From NCBI GenBank assembly GCA_947628375.1, contig CANQZQ010000001.1:1-52163 (forward strand): a stretch of 52,163 nt of DNA. Direction: 5' to 3'. The notes beneath the pieces were generated by a model. That model was not told the DNA's origin and did no database searches. It saw only the letters and a list, made by a program, of their open reading frames with translations. Made by a program: the position numbers and the translations under genes. Within the stretch, counting starts at the first letter, position 1. The number at the start of each line of letters is the position of its first letter. Positions 1 through 52,163 of this stretch are shown piece after piece. The DNA comes from an uncultured Bacilli bacterium (GTDB taxonomy: Bacteria; Bacillota_I; Bacilli_A; RF39; UBA660).

Positions 1-54
1 GATTAGTCTGACCCCCCCGTTATTCATTAAATTTATATAGGTATTATCATTCAT
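1..54 (-). CDS. 5' end of a small ORF running off the left edge (MNDNTYINLMNNGGVRLI...)
   Basis: ATG at 52-54 lies 6 nt downstream of AGGAGGT (61-67, minus strand). Contains a G7 run. Too short to assign a function. Confidence 0.3.
   Translation of the reverse strand, partial: MNDNTYINLMNNGGVRLI
12..18. repeat. C7/G7 homopolymer inside codons 12-14 of the edge ORF
   Basis: Read directly: gacccccccgt. Confidence 0.9.
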
Positions 55-76
55 AAAATAACCTCCTAAAAAGAGA

Positions 77-1381
77 TTAATTTTTCTTAATCTCTTCTTT
101 ATTTTTGTCTATTGTTTTATGGCGTTCAGCCCAAGCAAGAACTTGAGGTGAATGCACTTCATGCCCTACTCCATCGAATTCTAATTCTTTGCAATAGGCT
201 CTCATTTGTTTATAATCCATATTTAATACATCAACATCTTTATTAATATAATCATAAAAAGTTCCAATTCAACTTTCAGTAAAATGACAATCTGAATAAT
301 GTCTAACTTGATATAAAGTATCTTCAATATCAGAATAAATTATTTCATCCCAATATTTTTCTTTTAATCTCTTTCTTAATTTAGCAACATTATTTCTTAA
401 TTCATATCAATCTTCTTCAAGAGGGTCATAATCTGTTGATGCTACCTCTTTTAAGAAATCAAGTAAATTATAAAATGAATAAATTGTCATATTTAAAACT
501 TCATGTTTCATATATTCATCTTCTTCATCTTCAAAATTATATTTTTTATTAAATTCTTCAAAGAAATCTAAAATTGAATTTGATGAAGCCATAGTCCATC
601 CACTTAGATGTTGACCATAATGTGGATCTTGTCTCGATAAAGAATTCTCATTAGGGAATCAATATGCTGTACATTGACAATCTCCGCCTTGTTCATATGG
701 AACTTGAAGCACTTGCCAATCTTGCGCATGCGCAATAGCATAATCCAATTTTCTAATAAATGGATAATCTTCTCCTTGACGAGAATTTTTACCAGTTGGG
801 CAATGTATATCATACTTTTCAATGAAATCTCTATTATAACATCTACTTTGTACCCATATACTATGTCCAGGTATATTGTGTTCATAACCTTTTGTATCAA
901 AAGAATAAACTAAACCATGAACACAAGCAACTGGTTTGATATCCTCTGCGGCAATTCCTTGTGCTTTGTTAGCTTCACTTTCGGGGTCTTGTGAGCCTTC
1001 AATGATACTTAAGTATCTATCACAAGCATTTGCCGCAAGCATATCATCACAGTCTATCAATAAGAAATATTTATAATCTCCAGCTTTTCAGCCAATTTCG
1101 CGGCTTTCGCCTTGATATTTATGTTCTTTATTTTTTATTAATGTTATTTTTATATGTTCACTATCATATAATTTTTTAAATTCATCAGATACATAATAAT
1201 CATAAGGACTTTTATCTTTTTTATCTCTACCTTCTAAATAATCATCTACTAATACTAAATGAATATTAAAAGGATTATTTTTACTAATGTATTGATGAAT
1301 TACTGAAAAAACCATTCGATCTGTAATAACTCGCTCTCCTCACATAGGAGATACAACTGTTATACCTCTTGTTTCTGCCAT
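77..1381 (-). CDS. family-2 (GT-A fold) glycosyltransferase, 434 aa
   Basis: Track fragments 407..592, 659..1060 and 1088..1315 share one frame and are separated only by TGA. ATG 1379-1381 follows GAAGGTGA; TAA at 77-79. N-terminal ITVVSPMWGE and LLIDCDD (DXD) motifs are typical of GT2 enzymes. Confidence 0.7.
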
Positions 1382-1440
1382 AATAAATTCACCTTCACTT
1401 TATGTATATTTTAACATAAAATTTCAAAAAATGCAAATTA

Positions 1441-2130
1441 TTATAGTTTTGTTGTGCTTGATTGAGTACTTCCGTTTTGACTAGTTTTTGTTAGCGCGGT
1501 AGTGCTGCTTAAAGCGCCAACCGCAGTTGATGAAGTTGAATATTGACTTGTTCTAGTTAATGCAGTAGTTGATGATAAAATACTTGTTGTCACAGAACTA
1601 GTTGCATAATATGTTGAGCTCCTAGTTAATGCAGTTGTTGATAATAAATTTCCTTTTGTAGTTGAACTAGCATAATAAGAACTAGTTCTAGTTAAAGCTG
1701 TTGTTGAACTTAAAACTGCATTCGTAGTTGTAGATGAATAATATCTAGTAGTTGATTTTGTTAACGCAGTAGTAGATAATAAGTTTCCTTTTGCTGTACT
1801 TGATGCATAACCAGATTGAGATCGGGTTCCACTGACAGTTGATGTAAAATCTCCATATCATTGACTATAATCTGTTGTCGCATATCTACTTGAAGAACTT
1901 GACGTTGTAGTTAATGCGGTTGTACTATATAAATTTCCAATTCCAGTTGATGAAGCATAATAGCTTCCTGAATTTGTTAATGCAGTAGTTGAACTCATAT
2001 ATCCAACTCCTGCAGAAGTTGTATAATAGCCACTTGATTGTGTCAATGCAGTAGTTGAACTTAAATATCCTACATATATAGAGGTTGCATAGTAATTTGC
2101 GGGTTGAGTTAATGCTGTAGCATTATTCAT
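1441..2130 (-). repeat. nine degenerate tandem units (about 60-66 nt), each encoding ..S(S)TTALT..
   Basis: The DNA core ttaatgcagttgttga recurs. The translation shows TALT nine times at roughly 20-aa spacing. Confidence 0.8.
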
Positions 2131-3102
2131 TCCATTGGCATTGACAGATGAAAAGTATGACGCACTACTATTTGTGTAATAATATGGTTGAGTATAACAC
2201 TCAGTATAATATCGTCCAGTATAATATGTTGCTGTTCCTTGACATCATCTTACATTCGTAACATTAGTAAAAGTACTTGCATTCATATTTATTGTTCCAA
2301 CTTTTGTATACATACTGCTAGAAACAAGTCAATAAGTAGAAGCTATATATCGACTTATAATTTGCTGAGTAGAAAAAGTTTGATAACTATGAGTCTCCAT
2401 TATGCTTGGTAGCGTAACTCCTTTGTTATTAGTTGTCCAGGGTTTTAAAGATGTATAAAATCAATTTTGAGTTCAATCTGAACCAGAATAACTTGTTGCA
2501 TAAGTTCAATAGTTTGCTCTTCATCCGCTATATCCATAAGTATTTATACTAGATAAATAACCTGCATAACCATATGTGCTACCTCTAGAACTATATCCGC
2601 TATAACCGTAGGTGTTTCTTGAACTTAATCTACCGCTATATCCAGTTGTTCTAGTTATCCTAGCTGTTGTACTTCTATAACCGCTACCAGTGGTTTGCCT
2701 AGAGGTAGTTCTTCCGCTATATCCAGTTGTTGATTGAGTGCTTCTTCTACCTGAATATCCGCTAGTACTATATCTCGTTAATCTACCAGTATATCCAGAA
2801 GTACTAGCTCTAGAACGAATTCCACTATAACCGCTTGTACTTCTTCTACTAGCAGCTCCGCTATATCCAGTAGTTACAGTTACAGTAGTTTGATTACCTA
2901 CAACAGTTGTATAACTTTGCATAGGTCTATATGCAACGTCACCTATTTTAACTTTTAATTGAACTCCAGTTGTCGTAGCACTCGTTAAATCAAGAAATGA
3001 CCGGCTCCCCCCCCCGATATTCAAGAAATGAGGTGCCATATGTGTCGTATCACATTCATATTGTCTAGATTCTAAACCATTTTTAACTATTATATAATCC
3101 AT
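1441..3102 (-). CDS. Ser/Thr/Tyr/Gly-rich repeat protein, 553 aa (fibre-associated, function unknown)
   Basis: Fragments 1858..2130 and 2521..3102 are in frame. I checked every in-frame triplet from 1441 to 2520 and found only TGA, no TAA or TAG. GAGGTG lies 5 nt before ATG 3100-3102; TAA at 1441-1443. Confidence 0.75.
2524..2875 (-). repeat. short degenerate (S/T)TSGYSGR-type peptide repeats
   Basis: Track translation: TTGYSGAASRRSTSGYSGIRSRASTSGYTGRLTRYSTSGYSGRRSTQSTTGYSGR... Confidence 0.8.
3007..3015. repeat. C9/G9 homopolymer (codons GGG GGG GGG, residues about 30-32 of the 553-aa protein)
   Basis: Read directly: ggctcccccccccgat. Translated as NIGGGSRS in the track. Confidence 0.9.
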
Positions 3103-3104
3103 AT

Positions 3105-4070
3105 TTACACCTCTGTTGTTGCACTTACACTAGAACCACTTGATGATGTTTTAGTAAGTGCTGTTGTTGAACTTAAATTACCAGGAACACTTGATGTTGT
3201 ACTATATTGACTACTGCGTGTTAATGCTGTTGTACTACTTAATATAGCATTCGTTGTGGTTGATGTCGAATATCTTGTAGTTGATTTAGTTAATGCAGTT
3301 GTTGATACTAATAAACTATTAGTTCTAGTTGATGATGAATACCCTCCTGTTGTTGATGATGTTCTACTACTTGTTAAAGTAAAATTAGAAGAAGGTAAAT
3401 AAGTATAAGAAGTAGTTTGATTATTAATTGTTCATGTAGATAATTCTGATGTAGTAAAAGTGTTTATTATATTGTAACTTCTAGTTTCAGATTCACTAAC
3501 CGATCAATGTAATAGTCCTTGGCCACTTCTAAATGTTGTTATAGTGTTACTACCAGTACGATAAGTTAAAGAAGTAACATGAGTATGAACAGTACTACTA
3601 TATACACTACGTGATGTTTCTGATGTAAATTGAGAATCATAAATATAAATTGCACTAAGAGTAGATGATCGAGATCCTCTATAATAAGTTTGAGTTATTC
3701 TACTTGATTGAGTGCTAGTAGCATATCCACTATATCTAGTCATCGATTTTGTTGTTCTTCCACTATAACCTGTAGTAGATATTGTTGATCTTCTACCACT
3801 ATATCCACTTGTACTACTTCTACTAGTTACGCCTGAATATCCAGTAGTACTAGTTACAGTTACTCTATCATCATAACTAGTTGTTGTACTTTGTAATGGT
3901 CTATAAACAATATCATTAATTTTTATTTTTAATTCTTGATTATTAGTATTTGTTGTTAAATCTAAATAATTTGTTGAATTAACTTGCATATAAGGAGTAT
4001 TATTATAAGTAGACTTACATTGATATTTTTTACTATCTACTATTAAATAATTATTTACACAATCATTCAT
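3105..4070 (-). CDS. paralog of the S/T/Y/G-rich repeat protein, 321 aa
   Basis: Track ORF 3504..4070 continues through TGA codons to TAA 3105-3107 (all in-frame triplets checked). The N-terminal domain (Y.C....LDLT......LK.KI.D..YRP.QS) and the C-terminal STTALT units are shared with 1441..3102. This copy has no poly-G tract. Confidence 0.7.
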
Positions 4071-4081
4071 AGTAATACCTC

Positions 4082-5353
4082 CTATTCTTCAGTTTCAATT
4101 CAAATATTTAAATTACTTGTATCACTCGGATTAACAGGAATTATTCCTTGTTGAGATTTAACTAATGCGGCAACTGCTTTACTAGTAGGCATATTTTCAC
4201 TTGCACTATCAATAGCTACAGTTGTATCTACAGCTTTAGCACATGCAGCTGCTAATTTATATCCATTATAAGTTTTATTTGATAAAGCTTGTGTACTATC
4301 TAAATCTACTAAATTTAATGCAGTAAAATCAGCAGTAATAACAGCTTCCGCATTTGTTACGTGACCTTCGCCATTAGTAGTAATTTTATAAATCCCGCTA
4401 TCAAAAGCTTGACCTTTATTAGTAACAGCATGTTTGTATGCGGCAGCACCTCGGTCTCCACGGTAAGCATTCTCGGCACCTTCGCCTAAAACCAAACCTC
4501 CGCCAGTTAATGCTACATATTTTTCTCCATCCCAACGATATTCAATGTTTGTAGATCTATCTACATAGATAACATTTCTATCTCCTTCAGATGGAAATAA
4601 ATCAAAGCTATCATAACCTTGAACGTTAGCTAATCCACCAGGTATTCTTTCTAATGGAATTAAACCTTGTTCATCTAATTCAGCGACTCCGCTATTTGCG
4701 CCAACTAAGTCCGCATTTAATTTTTTACCAAGAGCCGCATTAACAGCACCAGATGTAATTAGCGCATTACTTGATGCAGTTCCGCCTTCAGTAGTATCAA
4801 TAGCTCTTGTAGTTACAGCGCTTGCGCCATTACCAATTAGTACTTGTCCAGCTGTTAATGTTGCAACACCAGTTCCACCATTACCAACACCAATAACGCC
4901 ATTTATATCTTCAGGTTCTACATTAGCTTTATAAGCCATTGCATCTAAACCAGTAATTTTTACTTCTGCTTCATTTCCATTTGTATTTACTTTAATAGTA
5001 CCATTATTAGTGCCTGCGGCAACCGCTCTAACGCCCGCATTTCTAAAGTCAGTGCCGACTAAAGCGACACCCGCGCTTGCAGTATATTTAGTATCATTAT
5101 CTGGAATAGTGATAACAGTATCTCCAGAGTCGTCAGAAGGACTTATTGTAACTTTATGTCCATCTTCGACATCTTGAGTAAAAGTATAAGAAACATTAGA
5201 TCCATCCATCTCAATTCTTTGGCTATCAGAAATATCTAAATATAACTTTTTAGTGTCTGTAGTAAATATAATTTGACCTTCTGCAATAGCTAATTGACCA
5301 AGTTGTTCTCCTAATATTTTATAAAAACTTACAGGCTTTTTAGTTTCATCCAT
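4082..5353 (-). CDS. tail fibre protein, 423 aa
   Basis: Track ORF 4100..5353 reads through one TGA to TAG 4082-4084. Gly/Ala/Thr-rich central region (GVGNGGTGVATLTAGQVLIGNGASAVTT) is typical of Gram-positive phage fibres. Confidence 0.7.
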
Positions 5354-5357
5354 AAGT

Positions 5358-5789
5358 CTATTCCTCCTCTTCTTCTACTTCTCAAGTAATTTCTTCATTA
5401 TCTTGTAAACTGCTTATTCCACTTAAACTTAAAATACCTTCAATCGCTTTTTTACCTTGCATTACTATACTTGAACAAACTACTCCAAGTACACCAACAC
5501 TTGATAGAGTATTTAATAAGTCATTAGATAATAATACTACTCCAAAAGTATCAGTTATTATTTCATTTATATAAGGTAACATTGTAAAAGCAACACTAAG
5601 TGCAGCCGCACTAATATAAAATACTATTACTTTTAAAATACCTTTAAACATTTTTTTAATATTAAAATTTTCTTTGTTACTTCATACATTAACTAATGTA
5701 CCAGTTACAATATTAACTAAGGCTAAAATTCCTAAAATAATACCTAACCAGCCCATAATAGACAATGTTGATAAAATTGCTTCTTTCAT
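5358..5789 (-). CDS. holin, 143 aa
   Basis: ATG 5787-5789 follows GGAGG. The ORF runs through TGA at 5682 and 5382 to TAG 5358-5360. It has several hydrophobic helices and an acidic tail (WEVEEEEE), and lies directly downstream of the endolysin. Confidence 0.7.
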
Positions 5790-5800
5790 ATTTTAACCTC

Positions 5801-6811
5801 CTATTGTTTTTCAAGAGCCTCTGCTTTATAAAAACCAGTTGTCCCAGTATTATTTCCAACTTGATAAGGGTACGCTCTACCATTCCAAATTTTTAATATT
5901 TGTCTCTTCCAACCAATACCATAAGCAGTATTAGATGTACCATAACTTGATCCATTACCAGTTCCAATAATTTTAACCTTATCTCCTACTTTAAGCGCGG
6001 GAGCCGGTGCTGGTTGCACTGGTTGAGGTTCTGGTTCTACTGGAGTAGGTTCAGGAATCGGTTGAACGGGTTCCGCATTTCCGCTTTCAATAGCTTGTTG
6101 TACATCATCTGGTAAATAAATAAATGCTCTAAATGTATAAGCGCTAGCAAGTCCTCATCTACCATTTGTATTTTTTCTAGTTTGATTTCAAAAAGCTTTT
6201 GACCCATATCCGCTTTCAGAAGTGTAAATAGATCCATCATCGTTTACTTTTTCAACTATCCAAACGTGGCCGGCGCCATCTTTTCCGCTAAGTGTAGCAC
6301 CTTTTTGCGCACATCCAATAGCTCCAACTCTAGGTTCGCTACCCGTTTGAAGGCCGGCCGCAACTGCTTTCTCAATAAAATTTTCAGCATTGCAGCATAA
6401 TTTTGTATAAGTACATTTAGAAGTTCCACGAATATTATTAATAATTTCGTTAAATCTTCCACTAGCATACCCAACGCAGTTAGCTAATACATTACAATCT
6501 TTATCTTGCGGATATCCTTTAACACAAGTATTTCATCCACCTGCGCCAGTTGTAATAAAGTTCTTATTTCCGCTTACAGGTTTACTTGTTCTAGGGTAAA
6601 ATTTGCTATTATTTACAATTGCACTACTGATTTTTACAATTTGATCTTCGCCATCTTCATTTAATTCTTCTATTGTATCTGTATTAAATGTGTATTGAAT
6701 GTCATCATTGTTAATATCAGGTCTTAAAAATGCTTTAGCAATCATTGCTTGCATTTCCGCAGGCGCTTGTTCTATACGAGAAATAATCTCTTCAATCGTT
6801 AATTGTTCCAT
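5801..6811 (-). CDS. endolysin: N-terminal domain of unknown function, CHAP-type peptidase/amidase, Pro-rich linker, SH3b-like wall-binding domain (336 aa)
   Basis: Fragments 5801..6019 and 6533..6811 share a frame. My translation of the gap gives NCVGYASGRFNEI (Cys nucleophile) and GHVWIVEKV (His motif), then PIPEPTPVEPEPQPVQPAPAP. Confidence 0.85.
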
Positions 6812-6826
6812 AATATACCCGCCTTT

Positions 6827-7093
6827 CTATTCTACTGATTTCCAATAGATATTATTTCATTTTGAAATATCATCTTCTGTAATGTCTTTTACATATTGAG
6901 GTACTGTTGGATCATCTTCTGTAGTAAGGGCAGTATCTTGTAGTTCTTGTATATCTGATTTTACATTTGTCATTGTGTTTTCTAGCGTTTCTCCATCTTC
7001 CATATCAATATTAACAGCATTTGCGCCAATATCTATATAATCTGAAAAATCGCCATCAGGATTTTTTGCTCTCAATTTTTTAACCTTACTCAT
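6827..7093 (-). CDS. hypothetical structural protein, 88 aa
   Basis: Track ORF 6857..7093 extends through TGA to TAG 6827-6829. Confidence 0.55.
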
Positions 7094-7107
7094 GATATAA
7101 ATCCTCC

Positions 7108-7156
7108 TTTACAGAAAAATTAAAGAAGAGAATAATTTATTTTAAACATTCTCTTC
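7108..7156 (-). terminator. intrinsic terminator
   Basis: 9-bp stem gaagagaat/attctcttc (7125-7156), followed on the minus strand by a T-rich run. Confidence 0.5.
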
Positions 7157-7200
7157 TAAATTTTTATATCTATTCATATTTTAATTTATCTAAAAAATAA

Positions 7201-7377
7201 TTATTCTGCTTCGTCCTTAACTTCTTCTTTTGTTTCTTGCTTTTGTTCTTCTTTTAATAAATTATTATATAAATCACTAACTTCTCTAAATACATCTTTT
7301 AAAACATAAAATTTTGCTTCAAAAGGTAAATTTGCAGAATTTATTAATCCTGCTAATTGTTTTCTTAATTCTTCCAT
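7201..7377 (-). CDS. hypothetical small protein, 58 aa (MEELRKQLAGLINSANLPFE...)
   Basis: Not in the track (below its size cutoff). ATG 7375-7377, TAA 7201-7203, frame checked. Confidence 0.5.
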   Translation of the reverse strand: MEELRKQLAGLINSANLPFEAKFYVLKDVFREVSDLYNNLLKEEQKQETKEEVKDEAE

Positions 7378-7394
7378 ATCCTTTTATCTCCTTA

Positions 7395-10300
7395 TTATTC
7401 TGAAACTGAAAAACCTGTACAAAATCCCTTTTTAAAAGTTATACTAATAGTCTGTTCTACATCGAGTCCTGCAGTTCCTTGTTTATTCGCTTTAAACGTA
7501 AATGTTCCATCTTTTACTTTTGTACTGTTAACTGTAATATCTCCTACGTTAAAAATTACTCCATGGCCTTCTCCAGAGCCACTTGCATTAATAGTCACAT
7601 CACCGCTATCTCTAACCATGACTAAACCGGTAGTACCGCTACCTGACTGTAAACAAGCTCCTAAACCACCATTACTTCTAACCACCATTGCAGATCTACT
7701 AGACTCATAAGATATACCTCCTCGATAATCAGAAGTGCTCCCTCCATCTATATCAATAGTACTATAAAGACCAATACCGTTTTCTGCATCGATATTGAAT
7801 CCGCTTGATCTAGGATGAGCTGTGCCACCACCGCAAGCAAAGAAATTGTTTCCATTTTTTCATCTTATTCTATTATTAGAACTGTCAATAGTAAAATATG
7901 TACTAGATAATGTTGTTGAACTTAAATTTCAGCCACCTATTCTGCCACTTTTAGCATACACGTAACCATTGTTTTGAACATAAAATACTCCATCGCCGAC
8001 CTCAATATTTCTATGTGTATTTCCAGATCCAGACCTTAAATGGACATTCCCATCGACTGAATGCAATTCAGTTTCTTCAATAACTCAGCCACCTATTTGA
8101 CCACTTTGAGAAGTTATATTACCATTAATTGTTAATGTTGTTCCATCTCATTTAAGCTTGTCACCAAAAGATACTGTTCCATCATTATGAATATGTCATC
8201 CAGCTCCAGTATTGCAATCTAAATCTCCATTAGAACTTAATATTACATTTTGACCTGTAGAAGTTAAATTATTTTCATTAATATTCCATCCACCGATAGT
8301 TCCTTTTTTCGCAGTTAAACTACCATCAGCATTTAATGATACTTCTCCATTAGTTAAAGAACCATTCGTAATTTGCCAATTTCCAATATTTCCTGCGGTA
8401 AATGTTGCAGTTCCATCTTGGTTTATTGACCATATTCCATCTTTATGTTGAATACTACCATTTGCATTTAAGTATATATTTCCGCTATGAATATTATTAG
8501 GTTCAATTATTCAACCACCGACATCTCCAGTTGTAAATGTAGCTGAGCCATCTTGATTAATAGACCAAGTACCATCTACATGTTGGATACTCCCGTCAGC
8601 GTTTAAATAAATATTTCCGCTATGTAAACTATTTGGCTCAATAATTCATCCGCCAATGTTACCTAATGTAAAGCTTACAGAACCATCATTGTGAATAAAT
8701 CATTTATTTTCGCCATCAATATTACATTCAATATCTCCAGTTGCTTTCATTACTATATTTTCAGTACTAATATTATCATCATTAATACTTCATCCGCCAA
8801 TAGTTCCAGCTCTTGTATTTAATATACCTTCATTAGTAACTTCAAATTTACTATGACCTTGTTCATTTAAACCACCAAGCGCAAATCCGTCAGTTCCAAT
8901 ATAGAAACCATTTCCATCTGCATCAAAAGTAGGTTTATCAAAAGTATGAATGACACTATTTACGCCATTTCCGCCAATATAAATTAAATTATTAGTGCTT
9001 CCTGCACCAATTGTTGCTTCTGTTGTTCTTAAATAACCATCATGTGTAACATAGAAATTGCGGTCGCCGGCTCAAAATGCGAGAGCCTTGATCTCATGTT
9101 GCGTTGGAGCTGGAAGAGGCACATCTTCAGTAGTAACCCCAGCATCTATAACATTCTCGACTGAGCTCATACCGGTCCAGTCTTTATAAATCTTATAGTC
9201 ATCGATTTTTCATCCTGCGATCTCGCCGCCGCCGCGCATATAAGTAAATCCATTTGGTTCTACTCTAAAATTACCATTACCAAATAATATTCTTGGTGTA
9301 GTTAAATCAATAAGCATTCCGCTATTGATATCTTGCATGTCGCCAGTGGTTTGATTAGCTTGACCATCGTATTTATGAGTTCTATCATTATAACTATAAT
9401 TAGTTCTAGGTAATCCATTTCTAGTAGGATCGGTTGTATCATCAATATAGTTAGCTCAGAAATTATTGCTATAAATCATAGCATTATTATTTGTTGGATC
9501 TAAAATAATTTGACCTGGTCCATTTTTACCAAAAATACCATAGCCATTATAAGCACTTAAATATAATGTTCTTTGTCCTTTATGATATCCCAACAAACCA
9601 ACATCTTTTTGTGATTGATTAGCCTCTTTAACAGCTCCCATTCACATACCAGTAAAGCTATTATCTTTTTCTTTAATACCTGCTCCAACCTTTGGCGCTA
9701 GTAAGTATCCACCATTTGAGTCTAATTCTACACTATTTCCATTTCAATTGTTTAATTCTGCTTGACCATATCTATTAAGCATAAAATGAATTGGAATATG
9801 AATTCTACCAACTGAGCTTCCGCTTCTAGTCATTGTACATTCAAGAGCTATGTTTAAACATTCTCCATCATAATTATTAACAGGTATAAAATACTTTTCA
9901 TTTCTATCTGTTGTTTTATTCCCGCTATCTTCAATAAGATATTGTTCTTGAGTTCAAGAACCAGTAACTCCATTATAAATTCTTCCATATTGTTTTCAAG
10001 AGTAAGTAATAGCTTCAGATTTTTCCATTTTACTTACATTTTCTTGATAACCATTAATAGTTCTTTCAACTATTATTTCAAAAGGTTCTGAATTGCTATA
10101 ACTTGGATAGCGGCCGTCCGCGCTATAAGTAGCAAACCTAAATCCAGTATTTTCTTTTAATCCAGCCCTATATCCGCTACTCATTGTGGCAGTAATTAAT
10201 GGCATTGTTGCATAATAATAAACACCATTTAAGCTTACTGTACATTGAATTATATTAGCAGGAGAATTACCTGAATAACTTTTATAACTAAATGTTCCAT

Positions 10301-12680
10301 CGCTTGTTACTGAAATATCATGAGTATCATGTTTATTACCTAATATTGTTCAAGTTAATACAGCTGTTTTATTATTTTCTGTTGTTGGTCCTGAAGCATA
10401 ATTGTCAAAAATTTTATCTCCATTATGCCAAATTTCAACTTTAAACCATTTTCCAGATTGTCTAGGTGTAAAGTTAGGGCTACCATTTAATATCATTGGA
10501 TATACATTTGAATTCCAATTTCCGCTAATATTAGGAACAATTTTCGCAATATATTCAGTTCCATTAGTTCCAGGTTCGCCATCTTTTACAAAAGTAAAAT
10601 TAGTAAATGCAGTTAATATTATATTATTTTTATATTCAATTTGTAATTTAATATTGTTATTAGTATAATCAACATTATATATATCTGCAATATTATAATT
10701 AAAGTCAGTTAAATTAGTATAAGTTGCAGTTCCATTTGTTTCATCTTCTTCGGATGGCACATATCCATCTGGAATAATTAACATAGTATTTTTATTAGGA
10801 ACTATTCATTTAATAGGACATTTTGCTAATGCGTCTTTATTAATAGGTCTCCCTAAATTATCATAAACTGTGAATGTTAAATTTGTAGGAGCCATTGATC
10901 TATCTGGCCACATATTATTAATAGGTGAGTTTCCATCTGCTGTATAACTAAATGTTTTTGTTCCATTATTAATAACTAAAGTATAAGCGTCTTCCATATT
11001 TAATGTATTTCTAATAACAATAGAAGCACTTCCTATATAAACTCCATTATTATAAACAGAACATTTATAAGTAGAAAAATTAATAATTGTATTTACTTGT
11101 ATTTTTCATAGATGCATTCTCTCTACTCTCATTAATTTATCATATTTTTCCATTATTGTCAAATAAGAGTTCAATTGTGCTTGAGATGCGGCGGGCATCG
11201 CTGTTTCCGCTTCGATTCTCGCTTGGAGATTCTTATAAGCGGTTGCCGCATTATTATATTCATTATTTTCAGCAGGAGTTTCCGCTAAACTGCTAAAAAT
11301 ATTATTGCTGTCTATTTCTGCCCATAAATAAGTAAAATTAGCACCAGATTGGATTTGGTTATTTACTCTACAAGTTAAACTAGGAGTTCCGCCATCAAAA
11401 TAAAATTCAGTTCCGCTATCAGACTCTATAGTAATATCCCATTGAGAGTCATAATTAGTAATAGTAATTTCTTTTGATAAAGTAATATCATCATAAACAG
11501 CTACACATTTATATCTGGTCTCTTTAGCTTGAGAATCTTTTTTAGAGACGGTATATTCTCAACCAGCTGGCACTCATTCATAAATAGGTCTATTGTCTCT
11601 ATCTACGCCAACTTGATTTCTTTCATTCTTACATTGCCAGCCTTGTCCGCCATAGCTGCAATAATCTTCGCTAGATGGAATTACACCAACATTTTCTACA
11701 AATCAATAATATTTTACAGATTGAGAATTATTATCTATATTTTTTCCTTTAATTCTTACTTGCGCTCTTAATAATCTTGTATCACTATCTTTGCTATTTT
11801 CATCAAAATAAGTTCCTTGAGGTGTAATAAATACTAAACCATAAGAACTTAATTCAGCTTCGCTAGTAGGGATTGCGCCATAAAATTCTATATCTTTTAT
11901 AAAAACATCATCTGGGTGTCCACTCTCTTGTTTAGGGAATTTTTCAATAAATAAATAAATTTTATCAATATATTGAAAATTATCAGTATCGATATTAAAT
12001 ATTCCGTATTGTCTAGTTCAATTAACTTGTTGATATGGGTCACCAATCATTTGGTTAACATCAATTTTATATCTTCTTATAACAGTATCGCCAGTATTAT
12101 TATCTCAAAAAGCTAGTTCAAATACTATACCAAAATTTCCTCTAAATTGTTGTTCTTTAGGCAATTTAGTTTGAAAATTTCCTCCGCAAATAATAGATGA
12201 TGATTTTTTTATATAAGTTTCTACACTTTTTAAATTCAAACGTACATCATTGTTAGAAGTGTTTCTGTCATAAATAGTTTTAGTTTCATCTTTATAAGAA
12301 CAAAAGCTATATTGATTATTAGAGTCAATGCAATTAGTACCAACTCTTTCATATAAGTCTTCTTCTTCTGTTACATTACCAGCATAATTAACACCTAATT
12401 TTTTAGTTGTGCCTAATATCTGTTTATCTCTTGTCATGTCATTCGCTGGAACTAATACGTATACTTCCGCACCTTTCATGTAAGTAACATCTGAACTTCC
12501 AGAATATGCAATAAATGAGCTATCTTGATATTTTACTTTATATTTTCCAATAGTTGGATCAATACATTCAATAATTTGACATTGAATAGTTTTATCATAT
12601 CCAGCTCTTTGAACCGCATCTGTAGCTATCTCTTCAATAGCATCAAGTATTTTATCTTCATAATTTGAATTTGTTGCCAT
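7395..12680 (-). CDS. giant distal-tail / receptor-binding structural protein, 1761 aa
   Basis: Six track fragments (7395.., 9456.., 9996.., 10350.., 10806.., 12105..12680) are all in one frame. I checked every in-frame triplet between them and found about 24 TGA, no TAA or TAG. Contains G-x-I-G-G-W-x-I modules repeated about every 50 aa. Confidence 0.85.
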
Positions 12681-12749
12681 ATTCTTTCATCTCCTTTTTC
12701 TCCTCTAAAGAAATATCAATTTTTTCATTTTCTCTTTACATATATTTAC

Positions 12750-12785
12750 CCAAATAAAAAAGGAAGAAGATTATCTTCTTCTTCC
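12750..12785 (-). terminator. intrinsic terminator overlapping the tape-measure stop codon
   Basis: Stem ggaagaaga/tcttcttcc (12762-12785), followed by TTTTTTATTT on the minus strand. Confidence 0.55.
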
Positions 12786-15700
12786 TATTCTTTGGCTTGC
12801 TCTATTTACTAAATTATTAAGAGCGTCTTCTATTTCATTTGAACTTGTTACATTAGGGAATGTAGCTGTAATACTTACATTTTGATTTAGCATATCATCA
12901 AAAGTACCTACATCAGAATTCGCGGCAACCGCTGATAATCTGCTTAACATAGCTGAACCTAATGTTCTTATAACGTTTACTGCATTTAATATATTTTCAG
13001 TATCGGTACTATTTAATACTAATTCTTTTTGATGTAATAGCGCTAATCTACCGCCATTATTATCCCAATCTCCTGTATAACCACCTGTATCATATCCAGA
13101 TAATTGAGATTTTTTAATCCAACCTAAATCTTTATATCTACCATCTGCACTCTTAATATGAATACCATAAGGATTTTTAGTTATCATATCTACGATAATT
13201 CCATTAGTCACGCCTGAATAAGCACTTCCGCTTGGATTTCCACCATATGAGTCATGATAGTATCTACCAGAATATGTAGCTACATCGCCTTTATTTAATA
13301 CTCCATCTCCTGTTGAAGTACCTGTATTATTTGAAGAAGATGTTTGTGGAGTGGTTGTAGTAGTACTACTAGTATTATCAACTACTGGTCCAGTAGATCC
13401 AGCGCCAGTAATTTCTCCTTTAGATTGGCTTTCCGCATATTCATTAGCATTTTGATTACTTGCGGCTATTCAATAATTTTTAGCCTCGGTCGCAGCACTC
13501 TTAGCAGCTGATTCAAATTCACCATATTTTTCAATCATCGCATCTAATTGATCAATTATATCTCTCATAGATTGTAATTGTTCTTCATAACTATTGATTA
13601 ATTCACCATTGTTTTGGATTAATTCTTGAGTTTTAACAATAGTATCATCAATGTTGCTAGCGATATCTCCAAATGATTGACCAGCTTGATTTTGTAATGT
13701 TACTAAACCGTCTTCATAATTTTGAGTAGCTTGATCTAATTCATCAAGAGCTTCTTGAACAGCTGGTAAAAAACCGCCTTCGCCAATTAAATAATTTGCT
13801 AATTCTTGAGTTCCAGATTTCATTTGAGGAATTAACTCTTCTAAATAAGCTTGTTTTTCTTCCTCAGTCATAGCTCTGAATTTTTCAGCATCTTCTTCAT
13901 ATAAGTAAGCTAAATCATCAAAAGCAGACTCATTTAAGTTATTTCTAATTTCAAGATTTTCTTCTAATATACCATTTAATAATGGTTCATATTGTTCTCT
14001 TAATAATAACTCTCTTTCAGCTCTCGCTTCTGGATCATTGATTTGTGCGGCCTCCGCCATTTTTTCTTGGAATTCAACTCATAAATCATACATTTGATTA
14101 AGATTTTCTAAATAATGCTCTTTGTCAAAATCATATAATGAATTATATAAATCACCAAGTTCATCTTGTAATTGACCAATTTGGTCATCATCCGCAACGA
14201 ACTGATATGAATAATTACCTTGACTATCTCTTCTTAATCTCATTTGAGATTTATTTTGTTGAGCTTCTTGTAGAGCAATTTGTTTTAACATAATGTCATA
14301 ACGCATATTTGCTCTATCAATATCATATTGAGTTAATTTATCTTGCTCTCTTAAATTAGCAAGTTCTTCATCCATTATTTTCTTGATTTGTCTACGAGCT
14401 TGAATGCTATCTGTTTGGTCATAAGCATCCATATATTTATTTTCAAGTTTTTGGATACCTCAAGTTGCATCAACAGTATCAAGATATTGTTCAGCATTTT
14501 TATTGATTAACTCTCATTCTTCCTCAATATAATCTAAGCCTTTCCCTGATGTAGCTTGATCATTTAATCTTTGGAAGATTTCATTAATTGCATTTAAGTA
14601 TTTATCTTGTAAATTTTCAATAGCCTCTTCAACTGCGGAATTCCATTCATCAACCGCGGCAAGCCAGTTTTCTTTTGCGGCTTGTCATTCTTCAGAACCT
14701 TCTTCCATGGTTTGCATTTGCGCATACCAGAAGTCTTTTTGCATTCTTTGGAATTCTAATTGTTTATTATAATTTTCTTCCTGTCTATCATAATATTTAG
14801 ATAATTGACTGTAAGCTTCTTCACCATAGACTAATTCAATAACATTCATATCATGTTCAATTAAATCTCTTAAAGTTTCATATGTATCAATTTGCTCATC
14901 AAATTTTTCTTGAGCTTCATCAATCATATCTAAATAAGCTTCATGTATTTCTTCTTGTAAATCTAATACACTTTCAAGACTTTCCATTAATTGAGTATAA
15001 TAATCTTTTAAATCTGCTAAAGCTTGTGCGCGGTCGTCGCCATAAGAACTAGCACCGCCATCCGCATCTTGTTGATATAATTGGTCTAATAAACCATTAA
15101 CTTGTTTAGTTAAAGCTTGAACTTCACCAGTTGCCGCTTCATTATAATAACTAGAGAAATCTAATAATCTCGCTCTTGCATTACCTAGAATATCGTCTTC
15201 TTTAATACCGTCGATAATACGTTTCTTGAATTCGTTCCAATCTCTCTCGGCTTCCGCCATATCTAATCGAACTTCTATTTCAAGATTAAACGCTTGGATT
15301 TGTAAATCTATTTGTTCATCGATATTGTCAATAATATCTTGTTCTAGTCCAGGAATAAAGTCAGACACAAGTTCATCGTATCTATCCATGTTCTCTTTAA
15401 ATTTATCAAATTTTTCTTTTGCAGCATCTACAGTTCCCGCTTCATCTCAAGCTTCTTGTTGCTTAGCAGATAATTTATTATATTGGTCAATTAAACCATT
15501 TACATAATCTTCTTGTGCTTGGAAAGCTTCCATATAATTTTGGATAGCTCCATCAGCATTAAATGCTACACCTTGTTTAGCAAGTTCATCTTTTAATTCA
15601 GATTGTTCATCTCTTGCTATTCTTAATTTTTCATTATAATTTTCAACTTGAGTATTTAATAAATTCCATTGTTGACTTAAATTATCAATTAAACTTTTAC

Positions 15701-18700
15701 CAACTAATTTATCTTGTTGAGATTGGACTTTAGATAATGAATTTTCAACTTTTTGAATTTGAGTATCGACTTTATGATATCTATCAGCTTCATCATCTAA
15801 ATAATTTTCATATTTAGCATCTTTTCCGCTGCCAGAACCAGCAGTTCTTGCTTCTTTTTGCCATTTATCTAAAGATTCGTTAGCGCTCTTTAAAGCTGCA
15901 ATACCTGCATCCGCAGCTCCTATTTGATTATCTAAAGCTTGAATTTGACTTTTAGTTTGATCTATTACAGCTTGGACTGTTTGTCTATACCTATCAGTAG
16001 TTTTACCTGTTACTTCATCAACCAACCCAAGATCTTTTTCTTTTAATAAAGCATCAATATCACTATATTCAACTTTTACTTCTTTTGAACCTGTTGTACT
16101 TGGAGCTACACCACCTTGTGTACCAGAAACATTTAAATCACCAAGTACTTCACCATTTTCTGATGCTTTAATTTGTCTAGCTAATTGTTGATAAGCTGAA
16201 TATAAAGCTTTAACATTATTTATTCTCGCATCTATATTTTTCTTGTTATTATCAGTAGCATCTTTTTCAGCTTGTTGCTCATTTTCGCTATCTGTTTCAT
16301 ACATACCACCAAGAGCAGTATATAATCCTTGATTAATGTCTTGTTCTTTATTAGTAACTTCTTTTTGATCTTCTAATTGAGCATTTAAAACTTTTAATGA
16401 ATTTTGATAATTTACCTCTTCAATTTGAGCTTCTTGCAATGCGGCGGCTGCATCTGCTTCAGTTTCTGCACCTAAAGCTACTTCTAATGCATTCAATTTA
16501 GCTACTAAAATACTTTTTTGCTCTTCTAGCAATACCTTTTCATTTTCTAATTGTTCGATTTTTGCTAACCTATCTGCTTCTAATTCTGCCTGTTTTCCAT
16601 TTACAAAATTATCTACAACAGCTTGGTCTAATTTAATCGTTTGATCAGCAGTTTCATGAGCATTTTGTAAAATAGCTCCATAGCCTTTATTAATTAAATC
16701 TTGAGCTTCATCAAATGTGTATTCAAGACCTTCATTAATAGAGTCATGTAATTGACCTATTTCATCTGCAAGACCAAATGCATCATCTACATCTGATTGT
16801 AAATCCGCTTTTACTGCAACCTTGATACTGAAATCAGTATCTTCAATTGCTTGTAAGACCTCTTCAATTTGATCAACAATTTGCTCTTTTTCTTCATTTG
16901 AAGCATTTCTAAGCTCAGCTTCAGAAAGTTGCCCCATTAAATCATCTAATTGTTCATCTTCATGTTCTCTTGCGGTTTTATATAAGTCTTTTGCATTTTC
17001 TTCTTCTTGTTCTTTTATTTCTCTAAGAGTCTCTAAATATTCATGAGAAGTTCTATTTTTAATTTCGCCAAGTTCTTCATATTTTTGTTCTAATTCAGTT
17101 AAATATTGGTCTTGTTCTTCAGATATTTCTTCTACATCGCCAAGAGAAAGAATATCTAAAACTTCTCCTTGTTTTGTAGCCTCTTTTAAAGATGTTTTTG
17201 CTTGAGAAAGATAAGCAGTAGGATCAAAATTTTTTAAAGTTTCTTCAAAAATATTATTTAAATTTACATCTGTTAGACCTAATCCTTCTCTAAAATAAGC
17301 ATTCCATTCTTCAGTAGTAGATTTTTCATCTTGATTAGTATCTGCTTGCATTGGGTGTTGCTCAAATTGAGTTTGAAAAGCTTCTATCTGTTCTCTTGTA
17401 TATCTCTTGTTAATTTCTTGAATTGCATCATCTTTACCAAATAATTGTAAGAAATCACCAAGTCCAGGCGCAGTTTCGTTATATGTATCAATTATGTCTT
17501 GAGCTCTTTCTTCTCGCATTTTTAATTCTTCATCAGTAAGATTTTGAATCAAATATTTCTTAATGGTATCCATTGAAATATTTGGAGCAATAGAATTCCC
17601 TTTTTCATCTACTATTTTATAAGAAAGTTTTTTCCCTAAGGCATTTGTACTTTCAGGATAAAGATTAAATAATCGATTTAAAGTGTTTCCAGTTGCTTTA
17701 GAATCAAGATCTACAAAAAGATTGTTAAATCAATGTCCTAATACTTTTCCAGCATTACTAAAACTCCATTTTGCAGAAGCAACGTTTCCTCCTTCAAGAC
17801 GATTATATGAATTAAGAATTTCTTCCCAAGATAGACTTTCAACATATTGTTCTTTTTGTTGTTTTATTTTATTATAATCTTCTTGAGAAGTATTTGATTT
17901 ATTTTCTCCTAATAAAGCATCTGTATACCCTTCAATTTTGCTTGTATATCCTTCAATACTAGATGTATATTTTCCAATATGGTCAATATTGTCTAAAATC
18001 GAATCTCTCAATCTTTCAATAGATTCATCAGAATCATTACCTAATCTTATATTAGCATCTTCTAATAAAGTCCTTATTTGATCTGTAGAACCATTAGCAA
18101 TTATATCTGCATTCTTAGAAATTGTAGAAGCAAATCTATTTAAAGTATCTTTGCTTTCAAAACGAAAATCAGACAATTCTTTTATTAAATCTTTAGCTTC
18201 AAGTTCAATTTGAAATTTAGTTTTATCAATTTGAGCTGATAAATTAACATGTTGAGCTAATTGAACTTTTTCTAATTGTTCACTTAATATTGTATCTAAG
18301 CCTTTATCAGTTATATCTAAACTTCCAGTTAATTCATCTTTTGTAATTGCACCTAATTCTAAAAGTCTAGGATATTTATCCATTAATTCTAATACTTGAG
18401 AATTAAGTTGAATTACAGCTTCTTTTCATTCAGTAGTACCCTTTTCCATATCTTTCAAAGCATCTTTTGCGCTTTGAAAATTTGAAATTTCAGTTTTTAA
18501 TGTATTATAAGCATCTGTTAAATCACTAACTCTTTGCGCTGTTTCTGTTATAGTCGCATTGAGCTCATTTAAAGCTATATTATCTGCTTCTACTCGTTGA
18601 TATATTTGATAACCAATTGCAACTAATGCGCCTGCTGCAGTAATAATTGCTCAAAGTGGAGCTTCTAATCCAAATAATGATACTTGAGTTGTTAAAGCAG

Positions 18701-21053
18701 CTTTACTAACTCCTAAAAGACTTGTATCTGTTGTATTTAATGCTTTTGCCAGAGTTGGTAATAAATTTTTTATAGAATCTCAATTCTTATATAATGCTAT
18801 TCCTTGAATTGCAACTACTGATATTATGTTAGAAAATTTTTCTCATCCACTTAAATCTTTATCATTAATTGTTTTTCAAATTCCGCTAACAGATGTTATA
18901 GTAGATAGTAATACTGTTGTTCCTCTGACTATAGTATTTATATCTTTCTGACGTTTTTTAATGTCAGTATATTGTTGAATTTGTTTATCTAATTGTGTAT
19001 AAGCTCTATATATATTATCAATATCTTCTTCTGTTAAATTATTACTTTGTTGTTTTAAAGCTATTAATCTTTCTTGTGTAGCAAGAAGCTCTTGATATTC
19101 TTCATTTTGGTCATCTATTTCTTTATTAGCAATTCTCTCTTTAGCCACTTGTATTTGTATTTCTGTAGTCCCTAAAGCAGTATCTAAAATTTCTTCAACA
19201 TTTTTCCCTTTTTCAACATATGGTTGAACATCTTTACTAGCAAGTATTTCTTCTTTTGTTTTTTTTGCTATTTCATATTGTTTAGCTAATACACCATATT
19301 CTTCTTGCATTTTCACTAAACGTTGATATTCTTCATCGGTAATTTCAGAAGCAACGTCTCTTATTCTGTCATAAACTTCATATTCAGCTGTTACTCTTTC
19401 TCGAGTTTCACTACTTAAGTTATCAAAATTATCTCCATATAAATACTCTGCTAAAGCTTCTTTAGATTCTCCGGCGGCCGCAGTATTTTTAGTAATTTCT
19501 CTGTTTTGAATTTGTCTACTAATACCACCACTTATTTGTTTACTAAATATATTTGCAGCTTGTAAACCAAGAGTAGTAAGAGTTTGCATACCTCCACCAA
19601 GACCTTGTAAATAACTATTTAGTACAGATAATGCACCATTCATTACATCTATAAAGTCTTTCGCAGTCTCTTGATCAAATATAGTTGCATAAATTTTTTC
19701 AGCTTCAGTTCTTAATTGTTGTAAATGAGCTTCCGCACTTTCCATATAAATATCTTGTTGTCTTTGTAATTCACCTGTTGAATTTAATGAAGTTTGTAAA
19801 GCATCATTATACATATCTCAGTTACCAAATAATGCAAGTAAGTTATTATATTGTCTAGTACCTGCCATTACTTGAGCTAAAGCTACTTGTTGTTCACGAG
19901 ACATTTTACCTCAATTGTCACCAACTTCAGTAATAACATCTCCCATATTTCTTAAATGGCCTTCGGCATCTAATACATTAATGCCAAGCGCTTTCATTTG
20001 TTCAGTATAACTACCTAAAGAAACTTCATCATCTAAACCAGCTTCAATATCAGCCATACGCGCATAAATAGTTCTTAATGCAGTACCAACTGATTCTGGC
20101 GCTTGTCTAGTTACAGATACAATAGTAGCTAATTGCGCATTTAATGAGTCAATAGGAACACCCATTGCATTTGCGGCAGATGCTACTTTACTCATACCAG
20201 TTGATAACTCTTCTAGATCTGCTGCTGTAGATGCGGCAACCGCTGCTAATTTATCTATGTATTCTTCTGATTGAGCTATACTAACATTATAACCATTCCA
20301 AACCGCAGTTAATTGTTCTGATACTTCTTGCGCAGATTGCCCAGTTACGTTTGCTGCTTTTAAAGTTACATTTGTTCTAGCTTCAACTTCTTCATCTGAT
20401 AAGCCTTGTTGATAATAGATTAAGGATGCATTAGTGTAGTCTAATGTGGCTTTACCTAGCGCTTGCGCAGCTTTATTTGCTTGTACAGCAAATCTTTCCA
20501 TATCTTCTGCGCTTTTGTTAGATACTATTCTAATATTATTTAAACTTGTATCTAAATTTTTAGTATAGTTATACGCTTTTTGTAATGAATTTGAAAGATT
20601 ATTAAATATACTTGAAGATATACCATATCTAACAGTATTTTTAAAAGTTGTTGCAAATCTGTCTAAAATTTGGCTACTTTGTTTTAATTGAATGTTAGAA
20701 TTTAGTACCATTGAACTAAAAGATGCAAAAGCTTCCGCACCTTCCGATCCAGACCGAACTAAGACATTTCCTAAATTTTCAGCTGAACCTCAAGTTTCTT
20801 TAATACTATTATTAACTTTTGTAAAATCTAATTGATTAAGCTTAGAATTATAAGCATCTTGTAAAATATCACTTAATTTACTAGCTTCTTTTCCCGCTTC
20901 AATGAGACCTTGTTTTAAATTATCTCCAACATTTGCGGCCTTACCTTGTACAGACAATCGGATTAATTGATTTTGTAAATCATCTAATGCTTTTTTATCA
21001 ACACTAGTGACAACATCAACTCCGACTTTAACTCTTTTTTCGGTTGTTGCCAT
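12771..21053 (-). CDS. tail tape measure protein, 2760 aa
   Basis: Nine track fragments (12771.., 13470.., 14079.., 14685.., 15447.., 17730.., 18876.., 19911.., 20790..21053) have start offsets that are all multiples of 3. The gaps contain only TGA in frame (checked). The protein is coiled-coil rich, with a hydrophobic segment near 18400-18850. AGGAGG precedes ATG 21051-21053. Confidence 0.9.
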
Positions 21054-21084
21054 ATCCTTTTACCTCCTTATTTATTTATATAAA

Positions 21085-21132
21085 TAAAAAAATAACCTTT
21101 ATTACTAAATATATTTTAATAATAAAGGTTAT
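21085..21132 (-). terminator. hairpin between the chaperone and tape-measure genes
   Basis: 13-bp AT-rich stem ataacctttatta/taataaaggttat. Confidence 0.4.
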
Positions 21133-21154
21133 CTATTAATTTGCTTTGGCCGAA

Positions 21155-21691
21155 TTAATTTATATCTCTTCCACCATTTGCAGCTTTTGCAAAATCTATA
21201 ACATTTTGATATTGTTCAGGATTAAAATCATCTAATATTTTTTGCATAGCTTCAGCTTGTTTAGGCAAATCTGTAATAAATCTATTAATAATTGCGCCAA
21301 CGCTTTTTCTAGCTTCTAATTTTCTTTTCATTACTTCTTCTACATAAGATTGCAATTCTTCATATTCTTTATCTGGAATTAAACTAATAATACCATCAAT
21401 TATTCCATTGCTTTCAAGTAAATCATATAATTTAGTAGGATCTTCTTTTTGCTTATCTGTAAAAGTAATATTTGAATACATAAATACTAAATATAAATTA
21501 AAATACATATCTAATTTAATTGGATTATAAATGTCATCCTCTTCAGCATTTTGTAAAGCAATCATAACTAAAGCGTATTTATCTTCAAAAGGTAAATATT
21601 GTGCTACTTGTATTTCTTGATCGCCGCATTTAAAACATCCAATTGAATTATCAATTTTTAATTTTAAATTAGTAAATGGGACTTTTGTCAT
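21155..21691 (-). CDS. tail assembly chaperone-like protein, 178 aa
   Basis: Lies immediately upstream of the tape measure. Acidic helical protein. No G/GT-type overlapping ORF was seen. Confidence 0.5.
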   Translation of the reverse strand: MTKVPFTNLKLKIDNSIGCFKCGDQEIQVAQYLPFEDKYALVMIALQNAEEDDIYNPIKLDMYFNLYLVFMYSNITFTDKQKEDPTKLYDLLESNGIIDGIISLIPDKEYEELQSYVEEVMKRKLEARKSVGAIINRFITDLPKQAEAMQKILDDFNPEQYQNVIDFAKAANGGRDIN

Positions 21692-21720
21692 ATTAATCTC
21701 TCCTTTTATCTCTTTTATTT

Positions 21721-21749
21721 ATTATAACATAAATTTTATTTTATGTCAA
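21721..21749 (-). promoter_or_regulatory. consensus sigma-A promoter inside the late operon
   Basis: TTGACA-17 nt-TATAAT on the minus strand. The -35 box overlaps the last codons of the upstream gene. Confidence 0.6.
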
Positions 21750-22737
21750 GTTTACTAATTAATTGAGTAAGATAATCATATGTTTTATCAAGACTTTCTT
21801 GTTCAATATCATTTGCCGCTTTATCCACTAAAGGATCTTTTAAAAATAAAGATTGTAAAGATAAAGTTAATTCTTGAGTATTTGATGTAGTAACAAACTC
21901 TTCAAAAATATCTCTTATTTCAGTAAGTGTTGTTCTAATTGTTTCTGTTGTTACTAAAGATGGCGCACTTGCAAAATATTTAATCTGTTTATTTAAAAAG
22001 TCTCCACCTTTTACTGAAGAAGCAGTATTTTTTCTAACTTCTTCAAAAGTTCTTTCAATAGTTTCAACACTTAATCGAGGAGGAATTTTATTTGTTCCAC
22101 GTCTTCCAACTAAAACTCTATATACTTCATAAGCATTACCTAAATTTATGTGTTGTCCTTTAGGAGAATCATTATGAATATAGCTTCAAATTTTAGAATA
22201 AACATGATGAGTTTCATCTGCTTTTGATAACACGGCACTTTCTTTCATATTAAAAGTTTTTCTTAAACCTGATTTATTATACATTCTTAATTTTAATAAA
22301 TTATCTATTTTACTTTTTGTATTATATTCAACTCTTGTATATTTTAATAATTCATCAAGAGAAATTTGTTTTTCATATAATTTTCCTCTATATGGAATAC
22401 CTATTTGATATACAATTTTTTCATTAGTAAAAAAATATCTTAATTCATCAATTAATCTATAGCCTGTTTTCAATAGCTCATCAATTTCCGCTTCTGAATA
22501 ACTTAATTTTTTAAAAATCGCATAAGAAATAGTAGTGGTAGAAGCATCAACGGCCTCATATTGTTGAATTAATGGTCTACTTTGAATTTCTAAATTATCA
22601 TAAAAACTATTCAAAGCAGTTAAATAATTATCTAATGTATTAATAATAGTTTGAAAATATAGTTTTGTTCCTTGAGGAGTTTGACTTATAAATGCACTAT
22701 TTAAAGCATTCTTTATAATTTCAATATTATTATTCAT
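21736..22737 (-). CDS. hypothetical tail-module protein, 333 aa
   Basis: Track ORF 22186..22746 continues through TGA to TAA 21736-21738 (frame checked). ATG 22735-22737 lies 9 nt after AGGAG and is preferred over the TTG start in the track. Confidence 0.6.
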
Positions 22738-22754
22738 ATCTACCAACTCCTATA

Positions 22755-22786
22755 TAATAAAAAAGAGGCGGCAACCGCCGCCTTTA
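22755..22786 (-). terminator. strong intrinsic terminator after the tail-tube extension ORF
   Basis: GGCGGC-aacc-GCCGCC stem, followed by a T run on the minus strand. Confidence 0.7.
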
Positions 22787-22787
22787 A

Positions 22788-24110
22788 TTATTCTTTATTG
22801 TTTAATTTTAATGCTGATAAATCATATTCATAAACAACTTTATCATTGACATAAATTTTTAATGTTTCACCTTTATGAGTGTCAACTCTTAATAAAACAT
22901 TATAATCACTAGGGTCTATATTAACTCTAGCTTCTTCACTCCATCCGATTTTAATATTTTCATCAGTAGCGCATAGAGGTAATTTATCTTTATTAATATG
23001 GAATGCTAATGCATTACCTTCAGTAAAGGCAGCTCCTTCAATACCTGTTGCATATAATAATGTACCAGTTAATTTACCTTCTTGAGAAACTTTAATATCA
23101 GTTTGATATTCACTTACTTCTTTACCATAAGAAGTGTCGTTTCCATTTCTAGCAACTAATACTTTATCATGTCCTTGTTTAAATATAAGCATAGGCGCTT
23201 TTTCATCAGCAAGTTTATGTTCTGCACCAGTATTTGAATAAGTAGCTAAGAATAGGTCTTTACCTTTTCCACTATTTTCAGTGTAAAGTGTTCCATCTTC
23301 TTTTCTAAATCCATCAACATTGATAGCCATTTTACTATAATCTTCATTACCTAATTGTTGTATTAATACTAATCCCCAGTCTTCTGAGTAACCTTCATTA
23401 AATGTGGCTTTTCCGCCTTTAAAGTCAATAGTAGCATTTGCATTAGCAGTGTTACTAATTCTAACGCCATTTAATGTATTATTTTCTAATATAACATGAG
23501 CATTAGGTTCAAAATTCATCATAGTAATTGCAGTATGTTCAATATCTCCAACGAATTTATTATCTTTGATTACAGTTCCATCAGAAATTGCATATCCATT
23601 ATTAAATTCTAGTACATTTCTAACGCCATCTAAATTTTTGAAAGTATTTCCTTCAACAGTTAAAACACCAGTAGTAGCTTTATCTACAAAAATCATACTA
23701 TATACATGACCTTCAGCAGGTCCATTAAGTGTACTATTTTTAACAACAGCATTTTCCCCTGCAACTTTAATTGCGAATATAGGATTTTTACTATCATTAG
23801 TTTCGGCATCAGTAGTAATACCATCTACAGTAACGCCATTTAATACAGCATTGTTTCCAGTAACTTCAATTAAACTAGTATTTTTAGTCATTTGGGCAGC
23901 AGGGGTTACTTTAATATTTCTTAAAGTTACTCCATTTCCGCTCAAAGTAATATTACCCGTTAATTTATTGCCATTACCATCGATAGCTAGATTATCTCTG
24001 GTAACAACAATATCGTCAGTAATATCTTTAATTATTTCGATCTCTTCGACCTTTGGATCGGCTAACGCTTCATCTAGCGACTCTTTATCATTAGCCGCTA
24101 GTTTTTTTTT
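22788..24110 (-). CDS. start-less ORF encoding a right-handed beta-helix (pectate-lyase-like) domain; proposed -1 frameshift extension of the tail tube protein
   Basis: The frame is open from 24134 to TAA 22788-22790. There is no ATG or RBS for the first ~55 codons, and the track start is a TTG without an SD. Repeats VTGNNAVLNGVTV / VAGENAVVKNSTL / VEGNTFKNL / IKDNKFVG / LENNTLNGVRI are characteristic of a parallel beta-helix. Confidence 0.6.
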   Translation of the reverse strand, partial: KKKLAANDKESLDEALADPKVEEIEIIKDITDDIVVTRDNLAIDGNGNKLTGNITLSGNGVTLRNIKVTPAAQMTKNTSLIEVTGNNAVLNGVTVDGITTDAETNDSKNPIFAIKVAGENAVVKNSTLNGPAEGHVYSMIFVDKATTGVLTVEGNTFKNLDGVRNVLEFNNGYAISDGTVIKDNKFVGDIEHTAITMMNFEPNAHVILENNTLNGVRISNTANANATIDFKGGKATFNEGYSEDWGLVLIQQLGNEDYSKMAINVDGFRKEDGTLYTENSGKGKDLFLATYSNTGAEHKLADEKAPMLIFKQGHDKVLVARNGNDTSYGKEVSEYQTDIKVSQEGKLTGTLLYATGIEGAAFTEGNALAFHINKDKLPLCATDENIKIGWSEEARVNIDPSDYNVLLRVDTHKGETLKIYVNDKVVYEYDLSALKLNNKE

Positions 24111-25042
24111 ACGTCGTCTTCAGTTTCACCTTTTTTAGAAGTAGCATCAGTTAAAGTTTCGTCGATATCAAATCCTGCTGGGTGACCCATTACAGATTTT
24201 CTAACTTCGTTACCTGCTTTAGCATCTTCAATAACTTGCATAACCATTAATACTTTTTTAGTTCTATCAAAATAAGTATATCCAGGGAATGCATCCATAG
24301 TAAATGTAAATGTAGAAGGATCTCCTGTAGCAGCCATATTAAATGTAAAGTTAGATTGAATTTTTACATTTGGTAATGTGATTTCTGCAGGCATATCTAC
24401 ACCAGTGTTTTGATCTCTGAATAATGTGCTTGCTTCAACATAATAGTTTCCTGCAAAGTGTTCAGCATCAATTTGTAATTCAGATACGTTTTTAGATTGT
24501 TTTACAATATAGAAATCTACAAATACTGGCATACCTTGTTCAGCAGTTGCTCCAGTAATTGATAATCCATCTTCTGAAACAGTTAAATCTTCTTCAACCA
24601 TTTTTACGATAGAACCATCAGCTTCTGCAACCATTACATTTACAGGTGCGCTAGCATCAATTTCTTCTCCTTCAGCTAATGCATCAGATAAATCAATTGT
24701 ACCGTCGCTATTAACTGTAGTATTTGAAGTCATATGTACGTGAACTTCTTGTGTTTCATCTTTAAATAAACCAGCACCAGATAAGATAGAGAATCCAATT
24801 GGAGATAATAAAGCATCTTCAACTGTGAAAGTTAAAGTCTTTTCACCTTCCCAAGCGATTAATCTAGTATTACCTCTACCACCTTGTGCATATACAGTAG
24901 TAGCAGCACCTTCAATAGTTGAAGTAGTAGCAGTATCAATGTAAAGAACTGGTTGACCTTTTTTAAATGTAGTTGTTCCGATTGTAGTATCGGCTTTTGC
25001 TTTGAATACTACATTGGCAATTTCTCTTACACCAAATTTCAT
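24098..25042 (-). CDS. major tail (tube) protein, 314 aa
   Basis: Strong RBS GGAGGA. Lies upstream of the chaperone/tape-measure block and is followed by a strong terminator, which suggests high expression. Ends in TAG. Confidence 0.65.
   Translation of the reverse strand: MKFGVREIANVVFKAKADTTIGTTTFKKGQPVLYIDTATTSTIEGAATTVYAQGGRGNTRLIAWEGEKTLTFTVEDALLSPIGFSILSGAGLFKDETQEVHVHMTSNTTVNSDGTIDLSDALAEGEEIDASAPVNVMVAEADGSIVKMVEEDLTVSEDGLSITGATAEQGMPVFVDFYIVKQSKNVSELQIDAEHFAGNYYVEASTLFRDQNTGVDMPAEITLPNVKIQSNFTFNMAATGDPSTFTFTMDAFPGYTYFDRTKKVLMVMQVIEDAKAGNEVRKSVMGHPAGFDIDETLTDATSKKGETEDDVKKN
24102..24110 (-). promoter_or_regulatory. A9 slippery run (GTA AAA AAA AAC TAG) at the 3' end of the tail tube gene
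   Basis: T9 on the plus strand at 24102-24110. It fits an A AAA AAA heptamer in the zero frame, two codons before the stop. Confidence 0.6.
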
Positions 25043-25070
25043 ATTTTTTTTCCTCCTTCAAATATTTATT

Positions 25071-25817
25071 TTATTCTTCTGAATGAATATCTTTCATTCA
25101 GTCTTCAGCTTCCTTTAAATCCTTTGCTCCGGCTAATTTAGCTTTTATATTTATATCATAAGCCATTTTTAATTGAAATCTATCATATTCATCATATAAT
25201 TGATAAACAGTATATTTTAACAATTCATTCATATCTTTTTTTTCTCCAACAGCTAAAATAGAAACATAACGATTTAAAATACTAATCTTTTTATTTTTAT
25301 CATTTTTTACTTGCGCAAGTACTTGTTTGCGCTTATTAAATTTTTCGGCGAGTTTTTTTGCAAGATCGCCGCCAGGATTATATTCTTTAGTATCATCCTT
25401 TTTAAAAGAAAATATTTTATTAAAGATAATTTTAAAATCTTCAAAATTATCTCTATCGATAGAATGTTTTTCTACTTCCCCATTCTTTTGTAATACAATA
25501 GCCTTTTGTGTTAAAGTTATTCTATATTCTGGAAAAAGTAGAGCCAGAACCATTTCTACGCAATTTCTGTTTTTTTGCATTACCGCATTATGCTCTCTCA
25601 GTATTGCTATTAATATATCAAAATTGCTTTTATCTTCTAAATTTATTTTGTCCTCTTCTGCAAGCATATTTTTAGAAAAGTTAATTAATTCGCATCCTGT
25701 AAAAAATGCATCTTCACCTAAATAACCTATTTCTTTTATTGTAGGTTGGTGTATAACTACTCCCGCTTTAAGAAATGGAATATCATTACCAGATAGGAAA
25801 GTTAATTCACTATCCAT
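25071..25817 (-). CDS. hypothetical tail/neck protein, 248 aa
   Basis: Track ORF 25098..25859. Start moved to ATG 25815-25817 (MDSELTFLSG). Extended through TGA to TAA 25071-25073. Confidence 0.55.
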
Positions 25818-25818
25818 A

Positions 25819-26415
25819 TTAATCCTCTTCTTTAGGTGGTAATTTATCATCATAGCCATGAACAGCTCTATATGATAAGCTATATCCGCCTAAATCTTCA
25901 TTTAAAATTAATTGATTGCAACCCATAAAATTAAGTATTCCAATTCCGCTTAGTTTACATCCATTCAATAGCCCATCAATATAGCCAGCTATTTTTAAAG
26001 GTCTTAATCTATAATCTCCAATATCTCAATATTGGTTATGACATATAATATCAAAATTAATAGTACAATCTCTAAAGAAAGGATTTTCTTCATTAGGAGT
26101 AAAATAATCCATTGATATTATAATATACGCTTTTACTTCCTCATGCTCTGGCATTTCAATTCTAGGTGAAAATCTAATATAACCATTTTCAATTAACATT
26201 GGTAAAGATGCTGCGGCAACCGCATCTTTTATTACTTTACTTTCTTTATTATCTAAGCAATCTTTTGTATTAACAACTAACAACCTTTTTAAAATATCGC
26301 TATAAGGTTGACTAGAAATAAACAATCTTCTTAATATAGCTTCAAAATCTTTTTCGCAAGATAGAAAAGAAGAGTCGCAATTTGTAAGTAATATTGGTCT
26401 TGTGTCTCTTATCAT
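25819..26415 (-). CDS. hypothetical head-tail joining protein, 198 aa
   Basis: Track ORF 26026..26415 extended through TGA to TAA 25819-25821. Confidence 0.55.
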
Positions 26416-26426
26416 ACTCTCATCTC

Positions 26427-27455
26427 CTATAAGCTATCTATTGTTATATTAAATATAACATCTTCTTCGCCTTCAACTTTATATTTTAATTGAAGGTTTC
26501 CACTTCTGCCGCTACTAATATAAACTTCTGTTTCAAATTGTGTGGAGTTAACAAGTTCTCCTTTATTGCTACCTAATTCTCACGTACCATTTACAATTCT
26601 ATTATCTCCAACCGCATTAACATAAATATAACTATTTTTTGAATAAGGTTTTACATGCTCAGGTCCAAAAATAAAGGCTTTTCCGCCACTTGGGCCATCT
26701 GTACCTGGGTTAGTTACAGTTTCATCTTCACGTTGTTGAGTTTCTTCATTAACTTTTTCTTCTATTGTATTTTGATATCATTCTTTTAAGTATAATATTA
26801 TTATACCATCTGAACTCATATTATCAATAGATTGAACTTCCCAAGGTTTTCCATTTATTTTTATTTTTGTAAATCTATGAAAGAATGCTTCTGTTTTCTC
26901 ATCTTTTGTAATATACATTTCAAGAGTATAATCAATATCATTTCAAGCTTTATTTTGTTGATTACGCCAATCAATTTCGTTAGTAGAAGGTCTTGCAGCA
27001 TAGCATTTATAATTTGTGCCATCTACATCTACTTCATATTTACATCTACGAATTTCCGCTCTAAAATAAGCTGTTTCTTCAAATCTTTGTAAATAAACTA
27101 ATCAATCAGTTCCATTTTCTTTCCAAGTAAAAATATCTCCAGGTTTCATTCCAATCTCTTGGAGTCCTTCAGAAGTTTTTTTTGGTTTAATAATAGATGG
27201 ATCTAATTCTCTTTCATTTAAACATATATCTTCAAAAGGGATAGAAATATATTTATTATCATAAAGATTTTTTATTTGGTCAGGGTTAATTAAACAACGA
27301 AATTCGCGGCCGTCCGCAAGAATCGCGGTCGCGCTTTGATATGAATATAATAATGCTTTTTTTAAACTTCTTAATTTATCCTCGTTCATTCTGTCAATTT
27401 GGCGGTTGCCACCTTGATAATTTAAACGAGTTCTCATATTCTCTAATCCTGACAT
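26427..27455 (-). CDS. hypothetical structural protein, 342 aa
   Basis: Track ORF 27102..27497 continues through five TGA codons to TAG 26427-26429 (frame checked). The start at ATG 27453-27455 follows AAGGAAA and is uncertain. Confidence 0.55.
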
Positions 27456-27769
27456 ATTTCTATTTCCTTTCTTATGGCAGTTATTAAACTTAAACATTCA
27501 AATATAATTCTTCTATATTCAAAGAAATCATCTTCTTTATTCAAATCATATAACCCTTTTAATTTGCATAGCAATGGAAATAGTAAATTATGATAATCAA
27601 GTAATAATTTATCCATTCCAGAAAATTCTTCAATAATTGTGCTTAATGGCGTTTCTCAATCTAAATTTTCTTCTCTATTTGGAAGTAATTTATAAGTTTG
27701 ATTAATTAATTTTTTTAAATCTTCTAATATAGCATTCTTGCTAATATTTGCGCCAGTACTTATTTTCAT
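27443..27769 (-). CDS. hypothetical protein, 108 aa
   Basis: Missed by the track because of an internal TGA. ATG 27767-27769, TAG 27443-27445, frame checked. Confidence 0.5.
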
Positions 27770-28332
27770 AAACGTTCTCCTTCTTTTGTATAAGGAGAGT
27801 CTTCCATGATAATACCAAAAGTAGAACGCATAATACCATTTTTATCTTTTCTTCTTCTTTTGTATAATCTTTGAAGATGGAAACCTTCTCTTTCATAATC
27901 TTTTTTAAGAGTTAATATTTTTGACATGTGATTTGCTTGTGAAGTAAATTTAAAATCACTTCCGCTATATTTCATTCTAACATTTTCAACAGTGGCTAAT
28001 TGTTGACCTAACCATTCAACTATCATATAAGTTGCAAGAATATTAATTTCTTCAGGAGTTAATTCACTATTAAAATGCCCTTCATCTTCAACTTTTACAA
28101 CAGTTTCATAATCTTTACCATCTATACTAGGCATTGTTGTAATTTTTTCTGTGTAAAAAGCATAATCTGTTATATCAAATCTCGGAAATTCAAATTTATG
28201 CATTGCACTTAATAATAACTCTTTTAATAATTTATGAGTATCTTCTTTTGTTAATTCCATATACATGTCATCAGTAATCTTACTTAAAAAACTATCATAA
28301 ATTATAGAAAAAGGTGTAGTTTTACCTTCCAT
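27760..28332 (-). CDS. head-tail connector/adaptor-like protein, 190 aa
   Basis: Track ORF 27766..28332 plus two codons through TGA to TAA 27760. Assigned by position downstream of the capsid module. Confidence 0.5.
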
Positions 28333-28352
28333 AATTACACCTCCAAACTTTA

Positions 28353-28937
28353 TTATTTTATAATTTTATATTTTTCAGTTGATGCGGCAGCTGCAGTTCT
28401 TCTTACTGTAGGCGCATCCTCTTTTACTTCTGGTTTCGCATTAAGACGTCTTATAAGACCATCTGTATTAACTTTTTCATCAGCAGTTTCTTCATTAATT
28501 TCAATAGCTTTTGTTACATCAAATCCAGTCATATCTAAAATAGCTTTTCTTTTATATATATCCGCAATTTTTAATTCAACTGCTAATTGTTTAACTAAAT
28601 CTACCGTTCCTGTTGGAGCGAAATCAATACAATCTTTTAATGCATCTAATGAACCATTTAATAATAAATTTTTAACATCTTCTCTAGTATAAAAATATTC
28701 AGGTTCAACTTCATGTAATAATTCAGCAACTGCTTCTTTATTATCTATTATTAAATAATTTCTTATTAAACTTTCTCCGCCAGGTATAAAAGATAATCTC
28801 CTTAATTCTTCCATTGTAATTTCTTTTGTCTCTCCTGAAGTAAAATTACGATTTAAATTATTTAAATCAGGAATTGTATAACCTACACTACCATTATCCC
28901 TATTAGTGACTTTTATAATTGTTTTATTATCTAACAT
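28353..28937 (-). CDS. hypothetical protein, 194 aa
   Basis: Intact track ORF, ends in TAA. Confidence 0.6.
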   Translation of the reverse strand: MLDNKTIIKVTNRDNGSVGYTIPDLNNLNRNFTSGETKEITMEELRRLSFIPGGESLIRNYLIIDNKEAVAELLHEVEPEYFYTREDVKNLLLNGSLDALKDCIDFAPTGTVDLVKQLAVELKIADIYKRKAILDMTGFDVTKAIEINEETADEKVNTDGLIRRLNAKPEVKEDAPTVRRTAAAASTEKYKIIK

Positions 28938-28959
28938 AATTAATTCTCCTTTTTCTCAT

Positions 28960-29020
28960 AAATAAAAAATAGGGAAGGAAAAACGACTCCTTTATTTCAA
29001 GAATTTGTTTTACCTTCCCT
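28960..29020 (-). terminator. intrinsic terminator after the capsid gene
   Basis: 14-bp stem agggaaggaaaaac/gttttaccttccct, followed by a T run on the minus strand. Confidence 0.6.
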
Positions 29021-29044
29021 AAAATATATGTGATATGTTTATAA

Positions 29045-30070
29045 TTATTTAACTTCTTTAGTTAAAGTTTCGTTTTTATAAACACAAATGTTATTAGTGA
29101 TTAAAGCACCAACACCAAGTTTTCTATATACTTGGATTTCTCTTGACCAGTCATCATTTTTTCTGTCATCAACAAGTGTTTGACCTTCAAATGCGATTTT
29201 AACTGGTTTGTCAGCTCCTGTAGGGATAATCCATGCATAAGCTGGGTCAATAACTTTCATGCTATTAGTTTCATCAGTTAATGATTGATTTAATACTACT
29301 ACATCATGTCCTTTGTAGTTTGCTAAATAACCATTATTCCATCTAGCTTCTTTCATATCATTTGAATACCAACTAGCATCAGATGGCATCATAGTTGCGG
29401 CAAATTCAAATGTACAATAGATAGTACTTCTTCCATAAGAGTCTGCAATTGATAATAATTTATCCATTTCAGTTTCTTTGAATGAAGTATCAGTATGTTT
29501 ATTAACTGTTGATAATTCGTTAGCAGCAGCGATTAATGCAGTTTCAATTTCTTTATAGATAGCTTCGTCTAATCCTTCCATTACGATGTCAACTAATTCA
29601 TTGAAGTCTAATCTTCCATCTAAGAATTCTTCGATAGAGATTTGAGCAGCTCCTCCGAATGCAGTTACTGGTAATTCATAGCTTTTTCCATCTAATTTGA
29701 ATACTTCATATACACCAGCTAAACCAGCTTTAGTAATAAATTGTTTTGCTCTTCTTCTTGAAGCAGCAGTGATTTTTTGTCTGAAAATAGCTTTGTCACC
29801 TTGAGCAACAGTAGTAATTTCAGCAAATCTTCCGTATTCTTCAATAACTCTTTGAGGTAATACATCATCAACAACTTGTTCTACTAATGCGAAAATAGTA
29901 TGTTTATTTTGTTCATATAAATGATAGTTACCTGCAATAGCGTTTAATTCTTTTCTTAATGTTTCATTAATTTCTGAAGCAGTAAATGTTTCACCTTCAA
30001 AAGAATAAGTAGCAGAAGGTTTTACATTAACAGCTAATTTAGCTAATTTTGTTAAATCTTTAAGTTCCAT
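29045..30070 (-). CDS. major capsid protein, 341 aa
   Basis: Size, position after the scaffold gene, strong RBS and a downstream terminator. HK97-fold membership is inferred, not searched. Confidence 0.8.
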   Translation of the reverse strand: MELKDLTKLAKLAVNVKPSATYSFEGETFTASEINETLRKELNAIAGNYHLYEQNKHTIFALVEQVVDDVLPQRVIEEYGRFAEITTVAQGDKAIFRQKITAASRRRAKQFITKAGLAGVYEVFKLDGKSYELPVTAFGGAAQISIEEFLDGRLDFNELVDIVMEGLDEAIYKEIETALIAAANELSTVNKHTDTSFKETEMDKLLSIADSYGRSTIYCTFEFAATMMPSDASWYSNDMKEARWNNGYLANYKGHDVVVLNQSLTDETNSMKVIDPAYAWIIPTGADKPVKIAFEGQTLVDDRKNDDWSREIQVYRKLGVGALITNNICVYKNETLTKEVK

Positions 30071-30083
30071 ATTAAAGTCCTCC

Positions 30084-30608
30084 TTATTTTATTCTTTGAA
30101 TTTTTACACCTTGTTGTCCATCAGGCATAGTGTAAATTTTAACTACTTTCCATTCCATACCTTCATATGTTCCATCTGTAGTTAAATATCCATCAGTGTT
30201 GACTTTTAAAACTGTTTCTCCTTCAGTTAAGTCTTCACTTGTTACTTCTTTATTTTTATCAGTGTTTGCTATAAAGCAATTAGTTGTGAATATATCTCCA
30301 ACATTTGTTTTGAATAATCTTGGATAAATTTCTCCAGCAACATAATCTTCTTTTTTCATAGCGAAATCTTTGTATGAATCTCTTTCATCATAGCATTTAA
30401 CTTCGTTATAAACTAACATTGGTTCCATTCCGTCAGCTGTAGGTTTTACAACTTTCTTTTGAGCATAGTCATAAACCATGAATTGACCATTTTCAAGAAT
30501 ATTAATTCCTTCATCTAATGGTAATTGAGCATAGATTTGTCTATTTCCTTGAGCTGATAAATGATTTGGTTCAACTTGTCCAAAACCAATTCTTTTAATT
30601 GTAGCCAT
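30084..30608 (-). CDS. hypothetical head protein (decoration?), 174 aa
   Basis: Intact ORF between the scaffold and capsid genes. Confidence 0.5.
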   Translation of the reverse strand: MATIKRIGFGQVEPNHLSAQGNRQIYAQLPLDEGINILENGQFMVYDYAQKKVVKPTADGMEPMLVYNEVKCYDERDSYKDFAMKKEDYVAGEIYPRLFKTNVGDIFTTNCFIANTDKNKEVTSEDLTEGETVLKVNTDGYLTTDGTYEGMEWKVVKIYTMPDGQQGVKIQRIK

Positions 30609-30630
30609 ATCTATTTTTCCTCCTTATATA

Positions 30631-31998
30631 TTATTCTCTATTGTTGTCTCTAGTATGTTTTAATGCAGTTAACCATGCTGGAGAACTAACAGAGTCGTTA
30701 TCTAAACTATATGTTGTGATAACTTCTTTATCTTCTACATTATCTTCATTTTTTGAATTATCCTCTAAATCAAAATTAACCTTTTTTCTAACACAAATTA
30801 CAGATAATTTTGCTTCTATTTCTTCTAGAGAATATTTTGATTTATTTTCGATAACGTCTTTTTTATCTTCATCAGATAACATATAGAAACTATTGATTAA
30901 AGCGTCTTTCTTTTCGTTATCTACAGCTTCTTTAAATGTTACTAATTCTTGATATTTAGCTTCCATTTCTGCATAACTAGTCTTTAAAGCTTCTAATTCA
31001 TTTTCTAATAAAGCATAATCTTTTTTCTTTTCATCATCATCGTCATTATCTGCGTTGTCAGTGTCATCAGATTTATCTTCATTTTCATCTTTTTTAGCAG
31101 CATATTCTTCTTGACTAGGTTCAGCAGCATCATCAACAGAAGCATTAGATTCGTCTGCGATTTCCGCAGGTTCTTCAGTTATAGAATTTTCTTCTGTAAC
31201 TTCAGGAGTTTCAGTTTCAACTGGTTCAGTTTCAACAACTTCTTCTTCAGAAGATGTGATAACTTCAGTTTCAACATTTTTATCTTCTAGTTCCATTTTG
31301 TATCCTCCTTTTAACGCAACTTGTAGGTCTTTCATCATAGTAAACAATGTTTGTTTAAAGCTATCATCCATTTTAGTAAAGGTTTTACTTACTTCAGGTG
31401 CGGTAATGCTTGAGCCTTCGAAGCAAGGTTCAACATTTTCTCCTAAAATGCATAATTTTGTAAATATTGCATCATTTATTATGAAAAATTCCATACCTGT
31501 TTTATTGTTTGTTGACCAATGTCCATCTAAAGTTTCTTCATCTAGTTCCATTGATTGAGGTCTTCCCCCAAGAGCTAGTTTAGCTTCTTCAAATTGACCC
31601 GTTCAAAGATACCCAGTAGTCATAAGATATTCTCTTGTAACTTTGTTTCCAAAATCATCAGTATCTTCAAATTTTTGAAACCATACTTTGGCATCTGGAG
31701 CTACGAATCCATAAGGTTTAGTTAGGCATTCAAATTTAATGCCATCTTCATCCATTATGACTCTTTCACTGTGTTCTCTAAAATCGCCTTTGTCTTCATT
31801 ATAATATCCAACAATAGGCGCCCCTCTTAAAGTCTTTGCCATTTCTGTTGCAACTTCTTTAGTAATATAACTATGGTTTCTATTTTCACCTAGATATAAA
31901 ACTTTTATTTCACAGCTGCTCATTAGTGGGTTAATTTCTAAAGGTTGTAGATTAATAAACTCAGGAGAGTCTATAGTTGCTATTGATTGGTGCATCAT
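30631..31998 (-). CDS. prohead protease/scaffolding fusion-type protein, 455 aa
   Basis: Fragments 30631..31551 and 31603..31998 are in frame and joined by one TGA. Has an N-terminal globular domain and a very acidic coiled-coil C-terminal half. Confidence 0.6.
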
Positions 31999-32082
31999 AA
32001 CTATCTATTCCTTTCTTAATTTCCACTTATTTATATTTAAATAAAGTGCTAATAATTTTTTCTTTTTTTGTCCTAATTTTCA

Positions 32083-33711
32083 TTAAGATTGACTTTCTTC
32101 ATTCATTATTGTTTTTTCAGATTTCTCATCGTCTGCTTTTTTAGGTCTTCCGCCAGTACTTTCTTCACTATCATTATTACTATTGCTATTTTGTTTATTT
32201 GCGCTATTTAATCTATTTAATACATCGCTATTCATTGTACTTGACATCATTGGTGGAATAAATACATTAACTAAATCTAATACTTGATTTTCAAAATAAG
32301 CATTTGCTAATATTGTACTTTGAGATTGACCAAGAGCAATTTGCGGAAGCATCTTACTAAAACCAACTTGCATTTGTTCTTTATAGATTTTCGCCAAATC
32401 TTGATAATTATAAATAGTTGTTTTAAGGATTTGCGCTCTATAATAATATTTTTTAGGTTTTTTATTATATTTTTCTATAACATCATTCATAAATGCTTCA
32501 AATTGAAGTATTAAATCATACATTGATGCGGCATCATTAAGAATAGATTTTTCAAGAGCAATGTTTCCGTCTGTATTAAATTGCATTTGAGAAACACCAG
32601 CTTCATTATAAACTGTTCTTTCTACTCTTGCTAAATCATCTGTTGTAGCAGTACTTCTATTGCTATCCATATCCGCAACATCAACATCCGCGAAAGTAGT
32701 TAACACATCTATACCAATAGCCTTACCTAACATTGCAACAGCATTATTATGTAATTGTTGAGCTTCATCTACATCGAATACAAGATCTCCATTTTTATCA
32801 GTTGGCATTTTTTGAATAATAATTTTTAATAATTCTTGTGCCATCTTTTGTTTATCTAAATCTTGAGCTTCATCTAAATCTATAATTGCGGGAATGACTG
32901 ACATAAACATTGGCGAATCTTCTCCATTAATGTTAAATTTAATGGTTGCCGCAGTGTCTAACAAATATCATCCTGCTGAGTCTCCTGGAAATTGAGGAGG
33001 TAATTTCCCATCTTTATAAAGAATATATCCTTTTTTAAATTCTGGTGGGAAAAGATTTAGCATCTTCATTCTTTGTGTTGCGTCTTTAAACATTGCATCA
33101 AAGTATCTCATATTAAATTCAAGTGCTGGTCTATTATTAACAATAAATCTTGAACGACAATAATTTACAGGTAATTCTTGAACAGTAATTCTTTTAGAAG
33201 TAGGAATTAAATATCCATAATAACAGCCATTTTTAATAACTTTTAATGCTATCTCGCCAAATAATTTTTTTAATTCAGAATTATCTAAATATAATAAAAT
33301 CTTATAAAAATCTGCTAGCGCATCATCTTGATCTTTTTCTTTTGTAGTATCTTCATTTATATAAGGAGTTACCATTCAATCAAATGTATACATACGAGCC
33401 ATATATTTGCATAATCTTGAATAAATACCACTTGTTTCAAAATAAAATCTAGATATTTCTCGCATATCTTCATAATTATTATCCGCAAGTGCTCTCAATA
33501 TTATTTCCTTTTTTGTAAATCTAGGTTCTACTTTACTATAATCTCCTAAATTTAAAATAGCATTATCTAATGTTTTTGCTCCAACTTTTATTTTACTAAA
33601 ATCTACAGGAACAAAGTTATTTGATAAATTATTTTCAATGGTGTCATCATTAAAGTTCATTTTAAAACCTTTTCTTTTAATTTCTTCTTTTCTATTTTTC
33701 AAGATTGACAC
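32083..33711 (-). CDS. portal protein, about 542 aa
   Basis: Fragments 32083.., 32968.. and 33376..33711 are in frame and joined by TGA. Lies next to the terminase. The start is GTG 33709-33711 or ATG 33658-33660. Confidence 0.8.
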
Positions 33712-33736
33712 CTCACTTTTTCTATTTTAGTATATA

Positions 33737-34105
33737 TTAAAATCCGCCTTTAGAATAATATAAATTCATAATATAGTCATAATCTATTCTACCTTCCGCA
33801 ACATACGGAATTTCAATTAAAATTATATTATGTTTTTTGCAGTATTCTTTTTTCTTCATATCATTAAATTGTTGTTTGTGAAGTCCAGAATATCCACCGA
33901 ATTTGCTTTTTGGTTCATAATGTTGAATACCTTGATATTCAATCAAAAATTCTAAATTATGATCATCATCAAAAACAGCAAAATCAAATCTTAAAGGGCG
34001 GCCGCTTGAACTCACTAAATCAGGAAAAGAATATTCTTCTTCAAATATTAATCCAGCTTCTTGCAAAACTTCTTCTATTTTTATTTCTCCTCTACTTGCC
34101 CTCAT
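33737..34105 (-). CDS. PD-(D/E)XK-type nuclease (free-standing, homing-endonuclease-like), 122 aa
   Basis: Motifs FDFAV...LEFLIEYQGIQH...K match a D...E-x-(Q/D)G..H restriction-endonuclease-like core. Inserted between the terminase and portal genes. Confidence 0.55.
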   Translation of the reverse strand: MRASRGEIKIEEVLQEAGLIFEEEYSFPDLVSSSGRPLRFDFAVFDDDHNLEFLIEYQGIQHYEPKSKFGGYSGLHKQQFNDMKKKEYCKKHNIILIEIPYVAEGRIDYDYIMNLYYSKGGF

Positions 34106-34195
34106 ATTTTCCTCCTGTAATATACTAAAATGTTTCTATAATAATATAAATCTTTCAAAAAGTAAATAACTTAAAGTTGCCCAATAAAGCAATTA

Positions 34196-35944
34196 TTAAT
34201 TTCCGCTAAAGAACATCATATCTGCAATATTTCTTTTTTTTCTTTTTTTCTTTTTATCTTCTTCTAATTTTTTATAATACATTCCATGTTCAAAAGCAGA
34301 GAATTTATCTTTCTTAATGCTCCTATTAGATTGTTTTAATATAATATTAACGCCTTCATTTTCTTCTACTAAATTAAGCATTTGATCTTTTAAAATAGTA
34401 GTTTGTGTAAATGGTATTAAATATTCTGCTCTCTTGTCTGGCGTCATATTTTGTCCAACCTTTGTAGATAATAATTTAGTTTTTGCTTGATTTTCATCAA
34501 TTAAAAATTTAATTTTCCCACTTGATAATTGAGTTTGAACATAAGTATGCATCTCAGTATTAATAGGCGCATTAGCTTTAATTAAATAAAGAGCATCATT
34601 TTCAACACCTGGACCTTTAATTTTTTTATATTTTTCCAAAGTATCTTCTGCGGTACCACCTTCTACACCAAATGGCGGCAACTCTTCTCCAGTATCTGGA
34701 TCTATTTGCGCTAAAATCATAAAATCTATTAATCCAGCACCTACACCATTTGCATCGATTGATAATGCTCTTGCATTATATTTATAATATAATTTCTTTA
34801 AATGAATTGCTTGTTTTTCAAAATCTTCTGCGTCATAAGTGTAAATATTAACAAGAGCAGCTAAATCAGCTCCTTGCACTTGCGGCGTAACCTTAATTAC
34901 CGCAACCTCAGTCATATCTCCAAAACGACCTACGTCGACACCCAATATATAATATTGACTTTTACCATTTCTTCCACTTGCTTCATACTCTGGTTGCAAT
35001 AGTACTCTATATTTATCATATTTTTCAGATGAGAAGAATGCATTTTCCGCATCACCACTTCATTCAGACTCGTATTCTCTTGAAAATGAACTATCATTAT
35101 AGGTTCCATCTAATTTTAAACCTTGAATAAAGTTTTTTGGTTGCAATCCTTCAAGCACTGGAATTCGTCATGTTCCGCCTAAAACCATGGCTTCCGCAGG
35201 ATTTATAATTTGTTGGATTAATAATTGAATTAATTTATCATAAGCAAATGCGTTTTTCCATCCTGCCGTAGTTACATAAATTTGAGATTTATTAGCAACT
35301 TCATCTTCTCTACTGCTTCCATCAGCTAATCTTCTATCTACTACCATTGTAGGAATAATAACTTCATTCAATAGCGTTTGGTCAATAAGAATAACCTCTT
35401 CCATTAAACCACCTGTTGCACGTTTACCACGAGAACTTTGTTGTGCAGCCATGATATCTAACTTGCTACCATTTTTAAATATATAAGTAACTTCATTTTT
35501 TGAAGCTTTTGAAGCTCCTCTTGACCAATCTATTTCATTTCTTAATCCAGGAATTAATTTAACTAATTCTTCTGCTTTTTCACGAGTAATTCCTGCAGCT
35601 TGCTCTTTCCCACCAGTAGTAACAAAGAAATGCGCTCTAGGATATAAAATGCAACGCAACATTAATACTAACACAGCTAAGAATGATTTTGAATAACCAC
35701 GCGGAAATGTTGCATATACATATTTATGACGCATTGCCGCCCTTAAAAATATCCTTTGATAAAAATATAATTGGAAATTTTCAGGATTATTTCCACATAA
35801 AAATTCAACAAACATATCTGGATATTCTCTTCAAAAGGCAACATACTGTCTAATAACAGGTAATTGCGCGCGAATTCTTTCTTCAGAAATCCCAATTTTA
35901 TTCATCTTTGAAGAAGATAATTCTAATAAATCTGCTAAAGCCAT
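34196..35944 (-). CDS. terL: terminase large subunit, 582 aa
   Basis: Fragments 34196..34999 and 35168..35815 plus an N-terminal extension to ATG 35942-35944 are all in frame through TGA. Walker A-like FPRGYSKS, Walker B-like GGLMEEV, and a nuclease half with ILGVDVG. Confidence 0.9.
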
Positions 35945-35945
35945 A

Positions 35946-37127
35946 TTACACATCCTCTTCCTCTGATGCTAATTCGTCCTCGTTTATTGCCTTTTGAGCT
36001 TCGATTTCCGCATAATACTCTTCAAAATCATTGTCCGCAAGTTCAATATTTTGATCAAAGCTTTCTTCCATTTCTTTTTGAATTTGAATTTTTTTAATAG
36101 CATCTTCAATTTGTTGACCAAAACCTAAGTCTTGAGTTACTAATTTTTGAACATAATCATTCATATCTTTTAAAGTGGCATCAACTTTATCTTGTGGTAC
36201 ATCTACTACATATCTAGGAATAAAGCCATCTCTTTCACACATAGTAATTAATTCACCAACAGAATCAACAAATTCATCTTTATTTTCTTTATTCTGTGCA
36301 GCAGTAAATTTTGCGGATTTTCTTAAATCGTTATATATTTTTGAATATTTTTGAAATCCCTCTATATCACCGCAATCAATAGCTTGGTTCATTTTTAAAT
36401 ATGTTTTACAAATTGTTATTAAAGTATTATCAGTATCTGCATCTTGAATATCGAAAGATTTTTTCATAGAGTCATAATTTTTTTCTAACTCTACTCATTC
36501 AGATGGCTTATAAAATCTTCCTCATTTCATAGCAAGATAGATTTTTTCATCATCTGTTAAATCTTCACCTAAATCTATTAATAGAGATTCGTCAATGAAA
36601 TCATCTGGATTTCCAAAAGGATTTTCCGCAGCTGAAGTTACTGCGGGAACCGCATAAACTAAATTTTTATTTTGTGTCTCTGTGCTAACTAATGTCTTAT
36701 ATTCAGCTTCAGAAATCTCCCCATTATCTAGCTGTTGTTTTAAATGTTCTTCGTATTTTTCACGCTCTGCCGCAACTGCTTTTTGTTTTTCTTCATTTAA
36801 CGCTTGTAGCTTTTCTGAGTCTGCTCATGTATATTGTTTCCATTGTTTTAACTTCATTTTAGATAAATATTTACCAAAAACAGATGTTCCATTTAAATTT
36901 GGATTTTTTGCAAAAGCTCTATCTCTTAAAACATTCCATTCTTCAGGAATATAAGGGACATCCATATCTTTTAATATTCATAAAAAAGTTTCTGGGTTAA
37001 AATTATCAATATGCATTGTTAGACATTTTTTACATAAATCTGCTTTAGATCCATCTCTTCTTTGATAGAATTGAGCATCTTCATCAAGCGCGCGTCCGCA
37101 TTTTAAGCATGTTTTTAAATTGCCCAT
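35946..37127 (-). CDS. Zn-ribbon protein upstream of terL, candidate small terminase/packaging accessory protein, 393 aa
   Basis: Track ORF 35946..36467 extends upstream through five TGA codons to ATG 37125-37127 (frame checked). N-terminal CLKCG...CKKC motif and an acidic C-terminus. Confidence 0.45.
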
Positions 37128-37133
37128 ATTATA

Positions 37134-38213
37134 TTACCTCTCTTTTTTATTTCTACATGCTTTGCATATAGAATATCAACCATCTTTTGATGTATTATTT
37201 TTTGAGAAGAACCGATTATGAGCTAATTTAACTTGTCCGCACCTAGAACATTTTTTCCATTTCCCATATTCTTTATAAGTATAATATCATATTAAATAAT
37301 TTTCTTTAGCCTTGTCCGCAATCATTTTTGGAATTTTATTACGCCACAATGAAGATAAATATTCCACAGTATAAGTAATATTAAATTCATCTTTTAATAA
37401 TTGTTGGATTTCCGCATTTGACTTTCCATCTATTTTATAAATTACTAATTTATAATATAGTGGATAATTTTCTTTTAGAGTGTCATCTACAAGATCGTCT
37501 AAATCTTCCATAAGGTATCAAAAATCTCAAGTAAATTTTCCTCAGCAATCTTCTTTTAAAGCAGAATAATTACAAAGTAATGCGCAAATATGTTCTGGAT
37601 TAAAAAATGATACTAAACAATCACTAGCTGGTTCTCCATTTTCATCGATTGTAATATTTTCATCTAATTTAGTTTTTGTTAAATTTTTTACACTTGCCGC
37701 ACTAGGCATTGCAGGTTTGTACGAATCTTTTATTACGTATTGCTCTTGATGCATTTCTATTAATCATTTTTTAAGTTTAAATCTTTGTTTGCCTGTTGCC
37801 GCCTTTTCCGCCTCTTCTACTATTTGAATTGCTTCTTTTAAATCTTTTAATGCTTTTATTTCTTCTATGTCTCTATTTGTTATTTCTTTCTTTTGTGTTA
37901 ATAATGTATTTTTATTTCCTTCTTCTAATATTAAATTTCATAAGCCATCTTCGCCATTTTCAAATTTATCTACTAAAGCTTGATAAGATGTTTCTCTTTT
38001 ATTTACTGTAATCATTCTATTGTCAGTAAGAATTAATTTTTCTTTCTTTTCTTCTGGAGTCATTGCGGAAACTATATAATCAGCTAATATTTCTATATAT
38101 TTTTTACTTTTTAATTGTTCTTTGGTTAAAGTCGGTAAAAGCTCGTTCACAAAAGCTTCACGCTCTTCCGCACTTTTTAAAGAATAATCTAGCTTTTTGT
38201 AGTTAGTTTCCAT
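37134..38213 (-). CDS. first gene of the late operon: candidate sigma-like/late transcription regulator with a C-terminal Zn ribbon, 359 aa
   Basis: Fragments 37287.., 37542.. and 37938..38213 are in frame through TGA, ending at TAA 37134-37136. The segment KIDGKSNAEIQQLLKDEFNITYTVEYLSSLWRNKIPKMI resembles a sigma region-4 HTH. CSRCG...CKAC at the C-terminus. Confidence 0.4.
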
Positions 38214-38238
38214 ATAAAAGAGTCTCCTTTCTCATTTT

Positions 38239-38267
38239 TTACATCTCTATTCTACCATAAAAAATTT
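38239..38267 (-). promoter_or_regulatory. promoter of the late-operon first gene
   Basis: TTGACA-17-TAGAAT, then N4-ATGTAA. Confidence 0.65.
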
Positions 38268-38297
38268 CTTTTGTCAAGCTCACTTTAAGAATATTAT

Positions 38298-38326
38298 TTG
38301 ATTTTAACCAAAATATATATTATAAT
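38298..38326 (+). promoter_or_regulatory. divergent early promoter
   Basis: TTGATT-17-TATAAT. Confidence 0.55.
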
Positions 38327-38355
38327 TATTATATAAAATAAAAGGAATGATAATT

Positions 38356-38508
38356 ATGAGAAGAAAGAAATTAACAATTCCAACAAATTTACTACCGAAA
38401 CCAAGTAAAATTGTTAAAAGAGGAATTTATGAAATGGTTTCAAATTTAACTGGCGGCAATACTAAGCCAAGAGATTACGGTAAGCGACTAACAAAAGGCA
38501 AATACTAA
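38356..38508 (+). CDS. small basic protein, 50 aa
   Basis: ATG after AAGGAA; ends in TAA. Below the track size cutoff. Confidence 0.5.
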   Translation: MRRKKLTIPTNLLPKPSKIVKRGIYEMVSNLTGGNTKPRDYGKRLTKGKY

Positions 38509-38529
38509 AGGAGGTCATGAACCAGGTCA

Positions 38530-39396
38530 ATGTCGCTTCTGACCTGCGTTTCCGCAATGAAAGAGAAAATTTTAGATAAAGTAAAAGAACATTATGATTA
38601 CTTGTACGGGCTTGGGTATGAAGTTGTATTTACCGCGCTACAAGGTAGTCAAAATTATGGATTAGATGAATATAGTGATGAATATTACAGCGATGTTGAT
38701 ACTAAGAGTGTAGTGCTTCCTAAGTTCGCGGACTTTGTAGCAGCGAAGCCGCCTGTTTCCGCAGTTGAGATTATAAAAGATGAGCTCGGAAGGGATATTC
38801 ATGCTGAGGTAAAGGATATCCGCATTATGTTTGAAATGTTTTTGAAAGAAAATATTAGTTATATTGAGCTATTGTATAGTCAATATGTTATTGTAAATCC
38901 CAAATATAAATGGATATGAGATGAACTGATGGAATACAGAGAAGGCATTGCTTATTATGACGTTAAACAATTTGCTAAATGTATTGCGGGAATGGCTTAT
39001 GAAAAACAAAAGGCTTTATGTCATCCATATCCATCTGTGGCTAGTAAGATTGCGGCGTTCGGTTATGACGGCAAACAACTTAGCCATGCCGCGCGATTAC
39101 TTATATTTATCCATATGTGGTATGAAGGAATGACCATTGAAAAATGTTATACAGTTCCCGCAATTTTTAAAGAAGTTCTTATGAATTATAAAAAAGAAAA
39201 AGATGAGTGCGGGAATCCTATGAGCTGCGAAACCGCGGTTAAAAGAATGGATGATTATGTAAGCAAAATTAAAGCAATTAAAGATGAAATTGTAAATTCA
39301 AACGAATACGGTGTTAATGAGCGCGTTAAGAATTTTTTAGAGCGAATTAAAATTGCCGTATTGAAGCAATGGTTCCTAGAAGAATTGAAACCATGA
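38530..39396 (+). CDS. nucleotidyltransferase-fold protein (GS..YG...SD.D motif)
   Basis: Track ORFs 38530..38919 and 38929..39396 are in frame and joined by TGA at 38917. Motif LQGSQNYGLDEYSDEYYSDVDTK. Visibly more GC-rich than its neighbours. An alternative start is ATG 38557. Confidence 0.65.
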
Positions 39397-39412
39397 TAAA
39401 TAAAAATAATTG

Positions 39413-39482
39413 GAGGGTGAGAGTACCAGGCCAAACTCAAAATCGAACATTCGTTTGATTTTTTCCCAAAATCTCACCCCTT
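39413..39482 (+). terminator. compound hairpin terminator
   Basis: 8-bp outer stem gggtgaga/tctcaccc enclosing an inner hairpin and a T run. Confidence 0.5.
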
Positions 39483-39563
39483 AAAAACTTTGTAGAATAC
39501 GTTGCGTAGATTACATGTTTGCTCGGAGCGAGAACGCTTCTCAAGCTCCGCTATTTACACAAA

Positions 39564-39577
39564 CTTTACATGTAAAG
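39564..39577. promoter_or_regulatory. perfect 14-bp palindrome CTTTACATGTAAAG (operator candidate)
   Basis: Read directly. Flanked by further TTTACA-type half-sites at 39553 and 39581. Confidence 0.5.
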
Positions 39578-39670
39578 ATTTTGTAAAGCAAAAATTTGTT
39601 CGATAACAATTTAATATTATTCACAAAATTATTTAACAAAAAATAAATTAAAAAAATTTAAAAAAAACTA

Positions 39671-39699
39671 TTGACAAGTAATTATTCATGTGGTATAAT
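39671..39699 (+). promoter_or_regulatory. early promoter
   Basis: TTGACA-17-TATAAT with TG extension, then N4-ATGTAA. Confidence 0.7.
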
Positions 39700-39732
39700 A
39701 TAAATGTAAAATGAAAGAGGAGAGATGAGAAA

Positions 39733-39993
39733 ATGTTAAATAATGTAACTTTAGTTGGAAGATTAAATTGGTGTTGTGAACCTAAGAAAAGTTTTCAAAT
39801 CACAATAGAGAGTAGAGAAGAAACTATCGCAGTTGAAATCTATGCGAACGAAAGTATCTACAATGGACTTAATGATTATTGTGAAGTTGGCAATGTTATT
39901 GGTGTTAGAGGAAAAGTTGCTAAAAATGAAGATAATGAAATAATAATTCAAGCTGAAAAAGCAAGTATTTTATCTTCAACAATAAATAAATAA
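39733..39993 (+). CDS. short OB-fold, SSB-like protein, 86 aa
   Basis: N-terminus MLNNVTLVGRL resembles the start of an SSB OB fold. No acidic tail. Confidence 0.45.
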   Translation: MLNNVTLVGRLNWCCEPKKSFQITIESREETIAVEIYANESIYNGLNDYCEVGNVIGVRGKVAKNEDNEIIIQAEKASILSSTINK

Positions 39994-40010
39994 AAATTAA
40001 CAAAAAACTA

Positions 40011-40039
40011 TTGACAAATAAAAGGTTTAATGATATAAT
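40011..40039 (+). promoter_or_regulatory. early promoter
   Basis: TTGACA-17-TATAAT-N4-ATGTAA. Confidence 0.7.
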
Positions 40040-40069
40040 AATAATGTAATAAGAAAGAGAGAGATTAAA

Positions 40070-40270
40070 ATGAGTTGTTTAAAAGTATTAAATGCAAATG
40101 AAGAAGAGAAGTTCTTAGAAATGTATACAATAAGTAATTATTCTAAATGGTTAAAAGAAAATAATTATAGTTCAAGTTATGTTTCTTTAAGAAGATTTAA
40201 AGCTTATTGCTTTGCTTATGTAATTGAAAATGTATGTAATTCAATTAAAAATATTTTTGAAGAAAATTAA
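40070..40270 (+). CDS. hypothetical early protein, 66 aa
   Basis: Track ORF. Its 3' end runs into the next promoter's A/T-rich upstream element. Confidence 0.55.
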   Translation: MSCLKVLNANEEEKFLEMYTISNYSKWLKENNYSSSYVSLRRFKAYCFAYVIENVCNSIKNIFEEN

Positions 40271-40279
40271 AAAAAGTAT

Positions 40280-40308
40280 TGACAAGCTAAACAATGTATG
40301 ATATAATA
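40280..40308 (+). promoter_or_regulatory. early promoter
   Basis: TTGACA-17-TATAAT-N4-ATGTAA. Confidence 0.7.
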
Positions 40309-40340
40309 TAAATGTAAAAAGGAAAGAGAGAGATAGGTAA

Positions 40341-40511
40341 ATGAAAAAATTAGAAATTGAAAAAAGATTAGAGGAAATTGAAGACCACATCTTCTTAATT
40401 GAAATGATAGACAGATGGACAACAGAAGATGACAAATGCTTCTGCAGACTAGTTGAAGAACGCAATGACTTATTAAGTCAATTAGAAAGGTTGGTTTCAA
40501 ATGCTAACTAA
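40341..40511 (+). CDS. hypothetical early protein, 56 aa
   Basis: ATG after a purine-rich RBS. Overlaps the next gene by 11 nt. Confidence 0.5.
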   Translation: MKKLEIEKRLEEIEDHIFLIEMIDRWTTEDDKCFCRLVEERNDLLSQLERLVSNAN

Positions 40512-40836
40512 ACTAATGTATAAAATAAAAAGCAATAGAATTAATCAAGAGTTTTTTGAAAGCTTAACAACAGGAAAATGTTTTCACATTTCATTTATTG
40601 AAACTCAAGAGCAATCAATGTTAAAGCCAATTACAGATGTTAATGATTACATTGAGAGTTTAGAAAGTCAATTCTTTAAAGCTTCTTTATTAATAGATAC
40701 AACTCATTTTAAAATGTTTAAACTTGAAAGAGATAAATCTTCTAACGACTCAAAAGTTACATTGGCAAAAGTACCAAATGAATTACAAGAGAAGTTAATA
40801 GAATATTTATTTCAAGACCAAGAAGAACAAGAGTAA
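40501..40836 (+). CDS. hypothetical early protein, 111 aa
   Basis: Track ORF. Confidence 0.55.
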   Translation: MLTKLMYKIKSNRINQEFFESLTTGKCFHISFIETQEQSMLKPITDVNDYIESLESQFFKASLLIDTTHFKMFKLERDKSSNDSKVTLAKVPNELQEKLIEYLFQDQEEQE

Positions 40837-40947
40837 GACAAACACTTGTTCTTTTATTGTGGCTGGCGCGCGGGCGGCCGTCGCGCGCCGAGAGAGGCGA
40901 ACAAATGTCTGCTAGGTCTTTTGCGAACAAAAATTTGATATTCAAAG

Positions 40948-40961
40948 CGAACACTTGTTTC
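40948..40961. promoter_or_regulatory. CGAACACTTGTTTC, close match to the Gram-positive LexA (Cheo) box
   Basis: 13 of 14 positions match CGAACRNRYGTTYC. It is the third of three GCGAACA direct repeats (40897, 40923, 40947) upstream of a promoter. Confidence 0.35.
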
Positions 40962-40994
40962 CTAAAAGTTTTTTAAAAAATTTTAAAAAAAGTA

Positions 40995-41023
40995 TTGACA
41001 TTAACTACTATTGGTGGTATAAT
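40995..41023 (+). promoter_or_regulatory. early promoter
   Basis: TTGACA-17-TATAAT-N4-ATGTAA. Confidence 0.7.
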
Positions 41024-41058
41024 AAGTATGTAAGATAAAGAAAGAGAGAGAGTGGAAA

Positions 41059-41238
41059 ATGAAAAGAATTAAATGGGAAAATATTTCAGTAATGGTTATG
41101 GGGGTGCTAGATATTATGTCAGTAGTATCTCATATTAAATTAAATGGTCTTTACGCTGGGTTAGTTGGCGAGTTAGTTATTTATTTATTAATAACTTTCA
41201 GTGTCTATTACATAGTAAAAGATATTAGAAAAAATTAA
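41059..41238 (+). CDS. small membrane protein, 59 aa
   Basis: Two hydrophobic helices. Below the track cutoff. Confidence 0.5.
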   Translation: MKRIKWENISVMVMGVLDIMSVVSHIKLNGLYAGLVGELVIYLLITFSVYYIVKDIRKN

Positions 41239-41246
41239 AAAAAGTA

Positions 41247-41275
41247 TTGACATCAGGAAGTAAAAGTGCTATAAT
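41247..41275 (+). promoter_or_regulatory. early promoter
   Basis: TTGACA-17-TATAAT-N4-ATGTAA. Confidence 0.7.
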
Positions 41276-41306
41276 AATAATGTAATAAGAAAGAGAGTTG
41301 ATAAAA

Positions 41307-41498
41307 ATGACTGAAACTCAAGAACTAATTTTAGAAGACTTAGGTATTCTTTGTAGGGTATTTCCGCAACAACGCTTTGGACAAATATTTTATAACTATG
41401 TTTTGCGGTATTGTCCAGGGGCAGACCCATTCTACATTGAAGATGAAGACTTACTAAAATTATTAGAAAAAATTAAAAAAAGTGTTGACATTGAATAA
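41307..41498 (+). CDS. hypothetical early protein, 63 aa
   Basis: Track ORF 41298.. (TTG start) trimmed to the ATG. The next promoter (-35 at 41486) lies inside its last codons. Confidence 0.55.
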   Translation: MTETQELILEDLGILCRVFPQQRFGQIFYNYVLRYCPGADPFYIEDEDLLKLLEKIKKSVDIE

Positions 41499-41514
41499 CA
41501 AGTGTGTTATAATA
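41486..41514 (+). promoter_or_regulatory. early promoter
   Basis: TTGACA-17-TATAAT-N4-ATGTAA. Confidence 0.7.
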
Positions 41515-41547
41515 TAAATGTAATAAAGAAAGGGAAAGGTGATTACA

Positions 41548-41676
41548 ATGGCTATGACACCAACAAAAAGACACGCAATTCGTGCAAAATATGAGGCTGA
41601 AGCAAAAGCTCGCAAAAATGAAAGATTAGGTTTAAAACCAATTAAAGCTAATAATAAAAAAGGTAAGAGAAGATAA
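41548..41676 (+). CDS. small Lys/Arg-rich protein, 42 aa
   Basis: ATG after GGGAAAGG; ends in TAA. Confidence 0.4.
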   Translation: MAMTPTKRHAIRAKYEAEAKARKNERLGLKPIKANNKKGKRR

Positions 41677-41716
41677 TTTCTTCTCTACCTAATAAAATAG
41701 AAAGGAAATGATAAAA

Positions 41717-41866
41717 ATGGCAAAAGGAAAAGTAGTTAATAAAATAGTAGCAGATAAAAATGCGGCTCAATTCATGCGGACTGCGGCAAACCTTGTTAGA
41801 AAAGGCAAAACAAATAAAAAATTACACGGTAGAAATGCAAATCCAAGAGCTGCAAAATATAATTAA
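41717..41866 (+). CDS. small basic protein, 49 aa
   Basis: Conserved leader GGAAATGATAAAAATG; ends in TAA. Confidence 0.45.
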   Translation: MAKGKVVNKIVADKNAAQFMRTAANLVRKGKTNKKLHGRNANPRAAKYN

Positions 41867-41886
41867 GAGGGCAACCTCTTTTTTCA
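41865..41886 (+). terminator. intrinsic terminator
   Basis: aagagg-gcaa-cctctt stem followed by a T run. Confidence 0.6.
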
Positions 41887-42006
41887 TGCGTTGAGCGGCG
41901 CGCGGTCGATGGTCACGCGCCGCTTTGAGGAACGTGCGCAGCTTTACACTTTTTTACAGCGAAAATTTGTTCTATAAAAATTTTTTAAATTTCCTTAAAA
42001 AAACTA

Positions 42007-42035
42007 TTGACATTTGCTATCTATTGTTGTATAAT
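42007..42035 (+). promoter_or_regulatory. early promoter
   Basis: TTGACA-17-TATAAT-N4-ATGTAA. Confidence 0.7.
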
Positions 42036-42071
42036 ATTAATGTAATCAATAAGAAAGGGAAATGATAAAAA

Positions 42072-42815
42072 ATGATTAAACAAATTGATTTACAAAAAGA
42101 AAGATACTTAATATTTATTGATACTGAAACAATAGGTACATTAAATGTTAAAGAAAGTGTATTTCCATTTGAAATAGGCTTAAAAGTTTATGATAATGAG
42201 AATAAAAAAGTTGTTAAAGAAAAAAGTTATTTAGTGAGAAAGTTCTTTAATAATAAATTTATAATGTTATCTACATTTAGTGCTACAAAATATCCAAATT
42301 ATTTTGAAAAATTAGAAAATGATAAAAGATATAAAACTTGTAGTGTAACAGACATTGCAAAAGATATTGAAAAAATTATCGCTAGATACAACGCAAAAAT
42401 AATGGTCGCACATAATGGCGAGTTTGACAAGCAAGCTATGGCAAGATTATTTGAAGAGTTTGGAGTTGACAATCCATTTGAAAACATTGATTTATTAGAT
42501 ACTATGGAAGTATCAAGAGTAATTACATTTTCAAGAGATTATGCAAATTATTGTATAGAACATAAAGATATTTTAAACAGTGTAAAAGATAGTTGTTTTC
42601 TTACTAATAGTGGTCGAGTTAGAACAACAGCACAAGCAATTTATAGCTATGTTACTAATAACCCTGAATTTACCGAAGCTCACACAGGACTTGAAGATAT
42701 TGATATTGAAATAGCGATATTTGAAAAGTCTATGGAAATGTTAGGAAATACAATTGTTCGTTTGAATACTGCACCTACTTGGCGAGATTATTCAATAGTA
42801 TTAGAAGAAGATTAA
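42072..42815 (+). CDS. DEDDh 3'-5' exonuclease (DnaQ/RNase T-like), 247 aa
   Basis: Motifs FIDTETIG (Exo I), AHNGEFDKQ (Exo II) and HTGLEDIDIE (Exo III, H-x4-D). Confidence 0.75.
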   Translation: MIKQIDLQKERYLIFIDTETIGTLNVKESVFPFEIGLKVYDNENKKVVKEKSYLVRKFFNNKFIMLSTFSATKYPNYFEKLENDKRYKTCSVTDIAKDIEKIIARYNAKIMVAHNGEFDKQAMARLFEEFGVDNPFENIDLLDTMEVSRVITFSRDYANYCIEHKDILNSVKDSCFLTNSGRVRTTAQAIYSYVTNNPEFTEAHTGLEDIDIEIAIFEKSMEMLGNTIVRLNTAPTWRDYSIVLEED

Positions 42816-42873
42816 TCTTCTTCTAATACTTAGACAGGCGGCAGCCGGTTACTTCCTCCTTAACCCTAGCCGT

Positions 42874-42909
42874 GACGCGCATTCCACATCGGTTTCCGCG
42901 TCTTTTTTT
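42874..42909 (+). terminator. intrinsic terminator
   Basis: gacgcg/cgcgtc stem followed by T7. Confidence 0.55.
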
Positions 42910-42935
42910 ACATTGAGAAAAAATTATGATATAAT
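42907..42935 (+). promoter_or_regulatory. early promoter
   Basis: TTTACA-17-TATAAT-N4-ATGTAA. Confidence 0.65.
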
Positions 42936-42975
42936 ATAAATGTAAAAAATAAAGATAGAAAGGAAACATTAAAAC

Positions 42976-43170
42976 ATGGAAGTTTACGTTTTAATCGCTA
43001 GTGATGGCGTAATTAATGGCGTTTACTCTTCACAAGATAAATTAATAACTGACTTAACCGCATCTCTTGCAGGTATTAAAATTAAAAATATTGAAATTTG
43101 AGATACTGATAAAGGCTTTATTGATTATCTGAAGATAAACAAGAAAACCATAATTACTATTGAAAACTAG
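42976..43170 (+). CDS. small early protein, 64 aa (family C)
   Basis: Missed by the track because of an in-frame TGA at 43099. Paralogous to 43411..43650. Confidence 0.55.
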
Positions 43171-43254
43171 CGGACACAAAGACATGAACCCGAAAATGGT
43201 CATGCGGGTGTCGTTTCATTTTTATCCAGACCTCCTCAAGATTTTCTTTTAGAA

Positions 43255-43285
43255 AAAACGCGCATTTCCGCGTTTTTATTTTATC
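43255..43285 (+). terminator. intrinsic terminator
   Basis: aaaacgcg/cgcgtttt stem followed by a T-rich run. Confidence 0.55.
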
Positions 43286-43353
43286 CTGAAAGGGGGGCGC
43301 TTGCGACACGCCAGGCGACGTTGTAACTTTTTAAAAAAATTTAAAACTTTTTA

Positions 43354-43382
43354 TTGACATTAAATAATAGCTATGGTATAAT
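43354..43382 (+). promoter_or_regulatory. early promoter
   Basis: TTGACA-17-TATAAT-N4-ATGTAA. Confidence 0.7.
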
Positions 43383-43410
43383 GTTAATGTAATAAAGAAA
43401 GGGAAAGAAA

Positions 43411-43650
43411 ATGAAAATATACGTGTTATGGGATGACCGCAACTGCGGTGATAGTGAAATAATACTAGTTACCGCCGATTTAGAATTAATCAAAGCTAAA
43501 GTCAATGAAGTTTTTGATAGTGATGATGACAACCAACTACTATTCATAGAAGTATGGCAAGATAATGAAAAAGTCAGCAATGTAGAATTTGACGTTTACT
43601 GCGATATTAAAAATCATAAATACATAATTAAAAATTTTAAAGAAATTTAA
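43411..43650 (+). CDS. small early protein, 79 aa (family C)
   Basis: Track ORF. Confidence 0.6.
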   Translation: MKIYVLWDDRNCGDSEIILVTADLELIKAKVNEVFDSDDDNQLLFIEVWQDNEKVSNVEFDVYCDIKNHKYIIKNFKEI

Positions 43651-43659
43651 AAAAAGTGC

Positions 43660-43688
43660 TTGACAAGAAAAAGCAAAAGTGTTATAAT
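43660..43688 (+). promoter_or_regulatory. early promoter
   Basis: TTGACA-17-TATAAT-N4-ATGTAA. Confidence 0.7.
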
Positions 43689-43747
43689 AATAATGTAATA
43701 AAGGTTAAGCCAACCTTTATAAATAAAAGAAAGAGAGAGTGATAAAA

Positions 43748-44116
43748 ATGGCTGAAACAAAAAAAATGACAAAGAGAATGGTATTCGAGAGAGTAATCCA
43801 AGTAATCGAAACAACTGATGTTGAAGATAAGGACTTATTAATCGAAAAATTACATAATGAAATTGAATTACTAAACAAAAAAAATAATTCTTCTACCCCA
43901 ACAAAAGTACAAATCGAAAACCAAAGCATTAAAGAAAACATTATCAAAGAATTAAAAGCATTTGGTCGCCCAGCTACTGCTACTGAATTAATGGCAACTG
44001 AAACATTAAAAGGTTACTCAAACCAAAAATTAACTGCATTATTAACTCAATTAAATGATAGTGGTGCTATTAGCCGTGTTGTTGACAAGAAAAAAGCTTA
44101 TTTCTCTGCTAACTAA
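43748..44116 (+). CDS. early protein with a C-terminal winged-helix-like domain, 122 aa (family A)
   Basis: Track ORF 43739.. trimmed to the ATG. Paralogs at 44766..45164 and 50400..50750. C-terminus reads KLTALLTQLNDSGAISRVVDKKKAYFS. Confidence 0.6.
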   Translation: MAETKKMTKRMVFERVIQVIETTDVEDKDLLIEKLHNEIELLNKKNNSSTPTKVQIENQSIKENIIKELKAFGRPATATELMATETLKGYSNQKLTALLTQLNDSGAISRVVDKKKAYFSAN

Positions 44117-44139
44117 TGTTAAGGGCATTGTCCCTTAAC

Positions 44140-44428
44140 ATAAAGACTTAAAATTTTTTACCTCCTCTCTTTAAGTCTTTATGTTAGGGTGATAATGGTT
44201 GCAACCTCCTAAGGAGCTTTATGTTTTTCATCTAACCGAAAAATGAGGGTATTCGCTCACTTGAGAAGTGAAAGTAGATTTACTCCTGCTTAAAAGAGTA
44301 AAAGTCGCCACGAACTTAAAAATGGAGGCAATGTTCCATTGAATACTTGGAAAGCCTAGAGGGGTGCGGAAATTGGTCTGCACAAGTATTCAAAAATAAG
44401 GCAAACTGCAGAACGCCTTATTTTTTTG
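44140..44428 (+). ncRNA. structured non-coding trailer/candidate RNA ending in an intrinsic terminator
   Basis: No ORF in any frame, even with TGA read as Trp. Contains a series of hairpins, including a 12-bp stem at 44140-44182. Ends with an ataaggc/gccttat stem followed by T7 at 44396-44428. Confidence 0.3.
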
Positions 44429-44608
44429 TGTTCGACGGCTCGCGGACTAACGCCTCGAGCCGTTTGAGCGAACATTTGTATGCCTACGTATTTTTGTTCG
44501 CAAAAGTTGCTCTAATACATACTGATCCAGATCCTGAAAGGATCAAAGGGGCGCCGCCGCGAACATTTGTACGTATAAAAATTTTTTTAAAAAATTTTAA
44601 ATTTTCTA

Positions 44609-44637
44609 TTGACTTTATAAACCTATTATGTTATAAT
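44609..44637 (+). promoter_or_regulatory. orphan early promoter (no ORF before the next promoter)
   Basis: TTGACT-17-TATAAT-N4-ATGTAA. An RBS-like AGAAAGGAAAAG follows, but no start codon. Confidence 0.6.
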
Positions 44638-44706
44638 AATAATGTAATAAGAAAGGAAAAGCAAAAATACAAAATAAAAAAATTCAAAAAAAAATAAAAA
44701 AAATGC

Positions 44707-44735
44707 TTGACAACTTATTACAAAAGTGTTATAAT
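44707..44735 (+). promoter_or_regulatory. early promoter
   Basis: TTGACA-17-TATAAT-N4-ATGTAA. Confidence 0.7.
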
Positions 44736-44765
44736 ATAAATGTAAAAAGAAAGGAAATGATGAAA

Positions 44766-45164
44766 ATGGAAAAATTAACACAAAAACAAATGTTTGAAGT
44801 AATGAAAGGACACTTTGCAGACTTAGGCAACCAAGTTATAGGCTTTGCAACAGTAAAAGATAGCAATATCGAAGTTACTGCTGAAAATGTTGTAGACTTT
44901 ATTAACGGTCGTATTGAAGTATTAAGCAATAAGACTTCTCGCAAAGCACCTACTAAAACTCAAGTTGAAAATGAAAATATTAAAGCTTTAATCGTTGACG
45001 CTTTATCAAAAGCAGACAAACCAATGTCTATCAATGACTTAATGGCAATTGAAGGCTTAGGCTTCTCAAACCAAAAGTTATCAGCTTTACTTACTCAACT
45101 TGTTGATAATAAAGTAGTTGTACGTGTTATTGATAAGAAAAAAGTTTTCTTCTCAATAGCTTAA
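44766..45164 (+). CDS. winged-helix-like early protein, 132 aa (family A)
   Basis: Track ORF 44703.. trimmed to the ATG after GGAAATGATGAAA. Confidence 0.6.
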   Translation: MEKLTQKQMFEVMKGHFADLGNQVIGFATVKDSNIEVTAENVVDFINGRIEVLSNKTSRKAPTKTQVENENIKALIVDALSKADKPMSINDLMAIEGLGFSNQKLSALLTQLVDNKVVVRVIDKKKVFFSIA

Positions 45165-45258
45165 TCAAGTCAAGTCTACTTGACTTGACTTGACACCTAA
45201 GCAATGTAAATTAGATGTCAAGTGAAGTCAAGAAGATTGTGCTAAATGCTATCTTGAC
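45165..45258. repeat. cluster of GTCAAG/CTTGAC hexamers, including an 11-bp-arm palindrome
   Basis: tcaagtcaagt-ct-acttgacttga at 45165-45188. Further copies at 45189, 45217, 45227 and 45253. Confidence 0.7.
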
Positions 45259-45368
45259 CGCGGAAAAGGACATATTCCAAGTGCGTTAACTTTAAATAAA
45301 CCCGCGGCGGTGGGAATGTAGCACCATTCCCGCCACAAAAATTTTTTAAAATTAATGTTAATTTACTA

Positions 45369-45397
45369 TTGACATTTTATTATAGATATGATATACT
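45369..45397 (+). promoter_or_regulatory. early promoter
   Basis: TTGACA-17-TATACT. Confidence 0.6.
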
Positions 45398-45427
45398 ATT
45401 ATTGTAATAGGAAAGGGAAGTGAGAAA

Positions 45428-45859
45428 ATGAAAAACTATGTTGAAAATGGCAAAGTTATTGAAATCACACTTGATAATGACAAAAAAGTTAAAGTTATGA
45501 CTGAATGGGTAAACAAGACCATGCAAGCACTTGATACCGATAAAGAAGATGTATTGCTTATGTGGCTTGAGGACAACGGCTACCTAGTAAATGAAGAACA
45601 AGAAGAACTTGATAACCAAGCTAAAGGGGTTGTAAAAGTCGTTGCTAAGGCTGAAAAACCTAAAGTTAAGACACAAAAAGAAAGAGTGCAAAAAGAAAAC
45701 CCAACTAAAGAATTAATTATACAAACAATAGCAAAAGCACTTGAAAACCTTGATATTTCTAACTTAAACATTGAAAATAAAGCAAAACTTGTTACTTTTT
45801 CAATGAATAATGAAGATTTTAAAGTAGATTTAGTGCAAAAACGCAAACCTAAGGCATAA
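45428..45859 (+). CDS. hypothetical early protein, 143 aa (family B)
   Basis: Track ORF. Paralog of 49559..50008 on the opposite strand. Confidence 0.6.
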   Translation: MKNYVENGKVIEITLDNDKKVKVMTEWVNKTMQALDTDKEDVLLMWLEDNGYLVNEEQEELDNQAKGVVKVVAKAEKPKVKTQKERVQKENPTKELIIQTIAKALENLDISNLNIENKAKLVTFSMNNEDFKVDLVQKRKPKA

Positions 45860-45894
45860 AAAGTGCCTTAGGTAAGCAAAAAAGAAAGGAAATT

Positions 45895-46206
45895 ATGAAA
45901 AATTATAGAAAATTACTTACAAATTTATATCTTTTTAATGATATTACATATAAAATTGTTAAAAATAGAATAATAATTAAAACTAATAGAAAAAAATTCG
46001 ACAGCCCAGATTTTACTTATTACCTTGTTTTACATATCAATAGATTAACTCATAACATAACTAAAGTAGGTGCTTTAATTATGGATGATTTAGACTTTGA
46101 AATGTACGGCAAAAAAGTTGTTTCAAGTAGCACTCCCCATATTTTTACTGATGCGGACTTTGTAGAAACAAAAGGACACCCAGGCATAGAGTGGGGCAGT
46201 AGATAG
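45895..46206 (+). CDS. hypothetical early protein, 103 aa
   Basis: Track ORF after AGAAAGGAAA. Confidence 0.5.
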   Translation: MKNYRKLLTNLYLFNDITYKIVKNRIIIKTNRKKFDSPDFTYYLVLHINRLTHNITKVGALIMDDLDFEMYGKKVVSSSTPHIFTDADFVETKGHPGIEWGSR

Positions 46207-46228
46207 CGGAAACCCGCTATTTTTTTTG
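46203..46228. terminator. bidirectional intrinsic terminator
   Basis: atagcgg-aaac-ccgctat stem followed by T8. Confidence 0.6.
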
Positions 46229-46297
46229 TTAAGCTGATGTAAAGTTTACATTTACTTGACGCCTGGCGGCTGGTGCTCGACTGTGCGGCCGCCGCTT
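46203..46297 (-). ncRNA. candidate small GC-rich RNA made from its own consensus promoter
   Basis: The minus-strand promoter at 46303-46331 points into an ORF-less stretch of about 95 nt. This holds a GGCGGC...GCCGCC hairpin and ends at the bidirectional terminator. Confidence 0.3.
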
Positions 46298-46302
46298 TCC
46301 GC

Positions 46303-46331
46303 ATTATAACATACTTTTAACAATTTGTCAA
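46303..46331 (-). promoter_or_regulatory. antisense-oriented consensus promoter
   Basis: TTGACA-17-TATAAT on the minus strand. Confidence 0.55.
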
Positions 46332-46376
46332 GCAAAAAATGAAAAAAATATTTTTAAAATTTTTTCACAAAACCTA

Positions 46377-46405
46377 TTGACATTATTTAGCTACTATGCT
46401 ATAAT
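46377..46405 (+). promoter_or_regulatory. early promoter
   Basis: TTGACA-17-TATAAT-N4-ATGTAA. Confidence 0.7.
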
Positions 46406-46437
46406 AATAATGTAATAAAGGAAAGGGAAGATAAAAA

Positions 46438-46659
46438 ATGAAAGAAATGTATGTATTTTTAGACCCAGCATTAGGCGGGGACGCAGTTTATATTTTTGAT
46501 AACAAACAAGAGGCAGACAAGTTTATAAAATGGTATAAACAAGACCTTATTAATGAGGGTATGGAAGATATCGTTGATGATATTGAAGATATCAACTATT
46601 GGATTAAACCAATAATGACCTATGAACAAGCTAAAAAAGATTATGTGGAGGGCGATTAA
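46438..46659 (+). CDS. small early protein, 73 aa (possibly family C)
   Basis: Track ORF. Confidence 0.55.
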   Translation: MKEMYVFLDPALGGDAVYIFDNKQEADKFIKWYKQDLINEGMEDIVDDIEDINYWIKPIMTYEQAKKDYVEGD

Positions 46660-46660
46660 A

Positions 46661-46897
46661 ATGAGTAATGAATTTATTAAAGATTTTGAAAAAATTGGAA
46701 AATTCTTGTTAAAAGTTGAACTTATTGCAGACTGGAACATAGAAGACTTAAGCGATACGCATAAATGGGCAAAACTAGTTTTAACATTAAACACTAATGA
46801 ACCTCAACATTTGGAAATTACTTTTGACAAAGAGTATGGCTTCATTACAAATATTGAATATTCAAATGTTTTAGATTTATTAGACACAGCAGAATAA
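46661..46897 (+). CDS. hypothetical early protein, 78 aa
   Basis: Track ORF 46622.. trimmed to the ATG after GTGGAGGG. Confidence 0.55.
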   Translation: MSNEFIKDFEKIGKFLLKVELIADWNIEDLSDTHKWAKLVLTLNTNEPQHLEITFDKEYGFITNIEYSNVLDLLDTAE

Positions 46898-46898
46898 G

Positions 46899-46920
46899 GC
46901 GGAAATCCGCTTTTTATTTT
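46899..46920 (+). terminator. intrinsic terminator ending the plus-strand early arm
   Basis: gcgga-aa-tccgc stem followed by a T run. Confidence 0.55.
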
Positions 46921-46929
46921 GCTAATTTA

Positions 46930-46950
46930 CTTTACATGTAAATTTACATG
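46930..46950. promoter_or_regulatory. CTTTACATGTAAAT palindrome plus an overlapping TTTACATG copy (operator candidate)
   Basis: Read directly. More TTTACAT half-sites at 47039 and 47050, and ATGTAAAgTTTACAT at 46237-46251. Confidence 0.5.
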
Positions 46951-47246
46951 TCAATCGCCGGCGCGACCATGGTCAAACTGCGCCGAATTTTCCCAAAGTC
47001 AACACCTTTCGCAAATTTTCAACCAAAAATCGTTAAATTTTACATTTTCTTTACATCCCTAAACTAAAGGGGGCTGGGGCGAACATACGTACGCCTTTAG
47101 GTTCAGGCGGCAACCGCCAACTTCCGTATATGGCCAAACTGACTGCGTAATTTGCATATGGACCGCCATATGCGATTTTTTTATGCGATTATTGAGCGGC
47201 AGCACGCGATTAATGTTTCCTAAAAGCTAGATTTCCGCATATGCAA

Positions 47247-47275
47247 TTGACAAATAAAAAAATTTTTGATACAAT
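47247..47275 (+). promoter_or_regulatory. promoter facing an AT-rich ORF-less region
   Basis: TTGACA-17-TACAAT, followed immediately by the hairpin aacgaaatttttaattcgtt. Confidence 0.5.
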
Positions 47276-47442
47276 ATAAAAAAACGAAATTTTTAATTCG
47301 TTTAGCGCAATCAATAGCCAGACATAAAGAGCGGGAAGCGGCAACTCCGCATCTTAATTGATTATATTAATATAATATGATATAATATAATGGGAAAGAA
47401 TAATAATAATATATATAATAATAATACACTTCCATTTTAATA

Positions 47443-47471
47443 ATTATAACAAATTTTAAATAATTTGTCAA
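47443..47471 (-). promoter_or_regulatory. promoter convergent with 47247..47275
   Basis: TTGACA-17-TATAAT on the minus strand. Confidence 0.5.
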
Positions 47472-47681
47472 GTAAGCAAAATAAGCCAAGAAAATTTTAA
47501 GCAAACTACAACAAACGATAATTTATCCATAAAAATAATAAAGTTAACAAGAGATAAGTAAATAAGCCTCACTGAGCATATAAAAATAATGAGAGGGAAA
47601 CGATAAGGAGTTAAATAAAAAGAACGATAGGACGGGAACCGTGCCACCGCTATCGCTCAATTTTACCAATCTTATCTAATT

Positions 47682-48038
47682 TTATTCTAAATTATTATAT
47701 TCTTCTGCCATTCGCATACTTTCTTCAAAAGCCTCATTCTCATAGTCTTCTTTTCTATTTACAATAGTCAAACTGCTTTTCAATCTGCCAATATCATTTA
47801 TAGTAAAGCTAATTTTATATAATACTGCCATTATATCTTTTCTATCAACAGCAGCTTCAGTATATAATACAACTAAATTACATAATTTATATAATATATT
47901 AACATCTATACTTTCTTCACCTTTATTCAATAGCCTAATATTATCAATACCAAAATAATCCTTTTTATTCAATAGACAATCAAATATAGCATTCTTAATA
48001 AACCAATTGCGGAAACCAAATGCTTTCCTTATATCCAT
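47682..48038 (-). CDS. hypothetical protein, 118 aa
   Basis: Track ORF 47682..48080 trimmed to the ATG after GGAAAGGAGG. A terminator hairpin lies at 47623-47660. Confidence 0.55.
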   Translation of the reverse strand: MDIRKAFGFRNWFIKNAIFDCLLNKKDYFGIDNIRLLNKGEESIDVNILYKLCNLVVLYTEAAVDRKDIMAVLYKISFTINDIGRLKSSLTIVNRKEDYENEAFEESMRMAEEYNNLE

Positions 48039-48158
48039 GCAAAAATACCTCCTTTCCCTAGCGCCACGATGCGACCCCACGTAATGTGGGGGCGCTTATA
48101 CATACAATTTCGAGCGAAGCGAGAAATTGTGTGTATCTTTATATTTATTATTTAGGTT

Positions 48159-48389
48159 TGATACATTGATACAATTTATACATTTGTATCAAACTCATTG
48201 GAACATTTGCTTATCATTGATACAAAGTATTAAAGCAAACCCTTAAAAATCAAACAATCGAGGTTTATTTTCTTGTGTATCATTTGTATCAATTTTGTTC
48301 ACATTGTGTATATCATTGTATAAATCATTTGTATCTTTGTATACATCCATTGATACATTTGTATCAATTGTATCATTCTCATTGATACA
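48159..48389. repeat. iteron cluster: at least 12 copies of TGATACA/TGTATCA (candidate replication origin)
   Basis: Copies at 48159, 48167, 48185, 48218, 48276, 48285, 48329, 48351, 48360, 48369 and 48383, among others. The cluster spans the 3' end of 48243..48794 and the downstream spacer. Confidence 0.6.
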
Positions 48390-48794
48390 ATGTTCATACC
48401 ATAATTTTTCTTTATTTTTCCACACATCTCTTCTAGCAATTCTTTGAACTCCACCACCACATTTATCAATTACTTGTTGTTCAGTTGGTTTAATTCCTTG
48501 TTTGCGAAAATCAAAATATACCCCCAAAATTTGCTCATCACTAATCTTCGGAGTAACCCCGCCCTTTTTGCCAATCTCTGCCGCCTTTTCTTTATATACA
48601 GCCTGCCCCTCAATCATTCTTTGCGGATTAGCTAACAATGCCCTAATAATAGCGTCCCCATTAACTTCTTGCGGTAATTCTCTATATACGCCCCAATAGC
48701 ATAAAGCATCTATAACTTTACATCTAGTTTCATAAGGCAATTCTTTTAAATCACTATAAAAAGTAGGAACAAAAGTAAAACTATTTTCTTTCAT
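48243..48794 (-). CDS. replisome-organiser / origin-binding-like protein, 183 aa
   Basis: Track ORF trimmed to the ATG after AAGGGGG. The iterons lie inside its own 3' end, as in lambda O and SPP1 G38P. The N-terminus FTFVPTFYSDLKELPYETRCKVIDALCYWGV resembles replisome-organiser N-terminal domains. Confidence 0.45.
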   Translation of the reverse strand: MKENSFTFVPTFYSDLKELPYETRCKVIDALCYWGVYRELPQEVNGDAIIRALLANPQRMIEGQAVYKEKAAEIGKKGGVTPKISDEQILGVYFDFRKQGIKPTEQQVIDKCGGGVQRIARRDVWKNKEKLWYEHCINENDTIDTNVSMDVYKDTNDLYNDIHNVNKIDTNDTQENKPRLFDF

Positions 48795-48987
48795 TGCGGC
48801 AACCCCCTTTCGCTTTCTCAAAGTCAGCTTCAAGGGTATCATCCATCTGAAATATTCAAGTTGTGTATTGAGGTTCTTCAGGATTTGGCATAGTTGTAAC
48901 AACTAAATGTCCCTTTTTTATTAAAAACATTGCAATTTTTAAACTATAAACTATTTTATATTCGTTATTATTAATATTCGTCTTCAT
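48781..48987 (-). CDS. hypothetical small protein, 68 aa
   Basis: ATG 48985-48987 lies 8 nt after TAGGAGG. One in-frame TGA; ends in TAG at 48781. Missed by the track. Confidence 0.5.
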
Positions 48988-49001
48988 ATATCGCAATCCT
49001 C

Positions 49002-49244
49002 CTATTTATTTAGTTCTTGCACATATTCTTTAGCATGAGGATTTTTATCTAAAAACTCTTTTAACTCTTCTATTTGTTTATCTTTACTTTTATCTATTTC
49101 AATATATACAGCATTCTTGCCTCTGCCTTGCTTAACTATTTCTACGCCATAATTTTTTAATATACTCTCTTTAATGCGCGGAAATCCATGCAAAACACTA
49201 TTTTCTTTATAATTATACTTTTCGCATAACTCTTGTAATGTCAT
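49002..49244 (-). CDS. small DNA-binding-like protein, 80 aa
   Basis: Track ORF after AAGGAG. The HTH-like segment is an inference. Confidence 0.5.
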   Translation of the reverse strand: MTLQELCEKYNYKENSVLHGFPRIKESILKNYGVEIVKQGRGKNAVYIEIDKSKDKQIEELKEFLDKNPHAKEYVQELNK

Positions 49245-49345
49245 AGCAGTCTAACTCCTTTCATATATATTTGAATTTCTGATATTCCAAAATATCCATT
49301 TTTGACCAAAATAATGCGGAAACACAGGTTAGAAGCAACATTAAT

Positions 49346-49465
49346 CTAGTCCATAGATTCCTTAACCGGCATCTCCGCATAGTATTCATTTATTTTATTA
49401 TTTGGTAATTCATAAATACCAAAATGTATTTTTAATCAAATTCAAACTATTAATACCCATTTCAT
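49346..49465 (-). CDS. small hydrophobic peptide, 39 aa (MKWVLIVWIWLKIHFG...)
   Basis: ATG after GGGAGG. Two in-frame TGA codons. Its 3' part shares 16 nt with gene 49559..50008 and may be a relic of it. Confidence 0.35.
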
Positions 49466-49558
49466 AATAAAACCTCCCTCGCGAAAAATCGTATTTTTCG
49501 ACTTTTATTTATACTTTTCGTTTCTTTCAAAAAGACAATATTTTAGTAAACCACATCA

Positions 49559-50008
49559 TTAGTTTTTCGGTTTCCTTTTTTGAATAAGGTCAATTTTAAA
49601 ATTATCTTCACCAATAGCAAAAGTAATTATCTTACCCTTATTTTCAATAACCAAATCACTAACACCCTCAAGTGCAGCAACCGCTTCTGCAATTGCTGAG
49701 ATGAGCATTTCTTTCGTAGGGTTCTCCTTCACCGTTCTTCTAACCGGCATCTCCGCCTTTTTCCTATCGCCTTTTGTTCTATGTAATGAAGCTAATACTT
49801 TATTGTCTTTTGCTTTTGCATTTAATTCTTCTTGGTCTTCATTAATAATGTATTCTTCATCTTCTAACCAAGTTAATACAGCTTCTTCCTCATCAATATC
49901 AAGATTGTCCATCATTCTATCAATGAATGCACTTTCCACTTTTGCAACTCTTCCATCATCAAGAGTCACAGTAATTATTCTTCCATCTCTTGTAAAATCT
50001 TTTAACAT
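49559..50008 (-). CDS. hypothetical early protein, 149 aa (family B)
   Basis: Track ORF trimmed to the ATG after GGGAAGGTG. Paralog of 45428..45859. Confidence 0.6.
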   Translation of the reverse strand: MLKDFTRDGRIITVTLDDGRVAKVESAFIDRMMDNLDIDEEEAVLTWLEDEEYIINEDQEELNAKAKDNKVLASLHRTKGDRKKAEMPVRRTVKENPTKEMLISAIAEAVAALEGVSDLVIENKGKIITFAIGEDNFKIDLIQKRKPKN

Positions 50009-50049
50009 TTTTAACACCTTCCCTTTCATTATATTTTTATTATATATAT

Positions 50050-50078
50050 ATTATATCATAAAAAACAAATTTTGTCAA
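50050..50078 (-). promoter_or_regulatory. right-arm early promoter
   Basis: TTGACA-17-TATAAT with TG extension. Confidence 0.65.
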
Positions 50079-50399
50079 GTATAATCGTAATGCGGCAACC
50101 CTTGGTTCGATGCTTGCACGACCTGCATCTCCGCAATCCAAAAAAAAGAAAGTGTTTATTCACTTCTGGCAAGTAGGACTATCTTTCAAAGCCCTTAGCT
50201 GTTTCAAGCTCAGCTATAAGCTATTTAGTTTATGCCATCCCATTCCACTAACAAGGAACCTCTATTCTAGTAAGAGTATGAACTAATGATTTCTAGTAAA
50301 TCAATAACTCAGGATAGATATATCTTAAGTTCACCATCCTTATATATAAGAACTAATTAACTTTTAATTCTTATATATAAAGAGGAGAACCTCTTTATT

Positions 50400-50750
50400 T
50401 TACTCAGCTATTGTGAAGTATACACTTCTTTTATCTTGAGTACGTACAACTCTGTTAGCATTAACTAATTTCTTAACTAATGCCGCAACTTTTTGAGCTG
50501 AAGTAATTTTATCACTTTTAACTGCATTGTAGATATCAGTAACAGTTATTGGCTTTCCAGCTTCTGCTATTGCATTGTAGACATCTTCTACTAAAACTTC
50601 ATTTTCTTTTTGAGTTTTAGTCATGCCAGTTCTTTTCTTAGAAACTAATTCGATTTCCTTATTTAATTTTTCAATTATTAAGTCTTTGTCCTCAACATCA
50701 GTTTCGCTTACAATGTCAATTAATCTTTCAAACATTTCTCTCTTAGTCAT
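50400..50750 (-). CDS. winged-helix-like early protein, 116 aa (family A)
   Basis: Track ORF trimmed to the ATG after GGAAATGATAAAA. Confidence 0.6.
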   Translation of the reverse strand: MTKREMFERLIDIVSETDVEDKDLIIEKLNKEIELVSKKRTGMTKTQKENEVLVEDVYNAIAEAGKPITVTDIYNAVKSDKITSAQKVAALVKKLVNANRVVRTQDKRSVYFTIAE

Positions 50751-50979
50751 TTTTATCATTTCCTTTCTTTCTCTCTTTCCTAAGATTAATATATATTTAA
50801 ACACTTTCGTGTTATAAAGATTTTTTGAAATCCTTTCGCTTATAAGAAACTTGCGGAAACCGCGAGATTTAAAGAAGAAACAGCCTCGTCACTAAAGATT
50901 TTTCTCTTATGGCTTTGACTCAAGGTCTACCAGCTTTAGTAGATTTCTTAAACTATACTTTCTTTCTTTTTCTATATAT

Positions 50980-51008
50980 ATTATATAATATTTTTTAAAT
51001 ATTATCAA
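50980..51008 (-). promoter_or_regulatory. right-arm promoter with a leader of about 220 nt
   Basis: TTGATA-17-TATAAT. The next start codon is at 50750. Confidence 0.6.
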
Positions 51009-51019
51009 TTTATTTTGAA

Positions 51020-51087
51020 AGGGAAGGGATTAATATTATTTATTAATCCATGAGTGTTTATATTGTAATAACTCTTTTTTATTACAT
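51020..51087 (-). ncRNA. candidate RNA of about 70 nt
   Basis: The promoter at 51092-51120 is followed by two hairpins (gtaata/tattac and ggattaata/tattaatcc), no ORF, and then the next promoter. Confidence 0.3.
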
Positions 51088-51091
51088 ATAT

Positions 51092-51120
51092 ATTATATAA
51101 TAATTTTTAATTATTATCAA
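51092..51120 (-). promoter_or_regulatory. right-arm promoter
   Basis: TTGATA-17-TATAAT-N4-ATGTAA. Confidence 0.6.
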
Positions 51121-51287
51121 TATTCATTCTGCGAACCCAATCTCGTCTCCACGGTTCGCCGCCTCTGTCCACGCCCTTCGATAAAATCAAGGCACTTACC
51201 AACGAGGGTTTCCTGATATAAATGGTTCACCTTATATATCGGCAGGTACGCCTATTTATAACGCGGTGGTCGCTCCCCGCAAATCTA

Positions 51288-51569
51288 TTAATTAAACTTT
51301 ACTTCTTGAGTTTCATAATAAACTCTATATTCAGCATATGTATCTCGAATATCGAAGTAAGCATAATTACCGTTTAATACTTCATAACTAACGTCAAAGT
51401 TGTCATCGAAAGAATCTGCATCATAATCCTCTTTTAAAGAGTCTATATTCTCTTGATATAACTCTTTTAGTCTTGCAACAGCCTCATCAAAAGTTTTAAA
51501 AACTTTATCTTCACTCATATAACAAGTATAAGAGTCAACAGTTTCAATTCCACCATGAATTATATACAT
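51288..51569 (-). CDS. small acidic early protein, 93 aa (possibly family C)
   Basis: Track ORF trimmed to the ATG after GGAAATGATAATT. Confidence 0.55.
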   Translation of the reverse strand: MYIIHGGIETVDSYTCYMSEDKVFKTFDEAVARLKELYQENIDSLKEDYDADSFDDNFDVSYEVLNGNYAYFDIRDTYAEYRVYYETQEVKFN

Positions 51570-51599
51570 AATTATCATTTCCTTTCTTTTTACATATAT

Positions 51600-51628
51600 A
51601 TTATATAATAATTTTTATATAATATCAA
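51600..51628 (-). promoter_or_regulatory. right-arm promoter
   Basis: TTGATA-17-TATAAT-N4-ATGTAA. Confidence 0.65.
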
Positions 51629-51639
51629 ATAAGATTTTT

Positions 51640-51879
51640 TAGCTCTTCTGCGGACTTCCACCGCAGAACGTCTAACGAAGGTTCAGATGGTTGAATAACT
51701 CTCCCCGATTACCCTTCTGTTAAGTATATGGCATAAGGTCCGCCCTTAATAACTCCATATACTATTGTTAGACCATTATTTTCTTTAGAGTGTCTTTATC
51801 GCTACTATGTAGCGTTGAGAATTCCACCAAGAGCTAATAGGTTATCAAGATATTTTATATCTTTCCTTTTTTATTACAT
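51640..51879 (-). ncRNA. candidate non-coding RNA of about 235 nt
   Basis: The promoter at 51884-51912 is followed by an RBS-like AAGGAAAG but no start codon. Internal hairpins (gctac-ata-gtagc; tatatgg...ccatata). Ends at the ttctgcgg/ccgcagaa hairpin at 51646-51668. Confidence 0.3.
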
Positions 51880-51883
51880 ATAT

Positions 51884-51912
51884 ATTATAACAAATTTTTT
51901 ATTTGTTATCAA
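51884..51912 (-). promoter_or_regulatory. right-arm promoter
   Basis: TTGATA-17-TATAAT-N4-ATGTAA. Confidence 0.6.
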
Positions 51913-52115
51913 TATTATGCTTATAACTAAAGATAACACGCGGGCGGTGGCATTCCATCCTCTAAAGTCAACCACTTACTAGCTTTTACCTTCACTCAGC
52001 TTTCAAGATAGGATTACTTTTTTATCATAGACTGAGCTATTGTTATCTTTATTTATAAACATAATATTGCGGAAGCAGAGGTCTGATGCTACATGACCTA
52101 ACATTTCCGCTTCCA

Positions 52116-52163
52116 AGTCAAGACTTACGGCAGTATTAGCGACCCCTGCCGCAAGTCTTGACT
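52116..52163. repeat. 18-bp-arm inverted repeat ending exactly at the window edge
   Basis: agtcaagacttacggcag, a 12-nt loop, then ctgccgcaagtcttgact (one mismatch). Confidence 0.7.

Follow-up and report, generated by a model that had tools for sequence, protein, structure and literature searches.

Gene-specific reading of TGA as tryptophan in the late genes of a 52-kb fragment of a gut or rumen siphovirus

Recoded phages and the place of the analysed window

Crassvirales and Lak phages have Bacteroidota as their hosts. In these lineages, unrelated to the phage considered here, TGA or TAG is recoded, the altered code is specific to the phage and the host keeps the standard one, and it is the late genes that are recoded (Ivanova 2014; Devoto 2019; Peters 2022, PMC9523058; Cook 2024, PMC11210395). 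TGA is also a sense codon in phages of Mycoplasma and Spiroplasma (code 4) and of code-25 hosts; such phages mirror the code of the host in nearly all their genes, whereas about half of the genes in our window are without TGA and TGG stays common. Published descriptions of phage-driven stop-codon recoding in gut and rumen exist already (bioRxiv 10.1101/2021.08.26.457843; PMC10607447). According to Borges et al. (the same bioRxiv preprint, later Nat Microbiol 2022), the "Agate" phages of cattle, pig and tortoise gut have genomes of about 127-154 kb and mix codes 11, 4 and 15 in one clade; their TGA codons lie in genes for structure and lysis, a preference for TGA is noted in a tail protein whose gene is upstream of the lysis cassette, and the curated genome maps show suppressor tRNAs.

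The window, by which we mean the whole stretch of DNA analysed, is one entire NCBI contig of 52,163 bp (GC 30.7%). It is a fragment of a siphovirus of gut or rumen with a genome of about 130-165 kb, of which it covers about one third, so that 80-110 kb are missing. The genome size, the presence of three codes in one clade, a TGA-preferring tail protein upstream of the lysis cassette, to which the 1761-aa protein of the window corresponds, and standard-code relatives that rarely stop at TGA (1 of 51 long ORFs in our closest IMG/VR and GenBank ones) all resemble the Agate phages as the preprint portrays them, and from these shared features, rather than from a tree, we place the window in that clade. 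The passages of the preprint drawn on here mention neither that capsid and other abundant virion proteins almost lack TGA nor the array of early promoters described below.

Of the same broad family is phAss-1, the proposed Phassvirus (OQ749652; Babkin et al. 2023, PMC10607447), whose terL is 45% identical to ours, whose genome is about 136 kb and whose late genes are also broken by a recoded stop. Its region with a tape measure ORF of about 3150 aa shows weak homology to our tape measure (21-29% identity). It differs in being a human gut phage with 39% GC that reads TAG as Gln (code 15), where the window reads TGA as Trp. In its GenBank record a pair of tRNA-Sup-CTA genes is annotated, some 38 kb away from terL. 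The best cultured terL matches (42-45%) are Geobacillus virus E3, Enterococcus H1, VRE9_4 and Alicyclobacillus KKP_3916, likewise large siphoviruses of Gram-positive Bacillota, which use the standard code and stand much further off than do uncultured relatives from the rumen (terL identity 66-84%).

TGA is a sense codon in many late genes

When TAA and TAG are the sole stops, stop-to-stop ORF maps give 29 abutting minus-strand genes with no gaps (Table 1), covering packaging, head, tail, lysis and tail-fibre/glycosyltransferase functions. Coding density of this late module is 0.965 under code 4 vs 0.76 under code 11. For the entire window one simple gene caller gives 0.73 (code 11), 0.88 (code 4) and 0.78 (code 15); positions 1..38300 break into 70 genes with 10 strand switches under code 11 vs 28 genes and none under code 4. 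The module holds 87 in-frame TGA vs 57 TGG, and tryptophan would make up 1.18% of late-gene codons if TGA is counted as W and 0.47% otherwise. That TGA splits the tape measure and the tail protein had been noticed already, with nine and six pieces; the splitting is real and the counts were too low, since 15 and 24 in-frame TGA leave 16 and 25 pieces, the tail protein being the most heavily recoded gene in the window. The observation that no joined gene ends in TGA carries no weight, because it follows from the definition as soon as TGA is left out of the stops. Sense use is therefore real, but "throughout" overstates it: TGA occurs in only 29 of the 57 credible genes. Outside the late module read-through is also needed in the nucleotidyltransferase gene, which has TGA at codon 130 followed by residues conserved in relatives and ends TGA-TAA, and in a few small genes of the right-hand region.

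Table 1. Features of the window, with the in-frame TGA and TGG codons where counted
Feature	Coordinates	Strand	TGA/TGG	Basis or remark
Late module, 29 abutting genes	77..38213	-		contiguous only with TGA as sense
Glycosyltransferase-like accessory gene	77..1381	-	5 TGA	weak Glycos_transf_2 match
Holin	5358..5789	-	2 TGA	Pfam Phage_holin_4_1
Endolysin, CHAP domain	5801..6811	-	3 TGA	Pfam CHAP 5.5e-12; PDB PcsB CHAP
Tail protein, 1761 aa	7395..12680	-	24 TGA, 12 TGG	just upstream of the lysis cassette
G-x-[IV]-G-G-(W/TGA) repeat, six copies	7929..8792	-		135-nt tandem repeat by TRF
Tape measure protein, 2760 aa	12771..21053	-	15 TGA, 12 TGG	PHROG families for tail length tape measure; Pfam PhageMin_Tail
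Probable major capsid protein	29045..30070	-	0 TGA, 4 TGG	phrog_4088; weak Phage_capsid_4
Portal protein	32083..33660	-	2 TGA	phrog_2739 portal, 4.9e-79
terL (large terminase)	34196..35953	-	3 TGA	PHROG terL families
Gene upstream of terL, usual small-terminase position	35946..37127	-	4 TGA	phrog_3314
PHROG-labelled "sigma factor"	37134..38213	-	7 TGA	phrog_5767, 4e-44; heads the late module
Nucleotidyltransferase gene, divergent from late module	38530..39399	+		phrog_388 / RlaP
Early-type region, 18 near-perfect promoters	39671..51912			TTGA[CT]A-N17-TATAAT, sigma-A-type
Paralogous small genes	42976..43170, 43411..43650	+		TGA opposite TGG

The meaning of these codons can be approached through homologues, and our analysis strongly supports tryptophan. 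Of the 25 TGA columns that have at least 5 homologues, 17 show W in the majority, which agrees with the earlier proposal; for comparison, TGG columns are W-majority in 19 of 23 and columns of other residue types in about 0-1%. Raw counts pooled over the TGA columns are W 851, Y 193, F 43 and G 28. The three terL columns read W 59/TGA 12/Y 6, Y 34/W 24/TGA 16/F 4 and W 66/TGA 12 in relatives, the last being the YESE-TGA-SG site that had rightly been called normally aromatic. W dominates both columns of the portal and all four of the gene upstream of terL, it stands in 4/4 homologues at each of the three lysin sites and at residue 136 of the holin, and opposite the TGAs of the glycosyltransferase-like gene (at least 276 homologues, some in unrelated prophage-like contexts) the standard-code homologues have W, W/Y or F. 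For the 1761-aa tail protein a PHROG search gave no match. Its repeat is an internal control: one copy has TGG (8286..8288) and five have TGA (8790, 8646, 8511, 8085, 7929), the mixture reported before. The pairing of TGA with TGG in the two small paralogues is likewise borne out by alignment; among relatives that column shows two TGA and one W.

Two other meanings of TGA have to be weighed here. Glycine, as in code 25, would produce an ORF structure identical to that of code 4, and Gracilibacteria and Absconditabacteria, its would-be hosts, are low-GC and walled. However, Gly leads at a TGA column only once and in one homologue set, with Ser leading in the other set (g29 position 229); the log-likelihood of the TGA residue is -113 for G vs -41 for W (-89 for Y); and W is the majority in 0 of 262 Gly columns. 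This column analysis refutes glycine, and we regard code 25 as hardly credible. The chance that the TGAs are real stops, which would mean pseudogenes or split genes, sequencing or assembly errors, selenocysteine or occasional programmed read-through, we consider practically negligible: nothing beyond the fragmented look under code 11 speaks for it, all 87 interruptions of the late module are TGA with no TAA, TAG or frameshift among them, and dozens of assemblies, independent of each other, show either TGA or W at the same sites. Against selenocysteine stands the poor fit of Cys (-105), and an Rfam scan of the window gave no credible RNA family, only 2 chance-level matches (E about 0.5), hence no SECIS-type element.

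Uneven use of TGA and change of code between close relatives

Recoding is gene-specific, incomplete and biased. In the late module the share TGA/(TGA+TGG) amounts to 0.60, against 0.30 in the other genes (Fisher p = 0.002), while the AAA/AAG, GAA/GAG, CAA/CAG, TTA/TTG and AGA/AGG pairs of late genes are 0.90-0.97 A-ending. TGA is common in packaging genes, the sigma-like regulator (called so by its PHROG label only), tape measure, tail and lysis genes, and rare or absent in the most abundant virion proteins and in early genes behind host-type promoters. The same division is seen over recoded relatives, where TGA vs TGG counts are 70/62 in terL, 91/52 in the gene upstream of it and 66/53 in the sigma-like gene, against 3/55 in capsid, 0/27 in g23, 0/15 in g15 and 0/24 in the early exonuclease, so that in capsid protein and early exonuclease TGA makes about 0-5% of Trp codons. 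The 18 promoters of the early-type region (0.03 expected; 1..38200 holds only one) mostly have an extended -10 TG and lie 25-40 nt upstream of small TGA-free genes; in the genes that follow them immediately, 0 TGA and 7 TGG were counted, a small sample.

The genetic code also changes between close relatives. The terL clade numbers at least 498 phages in IMG/VR. Members with TGA recoded, with TAG recoded and with the standard code are intermixed in it, even where terL identity is 74-78%, and none has more than an occasional in-frame codon of another recoded type. The 80 closest IMG/VR relatives comprise 43 TGA-recoded, 32 standard-code and 5 TAG-recoded ones; at or above 78.7% terL identity all 20 are TGA-recoded, and standard-code ones begin at about 78%. 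Bacterial hosts with TAG as a Gln codon are not known, which together with the interleaving of three codes makes the code in this clade a property of the phage lineage. Reading of TGA is a documented habit of this phage clade and no proof of an odd code in its host.

The decoder and the code of the host

The preliminary description found no suppressor tRNA or release-factor gene in the window, and with this we agree: ARAGORN and a permissive Rfam scan give no tRNA there, and neither a release factor nor TrpRS was found. It says little, as the window is only about one third of the genome. No relative has a tRNA within 10 kb of terL, lysin or glycosyltransferase, and where tRNA arrays could be located in relatives they sit far from terL. 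Several other TGA-recoded rumen phages of the same broad family, which share with the window the best cultured relative (E3) and not the terL subclade, have an ordinary tRNA(UCA) in the array; the arrays of related phages also contain a tRNA-like element, missed by ARAGORN, whose loop has UCA.

As to the host, the CHAP lysin, the lysins of relatives (LysM, M23, or Amidase_2 with CW_7) and MAG binning support a walled Gram-positive bacterium. Of the CHAP + SH3b hydrolase and holin described before, the CHAP domain and the holin stand by their matches (Table 1), but sequence searches of the lysin C-terminus against Pfam, PHROGs and PDB did not detect SH3b. Contigs of the clade frequently fall into bins with MAGs of Bacilli, Erysipelotrichaceae and Clostridia, weak host evidence, and the hosts of cultured relatives (Geobacillus virus E3 and large Enterococcus, Bacillus and Lactococcus phages) are Gram-positive Bacillota. 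A peptidoglycan hydrolase seemed paradoxical because a code-4 phage was assumed to imply a code-4 host, a puzzle against which the interleaved codes of the clade and the uneven TGA use argue.

A host that natively uses code 4, walled or not, and is mirrored by its phage would account for a window without a decoder, for the very low GC and for TGA in some non-late genes, and some clade contigs are indeed binned with MAGs labelled Mollicutes, Tenericutes, Anaeroplasmatales or Acholeplasmatales. None of these is TGA-recoded, however: the Tenericutes-binned contig is standard-code and the others are TAG-recoded or free of recoding in the short stretch examined. The standard-code sisters and TAG-recoded cousins in the clade, a TGA share far below that of other A-ending codons, its almost complete avoidance by capsid protein and early exonuclease, and lysins that target peptidoglycan, which known code-4 Mollicutes do not have, also oppose such a host. 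In Borges et al., moreover, phages matched to code-25 hosts have TGA in about 90% of genes, against about half here (bioRxiv 10.1101/2021.08.26.457843). The chance of a native code-4 host thus appears distinctly slim. A walled host of this kind is not supported as the earlier alternative framed it, and its second branch, recoding machinery outside the window, is likelier, given 52 kb of about 130-165 kb and the distance of the relatives' tRNA arrays from terL. A standard-code host in which UGA is decoded with no conventional phage suppressor, whether through a tRNA of unusual type, through tRNA-Trp(CCA) as a near-cognate reader or through impairment of release factor 2, is also unlikely, though less so. 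Here the UCA-loop element, the lack of tRNAs near terL or lysin in relatives and the finding of TGA suppressor tRNAs in no more than 35% of the genomes with recoded TGA (bioRxiv 10.1101/2021.08.26.457843) are set against the small part of the genome at hand, the ordinary tRNA(UCA) of rumen phages and the ordinary amber suppressors of phAss-1.

From all this it would be logical to propose, with a probability of roughly 80%, that selective reading of UGA as Trp is brought about by a phage-driven "late code switch" of the kind already published, in a standard-code host. In such a host early genes would be expressed as written, and a UGA decoder supplied by the phage would then let the TGA-containing late and lytic genes be translated; this decoder would most probably be a tRNA(UCA) whose gene lies in the 80-110 kb that are missing.

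TGA as a tryptophan codon

With TAA and TAG taken as the sole stops, the stop-to-stop ORFs of the window (52,163 bp, 30.7% GC) form 29 abutting minus-strand genes with no strand switch across 77..38213, the late module, and the conserved phage genes become full-length and collinear once in-frame TGA is read as sense. Each of the 87 interruptions of these genes is a TGA, neither TAA nor TAG occurring among them, there are no frameshifts, and because the interruptions are uniform and the frame is constant, chance, pseudogenes and assembly error are excluded. According to one simple gene caller, coding density is 0.73 under the standard code 11, 0.88 under code 4 (TGA to Trp) or code 25 (TGA to Gly) and 0.78 under code 15 (TAG to Gln), and in the first 38.3 kb the same caller predicts, for code 11, 70 genes and 10 strand switches and, for code 4, 28 genes and no switch. 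The proposal of the preliminary description that TGA is a sense codon is confirmed for the late genes by these gap-free collinear genes and by the rise in density from code 11 to codes 4 and 25; its observation that TGA terminates none of the genes carries no weight, as it follows from the way the ORFs were built.

For the identity of the residue, all window genes were translated with TGA as X and compared by tblastn with related loci, about 140 in all, from IMG/VR, GTDB MAGs and GenBank. Pooled over the first 82 loci, the window TGAs stood opposite W 851 times, Y 193 times, TGA itself 186 times, F 43 times and G 28 times. Of the TGA columns, 25 had five or more homologues, and W was the majority in 17 of them, as it was in 19 of 23 columns of the window's own TGG codons; for other residue types this fraction was about 0-1%. 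In a per-column log-likelihood, W gave by far the best fit (-41), followed by Y (-89), F (-93), C (-105) and G (-113). Individual genes agree: all three TGAs of the lysin and the holin TGA at residue 136 stand opposite W in four of four homologues, and the five TGAs of the glycosyltransferase stand opposite W, F or Y in standard-code homologues. Within the window, the six copies of a G-x-[IV]-G-G-W module use TGG once and TGA five times, and two small paralogues align TGA with TGG. Trp makes up 1.18% of late-gene codons when TGA is counted and 0.47% without it. Code 25 and selenocysteine are therefore excluded by the column counts, the likelihoods and the repeat and paralogue evidence, the TGA columns not being Gly columns; the column statistics speak against pseudogenes as well. 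The comparison with homologues confirms what had been read from the sequence alone, that TGA encodes Trp.

Features of the window, with TGA read as a sense codon
Feature	Position	Strand	Remarks
Ser/Thr/Tyr-rich proteins	1441-4070	minus	adjacent, 553 and 321 aa
Tail protein	7395..12680	minus	1761 aa, 24 TGA versus 12 TGG
Tape measure protein	12771..21053	minus	2760 aa, 15 in-frame TGA
Probable major capsid protein	29045-30070		TGA nearly absent
HNH-type homing endonuclease	33737-34105	minus	between terL and portal, 0 TGA
terL, portal, CHAP lysin, holin, glycosyltransferase-like gene	within 77..38213	minus	full-length with TGA as sense
Nucleotidyltransferase	38530..39399		divergent from late module; internal TGA; ends TGA-TAA
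Gene of doubtful reality	41760-42068		ends TGA-TAA
Consensus promoter array	39671-51912		18 promoters
Paralogous families g45/g46/g58 and g48/g56	43748-45164, 45428-45859, 49559-50750	both	small genes
51-nt repeated intergenic element	50962, 51074, 51582, 51866		holds four of the 18 promoters
Inverted repeat	52116-52163		contig end; GC-rich, 18 nt, AGTCAAGACTTACGGCAG / CTGCCGCAAGTCTTGACT, in AT-rich surroundings

Relatives of the phage and the uneven use of TGA

The window is one entire NCBI contig and, as a genome fragment, amounts to about a third of the full genome. Exact 40-mers from it had no match in IMG/VR, GTDB genomes or JGI metagenomes, and look-ups of exact proteins gave a 630-bp ENA contig only. 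Its terL is 42-45% identical to those of Geobacillus virus E3, Enterococcus phages H1 and VRE9_4 and phAss-1, and 66-84% identical to those of many uncultured contigs; terL relatives comprise at least 498 IMG/VR contigs, the long ones being of 130-165 kb, and MAG labels place clade contigs in rumen, ruminant-gut and rabbit MAGs. These relatives split cleanly into TGA-recoded, TAG-recoded and standard genomes, an in-frame codon of a second type being at most a stray in any locus. The 80 closest IMG/VR relatives comprise 43 with recoded TGA, 32 with the standard code and 5 with recoded TAG; at terL identity of at least 78.7% all 20 relatives recode TGA, the first standard-code genomes being met at about 78%. 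In the closest standard-code relatives from IMG/VR and GenBank, TGA ends only one of 51 long ORFs, a rarity proposed as a precondition for recoding.

In genome size, gut or rumen origin and the occurrence of codes 4, 11 and 15 the clade resembles Agate, a recoded gut phage clade, a likeness of features. Borges et al. describe Agate phages of cattle, pig and tortoise gut whose genomes measure about 127-154 kb; they combine codes 11, 4 and 15 in one clade and accumulate TGA in structural and lysis genes, and their tail protein encoded upstream of the lysis genes prefers TGA (bioRxiv 10.1101/2021.08.26.457843); that tail protein is matched by the one at 7395..12680. The TAG-recoded cousin phAss-1 also matches in its recoding pattern.

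The two Ser/Thr/Tyr-rich proteins, rich in SSTTALT[KR] and GYSG peptide repeats and having no family match, lie beside the glycosyltransferase and are probably fibre or decoration proteins. A standard-code relative (L084, positions 1-7772, IMGVR_UViG_3300031760_000003) carries at 6600-7772 a reverse transcriptase gene with a YMDDG motif, downstream of a tRNA cluster and a GC-richer non-coding stretch, a possible diversity-generating retroelement close to the genes for fibre and glycosyltransferase. The glycosyltransferase-like gene, at 75-78% identity, is also found on ENA contigs (L287-L290, ERZ148647xx), where it adjoins the lysis genes of a prophage-like element that is unrelated and has a contractile tail; this suggests a mobile accessory gene.

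Recoding is incomplete and falls mainly in the late genes for structure and lysis. TGA makes up 0.60 of the Trp codons in the late module versus 0.30 elsewhere (Fisher p = 0.002) and occurs in 21 of 29 late genes versus 8 of 28 others, that is, in 29 of 57 credible genes; for phages matched to code-25 hosts, the same preprint gives about 90% of genes with the recoded codon (bioRxiv 10.1101/2021.08.26.457843). The usage is gene-specific and conserved among 26 recoded relatives. TGA is nearly absent from the probable major capsid gene (also in homologues at loci L003-L078 and L218) and from the abundant virion proteins g15, g21, g23 and g24, as would be expected if suppression were costly or inefficient; in terminase and regulator genes of TGA-recoded relatives it exceeds half of the Trp codons.

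TGA and TGG codons per gene, summed over 26 recoded relatives
Gene	TGA	TGG
Probable major capsid protein	3	55
g23	0	27
g15 (virion structural protein)	0	15
g24	10	69
Early exonuclease	0	24
terL	70	62
Gene upstream of terL	91	52
Sigma-like gene	66	53

The restriction to late genes is not strict, the exceptions being some small genes and the nucleotidyltransferase gene, whose internal TGA must be read through because conserved sequence continues after it. This gene and the doubtful one at 41760-42068 end in TGA-TAA, which could be a tandem stop terminating both before and after a code switch; two such ends hint that TGA may serve early genes as a genuine stop.

Early promoters and the search for a decoder

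The right-hand 14 kb look, from their sequence, like an early region. The array at 39671-51912 consists of near-perfect TTGA[CT]A-N17-TATAAT promoters of the sigma-70/sigma-A type, most with an extended -10 TG, where 0.03 would be expected, versus a single one in the 38-kb late module. Most lie upstream of a small gene at a distance of 25-40 nt, and the genes that immediately follow the promoters contain no TGA and seven TGG, being compatible with the standard code. The two small paralogous families of this region recur at the edges of relatives' loci.

As the preliminary description had stated, no suppressor tRNA and no release-factor gene was found in the window: ARAGORN and a permissive Rfam scan found no tRNA at all, and neither a release factor nor TrpRS was among the scanned window proteins, which included every product of at least 300 aa. 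ARAGORN also found no tRNA(UCA) in about 130 loci of close relatives around terL, lysin and glycosyltransferase, and in relatives' loci no tRNA of any kind lay less than 10 kb from these genes. A scan of IMG/VR with an anticodon-loop and T-arm pattern gave, among the matches listed, suppressors from other phages only. TAG-recoded cousins carry tRNA arrays about 56-60 kb from terL, and in the phAss-1 record (OQ749652) two amber suppressor tRNAs are annotated beside nrdD, about 38 kb from terL; NrdD of phAss-1 used as a bridge led to phAss-like genomes only. Other low-GC TGA-recoded rumen phages of the same broad family, whose best cultured relative is likewise Geobacillus virus E3, have tRNA(UCA) beside an ATP-dependent DNA ligase. 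Bridging through this ligase, as a single protein and then as an alignment, reached no contig of the window's terL clade, and an alignment-based terL scan did not recover the tRNA(UCA)-carrying contigs, so that neither approach linked those phages to the window's terL subclade.

The tRNA arrays of three TAG-recoded loci (L095, 2046-2130; L121, about 175-260, minus; L177) hold a conserved element resembling a tRNA, in which an anticodon-type loop CUUCAAA (UCA) is combined with a good acceptor stem and T-arm but an aberrant D region; it is missed by ARAGORN, and its folding z-score is weak (-1.9).

A suppressor tRNA would be the likely decoder of the phage, and the window, which contains none, covers about a third of the genome. 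Borges et al. detected a suppressor tRNA in only 35% of TGA-recoded genomes (bioRxiv 10.1101/2021.08.26.457843), so that an unconventional UGA decoder may, with lower probability, act instead.

A code probably of the phage and not of its host

Several lines of evidence argue that the code is a property of the phage lineage, a gene-selective stop-codon recoding. In the terL clade lineages with the standard code, with recoded TAG and with recoded TGA are interleaved, and no bacterium is known that reads TAG as Gln, so that a host matching each phage code is implausible. In the late genes the A/G-ending codon pairs of Lys, Glu, Gln, Leu and Arg are 90-97% A-ending, and in an AT-rich host with a native code the TGA share would be expected to approach the same value. 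Neither TGA in nearly all genes nor TGA far above TGG, the marks of a phage native to code 4, is seen here. The preliminary description had offered a walled code-4 host as one of two possibilities, the other and likelier being recoding machinery outside the window; the recoding is no evidence for such a host, as the code flips between relatives and TGA is under-used and gene-specific. It is very improbable that the host is an uncultured walled low-GC rumen Bacilli lineage itself decoding UGA as Trp, though if it were, the TGA use of the phage would reflect a host code change without prior description.

We suggest a host with the standard code, on the indirect evidence of peptidoglycan-directed lysins, of binning with Bacilli and Clostridia MAGs and of the consensus sigma-A-type promoters. 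The hydrolase had been described as CHAP plus SH3b; the CHAP domain was found and no SH3b domain was detected in the lysin by Pfam, PHROGs or PDB sequence search; the lysins of relatives have LysM, M23 or Amidase_2 plus CW_7 modules. Binning often assigns contigs of the clade to MAGs of Bacilli, Erysipelotrichaceae, Anaeroplasmataceae or Clostridia, the binning of phage contigs being noisy. A walled Gram-positive host is expected and poses no paradox once the code of the phage is considered apart from that of the host.

The window gives neither a new genetic code nor a new kind of host, and phage-specific recoding is already known, having been described since 2014 and detailed in 2021-2023. 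Of what it adds, two points are of most use: the most abundant virion proteins avoid TGA, and consensus early promoters stand densely before TGA-free genes. For annotation, translation table 4 is needed, as otherwise the tape measure, tail, terminase, portal and lysis genes fall into dozens of fragments, and the code of a host cannot be inferred from that of its phage. With code flips at about 75-80% terL identity in a clade of at least 498 members, the window is a well-resolved case for the late-code-switch model, and the capsid avoidance together with the early promoter array could help to explain how the switch works.

Follow-up and report, generated by a model that had tools for sequence, protein, structure and literature searches.

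Clade-wide over-representation of the word GCGG/CCGC, in both orientations, in TGA-recoded gut phages

Introduction

When a short word is crowded onto one strand of a phage genome, does it act as an oriented signal, or does its orientation follow from the genes that contain it? The question is raised by a 52,163-nucleotide stretch of DNA from an uncultured Bacilli bacterium (hereafter, the window), which covers part of a ~135-kb phage genome that is recoded to read TGA as Trp and whose late genes are all encoded on the minus strand (Table 1). A sequence-only reading of the window had counted about 42 copies of GCGGAA on the minus strand between 2.7 and 38.2 kb and 3 on the plus strand, and proposed that these are polar, Chi-like sites, with an RNA-level signal or a replication or packaging polarity signal as alternatives. 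AGCGG is the Chi site of Bacillus subtilis and GAAGCGG that of Staphylococcus aureus, both of which share the core GCGG. The phage contig is tied to the bacterial bin by binning alone, without shared sequence or spacers, and the two differ in genetic code and GC content. Our analysis reveals that a clade of TGA-recoded gut phages over-uses the double-strand word GCGG/CCGC, with (T)GCGGA(A) as its best extended form.

Table 1. Coordinates of the features discussed in the text (positions counted from the first letter of the window).
Feature	Position	Strand	Details and basis
Late/structural gene array, uninterrupted	77..38213	-	TGA as Trp; ORF maps with codes 11 and 4, PHROG and Pfam matches, GC and AT skew
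Sigma factor	37134-38213	-	Late array
Large terminase	34196-35953	-	Late array
Portal	32083-33711	-	Late array
Capsid-region genes	within late array	-	
Tape measure, 2760 aa	12771-21053	-	Late array
Distal tail protein, 1761 aa	7395-12680	-	Late array
CHAP lysin	5801-6811	-	Late array
Early arm	38251..52163		17 GCGGAA copies
45 GCGGAA copies	2712..38171	- (coding)	21 GCG-GAA and 24 xGC-GGA-A
Full palindrome GCGGCAACCGC	5016..5026		Coding strand GCG GTT GCC GCA, A-V-A-A
Palindrome GCGGCCTCCGC	14047..14057		Coding strand GCG GAG GCC GCA, A-E-A-A
Newly arisen palindrome	26213..26223		Orthologue alignments, 11 relatives
N4-form palindrome GCGGCCGTCCGC	27306..27317		Coding strand GCG GAC GGC CGC, A-D-G-R
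Palindrome GCGGGAACCGC	36643..36653		Coding strand GCG GTT CCC GCA; relatives A-Q-P-N/L/V
Intergenic palindrome GCGGAAACCGC	50853..50863		
Bidirectional terminator-like hairpin AAAAACGCG-(CATTTC)-CGCGTTTTT	43253..43285		One motif copy inside
Terminator-like hairpin AGCGG-AAAC-CCGCT + T8	46200..46225	+	End of gene 45895-46206; sequence context
Terminator-like hairpin AAGCGGA-A-TCCGCTT + T-run	46893..46920	+	Downstream of gene 46622-46897

Results

Exact counting on the plus strand between 2700 and 38200 yielded 45 copies of TTCCGC and four of GCGGAA (14635, 32343, 35701, and 38065), close to the earlier figures, which had overlooked the copy at 32343. Similarly, CCGCT occurs 44 times and AGCGG twice (previously about 45 and 2-3), and the right-hand plus-strand copies of GCGGAA (44366, 45260, 46206, 46899, 48009, 49178, 49316, 50853, and 52069) include the five listed by the sequence-only reading, whose positions were right to within a few bases. 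The spacing of the late-arm copies is not separable from random (CV 0.91; random range 0.74-1.27). In the Markov-model count that had been suggested as a check, GCGGAA ranks highest among all hexamers at low orders (4.2 copies expected at order 0 and 4.7 at order 1; z 18-20), in line with the claimed excess over base composition, and retains a z of 7.3 at order 2. At maximal order, z is only 0.2; therefore, the core must be shorter than six bases. The shorter words GCGGA (75 vs. 6 expected) and GCGG (124 vs. 44 expected) are likewise over-represented.

We then compared the coding sequence with 1000 synonymous-codon shuffles, which keep the proteins and the per-gene codon usage and thus condition on a codon usage that may itself have been shaped by the word. 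The 45 late-arm copies face an expectation of 15.0-15.9 (z ~8), and the 1000-shuffle run (15.0 +- 3.6) never exceeded 26, so that an artefact of codon usage or amino-acid composition does not account for the enrichment. Because the excess survives the shuffle, falls in the two reading phases that had been described (Table 1), and extends to intergenic DNA, its cause lies at the level of the nucleic acid rather than the protein, as originally argued. The accompanying claim of rare codons holds for GCG (15% of Ala), AGC (13% of Ser), and GGC (13% of Gly); GAA and GGA, in turn, are the codons used most often for Glu and Gly. Codon choice depends on the neighboring bases: GCG is used in 22-33% of cases before S (G or C) and in 5-8% before W (A or T), GGC and AGC reach 35% and 37% before GG, GCC reaches 28% before GC, and glycine after NGC is encoded by GGA 43 times and by GGT 10 times, compared with 304:302 elsewhere. 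Such context-dependent use of otherwise rare codons (GCG before G/C, NGC before GGA, and NCC before GCA) produces the word. Quadruplet or frameshift decoding at CGGA was also considered and rejected, as long ORFs run straight through every copy and CGG is never in-frame at a copy.

The same null fully predicts the strand skew (15.7 sense vs. 0.4 antisense copies), and its ratio of ~40:1 exceeds the observed 11:1. The late proteins, all encoded on one strand, offer ~40 times more sense than antisense opportunities because late structural proteins are rich in Ala, Gly, Glu, and Ser. Thus, the 45-to-4 skew is the coding-strand view of a non-polar over-representation. The shuffle, which the sequence-only reading had named as a possible refutation, therefore leaves the excess standing and removes the selected strand polarity. 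In fold terms, the antisense excess is even the larger one: CCGC occurs 48 times vs. 11 expected, CCGCA 31 vs. 4.2, and TTCCGC 4 vs. 0.4, compared with 78 vs. 32 for GCGGA and 127 vs. 74 for GCGG in the sense direction. Enrichment on both strands, also anticipated there as evidence against polarity, recurs in ~0.6 Mb of coding sequence from six genomes (sense 288 vs. 106 expected, antisense 75 vs. 10.5 expected). A strand-symmetrised scan returned as top pairs TGCGG/CCGCA (z 6/13), GCGGA/TCCGC (8.1/4.0), TGCGGA/TCCGCA (6.3/6.8), and GCGGAA/TTCCGC (7.2/5.4).

Beyond the late arm, the polarity disappears at the genome scale as well. In the early arm, GCGGAA occurs nine times on the plus and eight times on the minus strand, independent of gene direction and at a density equal to that of the late arm (1.2 per kb); its ORFs carry 1 sense copy vs. 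2.0 expected and 5 antisense copies vs. 0.9 expected, and its intergenic DNA (4.8 kb) carries 10 vs. 0.7 expected. G002, a complete relative with 127-bp terminal repeats, has 37 plus-strand and 41 minus-strand copies, with orientation switching along with the gene blocks. These orientation domains (plus at 30-95 kb, minus elsewhere) would suit a circular replicon with a polarity signal of the KOPS or skewed-oligomer type pointing from origin to terminus, as would the mostly antisense copies in early blocks oriented like the late operon (5:2 in the window at 47-52 kb; 7:1 in G002 at 0-20 kb). We nevertheless regard such a replication or packaging signal as very unlikely: in six of six genomes the turning points of the cumulative motif skew lie within ~2-6 kb of gene-direction switches, genes opposed to the direction of their neighborhood retain a sense excess (6 vs. 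2.3 in the six genomes), the pentamer is not reversed in the early block of genome G001, and the reverse orientation shows enrichment throughout, contrary to what a polar signal should give. Across the six genomes, enrichment is similar in blocks of both directions. We also observed that early blocks in the late-operon direction have 4 sense copies vs. 3.7 expected and 12 antisense copies vs. 1.4 expected, an antisense-only excess that the model proposed below leaves unexplained.

An RNA-level signal in late transcripts, acting through small GC hairpins or as pause or processing sites on the mRNA, would agree with the absolute prevalence of sense copies in late genes and with several intergenic copies that form halves of terminator stems; GCGG-N3-CCGC (see below) could itself fold into a 4-bp triloop hairpin. 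For instance, the copy at 46206 comprises the 5' half of the stem and the loop of the AGCGG-AAAC-CCGCT hairpin (Table 1). The intrinsic (rho-independent) terminator pattern, however, fits only a few intergenic copies (46206, 46899, 43266, and 42894). This signal is also at odds with an antisense excess that surpasses the sense excess and is the only one in early genes, with the near-background number of GC-rich perfect hairpins in coding sequence (5 vs. 2.9 expected), with the lack of use of other, equally stable G/C stems, and with the marginal stability of a 4-bp stem closed by a 3-nt loop. It is thus extremely improbable as the source of the excess. A role of the 45 late-arm copies as terminators was rejected, as they are located inside genes.

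An extreme form of the signature is an interrupted palindrome. The window has 11 copies of GCGG-N3-CCGC vs. 0.32 expected, with the mirror arrangement at background. Its enrichment in coding sequence is similarly pronounced under the synonymous null (9 vs. 0.23 and 8 vs. 0.23 expected), where it is the sole enriched pair among the 256 four-base inverted repeats. Where the encoded peptide permits the site, it is used at 14 of 29 positions with the N3 spacing and at 0 of 29 with N6 (p = 1.5e-5). Each clade genome contains 5-16 copies and almost none of the reversed-pattern control, and the bin has none in 1.24 Mb. Half-sites are mostly solitary, with ~17% having an N3 partner that matches in at least three of four bases, and full sites contain just 3 of the 66 GCGGAA copies. 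The hexamer and the palindrome are therefore linked by the core that they share rather than by a proven joint function.

Several full sites share an identical sequence or have newly arisen. The 11-mer GCGGCAACCGC recurs at 12922, 20233, 22768 (intergenic), 26213, and 47107, and in reverse at 11239; the 12-mer GCGGCCGTCCGC has an identical copy in an unrelated gene (10110-10121). At the former's copy at 26213, the window encodes K-D-A-V-A-A-A-S-L in place of K-D-K-L-E-E-M-T-L in the relatives, without insertion or deletion, and at the GCGGCCGTCCGC site listed in Table 1 the relatives read AAT GAT GGA AGA. Among the full sites, only GCGGCCTCCGC has a counterpart at the orthologous place in G002, which reads GCG GAA GCC GCA. 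New sites arise through patches of 5-10 nucleotide changes, amino-acid replacements included.

The signature is present in all close relatives, absent from phage K and Enterococcus phage VRE9_3, almost absent from phAss-1, and not found in 858 kb of ORFs from the bin. Individual sites are weakly conserved, with 39 of 85 whole sites kept among relatives where the residues are conserved. Turnover of this kind, together with the random spacing, is also expected of a functionless, context-dependent mutation or repair bias, under which CpG flanked by A/T decays faster or is repaired worse than CpG flanked by G/C; surviving G/C third positions would then accumulate as GCGG, CCGC, and GCGC, and template switching at quasi-palindromes would perfect short GC hairpins. 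Consistent with such a bias, total CpG equals the null (1.05x) and W-flanked CpG is depleted, in a strand-symmetric manner (ACGG 0.52x, GCGT 0.65x, and ACGT 0.72x vs. GCGG 1.7x, CCGC 4.3x, and GCGC 2.0x), GCG is kept in relatives at 52% before S and at 6% before W, and the bin shows faintly similar trends (TGCGG 1.33x, ACGT 0.49x). However, other words made up of G and C alone show no enrichment (CCGG 0.77, GGCC 1.03, GGGG 0.70, CGGC 1.14), a single stem is favored and only at N3/N4 spacing, sites originate from amino-acid-replacing patches with the same 11-12-mers in unrelated genes, and the signature is missing from the bin and from other low-GC Firmicute phages. We consider a mutational origin doubtful, though a serious contender.

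A final alternative holds that the copies are Chi-like sites for an AddAB/RecBCD-type enzyme of the host, by which phage DNA would be protected or recombined. The DNA-level excess is real and its word shares GCGG with both Firmicute Chi sites, the acquisition of new sites looks like selection for Chi, and the palindrome would offer GCGG to enzymes from both sides. In addition, bin contig C70 encodes neighboring PDDEXK_1-containing ORFs of 797 and 1033 aa, an AddAB-like pair whose link to the phage as host is by binning only. In five clade genomes, we found no RecA, RecT, Erf, RecB-family nuclease, or C5-methyltransferase gene, and Chi-rich lambdoid phages similarly lack detectable recombination genes (PMC12315714). 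In such phages, Chi is near one-orientation (20:3 in LLS, 32:0 in MD8) and clustered toward one end (PMC12315714, PMC3784561). Here, both orientations are enriched with no single active one, as the even split in G002 illustrates, the 40 kb at the right end of that genome carry the orientation that is inactive for entry there, and the sites are randomly spaced, without clustering. Moreover, the known Chi words are close to the synonymous null (AGCGG 47 vs. 35.9, z 2.1; GAAGCGG 6 vs. 5.2; GCGCGTG 0 vs. 0.1), and in G002, too, AGCGG and GAAGCGG are without enrichment. The host-genome comparison suggested by the sequence-only reading also gave no signal: the other 1.24 Mb of the bin, which encode the AddAB-like pair, show AGCGG and GCGGAA at 1.2x each, and the 858 kb of bin ORFs, informative only if the bin is the host, show AGCGG at 1.22x, GCGGAA at 1.24x, and GAAGCGG at 1.29x, with no GCGG word among the top k-mers and no palindrome. 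TGCGGAA, at 37 copies vs. 18.7 expected in these ORFs, is the sole weak hint. Taken together, a polar Chi-like array is very unlikely; some GCGG word may still have a Chi-type function in the true host.

Discussion

We read the element neither as an array of Chi sites in one orientation nor as a signal in RNA. Its best explanation, to which we assign a probability of roughly 0.6, is a non-polar, clade-specific excess that reflects a selected DNA recognition word. GCGG-N3-CCGC represents an extreme, spacing-dependent form of the general GCGG/CCGC preference, and has been newly created in this lineage by short substitution patches, some of which replace amino acids. Acquisition that is specific for both word and spacing is most readily accounted for by selection, or by a copying drive, in favor of a recognition word, whose putative reader would be peculiar to the phage lineage or to its true host. 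One plausible reader is a protein that binds or processes DNA as a dimer, with GCGG-N3-CCGC as the full site and many half-sites; a search within the window returned no DNA-binding candidate for this role. More tentatively, the palindrome and its (T)GCGGA(A) half-sites could be recognised by a sequence-reading system, as yet undescribed, of the clade or its true host, and be driven into coding sequence at an amino-acid cost, much like the uptake sequences of Neisseria and Haemophilus. Candidate systems may include a DNA modification that protects or marks self, a protein that coats or organises the genome, and a bidirectional Chi-type signal.

A polar Chi-like array would have given Firmicute phages a counterpart to the Chi-rich lambdoid phages described recently, but the evidence does not support one. 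The case also carries a caution, since purine-rich words that fit common codon pairs look polar wherever the genes of a phage arm share one strand. The more unusual remainder is that a whole clade accumulates, in either orientation, one word of 4-6 bp and, with it, a palindrome of specific spacing, through new patch substitutions; the binned bacterium and other low-GC phages offer no parallel. Should a protein or a modification system read the word, phages would offer a new case of "self" marking, or of genome organisation, by a specific sequence; the word might also help to assign such uncultured phages to hosts or lineages.

Among known systems, Chi-rich phages without a recombination module (the Escherichia coli LLS class and Pseudomonas aeruginosa MD8; PMC12315714, PMC3784561) resemble this clade in over-representing a short host-type word in their genes, in having no detectable recombinase or RecB-type genes, and in having apparently gained their sites by selection. 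Their word, however, is the proven Chi of the host, in near one orientation and clustered toward the open packaging end, whereas the word described here is enriched in both orientations, flips with gene blocks, comes without enrichment of the known Firmicute Chi words, and lacks a signal in the candidate host, which is linked by binning. Codon-pair bias and oligonucleotide signatures likewise set the third base according to the first bases of the next codon and extend across a lineage. In contrast to these, three codon-pair classes, two phases, and intergenic DNA converge here on one double-strand word that is strand-symmetric, has a spacing-dependent palindrome, and is absent from the bin and other low-GC phages, features that do not fit a bias at the tRNA level or plain imitation of the host.

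Dimeric DNA-binding proteins and type II restriction-modification enzymes recognize interrupted palindromes of the CAC-N3-GTG and GAC-N3-GTC types, to which the present site corresponds in architecture, with 4+4 bp around a spacer that is fixed at 3 bp but free in sequence. Phages normally avoid restriction targets; this word, in contrast, accumulates, in genomes (five of the clade) in which we found no C5-family methyltransferase. DNA uptake sequences, such as the USS of Pasteurellaceae and the DUS of Neisseria, are 9-12-mers in bacterial chromosomes that are linked to a competence receptor. The word described here differs from them in its 4-6-bp core and in residing in a virulent-type phage genome, with no uptake system involved. 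It resembles them, nonetheless, in being a short word driven into coding sequence in both orientations, in the turnover of sites between relatives, and in imposing peptides (here A-V-A-A, A-E-A-A, and A-D-G-R) at poorly conserved positions.

Identity of the phage contig

The window is one entire contig of a bin that comprises 1.30 Mb in 122 contigs, and its G+C content is 30.7% versus about 25% in the remaining bin contigs. One minus-strand frame (12,107-7,862) has TGA in frame 24 times and lacks both TAA and TAG. Once TGA is taken as a sense codon, a continuous minus-strand gene array extends over 77-38,213, including ORFs of 1761 and 2760 aa; in the bin's other contigs, TGA is a stop. The coding strand is minus in this late arm, plus at 38.3-47 kb, and minus again at 47-52 kb. 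The relatives of the window are viral contigs of 105-198 kb, among them the complete G002 (135,791 bp, terminal repeats of 127 bp, 25 tRNAs including tRNA-Trp(UCA)). Thus, given the TGA-sense gene array, the phage gene matches (see table), and these relatives, the window represents part of a phage recoded for TGA=Trp, and the minus strand carries the late arm. A megablast search against deposited phages gave no match, and the closest named phage, phAss-1, is distant and TAG-recoded (PMC10607447). No shared sequence or spacer was found between the phage contig and the rest of the bin, and the two are linked by binning alone.

Features of the window and their positions
Feature	Position	Strand	Basis
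Phage sigma factor	37134-38213	minus	PHROG/Pfam searches
Large terminase	34196-35953	minus	PHROG/Pfam searches
Portal	32083-33711	minus	PHROG/Pfam searches
Virion proteins	late array	minus	PHROG/Pfam searches
Tape-measure protein	12771-21053	minus	PHROG/Pfam searches
CHAP lysin	5801-6811	minus	PHROG/Pfam searches
Tail gene	1441-3102		
C9 tract	3006-3014 (region 2999-3018)		
C7 tract	13-19 (region 8-21)		
Near-consensus promoters (about 22)	38298-51912	that of local genes	
Recurring (CCG)GCATCTCCGC	49369, 49747, 50125 (region 49366-50135)		

Neither the Rfam scan nor the tRNA scan of the window yielded a hit. This contig, a fragment from a genome type of ~135 kb, carries no tRNA. Its TGA tryptophan codons are concentrated in the late genes (77-38213; 88 TGA vs 57 TGG) and rare in the early genes (38347-51578; 7 TGA vs 29 TGG), in line with a published proposal that translation of late genes is delayed by recoding. 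In G002, the suppressor tRNA-Trp(UCA) adjoins tRNA-Trp(CCA) (8971-9066), and a tRNA-like gene (693-761) has a four-base anticodon, "(gaaa)", according to ARAGORN. Among the distant relatives, loci L026-L035 and L043-L049 reach a long-ORF coverage of only about 20% under the standard code and TGA=Trp alike; they probably use TAG recoding like phAss-1.

Several further features of the window were recorded. In coding regions, GATC occurs at about half its codon-aware expectation (53 vs 85; in G002 genes, 94 vs 153 and 37 vs 83), which suggests that a GATC-specific restriction system is being avoided. The early-arm promoters follow TTGACA-N17-TATAAT, and many of them carry the TG of an extended -10. 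The 10-12-mer (CCG)GCATCTCCGC recurs at intervals of exactly 378 bp, pointing to a tandem repeat of about this length. The C9 tract lies near the start of the tail gene and GGGGGG is found four times in coding sequence (0.3 expected); these C/G homopolymer tracts are possible slippage sites.

A DNA-level excess with a short core

The sequence-only reading had described a polar array of GCGGAA, and exact counts bear out the imbalance: between 2.7 and 38.2 kb, the plus strand carries 45 TTCCGC and 4 GCGGAA, and CCGCT outnumbers AGCGG by 44 to 2. On the coding strand, GCGGAA is the top over-represented hexamer (4.2 and 4.7 copies expected under order-0 and order-1 models, z 18-20). Its z-score is 7.3 under an order-2 model and 0.2 under the maximal-order model; the hexamer is thus predicted by its own pentamers and the core must be shorter. 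Markov models also give an excess of GCGGA (75 vs 6 expected) and GCGG (124 vs 44). As had been proposed, the copies fall into two reading phases, GCG-GAA (21) and xGC-GGA-A (24), with CGG never in frame. The frames continue through every copy, ruling out frameshift or quadruplet decoding at CGGA, and the spacing of the 45 late-arm copies, no different from random (CV 0.91), excludes a regular array.

The excess was then compared with a null in which synonymous codons were shuffled within each gene, preserving proteins and per-gene codon usage (1000 shuffles). The 45 copies of GCGGAA compare with 15.0 ± 3.6 under this null, with a maximum of 26 in any shuffle. Accordingly, amino-acid and codon usage accounts for about two thirds of the 11-fold raw excess, and the three-fold excess that remains upholds the earlier argument for a cause at the nucleic-acid level.

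In fold terms, enrichment is found on both strands, contrary to the polarity first proposed, as the late genes contain four antisense copies (TTCCGC on the coding strand) where 0.4 are expected. An unbiased scan against the same null likewise includes reverse complements among its strongest words (CCGC 48 vs 11; CCGCA 31 vs 4.2; GCCGC 26 vs 5; GCGGA 78 vs 32; TGCGG 49 vs 21). When a word and its reverse complement were both required to be enriched on the coding strand, the leading pairs were TGCGG/CCGCA (z 6.0/13.0), GCGGA/TCCGC (8.1/4.0), TGCGGA/TCCGCA (6.3/6.8), and GCGGAA/TTCCGC (7.2/5.4). The GCGG:CCGC ratio is 2.6:1 as observed and 6.6:1 under the null. Thus, the skew reflects the codon pairs that the proteins permit.

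Orientation follows gene blocks

The early arm (38.25-52.16 kb) carries 17 copies of GCGGAA at 1.2 per kb, a density equal to that of the late arm. Nine are on the plus and eight on the minus strand, regardless of which way the genes run, and the GCGG:CCGC ratio is 46:45. Ten copies lie in the 4.8 kb of early-arm intergenic DNA (0.7 expected), several of which form one half of a terminator-like stem, at 46206 (AGCGG-AAAC-CCGCT-T8), 46899, and 43266. G002 has 37 plus-strand and 41 minus-strand copies overall, with sense:antisense counts of 31:9 in plus-strand and 23:4 in minus-strand genes.

Gene blocks were further analyzed in the window and in five relatives with near-complete genomes, with shuffling done gene by gene. 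Across the long-gene blocks of these six genomes, GCGGAA is enriched 2.7-fold in sense (288 vs 106) and 7.1-fold in antisense (75 vs 10.5), with GCGG at 973 vs 494 and CCGC at 595 vs 147, and the enrichment is alike in blocks that are co-directional with or opposite to the late operon. Genes that oppose their ±8-kb neighbourhood show sense copies at 6 vs 2.3 and antisense copies at 4 vs 0.8. In each of the six genomes, the cumulative GCGGA skew has its turning points no more than about 2-6 kb away from a switch in gene direction. The orientation of the motif tracks gene blocks. A distinct pattern is seen in early blocks running in the late-operon direction (window 47-52 kb; G002 4588-17745; and, in two further relatives, G001 72598-100679 and G003 25515-43748), where antisense copies are enriched (12 vs 1.4) and sense copies are not (4 vs 3.7). 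A signal acting at the RNA level and one marking replication polarity both fit poorly, and we give each of them very little credence.

Comparison with Chi sites

The sequence-only reading had taken the words for Chi-type sites. The absence of detectable RecA, RecT, Erf, and RecB-family genes in five clade genomes speaks in favor of this model, and an AddAB-like pair is encoded on the bin's other contigs. Against it, the Firmicute Chi words stay near the codon-aware null in the window (AGCGG 47 vs 35.9, z 2.1; GAAGCGG 6 vs 5.2; GCGCGTG absent), and AGCGG is likewise unremarkable in G002. The bin itself lacks a marked excess of GCGG words: in 858 kb of its ORFs, AGCGG reaches 1.22x, GCGGAA 1.24x, and GAAGCGG 1.29x, with TGCGGAA (37 vs 18.7) as the sole weak hint. 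In Chi-rich phages, nearly all Chi sites point the same way and cluster at the open end (LLS 20:3, MD8 32:0; PMC12315714), an arrangement that differs from that in the window phage. A Chi-type identity is very unlikely, and the evidence does not support a strand-polar array of Chi-like sites.

Codon context and distribution in the clade

Rare codons with G or C in the third position are used where a particular word gets extended. For example, GCG makes up 22-33% of alanine codons before G/C and 5-8% before A/T; when GAN or GTN follows, its share is 28% or 26%, respectively, compared with only 9% when GGN follows. Similarly, GCC reaches 28% before GCN, GGC 35% before GGN, and AGC 37% before GGN, and glycine after NGC is encoded by GGA 43 and GGT 10 times (304:302 elsewhere). 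Total CpG is 1.05x the null, with A/T-flanked CpG depleted. The only enriched all-G/C tetramers are GCGG, CCGC, GGCG, CGCC, GCGC, and GCCG; general G/C clustering is ruled out, as GGCC, GGGG, CCGG, and CGGC are unenriched. Avoidance of GCWGC does not cause GCC-GCA, since GCT before GC is undepleted.

Shine-Dalgarno-like words are depleted inside late genes (GGAGG 12 vs 29, AGGA 126 vs 174), as are long runs of T and of A, which implies a host relying on Shine-Dalgarno pairing. Depletion of AGGA and GGAGG helps to account for NNC before GGA; as a sole cause, such avoidance leaves GCG-GAA, NCC-GCA, and the intergenic excess unaccounted for.

The signature is confined to one phage clade. All close relatives (terminase at least 75% identical, 27-30% G+C, TGA-recoded) show GCGGAA at about 3x and CCGCA at 5-10x, and the GCGGAA excess is mostly missing in more distant relatives. 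The signature is nearly lacking in phAss-1 (1.2x), and neither S. aureus phage K (GCGG 8 vs 7.7) nor the standard-code Enterococcus cousin VRE9_3 (18 vs 17) shows it, ruling out a generic property of low-GC phages; mimicry of a host signature was rejected in that the bin lacks it. Among orthologues with conserved dipeptides, GCG before G/C is kept in 52% of cases, GCG before A/T in 6%, and other rare codons in 10-28%, while entire GCGGAA sites are kept in only 39 of 85. Context is retained and sites turn over; the constraint is therefore on context, not on fixed sites.

A spacing-specific palindrome

Beyond the earlier claims, our analysis revealed a spaced palindrome, GCGG-N3-CCGC. The window contains 11 copies where 0.32 are expected, and G002 contains 8; CCGC-N3-GCGG, the mirror arrangement, stays at background level. 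Against the synonymous null, late genes of the window contain 9 vs 0.23 copies (z about 17), and G002 8 vs 0.23. GCGG/CCGC is the sole enriched pair out of the 256 possible four-base inverted repeats with a spacing of N3-4, and equal-opportunity stems such as GCCG/CGGC are never used. Clade genomes carry 5-16 copies, distant relatives 0-4, phAss-1 one, and VRE9_3, phage K, and the bin (1.24 Mb) none, with a reversed-pattern control at ~0 in every genome counted.

Most coding copies read GCG-Gnn-nCC-GCn (Ala-X-Ala/Ser/Thr/Pro-Ala), and we therefore tested the half-site rules as a full explanation. Of 29 permissive peptide positions, 14 carry the full site, compared with 0 of 29 when the halves are separated by one additional codon (p = 1.5e-5). 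This rules out a by-product of two half-site rules on Ala-rich peptides, and the spacing-specific palindrome is thus a unit by itself. Orthologous places in relatives have different residues and codons without indels; for example, the window has K-D-A-V-A-A-A-S-L where relatives have K-D-K-L-E-E-M-T-L, and GCG GAC GGC CGC where they have AAT GAT GGA AGA. Inheritance of fixed functional sites is ruled out, as only one of nine full sites is common to the window and G002; the palindromes are new gains. Identical 11-12-mers occur in unrelated genes (GCGGCAACCGC seven times, GCGGCAACC ten times, GCGGACGGCCGC twice); a literature search for the palindrome 11-mer returned only incidental matches, e.g. 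primers.

Full sites hold only 3 of 66 GCGGAA copies, and for ~17% of GCGG words a partner with at least 3 of 4 matching bases lies at N3. Hexamer and palindrome share a common core and are largely separate expressions of it. Hairpins are ruled out as a general coding-region cause (GC-rich perfect hairpins 5 vs 2.9; 4-bp inverted repeats 499 vs 483).

Interpretation

The chief competing explanation is a mutation bias that depends on neighbouring bases. It accounts for the CpG redistribution and site turnover but not for the single enriched stem, its dependence on spacing, or the patch substitutions; we consider it unlikely. The word is probably under selection, or propagated by a copying drive, as a sequence that some factor reads. 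Two 4-bp halves with a free 3-bp spacer suggest a dimeric DNA-binding or DNA-processing protein as the putative reader. Searches of the window and clade genomes found no candidate reader protein, methyltransferase, or nuclease, and a phage C5-cytosine methyltransferase with associated repair was rejected, with none in five genomes. A promoter element is likewise ruled out, as GCGG occurs in 0 of 26 promoter-like spacers of the window (two in G002 have it). The phenomenon is best classed with known lineage-specific over-represented DNA words, here with a putative reader.

What the first reader, a model, noticed from the sequence alone, without database searches (positions are those of the whole stretch)
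38356..46897. TGA-Trp codons are nearly absent from the plus-strand early arm but abundant in late genes
In the roughly 20 early genes between 38.3 and 46.9 kb I found only two in-frame TGA codons: 38917 in the nucleotidyltransferase and 43099 in a 64-aa protein. Trp there is otherwise TGG (e.g. LNWCC, VWQD, MTEWV, LMWLED, PTWRDY).

Late genes are the opposite. I counted about 24 TGA in the distal tail protein and about 15 in the tape measure. There are several more in the lysin, holin, terL, portal and the first late-operon gene.

This matches the published idea that stop-codon recoding in phages gates late and lysis gene expression. Early genes would be translatable in a standard-code cell, while late genes would need TGA suppression. 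The two early exceptions would give truncated products under code 11.
Basis: partly seen in the sequence, partly recalled or inferred. Interest (0 to 1): 0.65.

Follow-up and report, generated by a model that had tools for sequence, protein, structure and literature searches.

The report
Stop-codon recoding spares early phage genes
This 52-kb piece of a roughly 140-kb gut phage reads the stop codon TGA as tryptophan in most of its late (virion, lysis) genes and almost never in its early genes; this is a clean new example of an already published pattern, not a new phenomenon.

Summary
With curated genes, the plus-strand early arm (19 genes, 1,912 codons) has 3 in-frame TGA and 17 TGG. The late arm (28 genes, 12,380 codons) has 88 TGA and 57 TGG (Fisher p=1.6e-4). 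The general A/G third-position shift is small (odds ratio 0.67, against 0.11 for TGA/TGG).

TGA means Trp: 36 of 58 aligned window TGAs face TGG in a nearly standard-code relative. The pattern is family-wide. Orthologues in TGA-recoded relatives give late 166:117 against early 3:34. TAG-recoded sister lineages show the same contrast for TAG.

At shared Trp sites, 37% of late comparisons differ between TGG and TGA, against 1 of 21 early ones. This argues for selection against TGA in early genes.

The window is only about 38% of the genome and carries no tRNA. Relatives carry a UCA-anticodon tRNA in an array that would lie beyond the contig end. The rest of the bin uses the standard code and has RF2.

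- a third early TGA (39394, penultimate codon);
- eight TGA-free late genes, including the probable capsid and tube genes;
- the dependence of the count on excluding spurious intergenic ORFs.

The pattern was published by Borges et al. (2021/22, "Agate"-type phages).

The parts
38356..46897 (+). Early arm: 19 small genes, TGA 3 : TGG 17, all ending in TAA or TAG. Includes a nucleotidyltransferase (38530-39399), an OB-fold protein (39733-39993) and an exonuclease-like protein (42072-42815).
   Evidence: counts; weak family hits; promoters.
38917..38919 (+). In-frame TGA, codon 130 of the nucleotidyltransferase. Orthologues have Ile, Phe or Met here, and homology continues to residue 286.
39394..39399 (+). 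TGA-TAA tandem at the end of the nucleotidyltransferase gene. This is the third early TGA and has no real effect under code 11.
43099..43101 (+). In-frame TGA, codon 42 of the 64-aa protein, at a conserved Trp. The codon is TGG in two relatives and TGA in two.
39671..46424 (+). About 13-14 repeated early promoters: A-rich upstream tract, TTGACA, 17 nt with TG, TATAAT, then ATGTAA and a GAAAGG-type ribosome-binding site.
   Evidence: 23 matches against 5.1 expected; 14 in this contig, at most 1 in any other contig of the bin.
38235..38278 (-). Early-type promoter (TTGACA-N17-TAGAAT, then ATGTAA) in front of the first gene of the late arm.
   Evidence: Read from the sequence; repeat D20.
37134..38213 (-). 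First late-arm gene, 359 aa, TGA 7 : TGG 2, with a C-terminal zinc ribbon. Labelled 'sigma factor' by PHROG only.
   Evidence: No Pfam, PDB-sequence or PDB-fold support.
32083..37127 (-). Packaging block: phrog_3314 protein (4:2), large terminase (3:2), HNH endonuclease (0:0), portal (2:0).
21155..31998 (-). Head/neck/tube block, TGA 10 : TGG 15. The probable major capsid gene 29045-30070 is 0:4 and the structural gene 24098-25042 is 0:1.
7395..21053 (-). Tape measure (12771-21053, 15:12) and the 1761-aa tail protein (7395-12680, 24:12), directly upstream of the lysis genes.
5358..6811 (-). Lysis cassette: CHAP endolysin (5801-6811, 3:3) and holin (5358-5789, 2:1).
77..5353 (-). Distal late genes of unknown function, heavily recoded (5:5, 7:1, 4:0, 1:1).
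47682..52163 (-). Second early-type block, convergent with the early arm, TGA 1 : TGG 8, with five early-type promoters at 50.0-51.9 kb. In relatives the tRNA array lies upstream of this block, beyond the contig end.

Best explanation
The window is about 38% of a roughly 135-145 kb virulent phage of a low-GC Gram-positive-type gut bacterium. The phage has reassigned TGA from stop to tryptophan.

The host most likely terminates at TGA with RF2. Any phage gene that must be translated on arrival therefore has to avoid TGA. Selection keeps the promoter-rich early arm essentially TGA-free.

Late genes are translated after a phage-encoded UCA-anticodon tRNA has accumulated. That tRNA is carried in the tRNA array of relatives and is presumed to lie just beyond this contig. 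In late genes AT mutation pressure converts TGG to TGA freely, so packaging, tail and lysis proteins cannot be completed until the code has switched.

What is shown:
- the codon contrast;
- TGA = Trp;
- recurrence of the pattern across the family;
- the difference in TGG/TGA turnover between early and late genes.

What is inferred:
- the host's code (binning only);
- the presence of the suppressor tRNA in this phage;
- the timing of expression.
For: - **Counts and controls:**
- **TGA = Trp:** 36 of 58 aligned window TGAs face TGG in relative G003. This is the same profile as window TGG (31 of 45).
- **Family-wide replication with orthologues only:** TGA-recoded relatives give late 166:117 against early 3:34 (p=2e-9). 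TAG-recoded relatives give late TAG:CAR 111:362 against early 0:35 (p=2e-4).
- **Turnover at shared Trp sites against 15 TGA-recoded relatives:** late comparisons differ in 143 of 388 cases, early in 1 of 21. Early genes are therefore held at TGG within the same genome pairs.
- **Suppressor tRNA in relatives:** G003 and G002 carry a 96-nt tRNA(UCA) next to tRNA-Trp(CCA). G001, the closest large relative and strongly recoded, carries the same tRNA split by an intervening sequence of roughly 640 nt.
- **Position of the array:** synteny places the tRNA array beyond the window's right end.
- **Host code:** the other 121 contigs of the bin are code 11, with RF1 and RF2. TGA ends 9% of long ORFs there.
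- **Early promoters:** they are near-perfect sigma-70 type.
- **Published model:** Borges et al., bioRxiv 10.1101/2021.08.26.457843.
Against: - No tRNA lies in the window, so the switch is not demonstrated for this phage.
- The phage-host link rests only on binning. The contig is 30.7% GC against about 25% for the rest, and no spacer-like matches were found.
- Two early genes do carry internal TGA.
- Eight late genes carry no TGA, and four more carry TGA only in their last 10 codons. The gate is therefore partial.
- The early sample is small (20 Trp codons) and depends on rejecting eight intergenic ORFs.
- Relatives are not phylogenetically independent, so the pooled p-values overstate the support.
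- In relatives the tRNA array seems to sit in early-type transcription units. Any delay would come from tRNA accumulation, not from late transcription.
Confidence: 0.7

Rival explanations
1. Efficiency, not timing. Suppression of TGA always competes with RF2 and is slow or leaky. TGA is therefore purged from any gene that needs high output, early or late, and tolerated in genes needed in few copies.
For: - The probable major capsid gene (0:4), the structural gene 24098-25042 (0:1) and the head/neck/tube block as a whole (10:15) are TGA-poor compared with other late genes (78:42, p=0.025).
- The early arm does not differ significantly from that block (p=0.10).
- Early genes sit behind very strong promoters.
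Against: - The tape measure and tail proteins, which are few per virion, fit this model. So do terL and portal. This means the model does not separate itself from the timing model.
- Many tiny early genes of unknown abundance are all TGA-free.
- The same early/late split is seen for TAG in sister lineages.
- The two models can both be true.
Confidence: 0.2
2. History, not selection. The early arm is a mosaic of modules recently imported from standard-code phages and has not had time to accumulate TGA.
For: - Early genes are poorly conserved. Only about 8 of 19 have detectable orthologues in G001 or G003.
- Their GC3 is higher (0.22 against 0.14).
Against: - The early genes that are conserved and syntenic across the family stay TGG. 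Late genes in the same genome pairs flip between TGG and TGA at 37% of shared Trp sites.
- The early promoter module is shared across the whole family.
Confidence: 0.06
3. No code conflict exists. The true host reads TGA as Trp (a Mycoplasma-type code), and the uneven TGA use is only compositional or a gene-calling artefact.
For: - The phage-host link is by binning only.
- Counting eight doubtful ORFs removes significance.
Against: - The bin encodes RF2 and is code 11.
- Relatives carry their own tRNA(UCA), which a code-4 host would make unnecessary.
- A nearly standard-code relative exists (G003).
- The A/G third-position control and the orthologue-only tests exclude composition and ORF calling as causes.
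Confidence: 0.04

Closest known systems
TGA-recoded 'Agate'-type gut phages (Borges et al., bioRxiv 10.1101/2021.08.26.457843; published 2022)
   Same: - Genomes of about 127-150 kb from animal guts.
- TGA read as Trp.
- Structural and lysis genes recoded while early and replication genes stay in standard code.
- The tail protein just upstream of the lysis cassette is among the most recoded genes.
- Close relatives use code 11, code 4 or code 15.
- A suppressor tRNA is found in only some genomes.
- A standard-code relative that already carries a TGA suppressor fits the proposed evolutionary path.
   Different: Clade membership was not tested because no Agate reference sequence was available. 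Points added here:
- gene-by-gene counts and an A/G third-position control;
- a TGG/TGA turnover comparison;
- TGA-free abundant virion genes;
- an early-type promoter in front of the late arm.
phAss-1 / proposed Phassvirus (Babkin et al. 2023, PMC10607447)
   Same: - terL is 45% identical.
- Genome of 136 kb from the human gut.
- Stop-codon recoding with suppressor tRNAs.
- Belongs to the same wider group as the TAG-recoded loci.
   Different: It recodes TAG (code 15), not TGA.
TAG-recoded crAss-like and Lak phages (cited in the Borges preprint; Peters et al. 2022, PMC9523058, listed but not read)
   Same: Late and lysis genes carry the recoded stop, while early genes use the host code.
   Different: They are unrelated phages of Bacteroidota that read TAG as Gln. 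Proteomic validation exists for these phages but not for TGA-recoded ones of this family.

Membership tests
TGA-to-Trp recoded phage of a standard-code host | In-frame TGA in conserved phage genes, aligned with Trp in relatives | tested here: met
   Coverage by open frames rises from 0.52 to 0.87 when TGA is read as sense. 36 of 58 aligned TGAs face TGG in G003.
TGA-to-Trp recoded phage of a standard-code host | Recoded codon concentrated in late/lysis genes and spared in early genes | tested here: met
   Early 3:17 against late 88:57, p=1.6e-4. Replicated in relatives.
TGA-to-Trp recoded phage of a standard-code host | Phage-encoded suppressor tRNA (anticodon UCA) or another code-change device | tested here: inconclusive
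   None in the window, but the window is a fragment. Present in relatives G002 and G003, and split in G001.
TGA-to-Trp recoded phage of a standard-code host | Host uses TGA as a stop codon | tested here: inconclusive
   The other contigs of the bin are code 11 with RF2 (SPF motif), and 9% of long ORFs end in TGA. The phage-host link is by binning only.
Agate clade (Borges et al.) | Placement within the clade on a large-terminase tree | not testable with these tools
   No Agate reference sequences were on hand. Genome size, mixed codes and the recoded tail protein next to the lysis genes are consistent.
Phage sigma factor (phrog_5767), for gene 37134-38213 | Recognisable sigma-70 region 2/4 domains or fold | tested here: not met
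   The PHROG hit has E=1.4e-47. There is no Pfam hit, no PDB sequence hit with the single sequence or a profile, and no PDB fold match for a model with pLDDT 78. The viral fold hits are unnamed or zinc-ribbon proteins.

The most novel reading that the evidence does not exclude
The code switch, rather than a transcriptional cascade, is the main late-gene timer in this phage family. The late arm begins with an early-class host-type promoter, so its mRNA may be made from the start of infection. Completion of each protein would then depend on n successive TGA read-throughs. This gives a steep, threshold-like response to suppressor-tRNA level: 7 TGAs in the first late gene, 24 in the tail protein. 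The most abundant virion proteins have been cleared of TGA so that they are not limited once the switch has occurred.
Probability: 0.15. Interest if true: 0.6.

Novelty: new member of a known kind. Interest (0 to 1): 0.3.

Why it matters
The finding adds a well-resolved example to the published model that phages use stop-codon reassignment to hold back late and lysis proteins. The example includes statistics, a composition control and a turnover test across relatives.

The family is useful for studying code change. Within 54-84% terL identity it contains standard-code, TGA-recoded and TAG-recoded members, and both recoded types spare the early arm.

It matters practically for annotation. Under code 11 the tape measure, tail, terminase and lysis genes of such contigs are shredded. 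The suppressor tRNA can be missed because it has an extra arm or is split.

Tried and rejected
- **Greedy code-4 ORF calling on the early arms of 55 relatives.** Rejected as too noisy. In standard-code and TAG-recoded relatives it reads through real TGA stops and inflates the counts. It was replaced by orthologue-only counts.
- **Other pieces of this phage in the bin.** The search used the code-4 signal and the early promoter motif. None was convincing.
- **Terminal repeats.** None were found at the contig ends.
- **A longer contig by exact protein look-up.** Only an 876-bp contig was found.
- **Rfam on 38-52 kb.** Only chance-level microRNA hits appeared, with no tRNA-like or known RNA in the GC-rich intergenic blocks.
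- **Rfam on the interrupted tRNA of G001.** There was no group I intron hit, so the intron type is unconfirmed.
- **The 'sigma factor' label of the first late gene.** Tested against Pfam, PDB sequence and profile searches, and a structure prediction with fold searches. It was not supported, so the idea that the code switch gates a late sigma factor was dropped to a low-probability reading.
- **Literature search for a tRNA with two anticodon arms.** Nothing was found in the held library.
Full report
**What the window is.** The window is the whole of contig C1 (52,163 bp, 30.7% GC) of a 1.30-Mb, 122-contig metagenome bin whose other contigs are about 25% GC.
- Stop-free frames of at least 150 codons cover 0.52 of C1 under code 11 and 0.87 when TGA is read as sense. 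For the other contigs the figures are 0.87 and 0.94, which is no more than the gain from freeing TAG.
- The bin encodes RF1 (PVT motif, next to prmC) and RF2 (SPF motif).
- In the bin, 9% of long ORFs end in TGA.
- C1 has no tRNA, no terminal repeat and no other piece in the bin that I could recognise.

**Gene layout.**
- The minus strand from 38,213 down to 77 is a late arm. In order it holds a 359-aa zinc-ribbon protein that PHROG labels a sigma factor, a phrog_3314 protein, the large terminase, an HNH endonuclease, the portal, head/neck/tube genes, a 2,760-aa tape measure, a 1,761-aa tail protein, a CHAP endolysin, a holin and four unknown genes.
- The plus strand from 38,356 to 46,897 holds 19 small genes. 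Most are preceded by a repeated module: an A-rich tract, TTGACA, 17 nt, TATAAT, ATGTAA and a GAAAGG-type ribosome-binding site. There are 23 matches to the -10 core against 5.1 expected. Fourteen full modules lie in C1, and at most one in any other contig of the bin.
- A convergent minus-strand block at 47.6-52.2 kb has five similar promoters.

**Check of the observation.**

| Gene set | Genes | Codons | TGA | TGG |
|---|---|---|---|---|
| Early arm (38356-46897, +) | 19 | 1,912 | 3 | 17 |
| Late arm (77-38213, -) | 28 | 12,380 | 88 | 57 |
| Right-hand early-type block (47.6-51.6 kb, -) | 7 | 875 | 1 | 8 |

- The early TGAs are at 38917, 39394 and 43099.
- Fisher p is 1.6e-4 for early against late, and 3e-6 when the right-hand block is added to the early set.
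It is the penultimate codon of the nucleotidyltransferase and is followed directly by TAA.

**Composition control.**
- Early genes are slightly richer in G at third positions. Pooled NNA:NNG is 782:114 early and 5176:507 late (odds ratio 0.67).
- The TGA/TGG odds ratio is 0.11.
- Given the general shift, about 10 of 20 early Trp codons should be TGA. Three or fewer has probability 0.001.
- In both gene classes TGA is rarer than other A-ending codons, so recoding is incomplete everywhere.

**Dependence on gene calls.**
- Eight further plus-strand 'ORFs' are open only because TGA is not counted as a stop. They lie in promoter or GC-rich intergenic DNA.
- Counting them adds 16 TGA and 4 TGG and removes significance (p=0.15).
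- Their TGA density is about 3.2% of roughly 500 codons (lengths). That is the out-of-frame background (4.3%), not that of genes (0.16% early, 0.71% late).
- They lack ribosome-binding sites.
- The tests on relatives below do not use ORF calling at all.

**TGA means Trp.**
- Of 58 window TGA codons that align with relative G003, 36 face TGG, 8 face Tyr or Phe and 2 face TGA.
- This is the same profile as for window TGG codons (31 of 45 face TGG).
- Against G001, window TGA faces TGA 30 times and TGG 9 times.

**The family.**
- terL finds 80 IMG/VR loci. The best annotated GenBank relatives are Geobacillus virus E3, large Enterococcus phages, SPbeta-like Bacillus phages and the TAG-recoded human-gut phage phAss-1.
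- Near-complete relatives are 136-144 kb. One of them, G003, has terminal repeats.
- Synteny shows that the window corresponds to about 38% of such a genome. The tRNA array of relatives (16-27 tRNAs) lies beyond the window's right end.
- G003 is almost standard-code but already carries a 96-nt tRNA with anticodon UCA next to tRNA-Trp(CCA). G002 has the same tRNA.
- G001 is the closest large relative and is strongly recoded. It has the same tRNA interrupted after U34 by roughly 640 nt. The last exon base is U and the last intervening base is G, but there is no Rfam intron hit.
- The family contains standard-code, TGA-recoded and TAG-recoded members.

**The pattern is family-wide.** Only tblastn-defined orthologues of the window's curated genes were used.
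- Ten TGA-recoded relatives give late 166:117 against early 3:34, with the same direction in each.
- Three TAG-recoded relatives give late TAG:CAR 111:362 against early 0:35.
- These genomes are related, so the pooled p-values (2e-9 and 2e-4) are not independent tests. The TAG lineages are, however, a separate recoding event.

**Selection rather than lag.**
- At Trp positions shared between the window and 15 TGA-recoded relatives, late genes differ in codon (TGG against TGA) in 143 of 388 comparisons.
- Early genes differ in 1 of 21, and 18 of those 21 are TGG in both genomes.
- Within the same genome pairs, and so over the same time, late genes drift freely between the two codons and early genes do not.

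**The two exceptions.**
- Codon 130 of the nucleotidyltransferase is Ile, Phe or Met in relatives, and homology runs on to residue 286. The TGA is therefore a recent sense codon. Code 11 would leave a 129-residue fragment. That fragment holds most of the region matched by the family models (residues 11-149) but loses the conserved C-terminal half.
- Codon 42 of the 64-aa protein is a conserved Trp. It is TGG in two relatives and TGA in two.
- Both genes therefore need read-through for a full product.

**Late genes are not uniform.**
- Eight of 28 late genes have no TGA. These include the probable major capsid gene (0:4; the Pfam capsid hit is only weak), the structural gene 24098-25042 and the HNH endonuclease.
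- Four more have TGA only within their last 10 codons. One of these (27768) forms an ATGA overlap with the next start, as an ancestral stop would.
- The head/neck/tube block is 10:15 against 78:42 for the rest (p=0.025).
- This suggests that output, as well as timing, shapes TGA use.

**Mechanism.**
- The best-supported reading is the published one. Genes translated before the phage's suppressor tRNA is available must avoid TGA. Later genes tolerate it, and essential packaging, tail and lysis proteins cannot be completed before the switch.
- The first late-arm gene has an early-type promoter (TTGACA-N17-TAGAAT followed by ATGTAA) and carries 7 TGA.
- I could not confirm that this gene encodes a sigma factor. 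The idea that the code switch gates late transcription, or replaces transcriptional timing altogether, therefore remains a low-probability reading.

**Novelty.** The phenomenon is published for crAss-like, Lak, Agate and other phages. This is a new genome fragment showing it clearly.

Noticed in passing
window 39671-46424 (+), 38235-38278 (-), 50032-51916 (-): About 20 copies of one promoter module: A-rich tract, TTGACA, 17 nt with TG, TATAAT, then a conserved ATGTAA. The module is also repeated many times in the early arms of relatives of all three genetic codes. The conserved ATGTAA after the -10 element is unexplained.
   Followed up: partly
window 40897, 40947, 41959, 44468, 44559, 47079 (+): The motif GCGAACAnnTGT recurs in GC-rich intergenic blocks just upstream of early promoters (8 matches against 1.6 expected). 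From memory it resembles the Gram-positive LexA box CGAAC-N4-GTTCG. It may be an operator for a host or phage repressor.
   Followed up: partly
L122 8971-9066 (G003); L085 830-925 minus (G002); 16 IMG/VR contigs L129-L144: The UCA-anticodon tRNA of relatives has a tRNA-Trp-like body and a second complete arm in the variable-arm position. That arm has the loop CUCCAAA, which is the normal Trp anticodon loop, and its outer stem pairs covary among 13 distinct sequences. Earlier notes of this scan describe the same design in other genomes.
   Followed up: partly
G001 98145-97430 minus strand (L118 about 17430-18145): The same two-armed tRNA(UCA) is interrupted after U34 of the anticodon loop by roughly 640 nt, so ARAGORN misses it. 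The splice-site bases fit a group I intron, but Rfam gives no intron hit.
   Followed up: partly
L097 893-1266 minus strand (G002): Relative G002 encodes a tmRNA (tag peptide ANKVKSLFTVNALSFA) inside its tRNA array.
   Followed up: no
loci L004-L083: One phage family (terL 54-84% identical) holds standard-code, TGA-recoded and TAG-recoded members. G003 is nearly standard-code yet already has the tRNA(UCA), and its few TGAs are concentrated at 70-85 kb.
   Followed up: partly
window 27766-27769; also 4100-4102, 5382-5384, 6857-6859, 25098-25100: Five late genes have a TGA 2-10 codons before their TAA or TAG. One of them forms an ATGA overlap with the next start codon. These look like ancestral TGA stops that are now read through to a nearby back-up stop.
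   Followed up: partly
window 43748-44116, 44766-45164 (+), 50400-50804 (-): Three paralogous small early proteins share a C-terminal domain (72% DNA identity over 96 nt between the first two; cross-hits).
   Followed up: no
window 33737-34105 (-): An HNH homing-type endonuclease lies between the portal and terminase genes and has no Trp codon of either kind. The Borges preprint reports an intron endonuclease as preferentially recoded in Agate phages.
   Followed up: no
window 44118-44197 and 50327-50392: Long, near-perfect hairpins in intergenic DNA were picked up only as chance microRNA-like Rfam hits. They are probably terminators.
   Followed up: no
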